Shown: positions 1 through 64,000, counted from the stretch's first letter. The stretch: 64,000 nt of DNA from an uncultured virus (IMG/VR IMGVR_UViG_3300025108_004750) (IMGVR_UViG_3300025108_004750), one strand, 5' to 3'. Translations and numbers: made by a program. Notes: generated from the sequence alone by a model not told the origin.

Positions 1-1
1 T

Positions 2-421
2 GCTGATCATTTTATTGGATGTGATAGTTTAGGACAACATATGGCAAAAGCATTAGGTACTACGTGTACTAGTGTTATTGGTAGTACATATCCTATTAAT
101 ATTTCTTATCCAAATTCACCAGACTTTGATATTATTGATTTAGGCGAAGGCAAGCGTAAGTTTAGTCCTATTAGACTTACAATGGAAGATTCAATTGAAC
201 GATTTAACGATGAAGTTATGGAGTTAAACGATGAAAGTTTTAAAAAAATTATTACAAGTGCTCGCAAGCGTTTGGGGAAACCGAGAAGTTACACAGGAAA
301 CTACAAACCGCAAGAAACACAAGCAGAAAACGTATGCCCAACTCATGGAGTAGTACATGCAGATGGGGCATCACATGGTAATAAACAACAAGCAAAAATC
401 TTAGGTCATACAGGTCAGTAA
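2..421 (+). CDS. GT9 (heptosyltransferase-like) glycosyltransferase, 5'-truncated by window edge
   Basis: Frame is open upstream of ATG41 (ADHFIGCDSLGQHMAKALG), matching the GT9 'FIGxDSGxxHxAxALG' motif; C-terminal CPTHGVVH tail. Confidence 0.65.
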   Translation, partial: ADHFIGCDSLGQHMAKALGTTCTSVIGSTYPINISYPNSPDFDIIDLGEGKRKFSPIRLTMEDSIERFNDEVMELNDESFKKIITSARKRLGKPRSYTGNYKPQETQAENVCPTHGVVHADGASHGNKQQAKILGHTGQ

Positions 422-422
422 A

Positions 423-1022
423 ATGGGAGGTCCGTCACAATCACCAGATCAGTTTCTAGGAGGCATTTCAACAATGTTTGATCCTAATTCAGAAAGGTTA
501 CAAGCACTTGATACATGGGTAGTAGATGATTTATACTATGCGGGTTATAAAAAGTTTTTAAAGTTGTTTGATAATTCTAACGATCGACATGTTGACTATG
601 GTAACGGAACTTTATATTATAAACAAGATATGCAGTATCCTACAGACATTGATCCTAGAGAAGAGTACTTAATGTTTATTAAGTTTCAGCTACAAGATTT
701 GCCTATCCGTATTAAAGATTTTAAAAAAGCATGGGGCGTAAAATATCCACCAGGTGCATACAGCGGATTACATTCACATCAACCTGGAAAACAACTAACA
801 AGTGTGTTATTTTTAGACACACCAAAACCAAGTGTAGAATATCCTTTAGCAGGTTGTTTAACTACACTACAGCCAACAAACAGTGAAATCACTTACTTAA
901 CACATAAGCCTATTGAAGGCAAAATGGTAATCTTAGATGGTAAAGTATGGCACGGATCTTATCCTACACTAGAAGATAGACACGTATTTGTTGTAGACTT
1001 TGAATATGAAGGTGTAATATAG
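423..1022 (+). CDS. 2OG-Fe(II) oxygenase-like (DSBH) protein
   Basis: HSH...WHG metal motif and terminal RxVFVVDF strand; paralogue of next gene. Confidence 0.6.
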   Translation: MGGPSQSPDQFLGGISTMFDPNSERLQALDTWVVDDLYYAGYKKFLKLFDNSNDRHVDYGNGTLYYKQDMQYPTDIDPREEYLMFIKFQLQDLPIRIKDFKKAWGVKYPPGAYSGLHSHQPGKQLTSVLFLDTPKPSVEYPLAGCLTTLQPTNSEITYLTHKPIEGKMVILDGKVWHGSYPTLEDRHVFVVDFEYEGVI

Positions 1023-1627
1023 TGGATATAGAAACTTTAGATACTGCATATCAAGGTGACAAAGACTTTTTTTGGTTATGTTATAACGGACGTATACCTG
1101 ACTATTGGATTAGTAAAGACAAATATACAGACTATAGTAAATTTTTAGAACTATTTGATAATCCACCAAAGTCACATATAGATTATGGCGGCGCAGTAAT
1201 ACAATATAAAGACGACGACTTCGCATATCCTTATAATGTAGATCAACAAGGTGTATATTTAGAATGGATTAAAAAGTCTATAGAAAAGTTTCAGTTTAAA
1301 AATATAAAATTTAAAAAGTGTTGGTGGTTAACATACCCAGAGAATACTTTTTCAGGATTACATACACATGAAGATAGAGGACAACGCACAATGACATGTG
1401 TTATGTTCTTAAACACAATATCAATAAGCACAGAAACACCACTAAATGGTAAATTAAAAGCAATTACCGTAAATCCTGTAACAGGTGAATTAGTAAGTGA
1501 TATGATAAAATGCATAGCAGGAGATGTAGTGGTTATGGATGGTAAAGTTTACCATGGCGTATATCCTACATTAGAAGAAAGAAAGGTATTTGTAGTTGAC
1601 TTTACATATGATGTAGAAATTGACTAA
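1022..1627 (+). CDS. 2OG-Fe(II) oxygenase-like (DSBH) protein, tandem paralogue
   Basis: GTG start; HTH...YHG, RKVFVVDF; shares Y-x-KFL-x-LFDN and H-x-DYG with previous ORF. Confidence 0.6.
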   Translation: MDIETLDTAYQGDKDFFWLCYNGRIPDYWISKDKYTDYSKFLELFDNPPKSHIDYGGAVIQYKDDDFAYPYNVDQQGVYLEWIKKSIEKFQFKNIKFKKCWWLTYPENTFSGLHTHEDRGQRTMTCVMFLNTISISTETPLNGKLKAITVNPVTGELVSDMIKCIAGDVVVMDGKVYHGVYPTLEERKVFVVDFTYDVEID

Positions 1628-1706
1628 TGATAAGGTTCAGTTCTTGTCAGCAATCACCAAGATTGCAAATACATACAGTATATAAAGAAACATAAAAGGA
1701 AACAAT

Positions 1707-3536
1707 ATGACACAGTGGATTGGAGCAATCACAAGAGGACATAACGGCGGCGCCGTATTATTAAAAGATGGTGAAATTGTATTTTCAATCGAAGAAGAAC
1801 GTCTAACTCGTAAAAAATACGACGGTGGACCACTTGCCGCAATGATTAAATTTCTTGATTATACAGATAAATTAGATTATCTTGTAGTAGCACATACACA
1901 ACCATTAGCAGAATCAAGTAGGATTGACTTTAGTGGTGGTGATATGTATACAGGATTAGCAAGGAAACTAGGACTAATTGATAGAAACGATAATGCTTAC
2001 ACAGCAGATGGCCAACATAATCATAGGCAAGTAATTGACCTAAGTCACATACATCATAAACTACATGCGGCCTGTGCATTTTATCGTTCAGGATTTGAAT
2101 CAGCAGTAAGTGTTATTGTTGATGGAGCAGGTACATTTATACCAATGAACATTAACATGGGAGTGTTTAACGAAGAATACATGTCATGGGAATGTGAAAG
2201 TATCTTTAATTGTGCATATCCTGATAACTTTAAAACTTTATATAAGCATCAAGGCGGTAACGGGCCTTTTCCAGGAACACGTATTCCGTATATTCCATCA
2301 GACCGCGAAGGTGAAGAAGGATTTCATGAACTTGTACTAGATGACAGTGCAGGTATTGTTAAAGCATACGAAGCAGTAACACAATATTGTGGATTCCAAC
2401 CTATTGAAGCAGGTAAAACTATGGGACTTGCGCCATATGGTAAGAAAAACTTAAATATTCCTCCAATTTATTCTGATGGTAATGGTGGCAAATGGCGAAC
2501 AAGTGATAGAAACGTTGTTATTCCAACATATCCAAATGCGGCTTTAATAAATGAAGCAAAATATGACTATTTAGAAACAGCACAAGATACAATTGATAAT
2601 AAAACTGACTTAACTACCCAAGAAAACCGTAGAGACTTAGCATATGCAGTACAAGAAGGATCACAACAAGAAGTATTGAACCTTATTTTTAAAGCAGTTG
2701 AAATGTCTGGCAATAAAAATGTAGTACTAAGTGGAGGCTATGCACTTAACTGTGTTGCAAACTACTGGTACCTTGATAAGTTGAATAAAGAAGGTATTAA
2801 GTTATATGTTGAACCTGTTAGTAACGATGCAGGCACAGCAATGGGTGCGGCTATGTTAGTATATCATCAAACTACTAAAGACAAAACTGTAAGACATTAT
2901 GCAGAAACAATCTACGAAGGTTTTGAATACACGTATACTAATGATCAAATTGAAGACACTGCAAACAAGTATGGTGCTTCGGTTATAGATGCAGATAATA
3001 AAAAAATTATCGAATTGATCAGAAGTAAAAATATTGTTACATTATTTCAAGGCAAAAGCGAAAACGGGCCACGTGCATTAGGAAATAGAAGCATACTTTT
3101 TGATCCAACACACGAAGATGGTAAGGATTATGTAAACAAAGTAAAGCGTAGAGAGTATTTTAGACCCTTTGCGGGAAGTATTCTTTTAGAACATGCACAC
3201 GAATGGTTTGATATGCGTGGATTAGAGCAAACACCGCATATGATGTATGCTATGGATTGTCAAGAAGGCATTGCAGAAAAGATTCCAAGCATCATTCATG
3301 TTGATGGTACTTGTAGAATTCAAACTGTGACCAAAGAACAAAACAAACACTACTATGAGCTTATTGAAGAGTTTCATAAACAAACAGGTGTTCCAATTAT
3401 TTTTAATACTAGTTTTAATTTAGGTGGTGAACCTTTAGTTGAAACATTAGATGATGCTGTACGTACACTATACAATAGTGAAATGGAGTATTGTTATCTA
3501 CCTGAGTATGGCAAACTAATTGAAATGAAAAACTAA
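1707..3536 (+). CDS. O-carbamoyltransferase (NodU/CmcH/TobZ family)
   Basis: EEERLTRKKY, HHKLHAACAFY, GKTMGLAPYG, SGGYALNC, GPRALGNRSIL, KRREYFRPFA, HVDGTCRIQTV, NTSFNLGGEPLV. Confidence 0.95.
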   Translation: MTQWIGAITRGHNGGAVLLKDGEIVFSIEEERLTRKKYDGGPLAAMIKFLDYTDKLDYLVVAHTQPLAESSRIDFSGGDMYTGLARKLGLIDRNDNAYTADGQHNHRQVIDLSHIHHKLHAACAFYRSGFESAVSVIVDGAGTFIPMNINMGVFNEEYMSWECESIFNCAYPDNFKTLYKHQGGNGPFPGTRIPYIPSDREGEEGFHELVLDDSAGIVKAYEAVTQYCGFQPIEAGKTMGLAPYGKKNLNIPPIYSDGNGGKWRTSDRNVVIPTYPNAALINEAKYDYLETAQDTIDNKTDLTTQENRRDLAYAVQEGSQQEVLNLIFKAVEMSGNKNVVLSGGYALNCVANYWYLDKLNKEGIKLYVEPVSNDAGTAMGAAMLVYHQTTKDKTVRHYAETIYEGFEYTYTNDQIEDTANKYGASVIDADNKKIIELIRSKNIVTLFQGKSENGPRALGNRSILFDPTHEDGKDYVNKVKRREYFRPFAGSILLEHAHEWFDMRGLEQTPHMMYAMDCQEGIAEKIPSIIHVDGTCRIQTVTKEQNKHYYELIEEFHKQTGVPIIFNTSFNLGGEPLVETLDDAVRTLYNSEMEYCYLPEYGKLIEMKN

Positions 3537-4135
3537 TGCTGGTAAACTTATATTCCATTCCAGTATATAAGATAAAATTACCGGAGCATGAACAAGTACA
3601 ACAAGACTTTGCTGATATACTTGATAAGGATGAGTATTTTAGCAAAGTACCTTCTTGGTACAGTCCTGTAGATACTACATATGGTAACCCTGATGCTTCG
3701 AACTTACCATTTAAGACGTTTATTAGATCAGCAATTACTGGACTAAACGAATATCTTGAAAACTTTAGTATAGACTTAAAATTAGATTATAGAATTGAGT
3801 GTTGGCTTAACAAATACAAACCTGGCTCATATCAAGAAGTACATAACCATGTAGGAGTTGCACAAATTAGTTGTGCTTACATGATGAACACACCAAAAGA
3901 TAGTGGCAACTTTGTATTCTATAACAAGGGCTATGACTTTTTACATCAATCAGGTCTTCCTGCATTGTCAACACAACCATTTAGATACAATAATAGAGTA
4001 ACACCTCCGTTAGAAGAAGGCGATATTGTATTTTTTCCTAGTAACTTAGAACATTACGTATCTAATAATACTAGCGACCAAATAAGGTCAACAATTAGTG
4101 CTAATTTTGTACTATCGGAGAAACAAGATGATTAA
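3536..4135 (+). CDS. putative 2OG-Fe(II) oxygenase (TIGR02466-like)
   Basis: WLNKY..QEVHNH..ISCAY; EGDIVFFPSNLEHYV..R.TISAN. Confidence 0.8.
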   Translation: MLVNLYSIPVYKIKLPEHEQVQQDFADILDKDEYFSKVPSWYSPVDTTYGNPDASNLPFKTFIRSAITGLNEYLENFSIDLKLDYRIECWLNKYKPGSYQEVHNHVGVAQISCAYMMNTPKDSGNFVFYNKGYDFLHQSGLPALSTQPFRYNNRVTPPLEEGDIVFFPSNLEHYVSNNTSDQIRSTISANFVLSEKQDD

Positions 4136-4847
4136 AAACACAATTAATGAAGAAGAAACATTTGCTGTTAATGAAAACTACGACACAAGATTACATAAGT
4201 TTGGAAAAGCAGGTGTACATGTATTAGTAGTTGATAACTTTTATAAAAATCCGCACTTAGTAAGACAACTTGCTTTAGATATTCCAGCATCTGTTAATAG
4301 ACGTATTAGAGGCGGAAACCCTGCACTAAGAATTAATGCATTTTACGAGTTATCAAGTCTAGCTCAACCATATCATCACTTAGCATCAGAGTTTTTTCCG
4401 GAGATAATGTATCAATACGAACCAGGATACATGGATAGAAGCTTTATGAATGCAACATTTATGATTAATGTTATGCAATCAGAAGGACTACCCCCACTTG
4501 CACCACATCAAGATAATCGATCAGGTATTAATCTTGCTAGTACAATTTATCTAAACAATGAAAACGAATCTGCTGGCGGCACAAGTTTTTACGAGTTTGG
4601 TGGCAAACACTTTTATACTGAAAGTGTAGTAGACAATGACTTTAATGTCACTATGGATGTAGAAGGTAAGATTCCAGTAACACAATACATTACTGATAGT
4701 TCACATGACTGGGAAATGATTGGAATGATACCAATGCAGTTTAATAGAATGGTATTATACAATCAAGCAGTATTACATACTGCATATGTTAAGCCGGGTA
4801 TGTTTGTAGATGATAACTACAGAATGAATCAGCAGTTTTTTATATAG
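4128..4847 (+). CDS. 2OG-Fe(II) oxygenase-like (DUF6445-like)
   Basis: VVDNFYKNP, PHQD, IYLN..GGTSFY, FNRMVLY..LH, R.NQQFF; GGAG SD before ATG4128. Confidence 0.7.
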   Translation: MIKNTINEEETFAVNENYDTRLHKFGKAGVHVLVVDNFYKNPHLVRQLALDIPASVNRRIRGGNPALRINAFYELSSLAQPYHHLASEFFPEIMYQYEPGYMDRSFMNATFMINVMQSEGLPPLAPHQDNRSGINLASTIYLNNENESAGGTSFYEFGGKHFYTESVVDNDFNVTMDVEGKIPVTQYITDSSHDWEMIGMIPMQFNRMVLYNQAVLHTAYVKPGMFVDDNYRMNQQFFI

Positions 4848-4856
4848 GAGAATAGT

Positions 4857-5438
4857 ATGGATGATAATTTTGATGGAGTAGAAGTATACGATAACATCTT
4901 TCCTATTGATTGGTGTAAGCAAGTAATCAAAAGATTCGAAGAATTATCTTCAATGCAGATGACTGCAATACAACAGCAAGGTGTTGATAGGAATCAAGAC
5001 GAACGTATATACATGGATTGGGCAAATCACAACAGTCATTATCATGCAGACGAAGATTTATGTAAATTTTTCTTTGAAACACTAAACAAAACATATTTAG
5101 AAAAGTATAAAAAGAAATATGAGAGCTTAGGATTGCTATTTCAACATACAGCAAAAGGTATGAGCGTTCAAAAAACAAAACCACACCAAGGATACCATGC
5201 ATGGCATTGCGAAAATGCTGATGTAGCAACAAGCACACGGGTATTAGCATACACAATATATCTAAATGGTGTTGAAGAAGGCGGTGAAACAGAATTTCTT
5301 TACCAAGGACATAAAATTAAACCTGTTCCAGGTAGACTAGCTATCTTTCCTACATCGTTTACACATCCACATCGAGGCAATCCTATCTACAAAGGCGTTA
5401 AGTACATTATAAGCGGATGGTATACATTAGATCACTAG
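4857..5438 (+). CDS. prolyl-4-hydroxylase-like 2OG-Fe(II) oxygenase
   Basis: YHAWHCE, IYLNGVEEGGETEF, FTHPHRGNP, KYIISGW. Confidence 0.88.
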   Translation: MDDNFDGVEVYDNIFPIDWCKQVIKRFEELSSMQMTAIQQQGVDRNQDERIYMDWANHNSHYHADEDLCKFFFETLNKTYLEKYKKKYESLGLLFQHTAKGMSVQKTKPHQGYHAWHCENADVATSTRVLAYTIYLNGVEEGGETEFLYQGHKIKPVPGRLAIFPTSFTHPHRGNPIYKGVKYIISGWYTLDH

Positions 5439-5445
5439 GAACAAA

Positions 5446-6903
5446 ATGAAAATAGCAGTAGTAGGTGGCGGCACAGCAGGCTTTGTGTCAGCGTTAATAT
5501 TAAAAACAAGTTTTCCAAACTTTGAAATTGATGTAATTCGATCTACTAAGATTGGAACTATTGGTGTAGGTGAAGGTTCAACAGAACATTGGTCTGCCTT
5601 TATGGATTTTGTTGGTATTCAAACAGGCGAACTTATTAATGAATGTGATGCTAGTTTTAAATCTGGTATTATGTTTGAAGACTGGAGTGAGAAACCATAC
5701 TTACAAAGTGTTCATGAGCCATATGTTGCTGAACAACTAGGCGCACCAATTGCATATGCTAAATTGATTGGTGAAAAGGTAGATGCTAGAGAGTTAACAG
5801 GTGAATACCTTTGGAATAATGCAACACCATTTAATAAATTTATGGACGAGCGTCCTAATGATACCGGAGTAGCACAATATCATTTTAATACTGCAAAGTT
5901 AAATGACTTTTTAACTAAGTTTTCATTAGATAAAGGCATTAATGTTATTGATGACGAGATTACTAGTGTAAATGTTAGTGAATGGAACAAAGTAGAAACA
6001 ATACAAGGCGAAAAAGAATTATATAAGTATGATTTTTATATTGACTGCACAGGCTTTGCTAGGTTATTAATTGATGCAGTTGGTGCTGAGTGGCAAAGTT
6101 ATAGTAAGTATCTTAAAATGAAAGAAGCTATTGTATTTCCTACACCAGAAGGAGATGAAATCCCAATATGGACACTTGCAAAAGCAATGGATGCTGGTTG
6201 GATGTTTCGTATACCTGTTCAAGGACGTACAGGTAATGGTTATATATTTGATAGTGACTTTATTACAGCCGAACAAGCACAAACCGAAGTTGAAAAATAT
6301 TTAGGACACGGTGTTGAAGTAGCAAAACATATTAAATTTGATCCAGGCACACTTGACAAAGCATGGATAGGTAACGTATGTGCTATTGGTCTGAGTCAAA
6401 GTTTTGTAGAACCATTAGAAGCAAGTAGTATTGGTAGTAGCATTAATCAAACATTTTTATTAGCACAACGTCTTATAAATCATAATCAAGAAACAATTAA
6501 TAGGTACAATCTCGAAGTTAATGCTATTATGGATAACATTAGAGACTTTATTGTGTTACATTATATTACTGAAAGAAGAGATACACCGTTTTGGAAAGCA
6601 GTATCAGAAACACCTATACCAGATAGTTTAGATAAAAATTTACGTATGTGGAAAGTTAGAATGCCAATTGCTGACGATATGACTACACATACTAAAAAAG
6701 TTTTGTTTAATGAATACAACTATGCATTAGTAATGCATGGCTTAGGATTATTTGATAACGAAAGTATATTAAAACAATATGAAACAGTTCCGCAAGGTGC
6801 AAAGGATCATGTTGAACAAGCAATACAACACAAATTAGAATTTGATAAAACAAAAACTATTCCGCACAAATTAATGCTTCAATTGTTGCGGAGACTAACA
6901 TGA
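5446..6903 (+). CDS. flavin-dependent halogenase (tryptophan halogenase/PrnA family)
   Basis: GGGTAG FAD motif, IGVGEGS, catalytic Lys in ASFKSGI, FYIDCTGF, GWMFRIP, FVEPLEASS. Confidence 0.9.
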   Translation: MKIAVVGGGTAGFVSALILKTSFPNFEIDVIRSTKIGTIGVGEGSTEHWSAFMDFVGIQTGELINECDASFKSGIMFEDWSEKPYLQSVHEPYVAEQLGAPIAYAKLIGEKVDARELTGEYLWNNATPFNKFMDERPNDTGVAQYHFNTAKLNDFLTKFSLDKGINVIDDEITSVNVSEWNKVETIQGEKELYKYDFYIDCTGFARLLIDAVGAEWQSYSKYLKMKEAIVFPTPEGDEIPIWTLAKAMDAGWMFRIPVQGRTGNGYIFDSDFITAEQAQTEVEKYLGHGVEVAKHIKFDPGTLDKAWIGNVCAIGLSQSFVEPLEASSIGSSINQTFLLAQRLINHNQETINRYNLEVNAIMDNIRDFIVLHYITERRDTPFWKAVSETPIPDSLDKNLRMWKVRMPIADDMTTHTKKVLFNEYNYALVMHGLGLFDNESILKQYETVPQGAKDHVEQAIQHKLEFDKTKTIPHKLMLQLLRRLT

Positions 6904-7766
6904 GAATATTTGCCTTTGGTTGTAGTTTAACACAATATTTTTATCCTACATGGGCTGACATCCTAATACATCATTATAAACAAGAAGGCGCCACTATTGG
7001 AGAGAACTGGGGACGTAGTGGTGCAGGTAATCAATATATTTCAACTCGGTTATGGGAAGCACATACTGAACATAAGTTTAATAAAGATGATATTATCTTA
7101 TTGCAATGGTCTAGTTTTTTTAGAGAAGATAGATTTCATATGGGCAAAGGCTGGCACACTCCAGGCAACTTTAGTAAAGCAACAGTAGGGCAGGACATTC
7201 CTTTTGTACTTAATAGTTGGCGTTACGAGTCTATGTGGCAATGGGCTGACATGGCGTGGGCTACAATGCGTGATTGTGCGTTGATAAGCAGTACACATAA
7301 AGCATTAGAAAGTCTAGGATGCAAAGTTATATCAACAGGATTTAGGGAACCTACTGAAGGTTGGGACGAACTTAGTAAAGAATTTAATACTAAAAATAAG
7401 TATTTAGAATTAGAAGATGTAAGAGCTATATTAGAAAAATATAAAGATGATATTAAAACTACATGTCCTCCAATACTTAATGCACTAGGCTTTGGAGTTG
7501 ACGACGAGTTTTTTGAAACAAGACCAACTAGTATACCTGATCCAAATCCAGAACTACTACACTTACATCAGCCCGAAGTACACCCACTTACACACGAAGC
7601 GGCGGACTTTGTACAAGAGCAGATATGCAAATTAAATAACGAAACTTTAGACTTTGTTAACAAATGGAAGCAAACACTAACAGCTGAAGATTCAATAAAA
7701 CTTTACGAATTAGACTGGTTTAACTCTGAAATACACGGCTGGTCAGATGATAGATGGAGACCTTAA
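6900..7766 (+). CDS. hypothetical protein, SGNH-hydrolase/acyltransferase-like
   Basis: FAFGCS N-terminus, N.G.SGAGN, QWS..R.D, C-terminal HP. Confidence 0.5.
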   Translation: MRIFAFGCSLTQYFYPTWADILIHHYKQEGATIGENWGRSGAGNQYISTRLWEAHTEHKFNKDDIILLQWSSFFREDRFHMGKGWHTPGNFSKATVGQDIPFVLNSWRYESMWQWADMAWATMRDCALISSTHKALESLGCKVISTGFREPTEGWDELSKEFNTKNKYLELEDVRAILEKYKDDIKTTCPPILNALGFGVDDEFFETRPTSIPDPNPELLHLHQPEVHPLTHEAADFVQEQICKLNNETLDFVNKWKQTLTAEDSIKLYELDWFNSEIHGWSDDRWRP

Positions 7767-7767
7767 A

Positions 7768-8331
7768 ATGAGTACACCTGTGATAGGACTAGACAGAGAC
7801 GGAACAATAAATGTAGACATAGGCACATATGTAACAAAGCCTGAGCAGTTTACACCTATTGAAGGTAGTTTAGAAGCAGTTAAAATGATACGCAACAAAG
7901 GTTACGATGTAGTTATTTTAACTAATCAAGCAGGCATAACAAAGGGTATAATGGATCCTGTAGATGTTGATATTGTTAACAACTATATGTTAGAATTACT
8001 TTGGAATGTAGGTTGTAGGAGTATTAACGGATTGTATTACAGCACATCTAATCTAAAAGATGATGTGTATGCTAAACCTAATACAGGTATGTTTAAGCGT
8101 GCCTCAGCAGAAATTGGGGTTGATTGGAAGAATGGTGTATACGTAGGTGACAAAATTAGTGATTTAAAAGCCGCTGTAAAGGCTAAAGCAAAGCCTATAT
8201 TAGTACGCACAGGCCATGGTGCTGAAACAATTAAGAAGTTAAATACATTTGCTAACAAAGACCTTAAAAAACAAACAGAAACATTTGATAACCTAAATCA
8301 ATTTGCTCATAGCCTAGTAGATTTAACATAA
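7768..8331 (+). CDS. gmhB: D,D-heptose-1,7-bisphosphate phosphatase (HAD IIIA)
   Basis: LDRDGTIN, TNQAGI, KPNTGM, VGDKISD, ILVRTGHG. Confidence 0.85.
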   Translation: MSTPVIGLDRDGTINVDIGTYVTKPEQFTPIEGSLEAVKMIRNKGYDVVILTNQAGITKGIMDPVDVDIVNNYMLELLWNVGCRSINGLYYSTSNLKDDVYAKPNTGMFKRASAEIGVDWKNGVYVGDKISDLKAAVKAKAKPILVRTGHGAETIKKLNTFANKDLKKQTETFDNLNQFAHSLVDLT

Positions 8332-8360
8332 ATTGTACTGTTACATATCTTTGTAAAACG

Positions 8361-8367
8361 ATAAATA
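8361..8367 (+). promoter_or_regulatory. T4-type late promoter (ATAAATA) heading the virion-protein operon
   Basis: CGATAAATA in the intergenic gap before ORF 8386. Confidence 0.7.
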
Positions 8368-8385
8368 CAATATGGAGCATGAACA

Positions 8386-8898
8386 ATGAATAAACTTCTG
8401 ACAAATCTTTTTAGTAAAGGTGCAAATAACACCATTCATCTGCCGAGCAGATCAAGTTTTAGTTACAGAGGTAGCTGGATTGGAGTCCAATATAATACTG
8501 TTGTAGACTCATTTCATTTAGGTGAATATAGCAGTGCAGTGTATCAAATTACAGTAGAGTTTGATTCAAATGAAAAAGAAATTATGCAACTTTCAGTAGT
8601 TGCTAGACCAGATAGAGCTGTTGCAACTATATTCGGACGTTCAAGTATTAACCAAGAATTAGTAAATTTATCTGTCACAGTTGATGCAAGTGAAGTAAAA
8701 ATTAATGCTAGTCCAACGTCAAATATTTACGCTGGTGCAAAGTTAATTTTTCATGCTACATATGCAAAAACTATTCATCAGCTTACTCCTCCTGCAATAG
8801 TCGCAGATGTATCCACTGTAGAGGAGTCTGGGGTAAATACTTTTGATGCAACAACTACGTATTTCGATAATACAAACATAACATTTGATAAGGTGTAA
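8386..8898 (+). CDS. hypothetical virion-associated protein
   Basis: Late promoter and GGAG SD; beta-rich; C-terminal TFDATTTYFD-type repeat. Confidence 0.55.
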   Translation: MNKLLTNLFSKGANNTIHLPSRSSFSYRGSWIGVQYNTVVDSFHLGEYSSAVYQITVEFDSNEKEIMQLSVVARPDRAVATIFGRSSINQELVNLSVTVDASEVKINASPTSNIYAGAKLIFHATYAKTIHQLTPPAIVADVSTVEESGVNTFDATTTYFDNTNITFDKV

Positions 8899-8901
8899 GG
8901 A

Positions 8902-10380
8902 ATGGCAAAATCAACAATTAACTTAGGTACAGCCGCAAATGACGGTACTGGTGATAATCTTAGAGCAGGTGCTACTAAGGTTAATGCTAACACAGACGAG
9001 CTGTATAACGCTTTAGGCGACGGAACAAATCTTAAAGATATTGTAAACTCAAGTATGGAACTTGATATACAAAATGACGATTCAAAAATTAACAAAGTAG
9101 CATTTCATGCCGCAACGTTAAACCAAATGAACGCAATTAGCACAAGCACATATCATGGTGCAATGTTACACGTACATGAAGGTGGAACAGTTTATGTTGC
9201 ACATGCAAGTGCATGGCGCAAACTACTTTTAGATGCAAGTGCAGGAGCAATTCCTAACTATACAGATCCTTTAAAACCGGTTGCTTATGTAGGAAACATT
9301 AATAGTTTATCAGATGTTGATACAACATCACAGGCACCACAAACAGGCAACGTTCTTAAATGGGACGGTGGCAAATGGGCACCAGGAACAGATACTACAT
9401 CAGGTGGAGGCGGAACAGACGCTGACACATTAGACGGATTTGATAGTTCATACTTTACAAACTTTGATAACTTAAACAACAAGCCATCCATTCCGGCTTC
9501 ATTAGTTGATTTAAGTATTATTGACGGATCAAGTGGACAAGTTTTATCTGCAAACGGTAATGGAACATTTACTTTTATTACACCAGCGGCTGGCGGACTA
9601 CAAAATATTTTCCAAACAGTTGACGGCGATTCAGGTACTACTACAGCAAATTCACAAACAGATACATTAACAGTTGCTGGCGGTACAAACATTACAACTA
9701 GTGTTGTTGGCGATACACTAACTATTAATTATAGTGGTGATGCACTAAGTGGTGAAGCTAACCAAAACGCATTTAGTAATGTACAATCAGACGCAGGACT
9801 AGCGGCGGCTGATAGTAAAACTGATACACTAACTATTGCAGGTGGTACAAATATTACTACATCAGTATCAGGTGACACAGTTACTATTAACGGAACAGTT
9901 CCAACGTTTGCAAGTTTATCAGATACAGACTTAACAGGCGCAACAGCAGGTAATGTTTTAGTATATGATGGTTCAGACTGGATTGATAGTCCACATACAT
10001 ACGATCAGATTGCATATCCTGCAATGACAATGTTAACTGTAACAGCTGATAGTAATAACGGATATAAGTTTAGTCAATACGGTAATACAGAAGATCCAAC
10101 AATTTATGCTTTAGCAGGTGCAACGATTGCATTTAAAATTAACAGTGGCGCAAATCATCCATTCCAAATTGAAACAAGTGGAGGTTCACCATATAGTAAT
10201 GGACTTATACACGTTGCATTAGATGGAGAAGAGTCAACAGGATCAGATGCACAAGCTAAAACATCAGGTACATTATATTGGCAAGTTCCAGCAAATATTA
10301 GTGGCAATTATCAATATCAGTGTACAGTACACGGTTCAATGCAAGGTACTATTGTAGTGAAAGCATTGAGTGCAATTTAA
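8902..10380 (+). CDS. baseplate-attached fibre protein (gp9/gp10-like N-terminus) with C-terminal cupredoxin-like domain
   Basis: INLGTAANDGTGDNLRAGATKVNAN N-terminus; DTLTxAGGTNITT repeats; LSDVD..VLKWDG; HPF...YQCTVHGSMQG. Confidence 0.75.
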   Translation: MAKSTINLGTAANDGTGDNLRAGATKVNANTDELYNALGDGTNLKDIVNSSMELDIQNDDSKINKVAFHAATLNQMNAISTSTYHGAMLHVHEGGTVYVAHASAWRKLLLDASAGAIPNYTDPLKPVAYVGNINSLSDVDTTSQAPQTGNVLKWDGGKWAPGTDTTSGGGGTDADTLDGFDSSYFTNFDNLNNKPSIPASLVDLSIIDGSSGQVLSANGNGTFTFITPAAGGLQNIFQTVDGDSGTTTANSQTDTLTVAGGTNITTSVVGDTLTINYSGDALSGEANQNAFSNVQSDAGLAAADSKTDTLTIAGGTNITTSVSGDTVTINGTVPTFASLSDTDLTGATAGNVLVYDGSDWIDSPHTYDQIAYPAMTMLTVTADSNNGYKFSQYGNTEDPTIYALAGATIAFKINSGANHPFQIETSGGSPYSNGLIHVALDGEESTGSDAQAKTSGTLYWQVPANISGNYQYQCTVHGSMQGTIVVKALSAI

Positions 10381-10394
10381 GGAAATAGGGATAA

Positions 10395-10952
10395 ATGGCA
10401 ACAGTAATTAACGATAAATTCCAAGCACAAAACGGATTTGAAAGTCCTAACTTTACAGTTGATAAATCGGGTAAGCTAACTGCACCGACTATTGATGTTC
10501 AAAGTATTTTGCTTAACGGAACTCCGTTTGTTGCTTATGTTCCACCTGCAGATGACACAGGTGATGACACAGGTACACAGGTATCAAACAGTTTTGAAAG
10601 CCTTGCTGTAACAGGCGGTGTTTTCAAAGTTAACTATTTAGGTAATACATCATTATCTGTAGTTAATGGTAGACTAACAATTAGTAGTATTGGTGCTTTA
10701 CCAGGTAGTATTGACAATGTAGAAATTGGATATAATACTCCTTCGCAGATTAGAGTACATACAATTGATATGGCGGCTAATCCGGATAGTACAGCATCGA
10801 CTATAAATATGAATGGTGCATCAGTAAAAGGTGATGTTAATATCGCAGATAACGTGGTTTTGATTAACCAGCCTACTGTAGGCACCCACGCAACAAGTAA
10901 AGGTTATGTAGACGCAACGGCAACAGCCCTTGCAGTAGCATTTGGAGCATAA
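10395..10952 (+). CDS. hypothetical virion structural protein
   Basis: HATSKGYVD fibre motif, ends ALAVAFG; in late operon. Confidence 0.55.
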   Translation: MATVINDKFQAQNGFESPNFTVDKSGKLTAPTIDVQSILLNGTPFVAYVPPADDTGDDTGTQVSNSFESLAVTGGVFKVNYLGNTSLSVVNGRLTISSIGALPGSIDNVEIGYNTPSQIRVHTIDMAANPDSTASTINMNGASVKGDVNIADNVVLINQPTVGTHATSKGYVDATATALAVAFGA

Positions 10953-10955
10953 AGA

Positions 10956-13900
10956 ATGGCTAAGAAAAAGATTTATAATTACAAGTTTTACCCAGGACTA
11001 GGATTAAATGATAACTCATATCCGAATGCATGGGCATTGCTTACAACTAACAAAGACTTTATACAAAAAGAAGTTGCGGCTTGGATATTACAACAAGTAA
11101 ACGATAACGCAACAGGATTTGTAGGTTATACATACAGTCAGTCTAAATGTGAAAGAGACACAGGATTTAACATTGACGCTTGGGCACACGACTTACGCTA
11201 CACAGGTAACGAAGAAACAACAAGAATTTCACATACATATTGGGAACAAGATGTTGCACAGGTTGATGGAGACAGAGTAGCAGAAGTAAAAGCAAAAGAA
11301 TTTACACGTGATCTAATTATTAATCACGTATTCACTAACAGTCCACAGTCAACACCATACCAAGGAAACGTAGCACAAGTTACTAACGGTGTAAATGGCG
11401 AAGCCCAAGCTGGCTCACGCATTCAAACACTTTCAGGAATTGTTATAAATGTATTGACTTCGGGTACAGGTGCATTACCAACATTTGAACGTAAAGGCTT
11501 AGGACATGTTAGATTCCAAGGTAACTACGATGCTAGTGACTTATTAATTGTAACTAACACAACTAAAACAGAAGTTATCTATAACTTTACAGATGTACTT
11601 AAAGGTGGTAGAGTAACAAGAGTTGACGATGTTACACCAAGAGATTCAAGTGGCTATGTACCAAAATATGATAGTACTTCATCTAATGAAAATGCAGACA
11701 GCGACTTTCCAAAATACTTACAAGTTACTGATGCTGTTACAATTTTAGATCTTACACATAATACTGAAGGTCAATCAGAAACAGACGAATTACAAATCTT
11801 TATTGACTCGCCAGAACAAATTACAAGACCATATGACTTTGGATCAGACGCTATTGAACGTATGCGTATTGCTCCACCGTTAAGTATGCTTGACGCTGAC
11901 TTTGAGTACGGACTACAGCCTACTAAATGGTCAGCTATTGGTATGATGCGTGGTTATCCAAGTGTTTACGAACTTCCAGGTACTGATACACAAGTGCTAA
12001 GTGTTATTACAGATGCTTCAGCAGGTACAGCAGGAATTGGTTCGTCAAAAATTACAGTTACAACAGTTGGCGCACACGGATTTGAAGCAGGTACTCCGAT
12101 TACAATTAAAGCACTTGAAGATAGTGTAGGTGGAGCGGCAAGGTCAGAAGGTTCTTTTATTATTGACGACATTCCATCAACTACAACATTTACATATTAC
12201 GCTAAAGCAAAAGTTGGTACAAACTCCGGCGAAGTACTTTCAACAACTTATACACAGTTACGTAAAGGTGCTTTCTATACTGGTGCAAGTGTTGGACAGC
12301 CATTGTTTACAGTATTCAGTAATGGTACAAATGGTACTATGACATTAAGTTTGGCGGCACAAACAAGTGAAAACAGATTAGCGTTTACAGGTGATGTACC
12401 AGAAGTTGGTGCTCCAATTGCTAACGCGGCATTTCCAACAGGAACACAGGTTACTGCTATTGCAAGTACTCCAGACGGTAATACATTACCATTAAACTTA
12501 GTAAATGATATTAATATTGGTAATACTGATATTGAAGTTGCAAGTACAACAGGTATTGTTGTAGGACTAGCGGCTGATAACGGTAGCGGAGATGCTATCT
12601 TTGTTAACAACATTGCTGGTACCACACTTAGTATGAGTGGTTCATTTACAAGTCAAATTATACGTAACACAGAAACTTATACAGGTGTAACAGGAACAAT
12701 TACAGCACCTGCAGGTTCAAACGCACAATTTACAATTTCAAGAACTGGCACAGCATATTCAATAGACTTAGTAACACAAGCAGGATCAGGATACATTCAA
12801 GGTGATAAACTATTAGTTACAGGTGATAACTTAGGTGGTACTACACCTGCACATGATGCAACAATATTAGTTACAGCAGTTAACGGTACAGGTGGTGTAA
12901 CAGCCGCAAGTGTAAGTGGAACTGCATTAAGTGGAACTATTGCATACACTGGACCAACAGCAGTATTAACGCAAAACGGTGGTTCAATGGGAAGCACACA
13001 GTTTGATATCAACTATTCCAGCGGAAGTTATACAACAGTAGATGTTAACTCTCCAAACGATTCACAAAACTATACAATTGGTGATAGAATATTTATTAGC
13101 GGTAGTTCTGTATTAGGTGGTGTAGGACAACCTGGTAACCAAAACAATGGCGGAAACGACTTTGTTGCTAGAGTTACAAGTGTTGGCGCTGGCGGATCAA
13201 TTACTGCACTAGTGCCAGATAATGGTGGATGGAGTATTGGTACACCTCCAAGTCAAACAAGAAGTTATAGCTTTGGCGGATCAGACTTAGCATTTACAGG
13301 TGGTTCAGGATCAGGAATACAGTTTGCTATTAATGTAACCAGCGGTGTGTATTCATATCAATCTTTTGGACAAGACGGCACAGGATATACAACAGCAGAT
13401 ACACTTATTTGTAGTGGTGCTTTAATGGGCGGATCAAGTCCAGCTAACGATGTATATTTAAGAGTTGTTTCAGTTAACGGCGTTGGTGGTATCACTGATG
13501 TACGTGTAGAAGGAGCAGACGAATCAACAACACCATCAGCGGCAGACGCTGGCGTATTTGAAAATAAAGGTATGACAGATCTAGTTGGTTCAGGTGCAAC
13601 ATTTGATATTGCAAACGACGGATCAAGCTATAGTACAACAGTTACAGCAAATGGTACAAACTATCATGTAGGTCAAACTTATGTAATAGCAGGTAATTTA
13701 ATTGGCGGATCTACTCCTGCTAATGATGCAACTATTACAGTTGATAGTGTAAACGGTGAAACTGGTGCTATTTCAACAGTAAGCATAACAGGTAGTGCAC
13801 CAGCATTACCAACAGTGTTTACTGGACAAGCAGGTAGTAATGTAGCACATGCAGGCTCAAGCGGAACATTTGATATTACTAGAACTTCAGGTGTATATAG

Positions 13901-16898
13901 TCTTGCTATTAACGCAAGTGGTAGCGGATACGAAATTGGTAACATAATTACTATTCCAGGTAATACACTAGGTGGTGCAACTCCAGCACAAGATGCAACA
14001 GTTATTGTAACAGCCAAAGATGGTAGCGGTGGATTAAGCACAGCAAGTATTACAGGTTCAGCAGTTGCAGGTGGTGGACTAAACTTAGTAAACGGTGTTA
14101 CACTAACAGACTTTACAACAACTACAATTGATGCGGCTACAAGTGTTAACTTTGAAGCACTATCAACTATTGAAATTACATGGCCTTATGCACACGGAAT
14201 TGTGCCAGGTGATACATTTGTTGTTGATGTTAACTCAGATGATGGAGGCTCAAATAATCACTCACTAGCGGCAGGTTCGTTTATTGCAATTAATGTTCCA
14301 ACTAGTAAAAAGATTAGATATAACACAAGAGCTCCAGGATCTGTAAGTGAATTTGATGGCAGTTCTACAGAAGATAGAATCCAAGGTAACGTGTACTTAC
14401 GTCCAGATAGTTTCTTTATTCACAGACCATATGATGGTGGTGTACAATTAGGAACAGGCGGACCACAGCACGGTGCTCAAGCAATTAGACAGAGTAAAAA
14501 ATATATTAGATACCAGTCAGGTAAAGGTATTATGTATACCACTGGTGCATTGTTTGCACCAAGTTATGACGTAAGAACTATTACAGCAGACGGCACAGGT
14601 ATTGGTGCAATCATTACTATTGTAACAGATGATAACGATCACGGCGCACAAGTTGGTGGTAAGGTTAGACTTATTGGTGTTGAATCAGCAGGTTATAACG
14701 GTGAATATACTGTTACACAAATCATTGACGAAAGAACATTAAAATGTTTATCAACACGCAGACTAGGTACACAAAATGCTGTACTAGGTTTTGCGGCACA
14801 GCTGACAGTTGTTGGTTGGCATGGAGCAACAGTCCGTTCAGGTATCTTTGATGATCAAAACGGAATTTATTGGGAGTTTGATGGCTCGAACATTAGTGTT
14901 GCACAACGTACAAGTACAAAGCAAATTGCAGGTACTGCACAAGTTACAGTTGACTCTAACTTAATGATAGGTACTAACACAAGATTTAGAGATCAGTTAA
15001 AAGCTGGTGATAGAATTGTTATCAAAGGAATGACACACGTTGTTGCAAACGTTGATTCACAAACACAAATAACAGTAACACCAGACTACAGAGGTGTTAA
15101 CAATGTTGCATCATGTAAAGTAAACTTAATTACAGATAAGAAAGTTTTACAAGAAGAGTGGAACTTAGACAGAATGGACGGCACTGGCAAGAGTGGATAC
15201 AATATGGATGTTAGATACATGCAGATGATTGGTATTCAATACAGTTGGTATGGTGCTGGTTTTATTGACTGGATGGCACGTGGTGCTGATGGTAACTTTG
15301 TATTCTGTCACAGAATGCGTAACTCAAACGTAAACACAGAAGCGTTTATGCGTTCAGGTAACTTACCAGTGCGTTATGAAGTTACAAACGAAGGTGCATC
15401 ATCAGCTCTTATCGACGACATTGATGCTACACAAACATTTATACCAGTTGTAGAATCTAAGTTCTTCCCAGATAACGGAACAGTGTATATTGATAACGAA
15501 ATTATTAGTTACACAACTATTGATCATACACTAAAAAGATTAACAAACTGTACAAGAGGAACTACACTACAAAACTTCCAAGCTGGTGCAACTAGACAGT
15601 ACAACGCAGGTCCAGCAAGTGGACACGCAGAGCGTACTGGTGTTATTTTAATTAGTAACAGTATTACACCACTTATATCACACTGGGGTTCAGCGTTTAT
15701 TACAGACGGTGGCTTTGATGATGATAGAGGTTACATCTTCTCATACACAGAAACAGGACTAAACATTAGTACAACAAGACAAACAGCGTTCTTACTTAGA
15801 CTAGCACCTAGTGTTAGTAATGCTATTGTTGGTGACTTAGGTGATAGAGAACTGTTAAACAGAGCTCAGTTGCTTATGCAAGGTCTAGAGATTACATCAG
15901 ATGGACTTGATCCTGAAAATTCTAACGCTCCAATTTACGGCGGTATTGTTGTTGAAGGTATTTTGAATCCACAGAACTATCCACTTAACCCAGGAGACAT
16001 TGGTTGGACTGGATTGTCAGGACTAGCACAAGGTGGACAGCCAAGTTTTGCACAGGTTGCATCAGGTGGTTCTGTTAACTGGAACAGTGGTGATACAGCG
16101 ACATATAGTACAGCGGCAGTTATGCCACAGGTTACAACAACAGCACAATTAATGCCATGGTGGTCATTTAGAACAAACAGAAATTACGCATATTTTGATG
16201 CAAACAGTTGGGAAGATTCTAACTTATCAGTTGGTGACCAGGTTAACGCAGATGGCGGAGGAAACGAATACTTCCCACAAGGTACTACAATTCAACAGAT
16301 TGTTGACCAAAGTATTTACGGAAGATACTTAGTTTACTTCTCAGGTAATTCAAATTCAAATTCAGGTAACGGTGCTACACAAACATTCCAAAAAGGTGGC
16401 GATGAATCTAATTCAAACTTTGCATTCTTCCTTAAAAATGTTTGGGACGCGGCTGGTGCAAGATCAGGTACTGAAATTGGTGATGCTGGTGGTGCACCAA
16501 CTAACCAAGGCGATATTAGTATGCCATCATCAAGTTATGTGTCAAATATTGAAGGACCATTACTATTTGGGAACCAAGGTTCGGGTGGTATTGAATTCTA
16601 TAGAGTTAGCTTTAACAACAGTTACAACGGTACACTTAGCCCAGGCGACTTGTACAACTTTAAATTCCAACAACCTCCATACGCACAGCCAGGAGAAACA
16701 GTGTTCTCATTCATTGCTCAACCTGGAGAAAGATCTACATTGGATCTAGGACAATTGAAAGAACTTACAAATACTACACTAGGTGGTAGAGGTACTTTCC
16801 CAAATGGTCCAGACGTGCTTGCATTGAACGTTTATAAAACGTCAGGCGCGGCAGTAGATGCGAATATTATTATTAAATGGGGTGAAGCTCAGGCTTAA
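10956..16898 (+). CDS. giant virion structural/fibre protein (1980 aa)
   Basis: S/T/G-rich beta repeats; KCERDTG..AHDLRYTGN and DADFEYGLQPTKW, RQSKKYIRYQSGK motifs typical of T4-like phage virion proteins. Confidence 0.75.
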   Translation: MAKKKIYNYKFYPGLGLNDNSYPNAWALLTTNKDFIQKEVAAWILQQVNDNATGFVGYTYSQSKCERDTGFNIDAWAHDLRYTGNEETTRISHTYWEQDVAQVDGDRVAEVKAKEFTRDLIINHVFTNSPQSTPYQGNVAQVTNGVNGEAQAGSRIQTLSGIVINVLTSGTGALPTFERKGLGHVRFQGNYDASDLLIVTNTTKTEVIYNFTDVLKGGRVTRVDDVTPRDSSGYVPKYDSTSSNENADSDFPKYLQVTDAVTILDLTHNTEGQSETDELQIFIDSPEQITRPYDFGSDAIERMRIAPPLSMLDADFEYGLQPTKWSAIGMMRGYPSVYELPGTDTQVLSVITDASAGTAGIGSSKITVTTVGAHGFEAGTPITIKALEDSVGGAARSEGSFIIDDIPSTTTFTYYAKAKVGTNSGEVLSTTYTQLRKGAFYTGASVGQPLFTVFSNGTNGTMTLSLAAQTSENRLAFTGDVPEVGAPIANAAFPTGTQVTAIASTPDGNTLPLNLVNDINIGNTDIEVASTTGIVVGLAADNGSGDAIFVNNIAGTTLSMSGSFTSQIIRNTETYTGVTGTITAPAGSNAQFTISRTGTAYSIDLVTQAGSGYIQGDKLLVTGDNLGGTTPAHDATILVTAVNGTGGVTAASVSGTALSGTIAYTGPTAVLTQNGGSMGSTQFDINYSSGSYTTVDVNSPNDSQNYTIGDRIFISGSSVLGGVGQPGNQNNGGNDFVARVTSVGAGGSITALVPDNGGWSIGTPPSQTRSYSFGGSDLAFTGGSGSGIQFAINVTSGVYSYQSFGQDGTGYTTADTLICSGALMGGSSPANDVYLRVVSVNGVGGITDVRVEGADESTTPSAADAGVFENKGMTDLVGSGATFDIANDGSSYSTTVTANGTNYHVGQTYVIAGNLIGGSTPANDATITVDSVNGETGAISTVSITGSAPALPTVFTGQAGSNVAHAGSSGTFDITRTSGVYSLAINASGSGYEIGNIITIPGNTLGGATPAQDATVIVTAKDGSGGLSTASITGSAVAGGGLNLVNGVTLTDFTTTTIDAATSVNFEALSTIEITWPYAHGIVPGDTFVVDVNSDDGGSNNHSLAAGSFIAINVPTSKKIRYNTRAPGSVSEFDGSSTEDRIQGNVYLRPDSFFIHRPYDGGVQLGTGGPQHGAQAIRQSKKYIRYQSGKGIMYTTGALFAPSYDVRTITADGTGIGAIITIVTDDNDHGAQVGGKVRLIGVESAGYNGEYTVTQIIDERTLKCLSTRRLGTQNAVLGFAAQLTVVGWHGATVRSGIFDDQNGIYWEFDGSNISVAQRTSTKQIAGTAQVTVDSNLMIGTNTRFRDQLKAGDRIVIKGMTHVVANVDSQTQITVTPDYRGVNNVASCKVNLITDKKVLQEEWNLDRMDGTGKSGYNMDVRYMQMIGIQYSWYGAGFIDWMARGADGNFVFCHRMRNSNVNTEAFMRSGNLPVRYEVTNEGASSALIDDIDATQTFIPVVESKFFPDNGTVYIDNEIISYTTIDHTLKRLTNCTRGTTLQNFQAGATRQYNAGPASGHAERTGVILISNSITPLISHWGSAFITDGGFDDDRGYIFSYTETGLNISTTRQTAFLLRLAPSVSNAIVGDLGDRELLNRAQLLMQGLEITSDGLDPENSNAPIYGGIVVEGILNPQNYPLNPGDIGWTGLSGLAQGGQPSFAQVASGGSVNWNSGDTATYSTAAVMPQVTTTAQLMPWWSFRTNRNYAYFDANSWEDSNLSVGDQVNADGGGNEYFPQGTTIQQIVDQSIYGRYLVYFSGNSNSNSGNGATQTFQKGGDESNSNFAFFLKNVWDAAGARSGTEIGDAGGAPTNQGDISMPSSSYVSNIEGPLLFGNQGSGGIEFYRVSFNNSYNGTLSPGDLYNFKFQQPPYAQPGETVFSFIAQPGERSTLDLGQLKELTNTTLGGRGTFPNGPDVLALNVYKTSGAAVDANIIIKWGEAQA
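12720..14070 (+). repeat. five degenerate ~80-95 aa repeats within the 1980-aa protein
   Basis: Repeated GxxYxxGdxixixGxxlGGxtPaxDatixVxxv-xgxGgi (e.g. GSGYIQGDKLLVTGDNLGGTTPAHD; GTNYHVGQTYVIAGNLIGGSTPAND; GSGYEIGNIITIPGNTLGGATPAQD). Confidence 0.8.
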
Positions 16899-16903
16899 TC
16901 TTT

Positions 16904-17341
16904 TTAAGGGGTAGTAGTTACAGAACCATCAGCATCATCTTCGGATGGTGCTGTTTCCATTTGTGGCTTAGACTTTTGACTATCACCAGGTGCAATACGA
17001 TAATTATCTTCAACACTATCAGGTGTACTTACTTCAGTAACACTACTTCCAGGTTCCATACAAACTAATTGATGTGGCATTAGTGGCGGATTGCGCCATG
17101 TCATACCTTCTGTAAGTTCTTGTGATTTATACTCAGCAGTAGTTGTGTCAATATAATTTAATAGAAAACGTCCGTTGTTAACAAACCATGTTTCGTCTTT
17201 TTCTTTATGAAAGTGCATACTAAACTTAGAACCAACTTTTTCAAATACCATAATTTTACCACAGTATAAATCATTCGTTGCCCAAATTACTTCGTAACCC
17301 CAGCCTTTGTCTACTTTACCTTCTAGTCTAGTTGGTTCCAT
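16904..17341 (-). CDS. cupin (mannose-6-phosphate isomerase type II-like)
   Basis: KGWGYE, SMHFHKEKDETW, PHQL, EVST...DNYR. Confidence 0.8.
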   Translation of the reverse strand: MEPTRLEGKVDKGWGYEVIWATNDLYCGKIMVFEKVGSKFSMHFHKEKDETWFVNNGRFLLNYIDTTTAEYKSQELTEGMTWRNPPLMPHQLVCMEPGSSVTEVSTPDSVEDNYRIAPGDSQKSKPQMETAPSEDDADGSVTTTP

Positions 17342-18158
17342 TAATGTACTCCTCGATTGTATGCCAGTGTCTTATTGCTATAGCATTATGTAGTTTTGCA
17401 TTATCTGCACAAGTGTATTCTTGATATTGACTTTTTAAATGATCTGGCATTGGAATGTATTCAATTTTTGCATCATATCTTTTAGCAATTAATTTAGCAA
17501 CTTCTTCAACATTAACTGCTTTACTTGTTCCTAAATTAAATACACCGCACGTATCAGTTTCATGCATCATTTTTTCATGTACAACAGCAACGTCATGCAC
17601 ACTTACAAGGTCTCTTTTAAATTTATTGCTACCTTCAAATAGTTTAATTACTCCGTCTTGACTTGCTTGCTTTTGAAACTTACTAACTAGACTCATTTGA
17701 TCACCTTTGTGACCTTCACCAGGACCGTATACGTTAAAGTACCTAAAGTTCTGTACAAGCATACCAAAATTTTCGTAGCCGTTTTCTTTTAAGAATTTAT
17801 CAATTAGGTACTTACTCCATGCATAAGGTGTTTGCGGATAAACAGGATCTGACTCTTTAAAACTAGTGTTGTTACCGTAAACAGCAGAAGTACTTACAAG
17901 TTGAATATTAGTATTATAATTTTCGCAAACTTGTAATAGACGTAATGTAAATTCATAATTATGAGCCCAAACTTTGTCTACATCTCTTTCAGTAGTATCT
18001 GATATTGCTCCACAATGTATTACCCAATCGTATGATGATACGTCTGGAACTACATGTTCAACCCACTCAAAGCCTTCAACTTCGTGGTCTCTTGATTGTA
18101 GATAATTGGCAATATAGCTACCAACAAATCCTTTATGTCCTGTTACTAATACTTTCAT
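17328..18158 (-). CDS. hldD: ADP-L-glycero-D-manno-heptose 6-epimerase
   Basis: VTGHKGFVG, HCGAISDTTE, YAWSK, FRYFNVYGPGEGHKG.Q.S, YQEYTCAD. Confidence 0.9.
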   Translation of the reverse strand: MKVLVTGHKGFVGSYIANYLQSRDHEVEGFEWVEHVVPDVSSYDWVIHCGAISDTTERDVDKVWAHNYEFTLRLLQVCENYNTNIQLVSTSAVYGNNTSFKESDPVYPQTPYAWSKYLIDKFLKENGYENFGMLVQNFRYFNVYGPGEGHKGDQMSLVSKFQKQASQDGVIKLFEGSNKFKRDLVSVHDVAVVHEKMMHETDTCGVFNLGTSKAVNVEEVAKLIAKRYDAKIEYIPMPDHLKSQYQEYTCADNAKLHNAIAIRHWHTIEEYINGTN

Positions 18159-18175
18159 TTGTACCTCTTTTTACT

Positions 18176-18204
18176 ATTATACTATCTTTAATTACCGTTG
18201 TCAA
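18176..18204 (-). promoter_or_regulatory. consensus sigma70 promoter for hldD-cupin
   Basis: Minus strand TTGACA-N17-TATAAT overlapping the hldE 3' end, followed by AGAGG SD. Confidence 0.85.
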
Positions 18205-19336
18205 TCTTTTTAATTATGCTTGTTGTGCTATGTCCTTCAACAGTAGGGAATATAACAACATCAGCTAGATGATTTCCTACCACAGTATCAAAGGTATAGT
18301 CGCCACCTTTTACTATAATATCTGGCTCTAATTTGGTCATTGCTTCCAACGGAGTATCTTCATCAAAAATAATTACATCATCTACAAAACCAAGCTCTAA
18401 GAGCAATTCCTTGCGGGTGTCCTGATCGTTAATGGGTCTTAAATCGCCTTTTAAACGCTTAACACTTGTATCGCTGTTAATACCCACTATAAGCCTATTT
18501 CCTAAGCTGTATGCGTGTCTAAGTAGCTTTAAATGGCCTATATGCAGTATGTCAAACACTCCATTAGTCCATACAACTACATCTTCTAAATCATCTTTTT
18601 TAAGAATATATGTACCAGCATGTTTTACACTTTCTGTCGAACCACGAACAGCAATCTTAATTGCTTTTTCATAATCATGCCCTTTAGTAAGTGCATATAC
18701 AAAACTTGCTAAAAAACAATCACCAGCACCTGTAACATCTGCTACTTCTAAATTATCAACAGGTACTTCATATCTTTTACCATCAATAGTAGCAATAACT
18801 TCTTCACCAGCATTAGTAGTAATAATATTACCCTGCCAATTATCAAATTCTAATGATTCGAATTCACTGTAGTTAGGTTTTACTAACCAAGCACCTTCGT
18901 AGAACCACTGGTTTTCTTTTGGATCTACAATTATCTTACAATTAAATGTATTAATATGTTCAATAATTTCTCTTGCTTCATCTAATACACCTTTGTTGTA
19001 GTCACTTAGTAAAACATAGTCGTATTGAGAAAAATTAGTTTCTTTTACTTGTTTTAAAACTTCTGTTCCGTTTGCTTGTGCGTCATCATCAATACGTGTG
19101 ATATAATGTCCGTCACAAATTATTCTAGTTTTAACACTAACTTGACCTTGTGTTTCAAACATATCAACATCAACGCCTAAACTTTTTAAGTTTTCATATA
19201 CAAGTCCTGCACCGCCTCTTGTTTCTTTTTCTTCAATATAAGTTATTACAGGAACAGGTGCTTCTGGGCTGATACGTGTAGATGTACCGTAGATATATTT
19301 GTCGATAATTACATCGCCAATAACTAAAACTTTCAT
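18188..19336 (-). CDS. hldE: bifunctional heptose-7-P kinase / heptose-1-P nucleotidyltransferase
   Basis: RISPEAPVP, LSDYNKG, DVTGAGD kinase part; NGVFDILHIGH, NSD.SVKRLKG..RP, KGGDY, GHSTT. Confidence 0.93.
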   Translation of the reverse strand: MKVLVIGDVIIDKYIYGTSTRISPEAPVPVITYIEEKETRGGAGLVYENLKSLGVDVDMFETQGQVSVKTRIICDGHYITRIDDDAQANGTEVLKQVKETNFSQYDYVLLSDYNKGVLDEAREIIEHINTFNCKIIVDPKENQWFYEGAWLVKPNYSEFESLEFDNWQGNIITTNAGEEVIATIDGKRYEVPVDNLEVADVTGAGDCFLASFVYALTKGHDYEKAIKIAVRGSTESVKHAGTYILKKDDLEDVVVWTNGVFDILHIGHLKLLRHAYSLGNRLIVGINSDTSVKRLKGDLRPINDQDTRKELLLELGFVDDVIIFDEDTPLEAMTKLEPDIIVKGGDYTFDTVVGNHLADVVIFPTVEGHSTTSIIKKIDNGN

Positions 19337-20814
19337 TACATATCCTTTATATATTGTGTATTGTCTGGTAAATGTTGAGTGTGGTTATCAAAAACTTCAA
19401 CATGATAACGATATGCACTGTCACTAAAATCTATATCATTATTAAACTTTAATTCTCTTTCAGCAACTTCAGATGTTAATTTACCTGTGCCTGCAAGTAC
19501 ATAACTCCACAAAGGCCATCCTGCTCCGCCTTCTGGTCTAGGGAATAATGTCATATTAGGTACTCTATGTTTGCAAACTTCGTGTATTGATTTTACAAAC
19601 TCTGTAGTTGTTACTCCACTATCAATATACTTCCAAAATTCTGTATCATTGCGTCCGCATGTATAATGTGCTACTAAGAAATCTCTTGTTGTGTCATACA
19701 TATGAGCTTTGTCGTTGTTGTATTTGTTAACGGTTCCTTCGTTGCATGTGATATCTCTGTTAGTAGACAAGCAACTAAACACAAAATCTTTTAATTGCAT
19801 AATTGTTGTATGTATACTTGTTGCTTCTAATGGTTCTGCAAAGGCCGCACACAATCCAATTGATAAAACATTCTTAATCCAAAGTGTTTCTTGCCTTCCT
19901 GATTCAAACTTTAATAGTCTAATTGGATCAACTTTACGCCCAATTGTTTGCTCAAGTTCAGCATGTGCTTGATCAGGTGTAACAAATTCATCACTGAATA
20001 CGTATCCACAACCACGCCTATTTTTTGTAGGTATTTGCCAACACCAACCATTATTTTGTGCCCATGCATTAGTTACAGGTTGAATAATTTCATCATCTTC
20101 ATACGGCAAAAAAAATGGTAATGCACTGTTTACAGGCAAATTATCCTTGTAACTTTTCCATTTTCCGCCTACTGCTTTCATAAGCACTTGATTGAATCCA
20201 CTAGCATCAATAAACATGTCGCCTTCAACAGTATTACCATTACTTAACTTAACTGACTCTACAAATCCAGTGTCTGACTCAAGCATAACTTGTTCAACTT
20301 CACTGTCAATATGTGTAACAGTTTCACAAATCTTCTTAAAATATTGGCCTACTTTGTGTGCATCAAAGTGATATGCATGATTGCCTGCAGGCTCAACAAA
20401 ACTATTTTTATTATGATGTATTTTATACCCAAGTTCAGTAGCAATATGTAATAAGTCTTGATCTCTGTAACCTAAAGCATGTTGAAACATAAGGTCAACA
20501 ACATCATTACTAGTTGGTGTGCCATCAATAGGACCATAATAATGTTTGTTTTTGTCAGGTCCCCAACCAATATGTTTAATACCTAATTTAATTGTAGCAT
20601 CACACTCTTTAATAAAGTCTTGTTCATTACAACCAAAGTCCCACATCTCATTGTGGATAATATTTGTTAGTGATCCTGTTGATCCTTCGCCTGCACCTAT
20701 GATACCAATCTTTGAACTTTCAATGACTGTTACTGTGTTTTCGGGCTTAATTTTTGAAATCATTAGAGCCGCTAGCCAACCGGCAGTGCCTCCTCCAACA
20801 ACAACTATCTTCAT
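19336..20814 (-). CDS. flavin-dependent halogenase (tryptophan halogenase family)
   Basis: GGGTAGW, GAGEGST, ATIKLGI, FIDASGF, GWCWQIP, FAEPLEATSI. Confidence 0.9.
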   Translation of the reverse strand: MKIVVVGGGTAGWLAALMISKIKPENTVTVIESSKIGIIGAGEGSTGSLTNIIHNEMWDFGCNEQDFIKECDATIKLGIKHIGWGPDKNKHYYGPIDGTPTSNDVVDLMFQHALGYRDQDLLHIATELGYKIHHNKNSFVEPAGNHAYHFDAHKVGQYFKKICETVTHIDSEVEQVMLESDTGFVESVKLSNGNTVEGDMFIDASGFNQVLMKAVGGKWKSYKDNLPVNSALPFFLPYEDDEIIQPVTNAWAQNNGWCWQIPTKNRRGCGYVFSDEFVTPDQAHAELEQTIGRKVDPIRLLKFESGRQETLWIKNVLSIGLCAAFAEPLEATSIHTTIMQLKDFVFSCLSTNRDITCNEGTVNKYNNDKAHMYDTTRDFLVAHYTCGRNDTEFWKYIDSGVTTTEFVKSIHEVCKHRVPNMTLFPRPEGGAGWPLWSYVLAGTGKLTSEVAERELKFNNDIDFSDSAYRYHVEVFDNHTQHLPDNTQYIKDM

Positions 20815-22325
20815 ACTAAACTTCCTCTATCTCCTCTGAACATTGCTCGTTCAGCCCAGTCTAACCCTATATTTGTACTTTCAATAGCATCAGTGTGATT
20901 AACACTTCCGTGCATACGATGTTGCTCTGCTATCAAAAAGTCACGCATGATAAAGTCTATTTCTTTAGGATTTAGGTAATTTAAATCTACATTAATAGGA
21001 TATCCCATTTGTATTAACCACAAGTGCCAATTAGGAGGATGAAACAATGTACGAGACTGTACATTAGTATAAAATTTTCTGTTTGGATCTTTTAACCAGC
21101 GTTCATAAAATAAATGTTTGTCTGACTTAACATGTGTTTCCTTTACATAATTCCAAAATGGTGTGTCCCATTTAGTATCAGCATAGTGACTATTAATAAA
21201 GTCAACAGCATCTTCGTACCAGTATTGCATATCTTTGTTATATGAGTCTATATCAGCTTGTCCGTAAGCGTATTGCGGAATACGCTCTGCTAACATTTTA
21301 ACACCATTAGTCATACTAGCAAGTCCAGTTGACTCTAACGGTTCGATAAATCCACCACTAAGGCCAATTGAAACAACATTATTCTCCCAGAAATTTTCAC
21401 TGTAATAAGGAAGCCAGTCAATAACTTTTAAGTCTTCAGGTTTAATTCTACCATCCCAGTGGTCACAAAAATATTGTTTTGCTGTATCAATGTCTGTTAT
21501 GTCTTTATTGAAAACCATACCACTACCAAAACGTGTTTGTGTAGGAATTTTCCAAATCCAACCGTGATCAACAGCAGGACAATTTACATATGGTACACGT
21601 TCTTTTTCTACATCATTGTACGGAACATGTCCAGCAACAGCAGTGTTTGTAAACAATCTACCTTCACCTAATAGTTCTACACGTTTAGGTTTTTTAAGAA
21701 TATTAGCAAAGCCTGTACAGTCAATATAAAAATCTGAATAGTGTTTTTTTCCATTTTTCAAATCTAAACTTTCAATATCATTTTGTTCGTTACGATTTAC
21801 ATTAACAACTTCACTTTTAATTAGATTAATCTTGTCTCCACAATGTCTTTGTAATACTTGTGTCAGTTTGCCAGCATCAATATGGAATGCTAGGGTGTCG
21901 AATGCTCCCCACATATCTACTTTGTTATTTTGACTACATTCATATGTAGGCATCCCGGCAGTTTTGAAATCCATATCTTGTTTTTGTGCCCAAATATCAT
22001 ACTGTGTAGCGGCTTTATCAAGATAACTTCTATTTAAATAAAAAGGATGCCATACACTACCTTTAGGATCTCTCCAACCAGGAAAATTAATACCTGCTTT
22101 GTATGTTGTATCAATATCTTTAAACCATTCAGTTAAAGATAATCCGCACTCTCTTAAATATGATGGGAATGTAAGTACAGTTGCTTCACCAACACCAATA
22201 GGATTTCCAACTTCTTTGTCGATTACTGTTAGTTCAATATCCCACATATTATTTTGAATGTATGCGGCCGCTAACCAGGCCGCTGAACCGCCGCCAACAA
22301 TAGTAATATTTTTAAGTTGTTTCAT
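20811..22325 (-). CDS. flavin-dependent halogenase (tryptophan halogenase family)
   Basis: GGGSAAW, IGVGEAT, TYKAGI, FYIDCTGF, GWIWKIP, FIEPLESTG. Confidence 0.9.
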   Translation of the reverse strand: MKQLKNITIVGGGSAAWLAAAYIQNNMWDIELTVIDKEVGNPIGVGEATVLTFPSYLRECGLSLTEWFKDIDTTYKAGINFPGWRDPKGSVWHPFYLNRSYLDKAATQYDIWAQKQDMDFKTAGMPTYECSQNNKVDMWGAFDTLAFHIDAGKLTQVLQRHCGDKINLIKSEVVNVNRNEQNDIESLDLKNGKKHYSDFYIDCTGFANILKKPKRVELLGEGRLFTNTAVAGHVPYNDVEKERVPYVNCPAVDHGWIWKIPTQTRFGSGMVFNKDITDIDTAKQYFCDHWDGRIKPEDLKVIDWLPYYSENFWENNVVSIGLSGGFIEPLESTGLASMTNGVKMLAERIPQYAYGQADIDSYNKDMQYWYEDAVDFINSHYADTKWDTPFWNYVKETHVKSDKHLFYERWLKDPNRKFYTNVQSRTLFHPPNWHLWLIQMGYPINVDLNYLNPKEIDFIMRDFLIAEQHRMHGSVNHTDAIESTNIGLDWAERAMFRGDRGSLV

Positions 22326-22772
22326 TTATTTGTCCTGTTCTAAATAATCAATTAAACTAAACACTGTTTCAAATTTAGTTTGATTGGTTTTACTTTGTAA
22401 TGTATTGCGTAATCCCATGTGTAATGGTTTAGGCCATCTTCCAAAACTTACCCATGCATATCCGTCATGTTCTTCGTTTAGTTGTGGAAGGAATTCATCT
22501 TTTAATATGCACAAATATGTATGAAAACTAAATTTTTCATCTGTACTAATAAAAGTTTCTAATGGAATTGTTTTGATTATGTCCGGTAATTCGCCGACTT
22601 CTTCGTGTATTTCTCGTTGTAGTGCAGGCCACGGAGCTTCATTCTTACCGTTAGTACCGCCTACTAATCCCCATACATGTTTTTGTTTGCTTTGTGTGCG
22701 GTGTAATAATAAAAACCGTTGTGTTTTAAGTGAATAAAATAAGGCACCACTGCATATAATTTCTTGACTCAT
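22326..22772 (-). CDS. NUDIX hydrolase
   Basis: WGLVGG..E....ALQREIHEEVG Nudix box, LNEEHDGYAW; start taken at ATG22772. Confidence 0.85.
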   Translation of the reverse strand: MSQEIICSGALFYSLKTQRFLLLHRTQSKQKHVWGLVGGTNGKNEAPWPALQREIHEEVGELPDIIKTIPLETFISTDEKFSFHTYLCILKDEFLPQLNEEHDGYAWVSFGRWPKPLHMGLRNTLQSKTNQTKFETVFSLIDYLEQDK

Positions 22773-22777
22773 ACAAG

Positions 22778-22784
22778 TACTTAT
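22778..22784 (-). promoter_or_regulatory. late promoter variant ATAAGTA, 5 nt before NUDIX ATG
   Basis: Minus strand ATAAGTA-CTTGT-ATG; no SD. Confidence 0.55.
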
Positions 22785-22785
22785 T

Positions 22786-24249
22786 TTAGAGTGAGAGGCG
22801 CCAGGTGCCTTTTCGGTATTCGCCTTCGAATGAAAGTATCCATTCTGTACCAGTCCATCTGTACTGTACACCAGTATTTAGGTTGGTTATATATTTTGTT
22901 GTAGTTCCTGTGTCTGCACTAGCATCAAATACAACATGCCAATTAGAGCCATCCCATTCTACAATGTCATTTTCGCCTGCTACAAAGTCTGTATTATCTG
23001 CATTTTTCCATGCATCAGGCCCATCATAACCTGCTACACCTACATTATCACTGGTATTAATAGCACCTAATAATAACAATCTTAGTCCTGCCGCTTTTGC
23101 ATCAGTTGGATTATACTTACCAGGATTAATAATAAAATCAATTGAACCTGTATTATTTCTACCAGCTGGCGAGTTTAGTGTTGTGTTAGTAGGTATAGTA
23201 TCTTCATCCCAATCAACAACCAATTGACTCTCGTCTAGTGGGTTAATAGTTACTGATCCGTTAACACTTATACTTGTATCTTCACCTTCTAATATCTTAC
23301 GTTGTAATTGTAACTGTGATAATCCTGCTCTATATTCGCCTGGTAATACTTCTATTAATTTAGTCCAAGTTACTGTTCCTGTTTTTCCTCGATCAATTAT
23401 TTGTGCAATGTTATTCATTACAACCATATCATAGTCTTTGTATGTAGCAGTATTAACTGATAGGTTCAATGTATCTCTTTGTATACGATCAGTCTGCTTA
23501 TCCATAGTTGGTCTTTCTTGTGGAGCATCAGAATATGCCTTTAATTCAGGTGTACTAATACCTAATGCAATATTACCATTTGATTCGTCAAATATACTCA
23601 TAATAACATTTGTTATAATACCTAACTTTTTAACTTTAGCAGGCATGTTAATGTATATTGGAGTTGTAAAACTAAGTTGTGCAACATCAATTTCACTTTC
23701 TGTTCCAATTGGAATACTTCTATTACTAAAACTTGTGCTAGTTAATTCCACACTAGTTAAACTACTCCAGTCGACATAATTATCTGTTGTTTGTATTTCT
23801 AAACTAGGATTAAACAACATTAATAACTGTTCCATAATTTGTAATTTTTGATCTGTGTTAGTTGACCAAATATCTACATTAACATTTAATGTATATGGAC
23901 TAGGCATTATACGTTCTACTGTATAATTTTTACCTTGTGTGTTTAAATATTCACTACCAGTAGAATCGTAAGCACGTTCTCTAAGATGCACTTTACTAGT
24001 AAAAGAACTATCACTAGTTCTAGTTCGGTCTTGTTCTAACCCCGTGATGTATACTGACATACGCGGCGCACTTGGTATTTTGTTTTCTGAATTATCTCTT
24101 AAAATATGACCAACTTGACGTGTAATATCGCCATACATAACAGGTACACGAACTATTTTATCATCGCCGTCTTTGTATGAAAAGTTACTAAACAGTCTTA
24201 CTAACTGAGTAACATATCTACGTATTTGTCCATCATAAAAATGTTGCAT
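22786..24249 (-). CDS. tail sheath stabilizer/completion protein (gp15-like) with C-terminal extension
   Basis: FYDGQIRRY..LFSNF, VPVMYG, PRMS, PSPY.L...IWS.N.DQ.LQI.EQ...FNP. Confidence 0.75.
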   Translation of the reverse strand: MQHFYDGQIRRYVTQLVRLFSNFSYKDGDDKIVRVPVMYGDITRQVGHILRDNSENKIPSAPRMSVYITGLEQDRTRTSDSSFTSKVHLRERAYDSTGSEYLNTQGKNYTVERIMPSPYTLNVNVDIWSTNTDQKLQIMEQLLMLFNPSLEIQTTDNYVDWSSLTSVELTSTSFSNRSIPIGTESEIDVAQLSFTTPIYINMPAKVKKLGIITNVIMSIFDESNGNIALGISTPELKAYSDAPQERPTMDKQTDRIQRDTLNLSVNTATYKDYDMVVMNNIAQIIDRGKTGTVTWTKLIEVLPGEYRAGLSQLQLQRKILEGEDTSISVNGSVTINPLDESQLVVDWDEDTIPTNTTLNSPAGRNNTGSIDFIINPGKYNPTDAKAAGLRLLLLGAINTSDNVGVAGYDGPDAWKNADNTDFVAGENDIVEWDGSNWHVVFDASADTGTTTKYITNLNTGVQYRWTGTEWILSFEGEYRKGTWRLSL

Positions 24250-24473
24250 TACTCTTTACCTTTACAAGATTTACAACCGCAGTCATTTAAGAAAAAATGT
24301 ACAATGGCCATTGTAAACCACATCCATGTCATTTCACCTATACCAAACAGTGTATTGCCGTGTGCAGGCATATCGTGATCCATATGCATCATTGGCATCA
24401 TATCTAGATATAAAAAATATACACCTAGCCCTGCAAAAATTATTCCTGCAATATTATGTCTAATTATTCTCAT
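24249..24473 (-). CDS. small two-TM protein with Met/His-rich loop and CxCxxC tail
   Basis: TM-MMPMMHMDHDMPAHG-TM-DCGCKSC; TAATG coupling to both neighbours. Confidence 0.65.
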   Translation of the reverse strand: MRIIRHNIAGIIFAGLGVYFLYLDMMPMMHMDHDMPAHGNTLFGIGEMTWMWFTMAIVHFFLNDCGCKSCKGKE

Positions 24474-25630
24474 TAATTATCCGCCTTTGGTCTTAGAGCT
24501 TTACCTAATCCTTGTCTTTCTACAACAGTTTCACCTGCAATAGTTGATTCATTTGTATTGTTAACAAACGTACCTTTTTGTGTTTGTTTTGTATTAGTAT
24601 TTGTCATTGTCATTCTTACATTATCTTCCATCTTAACCCATCTTCTACCGTCATATCTAAATAATCTATTTGGCATCATATCAATTCTTAGAAAATAATC
24701 ACCTTCAGCTTGCGTAAGTGGAAAACTAATACCACTTCCAAATGCTTCGCCATTAGGTGCTAATCCGTCGCCAATAATATAACCTGTATAGCCCTCACGC
24801 TCTGGTGTTTGGTTAACTCTATCTGCTAATTCGTTTTGTGTACTTGCATCAAGTTCACTACTATCTGTTGTTACTAATTCTGGTTCGCCTCTATCATCAA
24901 CTTGTAGGGTATATAAATGACTTGTATCATAACCTGCTTTAGGAGCATCAGATTCTGCTTGCGAAATAATAGCATCATTAATTTGCATCTCTTTATCGTA
25001 GGTACTAAGTACGTCACGTAGTGTTTGTGATGATCCTTCTTCTGCTGGTAAATCAAGTACTTCTTTGAACTCTTGACTATCAATAATTTGTTTCATTTTC
25101 ACACGATATAAGTGTGGGTACCAAGTTGGTGAAAATCCTTCACTTGCTCTGTTCACATCTTCAACAACATAATAACGTTTTAACGCCACACTAAAATCAT
25201 TAAGTGCATTTTCGTCTTTTAAGTGTGGAAGTTCAATAACATCACCAGACATAATTTTACGTCCTAGTGTTTTTACACTATAATTAATTGGTATAGTCAT
25301 AAAAATAATATCATTTTGTAGGAACAAACCAAATTGGCTCATATCAAAATCTACATCTGAAACACTATATATACCACGCATTGTATAAATGTCAGGATCG
25401 TATTTACGATCTCTGTTCTCCATAAACAACATGTCTTGTATATTAGTTTCTTTTACAGCATCGTACTGTGGTTGATCAGCTGTAGCAGATGCATCATCTG
25501 GATTCTTAGGTCCTAAGTACTTGTGTACAAAGACGTCGGTACCTCCAACGGTAAACATCTCTGTTATAGTCTTATCTAAGAATGAATAATCTTTCCCTCT
25601 TTCGGGTTTGTATAAACTAAGTCTCGGCAT
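24473..25630 (-). CDS. neck/head-closure protein (gp14-like)
   Basis: MPRLSLYKP, IQDMLFMENRDRKYD, SQFGLF, GDVIELPHL; divergent from gp13, upstream of gp15-like. Confidence 0.65.
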   Translation of the reverse strand: MPRLSLYKPERGKDYSFLDKTITEMFTVGGTDVFVHKYLGPKNPDDASATADQPQYDAVKETNIQDMLFMENRDRKYDPDIYTMRGIYSVSDVDFDMSQFGLFLQNDIIFMTIPINYSVKTLGRKIMSGDVIELPHLKDENALNDFSVALKRYYVVEDVNRASEGFSPTWYPHLYRVKMKQIIDSQEFKEVLDLPAEEGSSQTLRDVLSTYDKEMQINDAIISQAESDAPKAGYDTSHLYTLQVDDRGEPELVTTDSSELDASTQNELADRVNQTPEREGYTGYIIGDGLAPNGEAFGSGISFPLTQAEGDYFLRIDMMPNRLFRYDGRRWVKMEDNVRMTMTNTNTKQTQKGTFVNNTNESTIAGETVVERQGLGKALRPKADN

Positions 25631-25638
25631 AACAATAG

Positions 25639-25660
25639 TATTTATCGTAACGCATAAATA
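25639..25660. promoter_or_regulatory. back-to-back late promoters for the gp14-like (minus) and gp13-like (plus) genes
   Basis: TATTTAT (25639-45) and ATAAATA (25654-60) in a 49-bp divergent gap. Confidence 0.75.
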
Positions 25661-25679
25661 CATTGTACGGAGAAGATAC

Positions 25680-26441
25680 ATGTCAACAAACATTAATACA
25701 AAAAAACAAGAAGTTTTCAAATACGTAGAACTAAGTCTCGGTGGTGGAATGATCGATGTTGAACTCGATCCAGAGCATTATGAAAGTGCCCTTAACACAG
25801 CATTTACTAAATTTAGACAGCGTAGTGAAAATAGTGTTGAAGAATCATACATCTTTTTACCTACAGTAATTGATCAAAATGATTATGTACTACCAAATGA
25901 AGTAATGGAAGTTAGACAAATTTTTAGAAGATCAATTGGATCACGCACAGGTGGCGGAGATGGCGGTACATTGTTTGAACCATTTAACATGGCTTATACA
26001 AATACATATCTATTAGCAAGTAGTAACATGGGCGGACTATCAACTTATAATGCATTTGCAGGATACCAAGAACTTGTAGGACGTATGTTTGGATCATTCA
26101 TTGAATTTAAATGGAATAGATCAAATAAAAAACTTACAATACTACAACGTGCTCGTGCAGAAGAAGAACTGTTATTAGAATGTTACAATTACAGACCAGA
26201 CTTTGAATTGTTAGATGACTATATGGCTGTACAATGGATCAAAGACTATACACTTGCAAAGTGCAAATATATGTTAGGCGAAGCACGTAGTAAATTTGCT
26301 ACAGTCGCAGGCCCACAAGGCGGCACATCTTTAAACGGTGATGCCTTAAAAGCTGAAGCACAAGCTGAAATGGAAAAACTTGAACAAGATCTAGCACTAG
26401 CAGTAGCTGGTGGCGTAGGATACGGCTTCACAATCGGTTAA
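25680..26441 (+). CDS. neck protein (gp13-like)
   Basis: LGGGMIDVEL, WIKDYTLA.CK..LGE.RSKF..V.GP.GG..LNG..L..EA..E. Confidence 0.8.
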   Translation: MSTNINTKKQEVFKYVELSLGGGMIDVELDPEHYESALNTAFTKFRQRSENSVEESYIFLPTVIDQNDYVLPNEVMEVRQIFRRSIGSRTGGGDGGTLFEPFNMAYTNTYLLASSNMGGLSTYNAFAGYQELVGRMFGSFIEFKWNRSNKKLTILQRARAEEELLLECYNYRPDFELLDDYMAVQWIKDYTLAKCKYMLGEARSKFATVAGPQGGTSLNGDALKAEAQAEMEKLEQDLALAVAGGVGYGFTIG

Positions 26442-26449
26442 AATAATAC

Positions 26450-26478
26450 TTGACTTCTGCTAAATTATAACGTATACT
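26450..26478 (+). promoter_or_regulatory. sigma70-type promoter for dNMP kinase
   Basis: TTGACT-N17-TATACT. Confidence 0.8.
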
Positions 26479-26503
26479 ATACATTATAAATTAAGGATTC
26501 ATT

Positions 26504-27139
26504 ATGATTATTGGAATTTGTGGACTAATCAGTTGCGGTAAAGGTACAGTAGCAGATATTCTAGTTGACGATCACAGCTTTGAAAAAATTAGTTTTGCAG
26601 ACAAACTTAAAGACGCAGTATCTTTAATGTTTGATTGGCCACGTGATATGCTAGAAGGTGAAACTCCAGACAGTCGTTACTGGCGTGAACAAGAAGATAC
26701 ATTTTGGACAAAAGAAACAGGACGTAGTATAACTCCAAGACTAGTATTACAAGAGTTTGGTACTGACTGTATGCGTAACGGATTCTATGATGGCATCTGG
26801 GTGAGTTTTGTTAAAAAGACTATTATTGATAATCCTAATAAGAATTTTGTTATTCCTGATGTACGCTTTGAAAACGAAGTAGAAGTTATTAAAGGTATGG
26901 GTGGAAAAGTTTGGTGCGTTAAACGTGGACCTGATCCTGTATGGTTTAGACAATATCAAGACTTAGGCATTGAACCAACTGATGTACACCCAAGCGAATG
27001 GCGTTGGGCTAAAGCATCATTTGAACATAATATATATAATGAAGGAACTATTGCAGATCTTAAAAGTCAGGTAAAAGGTCGCCTTGTTTCCACTTTGCGC
27101 CTTGCTTCTGCATCAACCGCTGACAGTTCGCACAGATAG
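26504..27139 (+). CDS. deoxynucleoside monophosphate kinase (gp1-like)
   Basis: IIGICGLISCGKGT P-loop, SFADKLK, TPRLVLQEFGT, DVRFENE, HPSE. Confidence 0.9.
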   Translation: MIIGICGLISCGKGTVADILVDDHSFEKISFADKLKDAVSLMFDWPRDMLEGETPDSRYWREQEDTFWTKETGRSITPRLVLQEFGTDCMRNGFYDGIWVSFVKKTIIDNPNKNFVIPDVRFENEVEVIKGMGGKVWCVKRGPDPVWFRQYQDLGIEPTDVHPSEWRWAKASFEHNIYNEGTIADLKSQVKGRLVSTLRLASASTADSSHR

Positions 27140-27398
27140 TTTTTAAGTTACTACGCAACGTATTATTTAGATCACCGTCAATGTGGTAAACATTAAACTG
27201 CTCTTTATAAGTACTATGATAGTTACATTTTTCACAAGTATCTAACTGTCTATAACCAGCACGATGCCATTTAGGTATACCCCACATTTTTTTGCCGTGA
27301 TGTAAACAAGTATCACACTGCTTACGATAAAACGTTTTACCGTTCTTTTTATAGTTTACCGCCGCAGGCCGGTATCCGCATTCGCATAAAGGTCTCAT
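27060..27398 (-). CDS. zinc-binding HNH-like protein
   Basis: CEC, CDTC, CEKC, HIDGDLNN...NL..ICANC; own late promoter GTAAATA-N4-ATG. Confidence 0.7.
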   Translation of the reverse strand: MRPLCECGYRPAAVNYKKNGKTFYRKQCDTCLHHGKKMWGIPKWHRAGYRQLDTCEKCNYHSTYKEQFNVYHIDGDLNNTLRSNLKTICANCQRLMQKQGAKWKQGDLLPDF

Positions 27399-27465
27399 AT
27401 TGTATTTACCTGCCCTTTGTGGTACCTTTTTATGGGGGTTTTGATATATGTTTTTGGAGAAATCA

Positions 27466-27473
27466 TATAAATA
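27466..27473 (+). promoter_or_regulatory. T4 late promoter for tail sheath
   Basis: Exact TATAAATA, then ACAGGAG SD before ATG27506. Confidence 0.85.
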
Positions 27474-27505
27474 CTTTTAACAGTTGTTATAACAGGAGAA
27501 CTTAA

Positions 27506-30500
27506 ATGGCTTTAATATCACCAGGTGTACAAGTTAGCGTAATTGACGAGAGTTTTTACACACCAGCAGAACCAGGTACTACTCCAATGCTTTTTGTTGC
27601 TTCAAAGCAAGACAAACAAAACGCGGCAGGAACAGGTACAGCAAGAGGTACTACAAAGGCAAATGCCGGAGTACCATTTTTAATTACATCACAAAGAGAT
27701 TTATCAGACACGTTCGGAGATCCATACTTCCAAACAGATGCTAGTAACAATCCAGTAAACGGCGGCGAACTAAACGAATACGGTTTACAAGCGGCATATT
27801 CATATTTGGGTGTTAGTAACAGAGCATTTGTTGTAAGAGCAGATGTTGATCTAGACGAATTAAGCCCAAGTGCAAATGCACCAGCGGCTAATCCAGCAAA
27901 CGGAACATATTGGTTTGACACAGCATTAACAAAATACGGAATATTTGAGTGGAACGGCAATGCCGTAACTGTTACTGGTGGACAGTCATTCACTAATAAA
28001 GTTCCATTAGTTATTACAAACAAATCTAACTTAGTTGGCGAAACTAACACAGGCGCTCCGAAAGGTGCAGTAGGTGCAGTAGGCGACTATGCAGTAGTAA
28101 CAACAACTACTACTAATAAAGTATACTACAAAAACTCTTCAGGAGCATGGGTCAAAGTAGGATCAGCTGATTGGGTTAAGAGTTGGCCAACTGTAACAGG
28201 TACTTCAACAGGTACTCATACAACTGGACACACTATTGTAATTAACGGCACAACGTTAGCGGCAACAGGAACTACAGTAACACAGTATGCGGCTGATATT
28301 ACAGGCGCAGGTATTACAGGTGTAACTGCAAGTGTTGTAGACGGAAAATTAAACATTTTTGGTGACGGTTCAAACACAACTGACGGATCAACAGATGATG
28401 ACGGTGCGATTGCTATTTCAGCAGGTGCTTCAGGTACATTGTTAGCAGACTTAGGTTTAACAGCAGGTACTTACTACTCACCAGCATTTGAAATTGCTCC
28501 ACACACAGCAGTTCCAGGATTTAAAACAGCAGATACTAAAACAAGACCTACAGGTAGTGTTTGGTTTAAAACAACTGACGCTAATTTAGGTGTACAAATG
28601 AAAGTTAAAGCATTTAATAGTACAACTAAGTTATGGGAAGACAAACCAGCTCCTGTTTACAAGACACACCAAGATGCTATCTTTAATTTAGATAAAACAA
28701 CTGGTGGACTTGGACTTGCATTAGGACAGTTATATGTACAAGCACACACAACTGAAGCAGAAAATGAAGAATTTGATTTTACAATTTTTGCAAGAAACAG
28801 TTCAACTGCAACTTCGATTACTTCAAGTGCAGTAGCAACACAGTTAAGCAGTCAGTCATATGGTTTCCAAATGTCAGAGAGTATTGTTGGACAAGCGGCT
28901 ATGTCAACAGGCAAAGCATTAAGCGTAACAGCAACTGGCGCGGCAAGTGATGCAGACTTAATTGCTAATGCAATTAATGCGGCAGGATTTGTTAACATTG
29001 TTGCAAGCGTAGACGCAAGTAACAGAGTTATTATCCAGCACAACGATGGCGGAGAAATCCACATTAAAGATACAAACGGTGCATTAGGATTAATTGGCTT
29101 TGCGGCATTTAACTACACAACAAAAGCAGGTACTGCAAACTTATATGCGGCACCAACAGGTGATTCAACTTATGACTTCCACGCTTCAAACTGGAAGATC
29201 TTAACACAAACTGCAAGTGCAGATGCTCCAACAGCATTAACAACTGATGGTGCATTATGGTACAACAGTATTGTTGACGAAGTTGATATTATGGTACACG
29301 ATGGTAATACATGGAAAGGTTATCAGAACGTTTACAGTTCAGCTGATCCACTAGGACCAATTGTTAGTGCTACAGAACCAACTACACAACAAGATGGTTC
29401 ATCTGCACTAGTAACAGGTGATATTTGGGTATCAACAGCAGACTTAGAAAACTATCCACAAGTACACAAATATAATTCAGATTTAGCAAAATGGTTAGCA
29501 TTAGACGAAGGCGACCAAACATCAGAAGATGGTATTTTATTTGCTGATGCACGTTATGGTACAAGTGGCGGTACAGCTACAGTAGCACCAAGCGGAACTA
29601 TTGCAGAACTGTTAGTTAGTGATCACTTAGACACTGACGCACCAGATCCTGCACTATATCCAAAAGGAATGTTGCTTTGGAACTTACGTAGAAGCGGATT
29701 TAACGTTAAGAAATTTGTACGCAATCATGTAGATGTTACTCAGGACAATATTAGAATGGGTGATGTGAGCATGGCGGCATACTATCCACACAGATGGATA
29801 ACTGAATCAGCTAACCAAGTTGATGGTTCAGGTAGCTTTGGACGTAAAGCACAGCGTAAAGTTATTGTACAAGCATTACAAGCAATGGTTAACAGTAACC
29901 AAGACATTAGAGATGATGAGTCTAGATTGTTTAACGTTATGGCAACTCCAAGTTATCCAGAACTAATTGGTGAAATGGTTGCACTTAACAATGATAGAGG
30001 CTTAACAGCATTTATCGTAGGTGACAGTCCAGTAAGATTACAAAGTGACGGAACTACATTAAATAATTGGGGTTCAAACACAGCACTAGCAGTTGAAGAT
30101 AATGACAACGGTGCAGTAACTAGAGACGAATATTTAGGTATGTTCTACCCTAGCTTGTTTACAAGTGATAATGCAGGTAACAACGTAGTTGTTCCACCAA
30201 GTCACGGTATTCTAAGAACACTAGCATTAAGCGATCAAGTATCGTTTCCATGGTTTGCTCCAGCAGGAACAAGACGTGGTGGAATTACAAATGCAAGTGC
30301 GGCAGGATATGTAGATGCAGAAGGCGAATTTAAGTCAATTGCACTTAATGAAGGACAGCGTGATACACTTTATGCTAACAACATTAACCCAATTACATTC
30401 CTAACAGGAGCAGGACTTGTTAACTTTGGTCAAAAGACAAGAGCAAAGAACGCAAGTGCATTAGACAGAATCAACGTAGCAAGACTAGTAATTTACTTGA

Positions 30501-30781
30501 GATCACAACTTAAGAAACTTGCTAAACCTTACATCTTTGAACCAAACGATAAAATCACACGTGATGAGATCAAGGCGCAAGCAGACAGCTTAATGCTAGA
30601 GCTAGTGTCACAAAGAGCGTTGTATGACTTCCTAGTTGTATGTGATGAGTCTAATAATACTCCAAGCAGAATTGATAGAAATGAACTATACTTAGACATA
30701 GCTATTGAACCTGTTAAAGCAGTAGAGTTTATTTACATTCCGCTGAGATTGAAAAATACAGGCGAAATTAGTGGACTATAA
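27506..30781 (+). CDS. tail sheath protein (gp18-like), 1091 aa with large central insertion
   Basis: ISPGVQVSVIDES, PWFAPAGTRRG, RDTLY.NNINPI, FGQKT, LDRINVARL, FEPND..TR, VCDESNN, EFIYIP. Confidence 0.95.
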   Translation: MALISPGVQVSVIDESFYTPAEPGTTPMLFVASKQDKQNAAGTGTARGTTKANAGVPFLITSQRDLSDTFGDPYFQTDASNNPVNGGELNEYGLQAAYSYLGVSNRAFVVRADVDLDELSPSANAPAANPANGTYWFDTALTKYGIFEWNGNAVTVTGGQSFTNKVPLVITNKSNLVGETNTGAPKGAVGAVGDYAVVTTTTTNKVYYKNSSGAWVKVGSADWVKSWPTVTGTSTGTHTTGHTIVINGTTLAATGTTVTQYAADITGAGITGVTASVVDGKLNIFGDGSNTTDGSTDDDGAIAISAGASGTLLADLGLTAGTYYSPAFEIAPHTAVPGFKTADTKTRPTGSVWFKTTDANLGVQMKVKAFNSTTKLWEDKPAPVYKTHQDAIFNLDKTTGGLGLALGQLYVQAHTTEAENEEFDFTIFARNSSTATSITSSAVATQLSSQSYGFQMSESIVGQAAMSTGKALSVTATGAASDADLIANAINAAGFVNIVASVDASNRVIIQHNDGGEIHIKDTNGALGLIGFAAFNYTTKAGTANLYAAPTGDSTYDFHASNWKILTQTASADAPTALTTDGALWYNSIVDEVDIMVHDGNTWKGYQNVYSSADPLGPIVSATEPTTQQDGSSALVTGDIWVSTADLENYPQVHKYNSDLAKWLALDEGDQTSEDGILFADARYGTSGGTATVAPSGTIAELLVSDHLDTDAPDPALYPKGMLLWNLRRSGFNVKKFVRNHVDVTQDNIRMGDVSMAAYYPHRWITESANQVDGSGSFGRKAQRKVIVQALQAMVNSNQDIRDDESRLFNVMATPSYPELIGEMVALNNDRGLTAFIVGDSPVRLQSDGTTLNNWGSNTALAVEDNDNGAVTRDEYLGMFYPSLFTSDNAGNNVVVPPSHGILRTLALSDQVSFPWFAPAGTRRGGITNASAAGYVDAEGEFKSIALNEGQRDTLYANNINPITFLTGAGLVNFGQKTRAKNASALDRINVARLVIYLRSQLKKLAKPYIFEPNDKITRDEIKAQADSLMLELVSQRALYDFLVVCDESNNTPSRIDRNELYLDIAIEPVKAVEFIYIPLRLKNTGEISGL

Positions 30782-30785
30782 TCAG

Positions 30786-30792
30786 ATAAATA
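30786..30792 (+). promoter_or_regulatory. late promoter for tail tube
   Basis: GATAAATA, then AGGAG SD. Confidence 0.7.
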
Positions 30793-30811
30793 AAAGTAAC
30801 AGGAGCATATA

Positions 30812-31441
30812 ATGGCAATTTCAACACTTTCAAAATTAACAGTACCTTTAGATAGTAACGCAAGTGCATCTAATCAGGGGTTGTTAATGCCCAAACTACA
30901 GTATCGCTTTAGAGTGAGCTTAGAAAACTTTGGTGTATCGAGTCCGTCAACAGAGCTAACAAAACAAGTTATGGACGTAACAAGACCTAGCGTTAGTTTT
31001 GATCAAATGACGGTTGATATTTACAACTCCAGAGTTTATCTTGCTGGTAAGCATACTTGGGAACCAATTACACTTAACTTGCGTGAAGATGTTAGCAACA
31101 ACGTACAGAAAATGGTTGGCGAACAACTTCAGAAACAGTTTGATTTCTTTGAGCAATCTAGTGCGGCAAGTGGTGCAGACTACAAGTTTGTAACTAGAAT
31201 TGAAATCTTAGACGGTGGTAACGGAGCAAATGCGGCAACAGTATTAGAAACATTTGAATTATACGGTTGTTACTTAGAAAGTACTAACTATAACACACTA
31301 AACTATGCAACTTCTGAAGTTGTAACAGTAGCGTTAACAATTAGATACGATAATGCAATACAATCACCACAAGGTACAGGCTTAGGAACAGCAGTAGGTA
31401 GAACAATTAATACTGCTATCACAGGCGGTGGCGCTATCTAA
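30812..31441 (+). CDS. tail tube protein (gp19-like)
   Basis: Follows sheath; PKLQYRFRV, YLAGKHTWEPIT, LYGCY, LTIRYDNA. Confidence 0.85.
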   Translation: MAISTLSKLTVPLDSNASASNQGLLMPKLQYRFRVSLENFGVSSPSTELTKQVMDVTRPSVSFDQMTVDIYNSRVYLAGKHTWEPITLNLREDVSNNVQKMVGEQLQKQFDFFEQSSAASGADYKFVTRIEILDGGNGANAATVLETFELYGCYLESTNYNTLNYATSEVVTVALTIRYDNAIQSPQGTGLGTAVGRTINTAITGGGAI

Positions 31442-31460
31442 GCAAAGCAAAATTTAAATT

Positions 31461-31485
31461 AAGGGGCATTTATGTCCCTTTTTTT
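31461..31485 (+). terminator. rho-independent terminator after tail tube
   Basis: AAGGGGCAT-TT-ATGTCCCTT followed by T run. Confidence 0.8.
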
Positions 31486-31519
31486 ATGACTGAATTATCT
31501 ACCTACTTTATTAAAAAGG

Positions 31520-31526
31520 CTAAATA
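31520..31526 (+). promoter_or_regulatory. late promoter, leaderless configuration
   Basis: CTAAATA-TTAGT-ATG31532; no SD. Confidence 0.65.
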
Positions 31527-31531
31527 TTAGT

Positions 31532-32737
31532 ATGAGCTTTTTAAACGGATTTTTAGACAACGTTGTATCAGGGGCATTAAGCCCTAAAGGCAACCTTGGA
31601 GACTACCAACATGCCGCGAGGCTATTTGTTGATGATCATCACAGATTAACACCAAAGGTAAAGTTTCTTTATCATGTTACATTTAACATAAACAGACAAG
31701 CGGCGGCAGTAATTCCTCAATTAGCAGAAAAGCATTTGAATGAACTTAACATGCTTGTTAAGTCTGCACAGTTACCAGCATACAACATTCAAACAGATGT
31801 TAAACATCAATACAATAGAAAAAGAGTTGTACAAAAGCGTATTGATTATCAACCAGTTACTATTGGTTTACATGATGATAATATGGGTGTTACAACTGCT
31901 ATGTGGGAAGCATACTATAGATACTACTATAGAGATGGTAATTATGCGGCTACTAAGCCAGCAGGTGCACCAGAGTCTGGATCAGCATTACCTGAATATA
32001 ATAAAGGTAATTCGTACGGAGGATTAAACCAACCACAATACAGATACGGTCTTGACAACGATAGTTTTGCTCCATTTTTTGATAGTATTACTATCACTCA
32101 AATGGCTCGGAAGAATTACACATCATTTCAATTAATAAATCCAATAATTAGTCAATGGCAACATGATACTATGGACAACAGTGTAAGTGATCCTGTACAA
32201 AGTACAATGACAATTGATTATGAAACAGTTCATTACAGTAGAGGCCCAATTGGTAACGGCGGACCTAAAGGTTTTGCAGAAGAGCATTATGATAAGACAC
32301 CAAGTCCAAACTCATTAGCAGGAGGCGGTGCTTCAAGTCTACTAGGAGTAGGTGGAGTATTAGCAGGAGGCTTTGGAGTATTAAGTGATATTACTGGTGG
32401 TACAGCAAACTTTGGTACAGTATTAAAAGCGGCAAACACAATAAAAAATGCAGGTGGATTAAATACTGCTGGTGTTCAAGGTGAATTACTAGGTAGCGTA
32501 GTTAGTAGTATTGGAAAAACAGCAGGCATTGATGTAAGCGGAGTTGCAGGAGTTGTTACACCAAACGGTGGAGGTAGTGGCTCAGCTAAGACAGCGGCAA
32601 TAGCGGCGGCTATTGTTGGAGGCGGATCGTTATTAAATAACGCACTAGCATCTGGAGCAACAAAATCAAAAACAAATACAGTATCAGCAAATGCACCAAC
32701 TGGTCCAAGAGACGGTGGAAACCCAGGTGGGTTTTAG
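31532..32737 (+). CDS. tail-tube-fold baseplate/tube initiator protein (gp48/gp54-like) with Gly-rich C-terminus
   Basis: LVKSAQLP..QYNRK..Y.PV.I.LHDD; LINP.I..W.HD..D....TIDYE resembles tube-fold paralogues. Confidence 0.55.
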   Translation: MSFLNGFLDNVVSGALSPKGNLGDYQHAARLFVDDHHRLTPKVKFLYHVTFNINRQAAAVIPQLAEKHLNELNMLVKSAQLPAYNIQTDVKHQYNRKRVVQKRIDYQPVTIGLHDDNMGVTTAMWEAYYRYYYRDGNYAATKPAGAPESGSALPEYNKGNSYGGLNQPQYRYGLDNDSFAPFFDSITITQMARKNYTSFQLINPIISQWQHDTMDNSVSDPVQSTMTIDYETVHYSRGPIGNGGPKGFAEEHYDKTPSPNSLAGGGASSLLGVGGVLAGGFGVLSDITGGTANFGTVLKAANTIKNAGGLNTAGVQGELLGSVVSSIGKTAGIDVSGVAGVVTPNGGGSGSAKTAAIAAAIVGGGSLLNNALASGATKSKTNTVSANAPTGPRDGGNPGGF

Positions 32738-32755
32738 AAAAGGTATAGGAACATA

Positions 32756-33133
32756 ATGGATAAAGTACAATTAAATTTACCAGTAAAAGAACCAAACTCA
32801 AGTGCTAGTGATGTAAAAAGGTATTTCAATACTTACTATCAAAAACAATTAGCATACCCAAGCAATGAAGTAGATGCTGTGATAGGTTTCTTAGAATCAA
32901 AAGGTTTTGATAGACCTGCGGCACAGTCTACTGGAGCAATATTACTACAACAAGCAAAAATAGATAATGTTAAAATATTTGAACTATTAGATACGCTTAA
33001 AGGGTTAGACAAACTTCAACTTAGCGTTGCTGTTGCAACTGTACTAAATTTTAATAGACAAAAAATTAGTACATTAGGATTTAGAGTAACTAATACAAAT
33101 ACTCCGTTAGAAGCAAGAAACATAATGGGGTAA
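32756..33133 (+). CDS. hypothetical protein
   Basis: Intact ORF with AGGA SD in structural cluster. Confidence 0.7.
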   Translation: MDKVQLNLPVKEPNSSASDVKRYFNTYYQKQLAYPSNEVDAVIGFLESKGFDRPAAQSTGAILLQQAKIDNVKIFELLDTLKGLDKLQLSVAVATVLNFNRQKISTLGFRVTNTNTPLEARNIMG

Positions 33134-33136
33134 CCC

Positions 33137-33571
33137 ATGGCACGTTTTGCACAAGGAAAATTCGAACCTAAAAACCCAGACAAGTATGTAGGACGTAAAA
33201 CGCCAACTTATCGTAGTAGTTGGGAATTTGCGTTTTGTAAATTTTGCGATGAGAACCCATCAATACAAGCATGGGCAAGTGAAGCAGTAAAAATACCATA
33301 TAGAAATCCGTTAACAGGTAAACAAACAATATATGTTCCTGATTTTTTTATACAGTATAAGACTAAAAAGGGTAGAAATATGGTTGAACTTATAGAAGTA
33401 AAACCAGATAATCAAGTTACAATGGAATCAGCTGGCAAATCTAGACACAATCAATTAGCAGTTGCATTAAATATGGCCAAATGGGAAGCCGCAAGGGCTT
33501 ACTGTAAGTCTAAAGGAATGTCTTTTAGAGTAGTTACAGAAAAGGACATGTTCCACAACGGAAAACGATAA
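33137..33571 (+). CDS. head completion nuclease (gp4-like, TnsA-N fold)
   Basis: F.PKNP.KY.G, YRSSWE, W.SE..IPY, YVPDF, IEVKP, N.AKW.AA..YC. Confidence 0.88.
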   Translation: MARFAQGKFEPKNPDKYVGRKTPTYRSSWEFAFCKFCDENPSIQAWASEAVKIPYRNPLTGKQTIYVPDFFIQYKTKKGRNMVELIEVKPDNQVTMESAGKSRHNQLAVALNMAKWEAARAYCKSKGMSFRVVTEKDMFHNGKR

Positions 33572-33600
33572 ATAATAGTAGCAGTTAATGTGAGTATATA

Positions 33601-34086
33601 ATGACAAAGAAATTAGAAGAACTTCTTGATTTACCTGATAGTAAAGAAATTATCAAACAAGATCAGAAGAAAGACAGAAAAGACGTAGTAGCTCAACAGA
33701 ATGAAACTCTGAGAGATATTGCTGAGTTTGATAAAATTGCTGGAGCATTGCCGGCAGTAAAAGGTTTAGGCGAATTAGCTGATACAGAACTAAATGAAGT
33801 TGCACAAAAGGCAATGGATGCCTATGACGATCTAATGGATTTAGGTATGAACGTTGAATCAAGATACTCAGGCAGGGTATTTGAAGTAGCAGGTGGTATG
33901 CTTAAAACATCACTTGATGCTAAAGTTGCTAAGTTAGATAAAAAACTTAAAATGGTAGAACTCCAACTTAAGAAAGAGAAGATGGACAAAGACGGTAAAC
34001 CTGATGATGAAATGATTGCAGGCGAAGGTTATATAGTAACAGACCGTAATAGTTTGCTCGAAAAACTTAAGAATATGGATAAATAA
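33601..34086 (+). CDS. hypothetical protein, possible terminase small subunit
   Basis: Helical, R.FEVAG.MLKT, C-terminal DRNSLLEKL; preceded by ATAAATA at 33568; upstream of TerL. Confidence 0.45.
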   Translation: MTKKLEELLDLPDSKEIIKQDQKKDRKDVVAQQNETLRDIAEFDKIAGALPAVKGLGELADTELNEVAQKAMDAYDDLMDLGMNVESRYSGRVFEVAGGMLKTSLDAKVAKLDKKLKMVELQLKKEKMDKDGKPDDEMIAGEGYIVTDRNSLLEKLKNMDK

Positions 34087-34104
34087 TTTAATAAGGACGA
34101 AAAC

Positions 34105-34659
34105 ATGTTTGAAAAATACCTAGCAGAAGCTAAAAAAATATACGAATTTAACATTGGAATAGCAGGTGAACTACCCGAAAATTGTGAGGATAGTTTAGAG
34201 ACATGCTTGAACCGTTATAGCGTAGCGTCAATGAGTGCAGGCAAGAAAACGCCAATTCAAGAACGCCCGTTAGACTTTCCACAACTTAGTAATTGTGAAG
34301 TTACATATTACGAAGTTGGATTAAATTATCCTACAACACCACAAGTGTTAGGAGAATATATCACACAGTGTTGTGATATTGACAGAGCTCATCTTATAGT
34401 ACGTAATGTGAATGAACCACAAGAAATGTACCAAGCAATTAAAGATGATGAGCCATACCAAGTCAAACTAGAAACAGAAGATATGGGCGGAGATTCAGCA
34501 CAAGATGATGTTGGTTCAAGCCGTGTTATGTCACTATTAAAAGAACTTGAAACTGCTAGATCAGAAAAAGAAAATGATCCGTTACAAGATGTTAAACCAG
34601 GTGAAGGCGCAGATATCACCGACAAGGAAAATACTGTATCACCAGTAGGGAGCAAATAA
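34105..34659 (+). CDS. hypothetical protein, possible internal head protein
   Basis: ATAAATA at 34079; N-terminus MFEKYLAE resembles a T4 capsid-targeting sequence. Confidence 0.5.
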   Translation: MFEKYLAEAKKIYEFNIGIAGELPENCEDSLETCLNRYSVASMSAGKKTPIQERPLDFPQLSNCEVTYYEVGLNYPTTPQVLGEYITQCCDIDRAHLIVRNVNEPQEMYQAIKDDEPYQVKLETEDMGGDSAQDDVGSSRVMSLLKELETARSEKENDPLQDVKPGEGADITDKENTVSPVGSK

Positions 34660-35390
34660 TGAACCTTAAAGACATGATTGCTAAAATGGACGCTATCGAA
34701 GCTCCTAGCAAAAAACAAGAATTAAAAGAATCAGCATCAATGAATATTTCAATGACAGCAGACGATGCTGGACAAGTTGGACAGCTTATGTCAATGATGC
34801 GTAATGCAGGAATGAATCCAACAGCAGTTAGTGATAAACCACTAGCACCAAGAATGGATATGGAAAAGCACATTAAAGCATTAGGTGCAATGGACGATGA
34901 TCCAGAAATTCCAGGCAGAGATGATGTTGACGGAGACAAAGACTTAAAAGCAGGTATAATTGCTAAAGGCTTAGGAGCAACAGGTGGCGCAGTAGCAGGC
35001 GATGCATTAGATAAAGCAACAGGCGGTGTTGCAAGTACAGCGGCAATGGGCATGGGAGCAAAAGCAGGCGGAGCAATCGGCGGAGCATTAGGTGGTCCAG
35101 CTGGAGCGGCAATTGGTGCAGGATTAGGCGGAGCAATAGGTTCACAAGCACCTAAAATTGCAGGCGGACTTGCAGGAGCGGCAATGGTCGATGATGAACA
35201 AAAAGAAGATTATGCTAACTCACCAGATGAGCAGTATTCACCAGCATCAGATGTAACTAATCCTCCTTCAAACGATTTAAATAAATCTAAAAAATCTTAT
35301 CCAAAAGTAGCAGGCGGCGATAACCCAAGAGCACTAGCAGATAAAATTAAAGAAGAACTTTCTTCATTATATTCAGAGTACAAGGGGTAA
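34659..35390 (+). CDS. hypothetical protein with glycine-zipper segment
   Basis: GAKAGGAIGGALGGPAGAAIGAGLGGAIG; paralogous to 35781..36137. Confidence 0.7.
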   Translation: MNLKDMIAKMDAIEAPSKKQELKESASMNISMTADDAGQVGQLMSMMRNAGMNPTAVSDKPLAPRMDMEKHIKALGAMDDDPEIPGRDDVDGDKDLKAGIIAKGLGATGGAVAGDALDKATGGVASTAAMGMGAKAGGAIGGALGGPAGAAIGAGLGGAIGSQAPKIAGGLAGAAMVDDEQKEDYANSPDEQYSPASDVTNPPSNDLNKSKKSYPKVAGGDNPRALADKIKEELSSLYSEYKG

Positions 35391-35394
35391 TTAA

Positions 35395-35781
35395 ATGGCT
35401 GGACAAACAAGAGTAAACGGATCAGGAAAATCAGCGGCAGGTGATGTTCATTACCCAGGCGCATTTGCTTTTAAAATTTTAGTAAAAATTGCAAATGGCA
35501 CAGCAGTTGATCTAAGAGCAGAAGACGATGCATTAGATGAAACAGTAGAGCAAATTTGTAAAGAAATTAATCCTTTAATTTATCATACTACTAATGACAA
35601 CAGTGGTACAATGACTGTAGTATGTGATAACAGTGTAACAGCGGCAGACTTACAAACACGTATTAGAAGAATTGGAACAGCGGCAAACTATCCAACTAGT
35701 ACAGTAACAGCAGTTGGACCAAATAACATTGATACAAGCGGTTCATTAGTAACTCTTGCGGCAACACTAGTAGCAACATAA
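35395..35781 (+). CDS. hypothetical small virion protein
   Basis: Intact ORF with SD, TRVNG N-terminus, in late cluster. Confidence 0.6.
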   Translation: MAGQTRVNGSGKSAAGDVHYPGAFAFKILVKIANGTAVDLRAEDDALDETVEQICKEINPLIYHTTNDNSGTMTVVCDNSVTAADLQTRIRRIGTAANYPTSTVTAVGPNNIDTSGSLVTLAATLVAT

Positions 35782-36137
35782 TGCGTGATTTACTGGAGAA
35801 GTTAGATAATATCAGCTCACCAGTTAACGAGCAAGCAAGTGTTAACATCAACATGAATGCAGAAACTCCAAACGAAGTTGCTGAACTAATGCAAATGATG
35901 ACTAACGCAGGACTAAGTCCTAGTATTGTACAGACAGCAAAAATGGACGATCCAAAAATTCCAGGTAAAGACGATGTCGAAGGTGACCAAGATCTAAATG
36001 CAGGAGTACTAGGTAGTGCGGCTGGCGGATATCTTGGATCTACACTAGGCGCACCATTAGGTCCAATAGGATCAATTGGCGGTGCAGTTCTTGGCGGTGT
36101 ATTAGGTGACAAACTTACCGGCGACGGCATAGTTTAA
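35781..36137 (+). CDS. hypothetical glycine-zipper protein, paralogue of 34659..35390
   Basis: Shared E.AS.NI.M.A...V..LM.MM.NAG and MDDP.IPG.DDV.GD.DL.AG blocks. Confidence 0.7.
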   Translation: MRDLLEKLDNISSPVNEQASVNINMNAETPNEVAELMQMMTNAGLSPSIVQTAKMDDPKIPGKDDVEGDQDLNAGVLGSAAGGYLGSTLGAPLGPIGSIGGAVLGGVLGDKLTGDGIV

Positions 36138-36154
36138 ATTACAGTTTTGCTCAC

Positions 36155-36179
36155 ATAGGCCCAATGGGCCTATTTTTTT
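36155..36179 (+). terminator. rho-independent terminator before terminase
   Basis: ATAGGCCC-AAT-GGGCCTAT followed by T run. Confidence 0.85.
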
Positions 36180-36181
36180 GG

Positions 36182-36188
36182 TTAAATA
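36182..36188 (+). promoter_or_regulatory. late promoter for terminase, leaderless configuration
   Basis: TTAAATA-CTAGT-ATG36194 immediately after a terminator; no SD. Confidence 0.7.
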
Positions 36189-36193
36189 CTAGT

Positions 36194-37774
36194 ATGAGTA
36201 CTTCTTTAGACGGCGTCTTAATTAAGAAAGCCAATAAAACAGAAACATACACTGATGCACAAATTGAGGACCTTGCAAAATGCATGGACCCTAAAGATGG
36301 CTACGACCACTTTGCACGTAAGTTTGCTTATATTCAACATCCAGTAAAAGGTAAATTATTGTTTGAACCTTTTGCATATCAATCACGATTACTTCAAAGT
36401 TATCACGATCATAGATTTAATATAAACATGTTGCCAAGGCAGACTGGTAAAACTACTACTGCCGCAATATACCTAGCATGGTATGCAATGTTTCACCCAG
36501 ATCAAACTGTATTAATTGCCGCACACAAGTATACAGGCGCACAAGAAATTATGCAACGTATACGTTATGTGTATGAATCATGTCCGGACCATATTAGAGC
36601 AGGTGTTACAAACTATAACAAAGGCTCAATGGAGTTTGAAAACGGATCACGTATTGTTAGTGCTACAACAACAGGCAACACAGGACGTGGTATGTCCATA
36701 TCATTATTATACTGTGACGAGTTTGCATTTGTGAATCCTAATATTGCAGAAGAATTTTGGACATCAATATCACCTACACTAGCAACAGGTGGTCGTGCTA
36801 TTATTACAAGCACACCTAATAGTGATGAAGATACGTTTGCTGTTATTTGGAAACAATCACAAGACAGATATGACACACACGGCAATGAACAACAAGTAGG
36901 TGTAAACGGATTTCATGGATTTACATGCAGTTGGGATGAACACCCTGATAGAGACGAAGAATGGAAAGTTGACGAAATTGGACGTATTGGTGAAGAGAAA
37001 TTTAGACGTGAATACGGTTGCGAATTCCTAGTATATGATGAAACATTAATTAATAGTATTCATCTATCGACAATGGAAGCAAAAAATCCTCTAATGAATA
37101 TGGGGCAAACACGTTGGTATGCTAAACCAACAGCAGATCAAAATTATGCAGTAGCACTTGATCCAGCAATGGGTACAGGTGGAGACTATGCCGCAATTCA
37201 AGTATTCGAACTTCCAAGTTATAAACAAGTAGCAGAATGGCGTCATAATGAAACTCCTATACCTGCACAAATTAGAATACTAAGAGATATTTGCACACAC
37301 ATACAAGATAGTTCTAAAGGAACTGGTAATAACATTTATTGGAGTGTTGAAAACAATAGTATTGGAGAAGCCGCACTTATTGTTATTAACGATTTTGGTG
37401 AAGAAAATATACCCGGACTATTTGTAAGTGAACCTATGCGTAAAGGACATGTACGTAAGTTCCGTAAAGGATTTAATACTACACATGGTACTAAGATTAC
37501 AGCATGTAGTCGTTTAAAAACTATGGTTGAAAATAATAAGATAACTATTAACAGTGGCCCATTAATTACTGAACTAAAAAATTATGTTGCTACAGGTACT
37601 AGTTTTAGAGCAAAGCCGGGAGCTAATGATGACTTGGTTAGTGCTACATTACTTGCACTAAGAATGATGGCAGTAATGAAAGACTGGGATCCACGTATAT
37701 ACAGTACGTTTACGCAAGCAGAAGGAGAAGAATCATACGAACCGCCAATGCCAATTTTTGTTAGCGGTTATTGA
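36194..37774 (+). CDS. terminase large subunit (gp17-like)
   Basis: PRQTGKTT Walker A, LLYCDEFAF Walker B, ITSTPN, FRREYGCEF, ALDPAMG.GGDY, NDDLV. Confidence 0.96.
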   Translation: MSTSLDGVLIKKANKTETYTDAQIEDLAKCMDPKDGYDHFARKFAYIQHPVKGKLLFEPFAYQSRLLQSYHDHRFNINMLPRQTGKTTTAAIYLAWYAMFHPDQTVLIAAHKYTGAQEIMQRIRYVYESCPDHIRAGVTNYNKGSMEFENGSRIVSATTTGNTGRGMSISLLYCDEFAFVNPNIAEEFWTSISPTLATGGRAIITSTPNSDEDTFAVIWKQSQDRYDTHGNEQQVGVNGFHGFTCSWDEHPDRDEEWKVDEIGRIGEEKFRREYGCEFLVYDETLINSIHLSTMEAKNPLMNMGQTRWYAKPTADQNYAVALDPAMGTGGDYAAIQVFELPSYKQVAEWRHNETPIPAQIRILRDICTHIQDSSKGTGNNIYWSVENNSIGEAALIVINDFGEENIPGLFVSEPMRKGHVRKFRKGFNTTHGTKITACSRLKTMVENNKITINSGPLITELKNYVATGTSFRAKPGANDDLVSATLLALRMMAVMKDWDPRIYSTFTQAEGEESYEPPMPIFVSGY

Positions 37775-37780
37775 TAAATA
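37774..37780 (+). promoter_or_regulatory. late promoter, leaderless configuration
   Basis: ATAAATA-TTAAT-ATG37786. Confidence 0.7.
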
Positions 37781-37785
37781 TTAAT

Positions 37786-39933
37786 ATGAAAAACCTTGAG
37801 ACCATAGCCGACGAATTATTTAATAAGATACGTGGACGTTTTCCTAATATTACAGTAGGAAACGAATCTGCTGAAGTAACTAACAAACCTAAAGAAGCTA
37901 GATTTTTTGAATTTGACTTTGCAAGTGGAAAAAAAGTTAGTGTAAGTATTGACGAAAAAGCACTTACGGTAATGTATGGTCAAGATTTATTTGCAGAAGA
38001 CGAACATGTACTTAAAAGTAAATGGTTTGACCTTTTAAAAGAATTAAGAGTATTTGCAAAAAAGAGAATGTTAAATTTTGATACAAGAGATATAACCAAA
38101 TCAAACTTAGACAAAAGAGATTATCAGTATCTAAGCACGGAGAAACAAATGAGCGAATCAAAGATGTATGGAACTAGCAGAACTAGTTACCAAGATATTG
38201 GAACAGCAAGACTTGTAGTAAAGCATGCTGGCCCAGTTAACCACGAAAATGTTGCAGGCCGCACACAAAATGTACACAGCATTTATATTGAAAGTGATGC
38301 AGGCGAAAGATTTAGATATCCATTTAGACATATGAACGGTGCAAGAGCAATGGCTATGCACGTAAGTGAAGGTGGAAATGCATATGATGATTTTGGCAAA
38401 CATATTACTGGACTATCAGAAGAATTAAACAAACTGCGTAAATTTAAGACATACATGAATCGCTCAAGTGTAATGGCTGAAGGTTTAGCAGGATACATGG
38501 ACGTTGTAAACGAAAGACTAGCAACAGTTAAAAAGACAGTTGAGTCATTACAACGCAAATCATATTACAAAGAAACATTTGAAACTTTCGAAACAACCGT
38601 GCTAGAAGAAGTTCCAGAAGATGTTTCAAATACTTGGATTGACGAACTTACTATTAGACAGTTTAATGAAGAACTAAAAGGTGTATTTCCATATGTATAC
38701 AACTTAGTAAAAGAAGCAAACAAAGTAGAAGACTTAGACCTAGAAACATTAGGCGAAGAAATGTCTGAAATGGAAGCAGAACAATACCACTGTAAACATT
38801 GCGGAGATGTAATGCACAATCCAACAACTGATTGTCCACATGATGTACATGATGAAAATGGAAGACATTGGGTTGATAAAAATGGCAACGGCATTCATGA
38901 TGCAGATGAAGGCATAGTTGATCCACAAACAGCATATGCTGAAAAAATGGACGACATTATTGCACAGTCAAAACATGAACAAGAACCAAAAGAAAAGCAA
39001 ATGATGACAGCAGAAGAACAACAAGCAATGTGGGAAAAGTTTTCTCAGTGTGCGGCTGATGCGGCATCAAAAGGCGAAAAAATGTTTATGTTTGCAGGTA
39101 AAAAATATAAAACTACAATGAGTAAACTCAATGCAGAAAAGATTTTAGGCAAACGTACAGACGAAGAACAAGTTAATGAAGCATTACCGTTGCTAGGATT
39201 ATTAATTCCAGCGGCAGGTGCGGCACTAAGACTTGTTGCTCCTAGAGTATTACCAGGTATGGCAACAGGTGCAAAAGAAATTTTAAAATGGGGTGTAAAG
39301 AATCCAGTTAAAGCAACAATAGGCGGAGTAGCGGCGGCTAATCCACAAGACACAGCAGACGTAGTTGGCGGCGCAGTAGATGCAGTTCAAGGTGTTGGTA
39401 GTGCTATAAGTGGTGCTAACGATGCAATTGATTCCGCACAAACAGCTATCAAAGATATTGGAACTAAAGTAGCCAACACAGCAGATGATTTAAAAACAAT
39501 GGCGGCAGGCGCATTAGATAATATTCCAGATCTAAACAAAGTTGCAGGCATAGCAAAACAATATGCTATACCAGGTGCAGTAGCAGTTGCACTATTACTG
39601 GGCGGATATATGGCATATCAAAAATTGTTTGGCGATGAAGAAGGCGAAAAGGCCAGAGAAGGCGATAAAGATGCAAAAACAATCGATATCAGTCCAAAAG
39701 GACACGGCGACGAATTAAAGCAAAAGAACCAGATTCCATTAGATGAATTCATTAAAGGTATGTACGATTATACTAGCAATGCTTTCCCTAAAGGTGAAAC
39801 AGCGGTCTTAACAGCAGTACAAAAACAGTACGGTGATGAGATGGTTGATGAAGCACAAGCAGTAATGGCAGATCTATTACGCTTGGAAGATACTGAAATG
39901 GCACGTATCCAATCCCTAGCAGGACTAAGATAA
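37786..39933 (+). CDS. large acidic hypothetical protein, probably head-associated, with modular inserts
   Basis: Late promoter; Glu-rich; Cys/His insert, hydrophobic inserts, C-terminal RIQSLAGL. Confidence 0.7.
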   Translation: MKNLETIADELFNKIRGRFPNITVGNESAEVTNKPKEARFFEFDFASGKKVSVSIDEKALTVMYGQDLFAEDEHVLKSKWFDLLKELRVFAKKRMLNFDTRDITKSNLDKRDYQYLSTEKQMSESKMYGTSRTSYQDIGTARLVVKHAGPVNHENVAGRTQNVHSIYIESDAGERFRYPFRHMNGARAMAMHVSEGGNAYDDFGKHITGLSEELNKLRKFKTYMNRSSVMAEGLAGYMDVVNERLATVKKTVESLQRKSYYKETFETFETTVLEEVPEDVSNTWIDELTIRQFNEELKGVFPYVYNLVKEANKVEDLDLETLGEEMSEMEAEQYHCKHCGDVMHNPTTDCPHDVHDENGRHWVDKNGNGIHDADEGIVDPQTAYAEKMDDIIAQSKHEQEPKEKQMMTAEEQQAMWEKFSQCAADAASKGEKMFMFAGKKYKTTMSKLNAEKILGKRTDEEQVNEALPLLGLLIPAAGAALRLVAPRVLPGMATGAKEILKWGVKNPVKATIGGVAAANPQDTADVVGGAVDAVQGVGSAISGANDAIDSAQTAIKDIGTKVANTADDLKTMAAGALDNIPDLNKVAGIAKQYAIPGAVAVALLLGGYMAYQKLFGDEEGEKAREGDKDAKTIDISPKGHGDELKQKNQIPLDEFIKGMYDYTSNAFPKGETAVLTAVQKQYGDEMVDEAQAVMADLLRLEDTEMARIQSLAGLR

Positions 39934-39963
39934 CCAAATTTCAGAATAAAGTCAAAATAAAGG

Positions 39964-39992
39964 TTGACTTTATAAGTAATAGAGTGTATTAT
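39964..39992 (+). promoter_or_regulatory. sigma70-type promoter for ssb-uvsX-uvsY
   Basis: TTGACT-N17-TATTAT. Confidence 0.75.
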
Positions 39993-40064
39993 ATATAAAG
40001 TAATGCACTTCGTAGGCAATACAAAACAGCTATAAGGCAATAAAACACATAGGAGGCTTATATT

Positions 40065-41060
40065 ATGGCAACACTAGCAGAAATCAGAGCAAAGCTCAAA
40101 GAGCAAGAATCAAATACTGGCGGCAATCGATCGTCAGGTGGCGACAACGCAATTTTCCCATTTTGGAACATGCAAGAAGGACAGAGTTCAACTCTAAGAT
40201 TCCTTCCAGATGGAGATGAGACAAATACTTTCTTTTGGAAAGAACGTTTGATGATCAAACTTCCATTTGCAGGAATTAAAGGTGAGACAGACTCACGTCC
40301 TGTACAAGTGCAAATTCCATGTATGGAAATGTACGGACAAACATGCGATATCTTAAATGAGGTACGTGCATGGTTTAAAGATCCAAGTTTAGAAGACATG
40401 GGTCGTAAGTACTGGAAAAAGCGTTCATACGTATTTCAAGGGTTTGTAACAGAGAATGCTCTTAATGAGGATTCAACACCAGAGAATCCTGTACGTAGGT
40501 TCATAATTGGTCCACAAATTTTCCAAATTATTAAAGCGGCACTAATGGATCCAGACATGGAAGAATTACCAACAGATTATACTGCTGGTGTAGACTTCCG
40601 TCTTAACAAAACATCCAAAGGTGGTTATGCAGACTATTCAACATCTAACTGGGCACGTAGAGAGCGTCCATTAGCAGATGCTGAAATGAATGCAGTTAAT
40701 ACTAATGGTTTGTTTAATCTAAGTGATTTCCTTCCAAAACAACCTTCAGAAGTTGAAGTAAAAGTTATGAAGGAAATGTTTGAAGCATCAGTTGATGGTG
40801 AAGCATATGACATGGATCGTTTTGGTCAATATTTCCGTCCAGCGGGAATGGCGGCAAGAACAGGTGATCCACAGGCTAAAGCAGGAACACCTGCTCCGGC
40901 AACACCACCAGCGGCACCAGCGGCAACTCCAGCACCAGCGGCAACAGGTATGACAGCAGAAGCTCCAGTAGCAGAAGCGGCACCTGCGGCAACTACAGCT
41001 GAAGCACCGTCAGGCAAAGCTGAAGACATTTTATCAATGATTAGAGCACGTCAATCATAA
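40065..41060 (+). CDS. single-stranded DNA-binding protein (gp32-like)
   Basis: LRFLPD, YWKKRSY, G.DF.L.K..KGGYADYSTS; AGGAGG SD; Pro/Ala linker. Confidence 0.9.
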   Translation: MATLAEIRAKLKEQESNTGGNRSSGGDNAIFPFWNMQEGQSSTLRFLPDGDETNTFFWKERLMIKLPFAGIKGETDSRPVQVQIPCMEMYGQTCDILNEVRAWFKDPSLEDMGRKYWKKRSYVFQGFVTENALNEDSTPENPVRRFIIGPQIFQIIKAALMDPDMEELPTDYTAGVDFRLNKTSKGGYADYSTSNWARRERPLADAEMNAVNTNGLFNLSDFLPKQPSEVEVKVMKEMFEASVDGEAYDMDRFGQYFRPAGMAARTGDPQAKAGTPAPATPPAAPAATPAPAATGMTAEAPVAEAAPAATTAEAPSGKAEDILSMIRARQS

Positions 41061-41074
41061 AATAATTAATCGTT

Positions 41075-41098
41075 TGTAGGGGATTAATTTCCCCTACA
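41075..41098 (+). terminator. intergenic hairpin between ssb and uvsX (weak terminator or mRNA stabiliser)
   Basis: TGTAGGGGA-TTAATT-TCCCCTACA; poor U-tract. Confidence 0.55.
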
Positions 41099-41121
41099 TT
41101 AGCTTTACATAAGGAGAAACT

Positions 41122-42213
41122 ATGGCTAAATCATTTGATGTTAGTAAGTTCCGTAAGGACTTGACTAAAAGTATAACAGGTATGAGTAGTGGCTTTAATG
41201 ATCCAACGGATTGGATTAGTACAGGCTCATACGCACTAAACTATCTTATTAGTGGCGACTTTCATAGAGGCGTTCCACTAGGTAAGGTAACAGTGTTTGC
41301 AGGAGAATCTGGCGCAGGTAAAAGTTATTTCTGTGCAGGTAACATTGTAAAACACGCACAAGATCAAGGTATCTTTGTAGTATTAATTGACTCAGAGAAC
41401 GCACTTGATGAAAGTTGGTTACAAGCATTAGACGTTGACACAGGAGAAGATAAACTTCTTAAACTAAACATGTCAATGATTGATGATGTAGCAAAAACTA
41501 TTAGTACATTTATGGCAGACTATAAAGCAATGAACGAGGAAGATCGTCCTAAGGTATTGTTTGTAGTTGATAGTTTAGGTATGTTACTAACTCCAACAGA
41601 TGTTGATCAGTTTAACAAAGGTGATATGAAAGGTGACATGGGTCGTAAGCCTAAAGCACTTACATCACTTGTACGTAATACTGTTAACATGATTGGTAGT
41701 TATAACGTAGGACTAGTATGTACTAACCACACATATGCATCACAAGATATGTTTGATCCAGATGACAAGATCAGTGGTGGACAAGGCTTTATCTATGCAT
41801 CAAGTATTGTTGTTGCAATGAAAAAGATGAAACTAAAAGAAGATGAAGCTGGTAATAAGATTAGCGAAGTACGTGGTATTAGAGCAGGTTGTAAAGTAAT
41901 GAAAACTCGTTATGCAAAACCGTTTGAAGGCGTACAAGTAAAGATTCCATACGAAACAGGTATGAATCCTTATAGTGGTCTTATTGAACTGTTTGAAAAG
42001 AAAGACTTGTTAACAAAGCAAGGCAACAGACTCAAGTATATCGATCTAAATGGTGAAGAACATCTTGATTATCGTAAGGCATGGATGACTCCTGAAAAGA
42101 TGAATCTTATTATGTCAGAATACGACGAGAAAACTGCGCCTGTGGTAAATACCGATGACGATATGCCCGAAACAGAGGCTGTCGCAGAAGCAGAACTTAT
42201 TGAACAGGAGTAA
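41122..42213 (+). CDS. uvsX: RecA-like recombinase
   Basis: ISTGSYALN, AGESGAGKS, IDSENALD, VVDSLGML, NHTY, SGGQG. Confidence 0.93.
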   Translation: MAKSFDVSKFRKDLTKSITGMSSGFNDPTDWISTGSYALNYLISGDFHRGVPLGKVTVFAGESGAGKSYFCAGNIVKHAQDQGIFVVLIDSENALDESWLQALDVDTGEDKLLKLNMSMIDDVAKTISTFMADYKAMNEEDRPKVLFVVDSLGMLLTPTDVDQFNKGDMKGDMGRKPKALTSLVRNTVNMIGSYNVGLVCTNHTYASQDMFDPDDKISGGQGFIYASSIVVAMKKMKLKEDEAGNKISEVRGIRAGCKVMKTRYAKPFEGVQVKIPYETGMNPYSGLIELFEKKDLLTKQGNRLKYIDLNGEEHLDYRKAWMTPEKMNLIMSEYDEKTAPVVNTDDDMPETEAVAEAELIEQE

Positions 42214-42218
42214 AGTAT

Positions 42219-42449
42219 ATGGATAGTAGTCTTGTAGTTGACATGTGGAATACATTTAAAGATAGTATTGATAAAAAGACAATTGAAACAACAGCTGAAA
42301 CTTATGTAGATACATGTGCCGACTATGGTGCAGATGATCAAACATTTAGAGATGCATTAGGTAGTTGTGATATTTTAGACAATGCTATTAACTATTATTT
42401 AGATCTTGAAGAAGATGTAGATGATGACGAAGAAGAATGGGAAGATTAA
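42219..42449 (+). CDS. small acidic hypothetical protein
   Basis: Intact ORF between uvsX and uvsY. Confidence 0.7.
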   Translation: MDSSLVVDMWNTFKDSIDKKTIETTAETYVDTCADYGADDQTFRDALGSCDILDNAINYYLDLEEDVDDDEEEWED

Positions 42450-42905
42450 ATGGGATATTACTCTGAAGTAGCTAGAGATATCAATAAGATCCCCACAGCA
42501 ATTAAGTTCTTTGAAGATGAACTTATTGAAGCCCGAAGTGAAGTAAAACTAAAAGGCAATGTTGAACGTGCCGCGGCAGAAATGCCCGGCATCGTTGAAC
42601 AGCGTTTCAATCAATTACAAGAAATTGAAGCCATATTAAATTACCTAAATATTGAGCTACGTAGATTACGTAGTTCATTTTTTAAAAAATATCTTGAAAA
42701 TTATCAACGTGCTTTGTCCAGCAGAGATGTTGAAAAATATGTTGACGGCGAAGCAGACGTTGTTGACTATGAAAAGATTATTAATGAGTTTGCATTACTT
42801 CGTAACAAATGGTTAGGCTTATTGAAAGGTCTTGATCAAAAACAGTGGCAGATAACAAACGTTGTCAAACTGAGAGTTGCGGGTATGGAAGATGCATCAG
42901 TATAA
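42450..42905 (+). CDS. uvsY: recombination mediator
   Basis: Coiled-coil, KYVDGEADV, KGLDQKQWQITNVVKLRVAG; next to uvsX. Confidence 0.8.
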   Translation: MGYYSEVARDINKIPTAIKFFEDELIEARSEVKLKGNVERAAAEMPGIVEQRFNQLQEIEAILNYLNIELRRLRSSFFKKYLENYQRALSSRDVEKYVDGEADVVDYEKIINEFALLRNKWLGLLKGLDQKQWQITNVVKLRVAGMEDASV

Positions 42906-43668
42906 ATTTCAAATTCCAAAAGGTTCTAAAGAGTTACGTGGACAACTGTTTTCTTATCTTTATAAACATTGTGATGTAAAAACAATAGAACGTCCAGAAG
43001 AAATTGAAAAAGATAGATATCTAGCATTTAGTCATCCGTTTGATGATTGGGTGTTTGATGCTATTCGTAAAGATCCTAGTATTAACTTCTTTCATTTAGA
43101 TAACGGATACATAGGTAATCATAGACACAAAAGACCTGAGTATTATAGAATAAGTTATAATGCACTACAGAATGTGCATGTACGTCCACCTGTAGGTAAA
43201 AGCAGGATCAATCACTTAGAAATAGACGATAATTTATGGCAAGATTGGAATGAAGAAGGTGATTACAATTTGTTAGTAATGCCTAACAACAGTAATATAT
43301 TTAGGTACTTAGGAGAAGATTATGACACATGGCGTAGAGATACAATATGTTGGTATGACAGTCTTCCAGAAAAATTAATTATACGAGAAAAAGAAGGCAA
43401 GCGTAGACAACGTTTTCAAGAGATACTTCCTATGATGATGAAAGCTAAAAAGGTAATTACATATCATAGCATGGCAGTAGTCGAAGCATTATGTTTAGGC
43501 AAGCCAATTGAAGTGTTAGGACAAAGTGCAGTACAACATTGGCAAAAACAATATGGTTTTGATAGAACAGAAATGTTAGAACATATTGCACACAGCCAAT
43601 TTAGAAGAGACGAATATGCAAATGGTGATGCTTGGGCAGTAACATTTAAATATCAATTGGAGCAATAA
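42892..43668 (+). CDS. GT-B glycosyltransferase-like (KpsC/KpsS-like)
   Basis: DNGY.G..YYRI, VITYHSMAVVEALCLGKP, AHSQF..DE...G. Confidence 0.5.
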   Translation: MHQYKFQIPKGSKELRGQLFSYLYKHCDVKTIERPEEIEKDRYLAFSHPFDDWVFDAIRKDPSINFFHLDNGYIGNHRHKRPEYYRISYNALQNVHVRPPVGKSRINHLEIDDNLWQDWNEEGDYNLLVMPNNSNIFRYLGEDYDTWRRDTICWYDSLPEKLIIREKEGKRRQRFQEILPMMMKAKKVITYHSMAVVEALCLGKPIEVLGQSAVQHWQKQYGFDRTEMLEHIAHSQFRRDEYANGDAWAVTFKYQLEQ

Positions 43669-44345
43669 TGTATACTGAAATAGATGGGTGGCGTTCACTT
43701 AAAAATGATATTTGTTTAAAGAGTGCAAAGAAGCAGGGTAATGGCGATATCAACAATTACCAAAATATAGAATTAATGACAGCAATGAGTTATTGTGCTA
43801 AATGGCGCACAGCAGTTGATGTTGGCGCACATGTAGGTATTACAGCATTTCAAATGGCAAAAAGTTTTGAACATGTACACGCATATGAAATTAATCCAAA
43901 AATTTATAAATGCATGAATTACAATTTAGAATCTCGTGCAGTAGGCAATGTAACAACGTATCCTGTAGGTCTTGGACAACGCAAACATAATGTTTCTATA
44001 AAAACAACAAACAAAAGTTTTAGTACACATGTTGCTCCAGATGTTGAAGGCGGCGATATACAAGTTATGCCTTTAGATTTTTACAATCTACAAGATGTTG
44101 ATTTTATTAAAATTGATGCAGAGGGGTATGAACCTTTTGTTGCCCAAGGCGGACTTGAAACTATTAAGCGTTGCTTACCAATTATACTTTACGAATGTAA
44201 AGACCATCCAATACGTTACGGACATACTGCTGATACAATTAGACATATACTTGCTCCACTTGGTTATAGAATGATTAGAAAAGTTGGCAGAGGAGAAAAG
44301 AATGCCATTATCGGATATAGACCAGGAATAGCAATAGATGTTTAA
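43668..44345 (+). CDS. FkbM-family SAM methyltransferase
   Basis: AVDVGAHVG, VHAYE, VDFIKIDAEGYE. Confidence 0.9.
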   Translation: MYTEIDGWRSLKNDICLKSAKKQGNGDINNYQNIELMTAMSYCAKWRTAVDVGAHVGITAFQMAKSFEHVHAYEINPKIYKCMNYNLESRAVGNVTTYPVGLGQRKHNVSIKTTNKSFSTHVAPDVEGGDIQVMPLDFYNLQDVDFIKIDAEGYEPFVAQGGLETIKRCLPIILYECKDHPIRYGHTADTIRHILAPLGYRMIRKVGRGEKNAIIGYRPGIAIDV

Positions 44346-45192
44346 ACTTCCTGAACTAAGAGGACATATGTGTCCTAGAGAACAACCTAATATAATTTAT
44401 TTTAGTTGTGATTACGATTATTTTGATCGTCATGGATTTGCACTACAACAAAGTATTAATAGAACAGTAGGTTGGGTACACGTACATTGTCATATTATTA
44501 ATGAAGGTAATATTGACCATACCTTACTAAAAGACCTAATGGGCAAATACAATTTTACATATACTTGGGAAGATACTAACGAACAGTTTTATAAAGACTT
44601 ACCTAAGAATAAAAAAATGATGGGTGAAGGAATACAAATTTTTAAAACTAATGATTTAGATTATATTGCTAGACGCACATACCTAGCCAGTGTAAGATTT
44701 ATACGTATGGCAGAAATATTTACACATCCACACCAAAGAATACTACAGATTGATTGCGACAGTATATTACGTAATGGCTTTCACGGACATGACTTTGAAG
44801 AAGTAACTAATGTTGTTGGTGTTATGCCCAAACCAAAAGAACAACATATTTTTATTGCTAGTGCATTAAGTCCAGGTATAGATACTAAAGGAATTGAATG
44901 GCGTAACCTATTTGCTAGAAGAATGATCACAGCATTTGAAAACGGATGTTATTGGTTTGTAGATCAAGTAGTACTACGTCAAGTAATGGCTGAATGGAAA
45001 AACATGGGTAACAATTATAACCATATTGGATACAACTGGAATAGTTGGGGTATTAAAAAGAATAATGTTTTTAGTACAGGCAAAGGTAATAAAAAAGAAG
45101 GATTAAAATTTAAACAAGCACAATTAAAATGGTTACCGCAACATTGGTACGAAAAGGTAATGGAAGAAATAAGCATAGAGATAAACAAATGA
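44338..45192 (+). CDS. GT-A-like glycosyltransferase
   Basis: ASVRF, QIDCDS (DxD), WFVDQVVL. Confidence 0.55.
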   Translation: MFKLPELRGHMCPREQPNIIYFSCDYDYFDRHGFALQQSINRTVGWVHVHCHIINEGNIDHTLLKDLMGKYNFTYTWEDTNEQFYKDLPKNKKMMGEGIQIFKTNDLDYIARRTYLASVRFIRMAEIFTHPHQRILQIDCDSILRNGFHGHDFEEVTNVVGVMPKPKEQHIFIASALSPGIDTKGIEWRNLFARRMITAFENGCYWFVDQVVLRQVMAEWKNMGNNYNHIGYNWNSWGIKKNNVFSTGKGNKKEGLKFKQAQLKWLPQHWYEKVMEEISIEINK

Positions 45193-45752
45193 AAGGTTAT
45201 ATAATTTACCTACCAAGTTATCCTGACAGTGTTAGTATGGCTAATCGTGCATTAGAAACAGGAACCAAATATGGTTGGAACTTAGAGTTATATGAAGGTG
45301 TCAACGGTATGAAACAAGGCCTTGCTGATTGTAATTTAAAAGTATACCAACACAAAAAAGCAGAACGATTACTTGCACGACCAGGTACACAAGGATGTTT
45401 TTTAAGTCAATACTTGTTGTGGCAAAAATGCCACGAAACAAATACACCAATATGTATATTTGAACACGATGTTGTTTTTAAAAAGCCAATGGGTGAATAC
45501 GAAGACTGTGATGTATATAAGTTTGAAGGATTCAAAAAAGCAAAACCTATACCACCTGGCAATTGGTATGAAGGTGCTAGAGCTTATCGTATTACACCTT
45601 ATGGTGCAAAAAAGATATTAAACTGGGTACATGCTAACGGAGCAATGCCTGCAGACTGGATGCTGTGCGACGGAATTGTAGATATGCGTTTCGATAAGTA
45701 CAGTAAAGTTACATACAAAACTAACGTAAGTTTTACAAAGGATTTATCATGA
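45189..45752 (+). CDS. glycosyltransferase family 25
   Basis: YIIYL, GCFLSQY.LW.KC, IFEHDV, AY.ITP.GA, PADW. Confidence 0.8.
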   Translation: MKGYIIYLPSYPDSVSMANRALETGTKYGWNLELYEGVNGMKQGLADCNLKVYQHKKAERLLARPGTQGCFLSQYLLWQKCHETNTPICIFEHDVVFKKPMGEYEDCDVYKFEGFKKAKPIPPGNWYEGARAYRITPYGAKKILNWVHANGAMPADWMLCDGIVDMRFDKYSKVTYKTNVSFTKDLS

Positions 45753-46534
45753 AGAGAATGGTTTATCAAGTAGCAGTTGGCTCACAAAGCAAACTGTACG
45801 AACACTGTATACAAAGTGTTGCAAACTATTGTAACAAATACAATATGAAACATATTGTTCAACGTGAACCTATACTTAAGATTAGACCAGACATGGCTGT
45901 AACAGGACGTAGCAAAGAAGCAGTAGAGCGTTTAGGTTACATGCCTATATACGAAAAAGAAAATGCGTTTACACACTTACATGAGTACGAACAAATTGCA
46001 ATTATAGATAGCGATATCTATATAAGACCAGATGCACCAAATATTTTTTGGGACCTTACTAAAGAGTATGCATTTGGTGCCGTAGCAGAACGTGAACTAC
46101 CTTGTGCGAAAAAATACAAAAGCAAAATTAGAAAATATTCAAAAGCCGCATTTGAAAACTTAACAGATGTAGATTGGAAATGGGATCATAGAGGTGCTGA
46201 GTTTTACAATATGGGAATGATGGTTATTAATTGCCAAAAGTTTTTACCATACCTAAAAGGACAAACAGCAGAACAATTTATACGCAGACTAGAGTTCAAA
46301 GACTTTGTAGACGGCATTGGATATCGCAAATGGTCAACTGATCAAATGTTACTTAACTATTGGGTAAAGAAAGAAAAGATTCCTACACTTAATATGGACT
46401 GGAGATGGAATGGACTATTTAAAGGTATTGATGATGCACAAATACCCAAGGCATATTTTATACATTTTTTCTTAAAAGATTTATTACCGCAAAAAGGTGA
46501 GAATGTTACAGACTTAATGCGGGTAATAAATTGA
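45749..46534 (+). CDS. GT-A glycosyltransferase (GT8/GT34-like)
   Basis: IIDSDIYI, YNMGMMV, TDQMLLNY, WN...FIHF. Confidence 0.75.
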   Translation: MKRMVYQVAVGSQSKLYEHCIQSVANYCNKYNMKHIVQREPILKIRPDMAVTGRSKEAVERLGYMPIYEKENAFTHLHEYEQIAIIDSDIYIRPDAPNIFWDLTKEYAFGAVAERELPCAKKYKSKIRKYSKAAFENLTDVDWKWDHRGAEFYNMGMMVINCQKFLPYLKGQTAEQFIRRLEFKDFVDGIGYRKWSTDQMLLNYWVKKEKIPTLNMDWRWNGLFKGIDDAQIPKAYFIHFFLKDLLPQKGENVTDLMRVIN

Positions 46535-47289
46535 AACATTTAGTAATGAGAGCTTATAGTACTGTAAAGAAAAACTTCCATTACGGTGCACCTGGACTAG
46601 GTGATAGGATACACAGCGTATTACTATCCTACAACTACGGCCTTATGGAAAAGAGTCCTGTAACTTTACATCTTACAAAGTATCAATGGAATAGACACAA
46701 GCCTGAAAGTTGGCCTGAAATAACAAGTTTATTTCCTAAAGGAAGTGTTGTAATTATGCCACATCTTGATTGCGAACCTACAGATAACATAGACTTTGTA
46801 AATCATGTAAGACAAACTTATGACGGACATGCACAAATATATGCAGACTATCCGCAACGTTTTGAACCAAAAGAAGGTGTAGATTTAACTCCATACCTTA
46901 CACACTTTCCACAATTAAAAGCAGAGCCACAAGATATTAAACTTCCTAAAAAGTTTATTACAGTACAGTTTGATAGCACATCTAAGAAGCGTATGATTAA
47001 GCCTAAGCAACGTCAAGCAATATTAGACAAGTATAAAGACTATGAAGTAGTTACTGTAGGTGGTGAATCAAAAGACATATTATTAAGAGACAGTTTAAAA
47101 CATATTGCATACGCTATGTCAAAAGCAACTTATCATGTTGGTGTCGACAGTGGGTTTATGCATATGTCACAAGTTTACTTTGCTCCAGAGAACATTCACA
47201 TATATACATTGAGCCCTAAGGACCGCTGGAGTCATCATATGCATAGGGCTAAAGATAACGGGATAAAAATAAATGATGGTATCAATTGA
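46531..47289 (+). CDS. GT-B glycosyltransferase (GT9-like)
   Basis: TTG start; PGLGDRI and HVGVDSGFMH motifs. Confidence 0.6.
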   Translation: MKHLVMRAYSTVKKNFHYGAPGLGDRIHSVLLSYNYGLMEKSPVTLHLTKYQWNRHKPESWPEITSLFPKGSVVIMPHLDCEPTDNIDFVNHVRQTYDGHAQIYADYPQRFEPKEGVDLTPYLTHFPQLKAEPQDIKLPKKFITVQFDSTSKKRMIKPKQRQAILDKYKDYEVVTVGGESKDILLRDSLKHIAYAMSKATYHVGVDSGFMHMSQVYFAPENIHIYTLSPKDRWSHHMHRAKDNGIKINDGIN

Positions 47290-47650
47290 AGTATCTGTTG
47301 GTGAACTATTTGACAAGATTACTATACTTAAAATTAAACAAAAGAAACTTACGGATGAAGACCAACTTGCCAATGTTAGTAAAGAACTAGAATATTTAGA
47401 AGATAAAACATTTACTAGTGACCCAGAAGTTAATGTATTAGTACAACACCTACAAGAAATTAACGAACAATTATGGGATATTGAAAACGGAAAACGGCAG
47501 TGTGAAGCTGATAAAAGTTTTGGTTCAGAATTTGTAAAACTTGCTAGAGATGTTTACATTAAAAATGATGATCGTGCAAAAATTAAAAAGATGATTAACA
47601 TAATTACAAAGTCAGGTATTGTTGAAGAAAAGGATTATACAAAGTACTAA
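47273..47650 (+). CDS. DUF6165-like protein (glycosyltransferase-associated)
   Basis: VSVGELFDKITILKIK, N..LWDIE..R, F..LAR.VY..ND.RA.IK..IN, EEK.Y. Confidence 0.75.
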   Translation: MMVSIEVSVGELFDKITILKIKQKKLTDEDQLANVSKELEYLEDKTFTSDPEVNVLVQHLQEINEQLWDIENGKRQCEADKSFGSEFVKLARDVYIKNDDRAKIKKMINIITKSGIVEEKDYTKY

Positions 47651-48330
47651 TGAAGAAACTGTTTATACATATTCCAAAAAATGCAGGCATGACTATACGA
47701 GGCAGTGAGTCATTCTTAGAACATATTGTTCCTGTGCATCGCAAATGGATTGCAAATTTTAAAGACTTTAAACACACTATGGAAAGTTATAATGAACGTG
47801 ATGTTAAAGGTGTAGAGCATGCACGTTGGAGAGATGTTAGCAGTCATATTACAGATCAACATCAAGCATTTGCTGTTGTACGTAACCCTTGGAGCAAAGT
47901 TGTTAGTAGATATTTGTTTGCAAAAGAAGCAGTACAACGTGGAAATATCGATCCGTCATATGCTGACACACGCTCGTTAGAACATTTTTTAGGTGAACGT
48001 AATAAATGGATTGATAAAAAATATACATGGTACAGAGCTGTTAGAGGCTGGCATCCTCAACTTGATCATGTAGTAGATAATCAAGGCAATGTACGTTGTG
48101 ACATACTACGTGTTGAAAATTTAAAACAAGACACAATGGCATATTTTGGTATGACAGAAATGCCAAGATCAAGAAACGTAACAAGTATTAAAGAAGATTA
48201 TAGAACATTATACAATAGCAACACAATGCAACGTGTAGCAAAATGGTATAAGAAAGATATCGATCATTGGGATTTTGATTTTGATACAGGAGCAAGGAAA
48301 AACATATGGGCTGGAAAGACTATAAATTAG
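47650..48330 (+). CDS. sulfotransferase (family 2)
   Basis: FIHIPKNAGMTI 5'-PSB loop, VRNPWSKVVS 3'-PB motif, Y..DI..W. Confidence 0.85.
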   Translation: MKKLFIHIPKNAGMTIRGSESFLEHIVPVHRKWIANFKDFKHTMESYNERDVKGVEHARWRDVSSHITDQHQAFAVVRNPWSKVVSRYLFAKEAVQRGNIDPSYADTRSLEHFLGERNKWIDKKYTWYRAVRGWHPQLDHVVDNQGNVRCDILRVENLKQDTMAYFGMTEMPRSRNVTSIKEDYRTLYNSNTMQRVAKWYKKDIDHWDFDFDTGARKNIWAGKTIN

Positions 48331-49010
48331 TTACATTTGGATGTAGCTTTACATACGGTCATGGATTATCAGATTGTATTGCGGCAGATGGTTCAAATGG
48401 ACCTATAGCTAGTAAACAAGCATGGCCTAGCGTATTAGGTAAACTTCAAGGAATGGAAGTTGATAATGTATCAAAGCCTGGATCAAGTAACTTAATGATT
48501 ACTAAAGCAATAGTTGATTACTCTAAGTATACAAAAGATACAGTAGTAGTTATTATGTGGTCAAATAATGATAGAGAAACTATTTACAATGACGATGGCG
48601 AACAAAAATTACATATGTTGCCTGGATTTTTAGATGATCACATGCCAGGAACTTTTTGGTTTGATAAAAACGAAAATGAGTTTAAGAGAACAGTAACAAC
48701 ATACTACGAAATTTTTCATGAAGATTGGAATGCAACATTAAACCAAATGATTAGAATGAATTTTGTACATGCATTCCTTAAAAACAAAGGCATTAAAAGT
48801 TTTCATGTACAAGCTGTACAACATGCAACAGACAATGCAACAGACTCTAACTACTTTAATAAATTCTTTTTGAAGAATCTTAATTTTAAATATTTTAATT
48901 ACAAAACACATTTTTGTATAGACGAAGCATTAGATAAACCACATCCACATCCAGGTCCTGACAGCCATAAACTTATGGCAGTTAATATACAAAATTGGTT
49001 TTTCAAATGA
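48306..49010 (+). CDS. SGNH-like hypothetical protein
   Basis: VTFGCSFTYG, N.SKPGSSN, WS..DR, HPGPDSH. Confidence 0.6.
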   Translation: MGWKDYKLVTFGCSFTYGHGLSDCIAADGSNGPIASKQAWPSVLGKLQGMEVDNVSKPGSSNLMITKAIVDYSKYTKDTVVVIMWSNNDRETIYNDDGEQKLHMLPGFLDDHMPGTFWFDKNENEFKRTVTTYYEIFHEDWNATLNQMIRMNFVHAFLKNKGIKSFHVQAVQHATDNATDSNYFNKFFLKNLNFKYFNYKTHFCIDEALDKPHPHPGPDSHKLMAVNIQNWFFK

Positions 49011-49693
49011 ATATAGCAATTTGTATTAGCGGAGTTAATGACAAAGGTAGTAATATTGTAGAACAACTACGACAAAAATTGCCAGGCTGTAATTTTTATT
49101 ATCATACATGGACTAATAAAACAAATCTTATTCCGCAAGATATGCATGAACGCTTATCTACAATGCATTATCCTACATGGCATTATCATCCTATGGAAGT
49201 AGCACCACAGTCTAAGCATGCCAAGTACGCACAGTATGTAAAATCAAAAGAATTATTTGACGATTTGTATTTTGGTATTGCTCCAATTATTGCACATGCT
49301 GATCATGTTACTAAGATTCCTCAACATCATGATTTAATTATTAGAGTTGACTGGAACACACAAATAGATAGACAAGTCGACTTACACAATTGGTTACGCA
49401 TGGCACATGAAAAAGGACCTGTAGGTTTTATGACAAGACCAAATAGAGGACCAAAATTTGGTTCAGGTCTAATAGAACAAGTAGATAAGACTAACCCACA
49501 CGACGACTGGCACGGATTTTTACCTTGTGATTTTTTAATACATCATCGTAAACATTTTGATCGTGCATTAGTACGTAAGTTAGTTAAAGAACATAAACTA
49601 TATCCTAACGAATGGGGTTGGTATCAAGTAATGAGTGAATGGACTAATGATATACATACCAGTATGCATGGGTTTGTACAAAAGATAAAATAA
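49007..49693 (+). CDS. hypothetical protein, putative glycan-modifying enzyme
   Basis: IAICISG..YHTW..DLIIR pattern; within GT block. Confidence 0.45.
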   Translation: MNIAICISGVNDKGSNIVEQLRQKLPGCNFYYHTWTNKTNLIPQDMHERLSTMHYPTWHYHPMEVAPQSKHAKYAQYVKSKELFDDLYFGIAPIIAHADHVTKIPQHHDLIIRVDWNTQIDRQVDLHNWLRMAHEKGPVGFMTRPNRGPKFGSGLIEQVDKTNPHDDWHGFLPCDFLIHHRKHFDRALVRKLVKEHKLYPNEWGWYQVMSEWTNDIHTSMHGFVQKIK

Positions 49694-49717
49694 GTAGATG
49701 TATAGGAGAGCATAATT

Positions 49718-50290
49718 ATGATGTTTGGAAAGAATCCAGGTACAGACGCAACATGGAAGCGTATACCAGAAGGAAGTGTTGGTGCTGAACTTGGTGTTTG
49801 GAAAGGCGATAGTTCTGCTAAGTTTTTAAAACGTGCTAAACATATGCACTTAGTTGATGCATGGGCACCTGAAGTTTTTAACGGATCTAATGAGTTTGGT
49901 GGATACACAGCATACTTAGAACGTTATTCAAAACTTACAGGAGAAGCAACTACAGAAGGCTTCGAGCGTTATTATAATAAAATTTATGAAAGTGTTGCAT
50001 CACGTTTTGCAGACAGTCCTGTAACAATTCATCGCATGTCAACAGCAAAATGGTTTGACACATTTGATGAAAAGTTAGATTGGATTTATGTAGATGCTAG
50101 TCATGCATACGAAGGTTGCTTACATGACTTAACTAGAGCAGTTGGTATGATTAAGCCTGGTGGAAAACTATTTGGTGACGACTACGGACCTAAGAAACTA
50201 GGTGTAAAAAATGCTGTAGATCAATTCATTAAGAACACAGGATACACACTAAACAACTTCCACGACGATCAATTTGAGGTACAACTATGA
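49718..50290 (+). CDS. class I SAM methyltransferase (Methyltransf_24-like)
   Basis: AELGVWKG, LVDAW, WIYVDASH.YE, KPGG.L.GDDY; ATAAGTA at 49690 and AGGAG SD. Confidence 0.85.
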   Translation: MMFGKNPGTDATWKRIPEGSVGAELGVWKGDSSAKFLKRAKHMHLVDAWAPEVFNGSNEFGGYTAYLERYSKLTGEATTEGFERYYNKIYESVASRFADSPVTIHRMSTAKWFDTFDEKLDWIYVDASHAYEGCLHDLTRAVGMIKPGGKLFGDDYGPKKLGVKNAVDQFIKNTGYTLNNFHDDQFEVQL

Positions 50291-50877
50291 GTATTATGGA
50301 ACAATTATTTGACAAGTATGGGTGCGAAAAAATATGGCACAGTTACAGCGACTTGTATGAAGCAGACTTTGAACCAAGGCGCAATGATGCTATTAATATT
50401 TTAGAAGTAGGAACATTTAGAGGCGAAAGCATCAATGTATGGTTAGAATATTTTCCTAACGCTACAATTTACACTATTGACACATTTGGTAGAGTTGCAC
50501 CTGAAGATTTACCTATGCTTAAACATCCAAGAGTAAGTTATGCTAAACTAGACAGTACTGCTCCTGAATGTAACGAACACTTTAAAGCATTAGGACAGAA
50601 GTTTGATTTTATTATTGACGATGGGTTGCATACTCCAGAAGGACAACAAAAAACTTTTGATAATCTTATAGAGTTTACAGACACTTATTATGTTGAAGAT
50701 GTATGGAACTTAGACAAAGTTAAAATGAGTCATCCTTGGATTAAAAGTCATCCAAATGATTTTACATCTGAAAAATGGAACAAACTACTTGAATCAGTAG
50801 GCAAGTATACAGTTACACATCATGACTGGCGCTCTAAGAAGAAGCAAGATAGTTATATCTTAAAAGTTGTAAAATGA
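50287..50877 (+). CDS. class I SAM (sugar O-)methyltransferase
   Basis: ILEVGTFRGES..W.EYFPNA, FDFIIDDGLH, YYVED. Confidence 0.8.
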   Translation: MSIMEQLFDKYGCEKIWHSYSDLYEADFEPRRNDAINILEVGTFRGESINVWLEYFPNATIYTIDTFGRVAPEDLPMLKHPRVSYAKLDSTAPECNEHFKALGQKFDFIIDDGLHTPEGQQKTFDNLIEFTDTYYVEDVWNLDKVKMSHPWIKSHPNDFTSEKWNKLLESVGKYTVTHHDWRSKKKQDSYILKVVK

Positions 50878-51533
50878 AAGCATTTGTAATATCTATCCCG
50901 GGTCATGAAGACAGTCAGTTACATGCTGATAGATGTATTCAATCTGTTACAGATACAAACTCAGAATTAGATATTGAAAAGTTTGATGCTATTGTTCCTG
51001 AAACAATGTGGCAAGTAGATTGGAAATGGCCTTACAGTAAGAAAAAAGTTTGTCCAAAAACAGGCATGACGCTTAAAGCATACAAGACATACGATATGAC
51101 TAAACGTATTGCGGCGGCAGGCAGTCATTATAAACTATGGCAAAAGAGTGTTGAGCTTAATGAAACTATTATGATACTTGAACATGATGCTATTTTCTAT
51201 AGACAGTTTAAGCCATTTGAGTTTGAAGGTGGTGCTATTAGTATTAACAATCCAGACCATGCTACGTTTAATTGGAAACTATACGACAAGTTAGATAACT
51301 CAGGAGAACAAGAAGTTCCTTGGGTAGCGGACCAAACTATTCCGCAAGGATTACCAGGACATAGTGCTTATATTATTAAGCCAGATGCCGCAGAAAAAGT
51401 TTGTAGTTTGCAAGATACAATTGGCTGGTGGCCTAATGATGCTATTATGTGTAAACAACTATGTACGTGGTTACGATCCTATAAACCATATTTTACAAAA
51501 GTACAGGGTATCAAATCAACAACAAGTAAATAA
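50874..51533 (+). CDS. glycosyltransferase family 25
   Basis: KAFVISI, SHYKLWQK, ILEHDA, AYIIKP..A. Confidence 0.8.
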   Translation: MKAFVISIPGHEDSQLHADRCIQSVTDTNSELDIEKFDAIVPETMWQVDWKWPYSKKKVCPKTGMTLKAYKTYDMTKRIAAAGSHYKLWQKSVELNETIMILEHDAIFYRQFKPFEFEGGAISINNPDHATFNWKLYDKLDNSGEQEVPWVADQTIPQGLPGHSAYIIKPDAAEKVCSLQDTIGWWPNDAIMCKQLCTWLRSYKPYFTKVQGIKSTTSK

Positions 51534-51541
51534 CTACGTAC

Positions 51542-51548
51542 ATAAATA
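51542..51548 (+). promoter_or_regulatory. late promoter, leaderless configuration, heading second GT sub-block
   Basis: ATAAATA-TCAGT-ATG51554. Confidence 0.7.
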
Positions 51549-51553
51549 TCAGT

Positions 51554-52339
51554 ATGGACGTAGTATTAGTTACAGGTGGATTTGACCCACTACACTCAGG
51601 ACACTTAGCTTATTTTAAAGCCGCAAAAGAGCTAGGTAACAAACTAGTTGTTGGACTTAACAGTGACGAATGGCTTACACGTAAAAAAGGTAGACCATTT
51701 ATGCCTTTTGAAGAACGTGCTGAAATTATCAAAGGATTATCTATAGTTGATCAAGTAATCAGCTTTGATGATTCAGATGATACAGCATGTGGTGCAATTT
51801 ATAAAACACTAGCAACACACGGTAATATAAAAATTATTTTCGCTAATGGCGGAGATAGAACAGATTCCAATATACCAGAGATGACTACATATGGTGATTT
51901 ACATTATTGCGATTTTGTATTTGGTGTAGGTGGCGAAGATAAAAAGAATTCAAGCAGTTGGATACTTAAAGAATGGAAAGCACCTAAAATAGAACGTGAA
52001 TGGGGACACTATAGAGAACTATATCAAGGAGAAGGATTTCAAGTTAAAGAACTTGTTATTGCTCCGCATAGTAAACTTAGTATGCAACGACACGAACATC
52101 GTAGCGAAACATGGAACATAGTAAGTGGTAACGCACATGTCAAAATGAATTTTACTTCAGGTGATCCATTTGATGGCTGTGCTATAAACAAACTACATCC
52201 TTCTAATCCCTTAGATATTCCAAAAGGTGTTTGGCATCAAGGGTGTAACGACAGCGATGAGCCTGCACACATTGTAGAAGTGTGGAAAGGTAAAACAGAC
52301 AAATTGATAGAAGACGATATAGAAAGGTATGACCCATGA
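51554..52339 (+). CDS. cytidylyltransferase-like domain fused to MPI-type cupin
   Basis: TGGFDPLHSGH, NSDEWL.RKKG, FANGGDR, KNSSS; R.WG.Y, LSMQRH.HRSE.W. Confidence 0.85.
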   Translation: MDVVLVTGGFDPLHSGHLAYFKAAKELGNKLVVGLNSDEWLTRKKGRPFMPFEERAEIIKGLSIVDQVISFDDSDDTACGAIYKTLATHGNIKIIFANGGDRTDSNIPEMTTYGDLHYCDFVFGVGGEDKKNSSSWILKEWKAPKIEREWGHYRELYQGEGFQVKELVIAPHSKLSMQRHEHRSETWNIVSGNAHVKMNFTSGDPFDGCAINKLHPSNPLDIPKGVWHQGCNDSDEPAHIVEVWKGKTDKLIEDDIERYDP

Positions 52340-53016
52340 AAGTATTCGTAGGATATGACACTAGAGAAGATATGGCTTATCAAGTATGCAAGCATAGTAT
52401 TCTTGCAAGAAATAAAGACATTGAAGTAATTCCACTTAAACAGCAAGAACTAAGAGAAGCAGGTTGGTATAAAAGACCAGTTGATAAACTAGCATCAACT
52501 GAATTTACTTTTACACGTTTTCTTATTCCTGAGCTTACTAACTTTACAGGTTGGGCAGTGTTTATGGATTGCGACATGATCCTTACAACAGACATTAAAG
52601 AACTATTTGATCAAGCAGATGACAAGTATGCTGTTATGTGTGTGCAACACGATTATAAAGTTAAAGAAGAATTTAAAATGGATGGACAAAAACAAACAAT
52701 CTATCCACGTAAAAATTGGTCAAGTGTTGTTTTATGGAACTGTGGACACCCTAGTAACAAAGTTGTTGATCAAGACTTTGTAAACGAACCCGAACTGAAC
52801 GGAGCATATATGCATCGCTTTAGTTGGTTAAAAGATGAAGAAATTGGCGAACTAGATCATACATGGAACTACTTAGTAGGTGTATACGATGATATTGAAA
52901 AACCAAAACTAATACACTATACCGAAGGCGGACCTTGGTTTGAAAACTATAGAGACTGTGAATTTCATGCTGAATGGAAAACTGAATTATTTAATATGAT
53001 GGAAGACGAGATATAA
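52336..53016 (+). CDS. GT8-like glycosyltransferase
   Basis: VFVGYD.RE, STEFTFTRF, FMDCDM, YPRKNWSS, WNYLVG, HYTEGGPW. Confidence 0.85.
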   Translation: MKVFVGYDTREDMAYQVCKHSILARNKDIEVIPLKQQELREAGWYKRPVDKLASTEFTFTRFLIPELTNFTGWAVFMDCDMILTTDIKELFDQADDKYAVMCVQHDYKVKEEFKMDGQKQTIYPRKNWSSVVLWNCGHPSNKVVDQDFVNEPELNGAYMHRFSWLKDEEIGELDHTWNYLVGVYDDIEKPKLIHYTEGGPWFENYRDCEFHAEWKTELFNMMEDEI

Positions 53017-53019
53017 TTT

Positions 53020-53883
53020 ATGGACAGATATGTAAAGAAACAAGACGATACTATTCTACCTAAAATGTTAATGCTAAATGGTGACGATGAGATTATGAAG
53101 CATTGGCAACATGGTACTAATGCCTTAGTAATTGATAGAAAAGAAATATCAAGTAAAGTTAATGAGAGTCCTTGGCCTACCCATATTCCTGTAGCATTTC
53201 GTAGTATGACAAAGCGTAAAGAAATTTATAAATGTTGGGAAACTGGTAGACCGTTTTTTTACATTGATAACGGATACATGGGCAACTTAATGAAGAAAAA
53301 GAAATATTATAGAATTGTAAAAAATAATATTCAACATACAAAAATAAAACCAAATACGCCTAGTGATAGATATCTTGACATATGTCAGTATGCTCCATAC
53401 ATGAATTATTATGGCCGCAAGCCACTACAAGGTGGTCCTATCTTATTAGTTACACCAAGCGAAAAACCTTGCCAGTTTTATAATATTGATAAAAATACAT
53501 GGCTTGAAGAAACAAAAAATGAAATTCGTAGATATACTGATCGTCCAATTATTGTTAGAGAAAAAGGATTACGACCAGATAGAATCAAAGACAATAGTGT
53601 TGCCGCTCAATGTGCTAGAGATAAAGTTCATGCTGTAGTAACGTACCAAAGTATGGCCGCACTAGAAGCAATGCACTATGGTATTCCTGCATTTACAACA
53701 GCACCTAGTTGTGTTGATAGTGTTGCTAATCGTAGCTTGTCACATATAGAATCGCCAAAGTATCCAGATGAAGATAAATTCTTAAACGTAATGCACTACC
53801 TTGCTTATTGTCAATATACATTAGATGAGATGAATCGAGGTGTTGCACTAAAGATGATTGAGGAGATGGAATTATATGACTAG
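53020..53883 (+). CDS. GT-B glycosyltransferase-like (KpsC/KpsS-like)
   Basis: IDNGYMG..YYRI, VVTYQSMAALEAMHYGIP, LAYCQY..DEM..G. Confidence 0.5.
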   Translation: MDRYVKKQDDTILPKMLMLNGDDEIMKHWQHGTNALVIDRKEISSKVNESPWPTHIPVAFRSMTKRKEIYKCWETGRPFFYIDNGYMGNLMKKKKYYRIVKNNIQHTKIKPNTPSDRYLDICQYAPYMNYYGRKPLQGGPILLVTPSEKPCQFYNIDKNTWLEETKNEIRRYTDRPIIVREKGLRPDRIKDNSVAAQCARDKVHAVVTYQSMAALEAMHYGIPAFTTAPSCVDSVANRSLSHIESPKYPDEDKFLNVMHYLAYCQYTLDEMNRGVALKMIEEMELYD

Positions 53884-54817
53884 TCCACTAAAAGTTAATG
53901 CATATATGAATGCAATCCCTCCAGGAAATAAAAATCCTGAAAAGCCTAAACTATTAGAATACTTTGTTCAAGGTGTACAAGCATCAGGCGACAAAGGTCA
54001 AATTATTAATTCTTATACGTATGAACCTTCTGATGTTGCTGTATTACAAGGATTTGTACATCCAGGAAGTAAGCATGTACCGCATTTAAATTTAAGACGT
54101 AATGTATTAGATGGGCAGGCAAGTATTAGTAAAAGAACTATTATTGCTGACAGTAATTTATTTTTAGCATACGATAGAGGTAACACAAAAACATATTTAC
54201 GTTATAGTTTTGATGGTATCTTTCCTAACACAGGTGAATACTGTGATAGTCAAATTTTACCACAACGTTGGGCAAACTTAAGAGATGATTTAGGACTTGT
54301 ATTAAAACCTTACAAAAAGACTGGCGACTATATTTTAATTACTTGCCAAAGAGATCAAGGCTGGAGTATGGACGGACTGTCAGTTATTAATTGGTTGCAT
54401 GTATTACTTCAAGAAATTAAAAGATATACAGATAGAAAAGTAGTAGTAAGATTTCATCCTGGAGATAAAAAAGTTGTAAAGCATGTACAGCAACTACGAG
54501 CTATTGGACACAAAGTAGACATATCAAGTCCTACCAGCACACTACTAAAAGATTTACACGATGCGTATGCTGTGATTAGTTACAACAGTAGTCCAGCAGT
54601 TGTAGCGGCAATTGAAGGTGTTCCTATTTTTGTACTTGATCCAGCTAGAAGTCAGTCAGCAGAAGTTGCAAATAGAAATATAAAAGATATTGAAAATCCA
54701 AGTTATGACTTTGATAGAGAAGCATGGTTAAGAAGACTAGCAATGATGCATTGGCGATTAGATGAACTACGCTCAGGAGAGTGTTGGAGACATATGAGAA
54801 GTTGGGCAAACAGATGA
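53876..54817 (+). CDS. GT-B glycosyltransferase-like (KpsC/KpsS-like)
   Basis: ILITCQRD, VRFHPGD, ISYNSSPAV.A.IEGVP, R..WL..LA..HW..DEL.SG. Confidence 0.55.
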   Translation: MTSPLKVNAYMNAIPPGNKNPEKPKLLEYFVQGVQASGDKGQIINSYTYEPSDVAVLQGFVHPGSKHVPHLNLRRNVLDGQASISKRTIIADSNLFLAYDRGNTKTYLRYSFDGIFPNTGEYCDSQILPQRWANLRDDLGLVLKPYKKTGDYILITCQRDQGWSMDGLSVINWLHVLLQEIKRYTDRKVVVRFHPGDKKVVKHVQQLRAIGHKVDISSPTSTLLKDLHDAYAVISYNSSPAVVAAIEGVPIFVLDPARSQSAEVANRNIKDIENPSYDFDREAWLRRLAMMHWRLDELRSGECWRHMRSWANR

Positions 54818-55662
54818 AACAGATAACAGTACTAACAACATTCCATCAACCAGGATTAGAAAAATACGGACAGCGTATGATTGATAGTTTTGCTGAAAGA
54901 GTTGATCCTAGAATTAAATTAATTGTATATGCAGAAGATTGTAAACCAAATAACCCTAATGAAGAAAATATTTTAATTTTAGATGCAAAGCAATCTTTAC
55001 CAAAACTAAATGCATTCAAAGCACGTTGGGGCAACGTAGACAAAGCAAATGGCATTCCACCAGATGATATTAAAGCAAGACGTCCTAGAGATTGGCATAA
55101 GAAATTTAAATGGGACGCAATACGTTTTGCTAACAAGGTATATGCAGTGTTTGATGCATGCGAAAATAATAACGATTGGGTAGTATGGATGGACGCTGAT
55201 ACATTTGTACACAGTAATTGGAGTTATGAACAGTTTGCAGAACAACTACCAGATGACAAATGGATTACATATGTTGGCCGAGGTAAAGGATCACAAACGT
55301 GGCCAGAGTGTGGCTTCTACGGAATGAATATGAATCATCCAATGTGCATACAGTTTTTAAAAGAGTTTGAAAGATTTTACGAAGATGCAGACAATGGTAT
55401 CTTTGAATTAGAAGAATGGCACGACAGTTATGTGTTTGGACACATACTAAACTTAATGAGAAACATTGATGCTAGTGTACATGATTACAGTGAAAACATT
55501 TATGTACAGACTGCTAAGACTGGTGGAGGAGGACATCCACTTATTAACAGTGACTTGGGAAAATGGATTGATCATATGAAAGGCGCCCGCAAGGACGATG
55601 GACATTCGAAGCGTAAAGACCTAATGGGCAATCGCAACGAAGCGTATTGGAATGAAATTTAG
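54814..55662 (+). CDS. GT-A-like glycosyltransferase
   Basis: RFANKVYA, VWMDADT (DxD), ECGF, EWHDS..F, HMKG.RK. Confidence 0.65.
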   Translation: MKQITVLTTFHQPGLEKYGQRMIDSFAERVDPRIKLIVYAEDCKPNNPNEENILILDAKQSLPKLNAFKARWGNVDKANGIPPDDIKARRPRDWHKKFKWDAIRFANKVYAVFDACENNNDWVVWMDADTFVHSNWSYEQFAEQLPDDKWITYVGRGKGSQTWPECGFYGMNMNHPMCIQFLKEFERFYEDADNGIFELEEWHDSYVFGHILNLMRNIDASVHDYSENIYVQTAKTGGGGHPLINSDLGKWIDHMKGARKDDGHSKRKDLMGNRNEAYWNEI

Positions 55663-56488
55663 TTTATGGACACAGTATGGTGCACTCAATAGCAAGCCTG
55701 TTTTTGACGCTCTTGCAAACAGCCTTAGTAGTAACGGGCATGTTGTTGTGTATAATGATCATAGTGCCGATGTTGATGTTATTTGGAGTGTGTTGTTTCA
55801 TGGAAGAATGGCTGGAAACAAACCAATCTGGGAAAATGAAAAACCCACAATAGTATTAGAAGTAGGTGGCATCAAACGTGGCACTACATGGAAGGTAGGA
55901 CTTAATGGAATTAATCGTGATGGGGATTATCTACCTAGTGGCAATGATAATACTCGCTCAAGCCTTTTGGGATTAAAACTAAAACCTTGGAAGTATAACG
56001 GCGAATATATTCTTATAGCAGGACAACATGATAAGAGTTTACAGTGGAAAGATATGCCAGCAATGGCTACTTGGGTACACGATACAATAACATTTATTCG
56101 AGCTCAAACTGAACGTCCTATAATATTTAGACCACATCCACGTTGCCCTGTACCTGCTATTGAACATGATTTTAAAAATGTAAAAAGACAAGAACCCCTA
56201 CAAATCAAAGGGTCATACGATGACTTTGACATGCAATTTGACAACATATGGGCTACAGTTAGTTGGTCAAGTAACCCAGGTATACATAGTATTATTAACG
56301 GTGTACCTGCATTTACTGGTCCAAGTAGTCTTGCATTTGATGTAGCAGAACAAAATTTACGTAATATTGAGAATCCTTTATACGGTGATAGAACACAATG
56401 GCTTAATGATTATGCACACACCGAATATACTATTGGAGAAATATCTCAAGGAATTCCACTAAAACACTTGACTTCTAAGTTAATTTAA
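55652..56488 (+). CDS. GT-B glycosyltransferase-like (KpsC/KpsS-like)
   Basis: ILIAGQHD.S, FRPHP, VSWSSNPGI..IINGVP, R.QWL..AH.EY...EI..G. Confidence 0.55.
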   Translation: MKFSLWTQYGALNSKPVFDALANSLSSNGHVVVYNDHSADVDVIWSVLFHGRMAGNKPIWENEKPTIVLEVGGIKRGTTWKVGLNGINRDGDYLPSGNDNTRSSLLGLKLKPWKYNGEYILIAGQHDKSLQWKDMPAMATWVHDTITFIRAQTERPIIFRPHPRCPVPAIEHDFKNVKRQEPLQIKGSYDDFDMQFDNIWATVSWSSNPGIHSIINGVPAFTGPSSLAFDVAEQNLRNIENPLYGDRTQWLNDYAHTEYTIGEISQGIPLKHLTSKLI

Positions 56489-56496
56489 GTTATAAT
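56468..56496 (+). promoter_or_regulatory. sigma70 promoter, leaderless configuration
   Basis: TTGACT-N17-TATAAT-N6-ATG56503. Confidence 0.8.
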
Positions 56497-56502
56497 ATAC
56501 AC

Positions 56503-57726
56503 ATGAAGTTAGAAAAACCATCTACATGTGAGGACTGTCTATCCTTTTTGCTTAAAGAAGGTCAAGCGTCAATCGTAGACAAAGGCATATTAGTTAGTAT
56601 TAATAAGCAGTTGTCTAAGAAGATTCCGTTGACTGATAGGCAATATGCATTGCTTAAAGGCAAGTTATTAAACTATACTAGGTGTTGGCAAGAAAACGAT
56701 ATTGACGAAAGTGTTTTTGACGTACTAAAATATCCATTAAGAGAAATAGATAGATCGCATTGGATCAAGATACTTGAATATCAAGATAATGAAGTAATTG
56801 GTATTAGATTCCCATTTAATAAAAAAGTTATTGATAGGATAGAAGACCTGCGTAAATTAGATACTCATAATCAAAAAAGTCATTACTATAAAGATAATAC
56901 ACATTGCTTTCCATTAACTCCTAAAAATATATTTGAAGTAGTTGAAATAGCAAATAGGTTTAACACTAAATTTACTGTACAGGATGATATAATTAATATC
57001 TATAATCAATTAGTAGAATACGAAAAGAATAGAGATGATTATATACCAGGTGTGTATGATTATACTGTTTCAAATATTCCTGACATAGCAAAAGAAGATT
57101 TAAAAAATCAATTAGGCGAGTGTGATAAAGATACATTATCGTTATATTATGATAGAAGATACTTGTACGGACTACAAGAATTTAATGAACATTTAGTTAA
57201 TGAGAGTATAAAGCAACATAGTACTGTAGCTCAAACTATTATTAAAAGAGATAATGCAGTTGTACTACTTAATAATAAAAGTGTAAACTTAAACGACTTA
57301 TTATCAGCAATACCTGAAATTAATAGACTTCCAATGCTAGTTTCATTAAATCCACACAATGCACATGATACATTATTTGCAGTACATAATATACTTAAAC
57401 ATATTATTCCTACTGAACAAATGAGTGTAATGTTTAGAAAACCGGGCAATGATCCAATTAATGATTACATTAAAGAACAAAAACTTAATAATATGGTTGA
57501 CAAAGATACCAAAGTAGTGTATATTAGTAGTATTAAATTACCAAAGCCGTTATTACAAGCAGATTGGAAAGCGAGCTGTGTTCTATCTTTTGATAGTTCT
57601 AAGTTAACATTTAACAATGTAACTAATTATGTAGACGGATTTGATTTGCGTATTACATATGATGAGATTGCAATTGGCGGACTTTGGGATAGAGGCGAGA
57701 GGAGATACTTACGTGCGAACATGTAA
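56503..57726 (+). CDS. hypothetical protein upstream of UvsW
   Basis: 407-aa intact ORF, LTDRQ and IRFPFN motifs; own promoter. Confidence 0.75.
   Translation: MKLEKPSTCEDCLSFLLKEGQASIVDKGILVSINKQLSKKIPLTDRQYALLKGKLLNYTRCWQENDIDESVFDVLKYPLREIDRSHWIKILEYQDNEVIGIRFPFNKKVIDRIEDLRKLDTHNQKSHYYKDNTHCFPLTPKNIFEVVEIANRFNTKFTVQDDIINIYNQLVEYEKNRDDYIPGVYDYTVSNIPDIAKEDLKNQLGECDKDTLSLYYDRRYLYGLQEFNEHLVNESIKQHSTVAQTIIKRDNAVVLLNNKSVNLNDLLSAIPEINRLPMLVSLNPHNAHDTLFAVHNILKHIIPTEQMSVMFRKPGNDPINDYIKEQKLNNMVDKDTKVVYISSIKLPKPLLQADWKASCVLSFDSSKLTFNNVTNYVDGFDLRITYDEIAIGGLWDRGERRYLRANM
57497..57525 (+). promoter_or_regulatory. possible internal sigma70 promoter upstream of uvsW
   Basis: TTGACA-N17-TATATT inside the 407-aa gene. 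Confidence 0.45.
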
Positions 57727-59176
57727 ACTAGTCATTGAAGACGAAGTAAATATCAAACTAGAAGGACTAGAGGTAGACGTACGAAGAAAACTTGCAAGTG
57801 CATTGAAGTTTGAAGTACCATATGCACGTTATATGCCACAATATAAACTAGGACGTTGGGATGGCAAAGTTGCTTTCTTTGGTATTGGCGGTACTGGTTA
57901 TGTTAATCATCTTAATGTAGTACAAGAAGTTCTTGATAGAAATAATGTACAAATAGTTGATATTGAGGATAGAAGACATCCTATTGATTTAAAATTTACA
58001 CATTGTAATGAACGCTATTGGGCAGACCAAGGCGTGCGTTGGCCAGAAGGTCATCCAGCAGAAGGCGAAGAAATTATCCTGCGTGATTATCAAGTTGAAG
58101 CTATTAATAACTTCCTTGACAATCCGCAGAGCTTGCAACAGATCGCTACTGGTGCAGGCAAGACTATCACCACAGCAACACTAAGTCACATGACAGAGAA
58201 ATACGGGCGTAGCCTTGTTATTGTCCCCAATAAAAGTCTCGTCGAGCAAACGGAAGAGGACTACATTAATTGTAATCTTGATGTGGGTGTGTACTTTGGT
58301 GATAGGAAACAATTAGGTAAGACTCATACTATTTGCACTTGGCAGAGTTTGAATATACTCGACAAGAAGCACAAGGACGGCTCAGCAGTATTATCACTAG
58401 CAGAGTTTCTTGAAGGTGTGAGCACAATTATTATTGACGAAGTACACCAAGCAAAAGCAGAAGTACTTAAAAACTTGTTAACACGTAACTTACGTAATGC
58501 TCCAATTCGTTGGGGACTTACTGGTACTGTACCTAAAGAGAAGTTTGAGTTTGAAAGTATACATGCAAGTTTAGGACCTGTAATAGGCAACATTACAGCA
58601 AAAGAACTTCAAGACAAAGGTGTACTATCAAACTGTCATGTTAATGTGTGTCAGTTACTTGATACTGTAGCACACAGCGATTATCAATCAGAATTAAAAT
58701 ACCTTGTTACAAACAAAGCACGTATTGAATATATTGCTAAGTTTTTAAATAAGGTATCACAATCAGGCAATACTCTAATCCTTGTTGATAGGATTAGTGC
58801 AGGCGAAATGTTAGCAGAGCTAATACCAGATAGCACTTTTGTAAGCGGAAGTGTTAAAGTAAAAGACAGAAAAGAAACATATGACGAAATTAAAGACGAA
58901 GATAATAAAGTTATTATTGCAACATATGGAGTTGCGGCAGTAGGACTTAACATACCTCGTATCTTTAACCTAGTTCTTATTGAGCCAGGTAAAAGTTTTG
59001 TAAGAGTTATTCAATCTATCGGTAGAGGCGTTCGTAAAGCAAAAGATAAAGACTTCGTACAAATATGGGACTTGACATCAACATGCAAGTTTGCGAAGCG
59101 ACATCTGACTCAACGCAAGAAGTTTTATAAAGAGGCAGAGTATCCTTTTACAATTGAAAAAATAGACTGGAACTAA
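57713..59176 (+). CDS. uvsW: SF2 DNA helicase
   Basis: WDGK, LRDYQ, ATGAGKT, IIDEVH, GLTGT, IQSIGRGVR; GTG start after GAGGAG. Confidence 0.9.
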   Translation: MRTCKLVIEDEVNIKLEGLEVDVRRKLASALKFEVPYARYMPQYKLGRWDGKVAFFGIGGTGYVNHLNVVQEVLDRNNVQIVDIEDRRHPIDLKFTHCNERYWADQGVRWPEGHPAEGEEIILRDYQVEAINNFLDNPQSLQQIATGAGKTITTATLSHMTEKYGRSLVIVPNKSLVEQTEEDYINCNLDVGVYFGDRKQLGKTHTICTWQSLNILDKKHKDGSAVLSLAEFLEGVSTIIIDEVHQAKAEVLKNLLTRNLRNAPIRWGLTGTVPKEKFEFESIHASLGPVIGNITAKELQDKGVLSNCHVNVCQLLDTVAHSDYQSELKYLVTNKARIEYIAKFLNKVSQSGNTLILVDRISAGEMLAELIPDSTFVSGSVKVKDRKETYDEIKDEDNKVIIATYGVAAVGLNIPRIFNLVLIEPGKSFVRVIQSIGRGVRKAKDKDFVQIWDLTSTCKFAKRHLTQRKKFYKEAEYPFTIEKIDWN

Positions 59177-59179
59177 TAT

Positions 59180-59686
59180 ATGCAAATATTAACATTAGAA
59201 AATGAAGCATTAGATTTAAACACATTACCTGATCAAATTGAGGAAGACATTAGATTTAGTGTATTAGATAATTCGGATAAAGAAAATCCTGATTTCTTTT
59301 ATATTCCTTTAATTTTCTTAGAATCATTTAGCTCACCTGGCGTTGTTTTAAAAGTTGGCGAAACAGAAATACAAATGCCAATTGATTGGCACATTGCTGT
59401 AGGCTGTAGTGAAAGTGGAAACGATTTAGAAGTATTACCTTTAACAAGTATAGGCGACAGAGGATTTGAAGCATTTTTGTTTAATCCACTAGCCAGCTTC
59501 AAACCTGAGTTTGGAGAAGTAAAGGTAATTAATTATTATAACGATGTTAAATGGTACTTCCCTAAGATGCGTAATGGACAACTTCTTACTGTACCTATGG
59601 AAACAAAAAAAGAACCGCTATGTGCATTTTTCATCAAAGATATTACAAGACAAACGGAAGTAATCAAATATGGAGAGTTATTCTAA
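59180..59686 (+). CDS. hypothetical protein
   Basis: Intact 168-aa ORF directly after uvsW. Confidence 0.75.
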   Translation: MQILTLENEALDLNTLPDQIEEDIRFSVLDNSDKENPDFFYIPLIFLESFSSPGVVLKVGETEIQMPIDWHIAVGCSESGNDLEVLPLTSIGDRGFEAFLFNPLASFKPEFGEVKVINYYNDVKWYFPKMRNGQLLTVPMETKKEPLCAFFIKDITRQTEVIKYGELF

Positions 59687-59687
59687 A

Positions 59688-60044
59688 ATGAAAGCAGGAA
59701 AGATTTGGGGTCAAACAGAATTGATCCACGCAAACGGTGTACTAGAGTTTCACCGTATTGAATACAAAGCAGGATACAAATGTTCAGAACACGAACATCA
59801 ATATAAATGGAACGGATTCTTTGTTGAATCGGGCAAGATGATTGTTCGAGTTTGGCAAGATGATCAAGGATTAGTAGACGAAACTATTCTTGAAGCAGGG
59901 GACTTTACACAAGTGAAGCCCGGAAAAATTCACCAGTTTGAAGGTTTAGAAGACGGTGTCGCTTTTGAACTTTATTGGGCTGAATTTAATCATGACGACA
60001 TTGTTCGTCGTACATCAGGCACCAATGTAAAAAAAGGAAAATAA
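59688..60044 (+). CDS. cupin-domain protein
   Basis: GKIWGQT, CSEHEH, VKPG.IHQF; GGAG SD. Confidence 0.8.
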   Translation: MKAGKIWGQTELIHANGVLEFHRIEYKAGYKCSEHEHQYKWNGFFVESGKMIVRVWQDDQGLVDETILEAGDFTQVKPGKIHQFEGLEDGVAFELYWAEFNHDDIVRRTSGTNVKKGK

Positions 60045-60047
60045 AAT

Positions 60048-60761
60048 ATGTTTAGTAACATTGATAAAAGTATGATGCTTAAACTTGCACTTCTGCACGT
60101 TGTAGTGATTACTATTTCAAATGCTTTAGTTTCTATTCCGGTAGAAATTGCAGGCATTAAATTAACATGGGCGGCGTTTACATTCCCGCTTGTGGTATTA
60201 GCAACTGACTTAACTGTTAGAATGCTAGGCAAGAACATTGCTAGAGCAACTATTGCGGCGGCATATCCACTTGCTATTATTGGATCAATCGCAGTAGTAC
60301 TTGCTGAAGGTGCTCCACAGTCAGTAGCAATGCGTATTGGTTTTGCATCAGCAACTGCATACGCCGTAGGTACAATGCTCGATGTATATGTATTCCAATA
60401 TATTAGAGAGAAGATGTCAGCATGGTGGTTAGCACCAGCATTGTCAACAGTTGTTGCAAACATCATCGATACATACACATTCTTCGCAGTAGCGTTTAAT
60501 AACTCAGCAGATGAGTATATGGCCGCTAACTGGATGGAGATTGCAGGATCGCAAGTTGTGATTAAGATTGCAGTAGGTTTAATTATCTTCCTACCAGCAT
60601 ACGGTGTACTACTACGTTACCTAAACGGTAAACTAGGAGAGGACATTCTTGTGCTAAAAGATGAAGTAGTTGAAAAGCCAAAAGCAAAGGCAAAAGTAAA
60701 AGCCCCAGCTAAAAAGACTACTGCTAAAAAGACTACTAAGTCTAAAGCGAAAAAAGGCTAA
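60048..60761 (+). CDS. yhhQ: queuosine-precursor (preQ0/preQ1) transporter, Vut_1/YhhQ family, with Lys-rich tail
   Basis: ISNALV, TWAAFTFP...ATDLTVR.LG...AR, RIGFAS..AY..G..LD..VF, IDTY.FF..AF. Confidence 0.88.
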   Translation: MFSNIDKSMMLKLALLHVVVITISNALVSIPVEIAGIKLTWAAFTFPLVVLATDLTVRMLGKNIARATIAAAYPLAIIGSIAVVLAEGAPQSVAMRIGFASATAYAVGTMLDVYVFQYIREKMSAWWLAPALSTVVANIIDTYTFFAVAFNNSADEYMAANWMEIAGSQVVIKIAVGLIIFLPAYGVLLRYLNGKLGEDILVLKDEVVEKPKAKAKVKAPAKKTTAKKTTKSKAKKG

Positions 60762-60766
60762 TTGAT

Positions 60767-61039
60767 ATGGGTAAACTTATACCCAATCAAGCACTGATAT
60801 ACGAGCGTAGCGAAGGAGTCGTCTACGCTCGTTATCGTGATCCGCCACATAATAAAATACCTCGTTGGGTAATAGGTGGCGAGCCAGATGCAACTGCAAA
60901 AGCATTAGGCATTGTAAGTTATGACGAATGGAAAAATGTAATGCGAATTGCAGAAAGTAATGCAAATGTTAAAAAACAATTTGATAGACTAATGACAATG
61001 TATTATGTAGTCAAAGATGAACAAGAGGAAATCCAATGA
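60767..61039 (+). CDS. hypothetical protein
   Basis: LIP..ALIYER..GVVYAR; contains a strong DNA hairpin. Confidence 0.7.
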   Translation: MGKLIPNQALIYERSEGVVYARYRDPPHNKIPRWVIGGEPDATAKALGIVSYDEWKNVMRIAESNANVKKQFDRLMTMYYVVKDEQEEIQ

Positions 61040-61809
61040 GAATTATAGCAGGGCCATGCCAACACGAAACACTTACAGAAAGTTTAATGATTGCTAAAGA
61101 GTGTCAACGTGTATGTGATAAACACGGCATTGAATATTATTTTAAAGCAAGTTTTGATAAAGCAAATAGAAGCAGTATGCAGGGCAAGCGAGGTGTTGGA
61201 TTAAATGCAACACTAACTGACTTTCAACAAATAAAAGACACAGTGGGCTCTAAGACGCTCACAGACGTTCATACAGTAGAGCAAATTAGTCACGTTACTA
61301 CTTTCTTTAATAATGCTGTAGACGTACTACAAATACCCGCATTTCTTTGTAGACAAACTGACCTATTACAGGCGGCTTGTTCTACAGATAAAATAGTAAA
61401 TATAAAGAAGGGACAATTTTTAGCTCCCTGGGATGTCAAAGGTATACTAAGCAAGTGTACAGATGCCAACGAAGTTTGGATTACTGAGAGAGGAACAAGT
61501 TTTGGATACAATAGTCTTGTTGTGGATTATACTGGTCTTATCTATATGCTCGATAATTATGATAATGATATTGTGTTTGATGTTACGCACTCTGTCCAAA
61601 AACCCGGAGGACTGGGGGATAGTAGCGGCGGGAATCGTGATTACGTGCCTGGGCTCGCTCGTGCTGGGTCTGCTCTTGGGATCACTTCCTTCTTCCTCGA
61701 AGTCCACCCTATGCCTGATGACTCGCCAAGCGATGGTCCAAATATGCTTAGACTAGATGACTTCGAACAAGTAGTGGATGACTTAGTTAAATATCAGTAT
61801 GAACAATAA
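61036..61809 (+). CDS. kdsA: KDO-8-phosphate synthase
   Basis: IAGPCQ, KASFDKANRSS, LTDVH, QIPAFLCRQTDL, NIKKGQFLAP, ERGTSFGY, FDVTHSVQ, EVHP.P..S.SDG. Confidence 0.95.
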   Translation: MRIIAGPCQHETLTESLMIAKECQRVCDKHGIEYYFKASFDKANRSSMQGKRGVGLNATLTDFQQIKDTVGSKTLTDVHTVEQISHVTTFFNNAVDVLQIPAFLCRQTDLLQAACSTDKIVNIKKGQFLAPWDVKGILSKCTDANEVWITERGTSFGYNSLVVDYTGLIYMLDNYDNDIVFDVTHSVQKPGGLGDSSGGNRDYVPGLARAGSALGITSFFLEVHPMPDDSPSDGPNMLRLDDFEQVVDDLVKYQYEQ

Positions 61810-62800
61810 ATTTGAAAATGCTTATAACCAAGTAGCACAAGCCTGTCCTCCTATATGGATGATGCGACAAGCTGGCAGATATCAAAAAGGTTATATGGAA
61901 ATGAAAGAACATTGGTCGTTTGAACAAATGTGTAAACTACCAAGACTAGCAAGCCAAGTTGCTATGCTACCAATTAATCAGTTTGACTTTGACATTGCAA
62001 TACTGTTTAGTGATATATTATTTCCTATTGAAGGATTAGGTGTACCATTAAAGTTTGATCCAGGTCCAAAATTTGAATGGCACATTAACGAAGAAAATTA
62101 TAAACAACATTCTAATATTCAACTTGCTGTAAACCATATGGAGTTTCAAGCAAAGGCAGTAACAGCAACAAGAGAAGCACTACCTGCTAAAAAAAGTTTA
62201 ATAGGTTTTGTTGGCGGACCGTGGACACTACTAAACTATGCTATAGGCAAAGATGCAAAAGTAAGTTTAGGTTGGAAAACAAAATACATGAATGAAGTTA
62301 TTATGCCTTTGCTTGTACGTAATATTCATTTGCAATTAGATGCTGGTGCTGAAAAAGTAATGATACTTGATAGTGGTGTAGGTAATATGAGCGAAAGCTA
62401 TTTTAAGAAGCACTACGTTAACACACTACAACCAATGATACAAACTGACACAGGCTATTACACACAACACTTAAATTCAAGATGCTTACCTACTCTATAT
62501 AAAATGGGGTGGGCAGGTATAGGTATTGATAGTACTGTTGATATTACTAACACATTTAAAAAATATAAAGACGGATTTATTCAGGGCAATTTTGACGAAA
62601 AACTTTTACTGTTACCAAAAGAAGAATGTAGAGCACACATTGAAGATTTTTGTAACACAATGCAAACAATCGACCGTACAGGTTGGATCTGCGGACTAGG
62701 ACATGGTATAACTAAAGAAACACCAGAAGAAAATGTTAAAATGTTTGTAGATATGATAAGAGAAAGATTCGATGAAAACAGCAATACTAATACCCGCTAG
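61799..62800 (+). CDS. hemE: uroporphyrinogen decarboxylase
   Basis: PIWMMRQAGRY, AILFSDIL, IGFVGGPWTL..Y, IQGNFD, GLGHGI..TP.ENV. Confidence 0.9.
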   Translation: MNNKFENAYNQVAQACPPIWMMRQAGRYQKGYMEMKEHWSFEQMCKLPRLASQVAMLPINQFDFDIAILFSDILFPIEGLGVPLKFDPGPKFEWHINEENYKQHSNIQLAVNHMEFQAKAVTATREALPAKKSLIGFVGGPWTLLNYAIGKDAKVSLGWKTKYMNEVIMPLLVRNIHLQLDAGAEKVMILDSGVGNMSESYFKKHYVNTLQPMIQTDTGYYTQHLNSRCLPTLYKMGWAGIGIDSTVDITNTFKKYKDGFIQGNFDEKLLLLPKEECRAHIEDFCNTMQTIDRTGWICGLGHGITKETPEENVKMFVDMIRERFDENSNTNTR

Positions 62801-63434
62801 ATTAAAGAGTACACGATTAGCTGATAAGATGTTAGTCGAACTAGACGGCGTACCATTAATTAAAAGAGTATTTGATATATGTAATGCAACTAAGTTTGAC
62901 ACTTACATTGTAACAGATAGTTTAGAGATTGCAGAAATATCTCCTAACTTTATTCTTACAGGAGAAGCAAGTAACGGCACAGAAAGATGTGCATTAGCCG
63001 CACGTGAGTTAAATTATGATCAGTATATTAACGTGCAAGGCGATATGCCTGACATACGACCTGATATGATAAAAGACGTAGCAGATTATCTACAGTATTA
63101 TCCAATTACAACTTTGTTTACTGGTATGGATAAGGAAGAACAAAATAAACCTAGCACTGTTAAAATGATACGTGCAGGTGACAAAGCTCTTTGGTTTGGT
63201 AGAGGTATGCAGGGTTATGGTGAATGGCACTTAGGTGTGTACGGTTATAGGGCGGATGCATTAAACTTATATCCAAACCTAGAAGTAACAGTAGAAGAAG
63301 AAACAGAAAAATTAGAACAACTACGTTGGCTCAAAGCAGGCTGGGATATAGGTTGCACAAGAGTAGATTTTAAAGGCGTAGAGATAAACACACAAGAAGA
63401 TATTCTTCTTTGGAATCACAAAAATAATGCTTGA
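62772..63434 (+). CDS. kdsB: CMP-Kdo synthetase
   Basis: IPARLKSTRL..K, GTERC, INVQGDMP, HLGVYGYR, EKLEQLRWL. Confidence 0.93.
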   Translation: MKTAILIPARLKSTRLADKMLVELDGVPLIKRVFDICNATKFDTYIVTDSLEIAEISPNFILTGEASNGTERCALAARELNYDQYINVQGDMPDIRPDMIKDVADYLQYYPITTLFTGMDKEEQNKPSTVKMIRAGDKALWFGRGMQGYGEWHLGVYGYRADALNLYPNLEVTVEEETEKLEQLRWLKAGWDIGCTRVDFKGVEINTQEDILLWNHKNNA

Positions 63435-63459
63435 CTTTATTACTAAAAGGTACTATAAT
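63431..63459 (+). promoter_or_regulatory. sigma70 promoter, leaderless configuration
   Basis: TTGACT-N17-TATAAT-N6-ATG63466. Confidence 0.8.
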
Positions 63460-63465
63460 TAAACT

Positions 63466-63918
63466 ATGAACAAACTTCCAATTAAAGATATATTAGCCGC
63501 AGTTGATATGGGTGCATTAACCGTATGGGATGAACTATCAGATGAAGAACGCAAACAAGTTAGTTTTTACTTGTTGAATAGATATGTTAGTAGTGTCAAA
63601 GGTAATAGAGAAAGTCAAGAACTTGCAGTATTCAAAACAAATGAATATTACAACAAACATTTCTTTACACTACAGAAACACAAGAAACTTCTTTGGCAAC
63701 TACTGTGTTTAAGTGGCAACACTAAAAGCATTGCATACCACGAATGGATTGGACACAAGAAAAAAGGTACAGGTGATAATAGCAAAGCAACTAAGTTTCT
63801 AATGCAAATGTATCCTAATATGAAACAAGATGAAGTAGAACTAATGGCCCAATTATCTACTAAGAAAGAAATAAAAGCATGGGCAAAAGATCACGGCATT
63901 GAGGATTTAAAATTATGA
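63466..63918 (+). CDS. probable clamp loader A subunit (gp62-like)
   Basis: FYLLNRYVSS..NEY.N....L..H..L.WQLL....WI..KK pattern resembles gp62. Confidence 0.5.
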   Translation: MNKLPIKDILAAVDMGALTVWDELSDEERKQVSFYLLNRYVSSVKGNRESQELAVFKTNEYYNKHFFTLQKHKKLLWQLLCLSGNTKSIAYHEWIGHKKKGTGDNSKATKFLMQMYPNMKQDEVELMAQLSTKKEIKAWAKDHGIEDLKL

Positions 63919-64000
63919 AAGTAAGTATTAATGACATTGGTGGAGAGATTGCTAAAGAAGATGAAAGGTATATTGTTAAAGATAATACAACATTAAAAAA
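63915..64000 (+). CDS. hypothetical protein, 3'-truncated by window edge
   Basis: ATGA overlap with previous stop, GAGG SD, frame open to end (MKVSINDIGGEIAKEDERYIVKDNTTLK). Confidence 0.55.
   Translation, partial: MKVSINDIGGEIAKEDERYIVKDNTTLK

Follow-up and report, generated by a model that had tools for sequence, protein, structure and literature searches.

Absence of GCWGC from a 64-kb stretch of an uncultured marine giant phage genome, and its probable origin in a host defence

A 64-kb phage window and the word it lacks

The stretch of DNA analysed here (the window; 64,000 bases, about 20% of the phage's own genome) comes from a giant marine myovirus that is abundant and uncultured and has T4-like core genes. 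The 71 ORF-genes called span 94.6% of the window, and the T4-like structural and replication modules among them identify a dsDNA tailed phage. The phage has a GC content of 36% and carries heptose and Kdo genes; the methyltransferase-like genes of the window are of the FkbM or Methyltransf_24 types and lie inside a glycan cluster. The gene for the terminase large subunit (TerL; 36164..37774, plus strand) was used as the marker for placing the phage and for mapping the trait described below on its relatives. Among cultured phages, Pseudomonas phage PA5oct comes closest, with 55% identity in TerL, and a near-identity search of a cultured-phage collection with the window gave no match. No integrase-annotated family was present in the Pfam/PHROGs runs covering the window, its flanks and the related contig G010.

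A preliminary description of this DNA, made by eye, had claimed that GCWGC is totally absent, and an exact count of both strands over positions 1..64000 bears this out: GCAGC and GCTGC each occur zero times. The tetramers that could give rise to the word are abundant (315 GCAG and 133 GCTG), and none is followed by C, again as described. A maximal-order Markov model of the window predicts 81.3 sites (z = –9.0), and permuting synonymous codons 300 times inside each of the 71 ORF-genes predicts 88.9 ± 4.3 and never fewer than 77. GCWGC is the lowest of the 501 reverse-complement-collapsed 5-mers with an expectation of at least 8; the second-lowest, ACGCC, is observed 33 times against 68.2 expected (z = –4.3), and no 4-mer or 6-mer is eliminated to a comparable degree. 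The other words named in the preliminary description are all present, at 37 to 182 copies each (GATC 182, CCWGG 63, GGWCC 37, GGCC 44, GANTC 120, GCSGC 117), and AGCT is mildly low (observed/expected 0.60). GCWGC is therefore the sole strongly purged word in the window, and its sister word GCSGC, rather than sharing the depletion, is enriched over the Markov expectation (117 versus 76.8).

Synonymous removal at alanine pairs

About 90% of potential GCWGC sites are Ala-Ala codon pairs (GCW-GCN), and it is here that the absence leaves its clearest trace. The first codon of such pairs is GCG (74) or GCC (23) in 97 of 97 cases, although these two codons make up only 84 of 1,319 (6%) before a non-Ala residue, where GCA (857) and GCT (378) far exceed GCG (42) and GCC (42). 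The preliminary description had anticipated both halves of this pattern, and the codon read-out confirmed each of its examples: CTT GCC GCA at 1830..1838 in a carbamoyltransferase gene, CTA GCG GCG GCT at 9799..9810 in a baseplate/tail-fibre connector gene, and GCG GCG GCA at 51111..51119, all on the plus strand. The fourth example is the Ala/Pro-rich linker (40880..41000, plus strand) of the gp32-like SSB gene (40065–41060), in which all five Ala-Ala pairs are GCG-GCA, three of them as CCA GCG GCA, and lone Ala codons are GCA or GCT. The dipeptide itself is hardly reduced (97 versus 111 expected). Within genes, GCSGC occurs 113 times compared to 28.8 ± 4.6 in codon shuffles, a surplus that roughly matches the GCWGC deficit, and the remaining two reading frames hold no GCWGC where about 8.7 are expected. 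Removal of the word was thus purely synonymous. A general codon-pair bias is ruled out as the cause, because the other four-fold codon families retain their A/T preference when they precede GC. Insofar as the 74:23 ratio of GCG to GCC might be taken as the memory of a recent purge, the same purine:pyrimidine ratio at third positions elsewhere (899:420) explains it equally well, and no dating is drawn from it.

Relatives and the persistence of the absence

The absence extends well beyond the window, to other regions of the genome and to diverged relatives. Five larger related contigs contain no GCWGC over 290 kb, compared to 366 expected, and one of these is syntenic with a distant part (~210–320 kb) of the complete relative. 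The purged relatives are all fragmentary, none being more than 19% complete, and relatives at ~71–77% nucleotide identity still lack the word, so that the trait has persisted over deep divergence. Of the loci retrieved with KdsB, 22 of 36 have no site, and of those retrieved with the left-end gene, 24 of 25. Other lineages are normal: the complete 357-kb relative has 770 sites versus 868 expected, and most of 80 TerL loci at 75–80% identity have observed/expected ratios near 1. On a quick TerL tree the trait requires at least five changes of state, and a grouping of the 18 depleted rows as one clade is rejected by an AU test on the same quick tree (delta lnL 356, p 1.6e-72). The depleted lineages do not form one clade on this tree, and the trait is lineage-specific.

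Orthologous codons were compared for window genes starting between 25,000 and 50,000, using TerL loci L001–L080 with the exception of L012, L020, L042 and L054. In the six zero-site relatives (L001–L006), the first codon was GCG or GCC in 79 of 79 orthologous Ala-Ala comparisons, and where the second Ala had been replaced it was back to GCA or GCT in 10 of 11. The normal-count relatives, in turn, had GCA or GCT, and hence a site, in 334 of 414 comparisons.

This tracking of codon choice with amino-acid context bears directly on whether the sites are missing from the real DNA. Methylated GCWGC misread systematically as GCSGC could mimic the pattern, in that the GCSGC surplus within genes fits the deficit and the central base is always the one changed; nanopore errors at methylated GCWGC have been described, in the report drawn on here, for Listeria ST87. 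We nevertheless reject a sequencing or base-calling artefact, to which we would assign a vanishingly small probability. An independent IMG/VR record of the same phage, 99.87% identical over window positions 501–32526, also has no GCWGC; at least half of the words sampled from a 10-kb stretch recur in 19 marine-metagenome runs, and some of them in 20 runs spanning 14 studies; long contigs from one such run differ from the window at 13 of 17,086 bases; and contigs of several marine runs, of differing studies and years, hold the same sequence. The sites are also missing from dozens of diverged relatives, drawn from many metagenome records, and others in the same collection are normal. The sequencing platform of the runs is off record, which gives weight to the orthologue comparison, since no error process would follow amino-acid context in this way. 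Among the 40 listed natural variants (739 further ones were unlisted), none would create GCWGC, a result without power given the 0.37 expected.

A further set of explanations involves no defence, namely a mutational process at GCWGC or a functional signal restricted to particular sites. Since ~80% of the phage genome lies beyond the window, a few functional copies could sit there; but the 290 kb of relatives, which include other genome regions, contain no copy. Deamination of methylated cytosine is rejected, because its products GTWGC/GCWAC occur at expectation (GTAGC 95 versus 90.7, GTTGC 167 versus 160.6). Loss instead proceeded through the central base and was strictly synonymous, which indicates selection on the word under protein constraint, and we consider a non-defence origin very unlikely.

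A probable host defence and its alternatives

The synonymous-only removal, the codon tracking across orthologues, the absence at ~71–77% identity and the normal counts of sister lineages together make strong, sequence-specific and long-maintained selection a well-supported conclusion, in agreement with the preliminary description. We consider it likely that this selection is sustained in the lineage by a DNA-cleaving defence of the host population that recognises GCWGC. The preliminary description had proposed a host restriction system or another sequence-specific defence; the selection is indeed specific to the word, and from it we infer, as the agent, a host-encoded restriction enzyme acting on phage DNA otherwise unmodified at GCWGC. 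One candidate would be a restriction-modification system of the orthodox Type II class with the specificity of TseI and ApeKI (G^CWGC); another would be an enzyme like BbvI, which is of Type IIS and recognises GCAGC. Every GCWGC would then be a chance of cleavage before the host methylase could protect it, and variants with fewer sites would plate better. At Ala-Ala sites the sole silent escape would be from GCW to GCG or GCC, the form present at all 97 pairs, and the small number expected in the remaining frames would have been avoided through other synonymous choices. TseI and ApeKI cut GCWGC according to the sources drawn on here (PMC4926085; PMC3643589), as the preliminary description had stated. 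The survey of Rusinov et al. (2018; PMC6286503), in the parts used here, reports complete site elimination in about a tenth of phage genomes, mainly at orthodox Type II sites and in non-temperate dsDNA phages, and did not see it in hydroxymethyl-cytosine phages.

The absence was also put forward as a fingerprint of the host; it is a sharp, word-specific marker, but one that names no host so far. GCWGC counts are normal (observed/expected 1.05–1.41) in all seven of the marine T4-like phages compared that are cultured or linked to a single-cell genome (SAG). These are five cyanophages, pelagiphage HTVC008M and one SAG-linked virus, with Synechococcus, Prochlorococcus and Pelagibacter as hosts, and the marine hosts most often grown in culture are therefore not implicated. 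The carbamoyltransferase has its best match, at 67%, in a Synechococcus phage, but neither the cultured cyanophages nor HTVC008M avoid the word, and no host is proposed. The complete relative and four fragments lack psbA. Of two scans for host signal with host-like genes, the one with hemE on genome contigs gave no match, and the one with KdsA gave only matches of 43–50% identity to scattered taxa, which are of no use as a signal and probably reflect the peptide patterns used. SMRT sequencing detects m5C poorly. Within the published SMRT methylomes drawn on here, GCWGC methylation is reported only in Chloroflexi bins, and a phage of 36% GC that carries heptose and Kdo genes is unlikely to have its host among these.

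A modification-dependent nuclease (Type IIM or IV, for example of the BisI family) could impose the same selection if GCWGC were marked in one host and cut in the next, as a phage lacking the word would never be marked. Accounts of BisI-family enzymes describe cleavage of m5C-modified GCNGC, with a preference of some for GCWGC (PMC4926085), and orphan GCWGC methyltransferases are described in aquatic bacteria and elsewhere; in the survey GCWGC counts as a Type IIM site, and its number is reduced in 66.3% of the genome–site pairs examined (PMC6286503). Against this, the same survey, in the parts used here, finds the avoidance of modification-dependent enzymes to be weak, and elimination almost only at orthodox Type II sites (PMC6286503); BisI-type enzymes cut GCSGC as well, a word that is enriched in the window; and no C5 or N4/N6 DNA methyltransferase was found in the phage relatives searched (no PF00145 or PF01555 domain in 11 related records). 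Taken together, these points make a modification-dependent agent unlikely.

The endonuclease might instead be encoded by the phage, for example for shredding host DNA, its own genome being spared by the lack of sites. The patchiness of the trait among close relatives, some of whose contigs look mosaic, is what a gained and lost accessory gene would produce, and most of the genome lies beyond the window. However, Pfam/PHROGs runs revealed no restriction-type nuclease in the 64-kb window, its ~18 kb of flanks or the 68-kb contig G010; the nuclease-like matches, namely the TnsA-like 'head closure' gene, UvdE and a 5'–3' exonuclease, are core T4-type genes common to normal-count relatives; and, in the comparison with G002, G004, G005 and G006, no window gene was both common to the purged lineages and missing from the normal genome. 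We judge a phage-encoded enzyme to be quite unlikely.

If a host enzyme is the agent, the state of the phage's own bases matters, and the preliminary description had held that C and G are not globally protected by modification. The canonical ThyA (thymidylate synthase) of the complete relative, which scores above equivalog cut-offs, and the lack of methyltransferase domains in the records searched are consistent with this, but fall short of proof: the purged relatives are fragments, the window covers about a fifth of the phage's genome, and a nuclease, methylase or base-modification system may be encoded in the rest. PF01702 and PF06508 domains were likewise missing from the related records searched. 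Less easily reconciled with a host enzyme are the 31 sites that survive in partly purged relatives: 18 are preceded by a 5' G, compared to 19% in the normal genome, and one is AGCAGC, compared to a 43% background. A plain GCWGC enzyme does not predict such a bias, which counts against the explanation we prefer, and we know of no 5'-G bias among the properties of TseI, ApeKI or BbvI. A YhhQ-family queuosine-precursor transporter is encoded in the purged window, G004 and G010, and is missing from two normal-count genomes. Together with the G-biased survivors, its presence in purged lineages would fit a context-specific 7-deazaguanine shield on G-flanked sites, in which case only the unshieldable GCWGC sites would have needed purging. 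We do not adopt this idea, as neither TGT/DpdA nor QueC was found in 10 related records and FolE, which adjoins the YhhQ-family gene in G010, is uninformative, since genomes with normal counts have it too, without neighbouring Que genes; the YhhQ correlation alone is left. It is also improbable, in our estimation, that the purge marks a widespread, uncharacterised GCWGC defence among uncultured marine hosts, with repeated purges, each separate, inside a single abundant giant-phage clade, and either a wider target or conditionally shielded sites.

If the agent is an orthodox host enzyme, the host population is expected to have both a GCWGC endonuclease and DNA methylated at GCWGC, and the word becomes a sharp, testable marker for tying this abundant but uncultured marine giant to its host. 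Digestion with TseI or ApeKI followed by size selection should spare purged genomes and thereby enrich for them in viromes. With unaffected sisters for comparison, the lineage also offers a natural experiment on the pace and route by which a 350-kb genome sheds several hundred sites.

Restriction avoidance of this kind is textbook knowledge, and the window illustrates very cleanly how phages are known to shed sites. Compared to the cases surveyed by Rusinov et al. (2018; PMC6286503, in the parts drawn on here), it shares the complete elimination of a short orthodox Type II word from a tailed dsDNA phage, the removal through codon choice and the lack of any sign of hydroxymethyl-cytosine. It differs in that host and enzyme were known in the survey, whereas the phage here is an uncultured marine giant and its enzyme a candidate suggested by the avoided word, and in that the trait is mapped on wild relatives, comprising several separate lineages and mosaic contigs. 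The BisI family, as described in PMC4926085, acts on the identical core word, which some members prefer in the GCWGC form, but needs methylated cytosines, for which no source was seen here. The closest correspondence is with TseI and ApeKI (Type IIP) and BbvI: what they recognise is exactly the word avoided here, and GCSGC (the TauI site) and GCNGC overall escape avoidance, although in this case neither enzyme nor methylase has been located in a candidate host.

Elimination of GCWGC and recoding of Ala–Ala pairs

Neither GCAGC nor GCTGC occurs in the 64,000 bases of the window (36% G+C), which contain the tetramers GCAG 315 times and GCTG 133 times. The exact count thus upholds the total absence of GCWGC claimed in the preliminary description, against 81.3 sites expected under a maximal-order Markov model (z = –9.0) and 88.9 ± 4.3 sites (minimum 77) after 300 rounds of synonymous codon shuffling within the 71 called ORF-genes, which cover 94.6% of the window. 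Among the 501 5-mers (reverse complements collapsed) expected 8 or more times, GCWGC was the sole extreme; the next-lowest, ACGCC, occurred 33 times against 68.2 expected, and no 4-mer or 6-mer of the window was eliminated comparably. The control words named earlier (GATC, CCWGG, GGWCC, GGCC, GANTC, and GCSGC) were all found, and every coordinate cited with them matched its description on codon read-out.

Frame-0 Ala–Ala pairs (GCW-GCN) supply ~90% of the sites that shuffling predicts (80.3 of 89.0), and the first codon of these pairs is GCG (74) or GCC (23) in 97 of 97 cases, compared with GCA 857, GCT 378, GCG 42, and GCC 42 for Ala before a non-Ala residue. The pattern first read by eye, of Ala–Ala pairs written GCG/GCC-GCN beside single Ala codons that are mostly GCA or GCT, is therefore exceptionless for the pairs. 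Correspondingly, GCSGC is inflated within genes (113 versus 28.8 ± 4.6 in shuffles); the other two frames hold 0 sites against ~8.7 expected, and no GCSGC surplus occurs there. Codons for Pro, Thr, Val, Gly, Ser, Leu, and Arg ahead of GC retain their usual A/T endings, which ties the effect to the word and rules out a general codon-pair bias. The purge has cost the proteins hardly anything, with 97 Ala–Ala dipeptides against 111 expected from per-gene composition. In addition, GTWGC, the product of methyl-cytosine deamination, is present at expectation in the window; this excludes a mutational drain by deamination and indicates that GCWGC was lost by selection under protein constraint. Other kinds of cause are very improbable. 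We also considered dating the purge from the GCG:GCC ratio, an approach dropped since the 74:23 split is accounted for equally well by the purine:pyrimidine split at other Ala third positions (899:420).

A GCSGC surplus equal to the GCWGC deficit would also fit a misreading in which base-calling errors at a methylated motif make GCWGC appear as GCSGC, and such errors at methylated GCWGC have been published for Listeria. However, an independent IMG/VR record with 99.87% identity over window positions 501–32526 likewise has 0 sites against 41.8 expected, and orthologue codon choice follows amino-acid context. Moreover, 19 marine-metagenome-labelled runs contained half or more of the words sampled from a 10-kb stretch, and 20 runs from 14 studies, with run dates from 2014 to 2021, contained any of it; the run with the best coverage may be the window's own source sample, and two runs with near-identical or identical tables (X13 and X15), probably one data set filed twice, were counted once. 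Compared with the window, long contigs from one run (X1) show 13 mismatches in 17,086 bases, and a second strain (X11) diverges by a few percent. We regard a base-calling artefact as having a negligible chance of explaining the loss.

Extent of the purge and its history among relatives

A TerL search returned more than 602 IMG/VR stretches, with contigs of up to 357 kb among the best 80. Within those 80, the six closest loci (86–98% identity) have 0 sites each against 9.5–20.3 expected, the tier at 82–84% is partly depleted (e.g. 3 versus 26 expected), and most loci at 75–80% have normal counts. Strong depletion is nonetheless scattered further afield, with observed/expected counts of 1/18.9 (L035), 3/21.2 (L050), 1/29.3 (L069), and 1/11.1 (L057). 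Zero-site loci made up 22 of 36 relatives found by KdsB and 24 of 25 found by the left-end gene, at nucleotide identities down to ~71%. Five larger contigs of such purged lineages (61.5, 52.6, 66.3, 68.5, and 41.6 kb), which reach beyond the window by ~22–31 kb on the left and 20 kb on the right, also have 0 sites (expected 86, 72, 91, 62, and 55, respectively), and one of the five, G010, shows synteny with a remote part (~210–320 kb) of the complete 357-kb relative. The purge is therefore genome-wide rather than local; the complete relative itself carries 770 sites against 868 expected.

Selection against GCWGC is ongoing and lineage-specific. Window genes starting at 25,000–50,000 were aligned with their orthologues in the TerL loci (L012, L020, L042, and L054 left out), and in six zero-site relatives all 79 of 79 shared Ala–Ala positions carry GCG or GCC. 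These positions do evolve, as is evident from 11 GCG/GCC switches among them. Where a zero-site relative has lost the second Ala, the first codon is GCA or GCT in 10 of 11 instances. Normal-count relatives use GCA or GCT in 334 of 414 shared Ala–Ala comparisons, with GCA 87 and GCT 36 opposite GCG of the window, and GCT 128 and GCA 83 opposite GCC, all of these tallies being pseudo-replicated over relatives.

A quick maximum-likelihood tree of TerL places the window within a 14-row clade (SH-aLRT 99) composed entirely of depleted rows, the inner seven of them without any site; its closest outgroups have normal counts (L025, 31 versus 31 expected; L028, 22 versus 24). Three further depleted groups lie elsewhere on the tree, each beside normal sisters, and the trait requires at least five state changes. 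An AU test rejects the 18 depleted rows as one group (delta lnL 356, p 1.6e-72), with depletion defined as observed/expected <0.45, a threshold set after the tree was seen. Repeated gains, losses, and recombination are all compatible with this single-gene pattern. Some contigs look mosaic: 17 of the 19 sites of L054 lie in its left half, 5 of the 8 in L007 fall inside 300 bases (L007:4621-4921), and the contig G006 (39 sites versus 90.7 expected) combines stretches of normal density with a site-free 10-kb stretch. Such contigs suggest exchange between purged and unpurged lineages.

Gene content and host clues

The window encodes T4-type tail sheath, tube, baseplate, terminase, gp32, UvsX/UvsY, and dNMP kinase alongside marine-style auxiliary genes (a carbamoyltransferase, three of the tryptophan-halogenase family, several 2OG-Fe(II) oxygenases, heptose and Kdo genes, and hemE). 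No cultured phage is a near DNA match, the nearest being PA5oct at 54.8% TerL identity. Glycan and small-molecule gene sets lie at 1707–7766, 16904–22325, 43668–57726, and 61036–63434; they contain the carbamoyltransferase, the three tryptophan-halogenase-family genes, at least five 2OG-Fe(II) oxygenase-like genes, cupins, HldE-like heptose genes, KdsA, KdsB, glycosyl- and sulfotransferases, and FkbM-type methyltransferases. A PHROGs 'head closure' gene (33137–33571, + strand) with a TnsA-like endonuclease N-terminal domain (PF08722, E 2e-23) is kept in all relatives, including those with normal counts. The 68-kb G010 (L264–L267) encodes two ClpP, a ClpB-like AAA+ chaperone, DnaJ, Cpn10, and peptide deformylase, as well as Cu/Zn superoxide dismutase, Fe–S assembly proteins, an adenylate/guanylate cyclase domain, UvdE, PhoH, and MazG.

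Genes for Kdo and heptose point to a Gram-negative host. The carbamoyltransferase shares 67% identity with a Synechococcus phage homologue, and cyanophages make up most of the cultured phages with this gene; a carbamoyltransferase–heptose cassette is common to the window and cyanophages Sf-FS3, S-CAM1, and P-SSM2. No psbA was found in the complete relative. The hemE (uroporphyrinogen decarboxylase) homologue (61799–62800, + strand) scores 214 bits, under the equivalog cut-off of 303; it has a 72% homologue in the purged fragment G009 but none in G002, G004, G005, or G006, and a genome scan matched it to no cellular gene. Cellular matches to KdsA reach only 43–50% and come from scattered taxa. 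In stretches of 30–50 kb sampled from seven cultured or single-cell-linked marine T4-like phages, GCWGC is at or above expectation in all seven (observed/expected): Sf-FS3 54/43.5, P-SSM2 51/48.4, S-CAM1 114/82, S-CAM8 69/62.4, P-SSM7 57/40.5, AG-345-L05 69/61.3, and HTVC008M 65/58.7. A different word, AGCT, is strongly low in all seven (L274–L280; observed/expected 0.18–0.74), mildly low in the window (0.60), and at 0.87 in the normal-count contig G002; CTGCAG is low in both the window (0.32) and G002 (0.44). The accessible parts of published SMRT metaepigenomes place GCWGC methylation solely in Chloroflexi bins.

Surviving sites and candidate agents

Of the 31 GCAGC sites surviving in partly purged relatives (counted from L007–L013, L035, L040, L050, L057, G004, and G005, with a few sites common to related contigs), 18 are preceded by G, 10 by T, 2 by C, and 1 by A; the corresponding shares for the normal-count G002 are A 43%, T 27%, G 19%, and C 12%, and the G excess and A deficit each have a binomial p of ~1e-6. 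Survivors in the window's sister subclade are mostly TGCAGC. Recoding in the window occurred irrespective of the flanking base: its frame-0 GCSGC sites are preceded by A in 42 instances, T in 33, G in 16, and C in 6. The window also carries a gene (60048–60761, + strand; PF02592, E 2.8e-24) of the Vut_1/YhhQ family of preQ0/preQ1 queuosine-precursor transporters. Homologues occur in the depleted contigs G004 and G010, adjoining FolE at the contig end in the latter, and none was found in normal-count G002 and G003. Together, the flank bias and this gene could reflect a 7-deazaguanine modification shielding G-flanked sites. However, YhhQ is also missing from two purged fragments, G007 and G009, neither TGT/DpdA nor QueC was found in the related records searched, and FolE belongs to the core gene set of the group, without Que neighbours in the complete genome. 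We consider guanine modification an unlikely explanation.

Neither C5 nor N4/N6 DNA methyltransferase domains were found in 11 related records, the methyltransferase-like genes of the window are of FkbM or Methyltransf_24 types inside the glycan cluster, and the thymidylate synthase of the complete relative is canonical. A modification-dependent enzyme is an unlikely agent. A nuclease carried by the phage itself appears slightly less plausible still, since no restriction-type nuclease was found in the window, ~18 kb of its flanking sequence, or G010. Taken with the fit to published avoidance data, the lack of detected self-protection and of such a nuclease favours host restriction. A host enzyme cutting GCWGC therefore probably drives the purge, and the strong, long-term selection by a host defence originally proposed stands as the best reading. 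BbvI (GCAGC) would leave the same footprint.

The Type IIP enzymes TseI and ApeKI recognise GCWGC (PMC4926085). Among the matches listed in the literature on GCWGC, including marine metagenomics, there was no report of its purge in marine phages. According to the accessible text of the survey by Rusinov et al. (PMC6286503), sites are eliminated in roughly a tenth of phage genomes; elimination affects almost only orthodox Type II sites, is stronger in non-temperate phages, and is absent from hydroxymethyl-cytosine phages. The GCWGC purge of the window fits this frame of restriction-site avoidance, and constitutes a new, unusually clean case of an already known kind of trait, to which is added here a map of the trait across wild relatives of an abundant uncultured marine giant phage.
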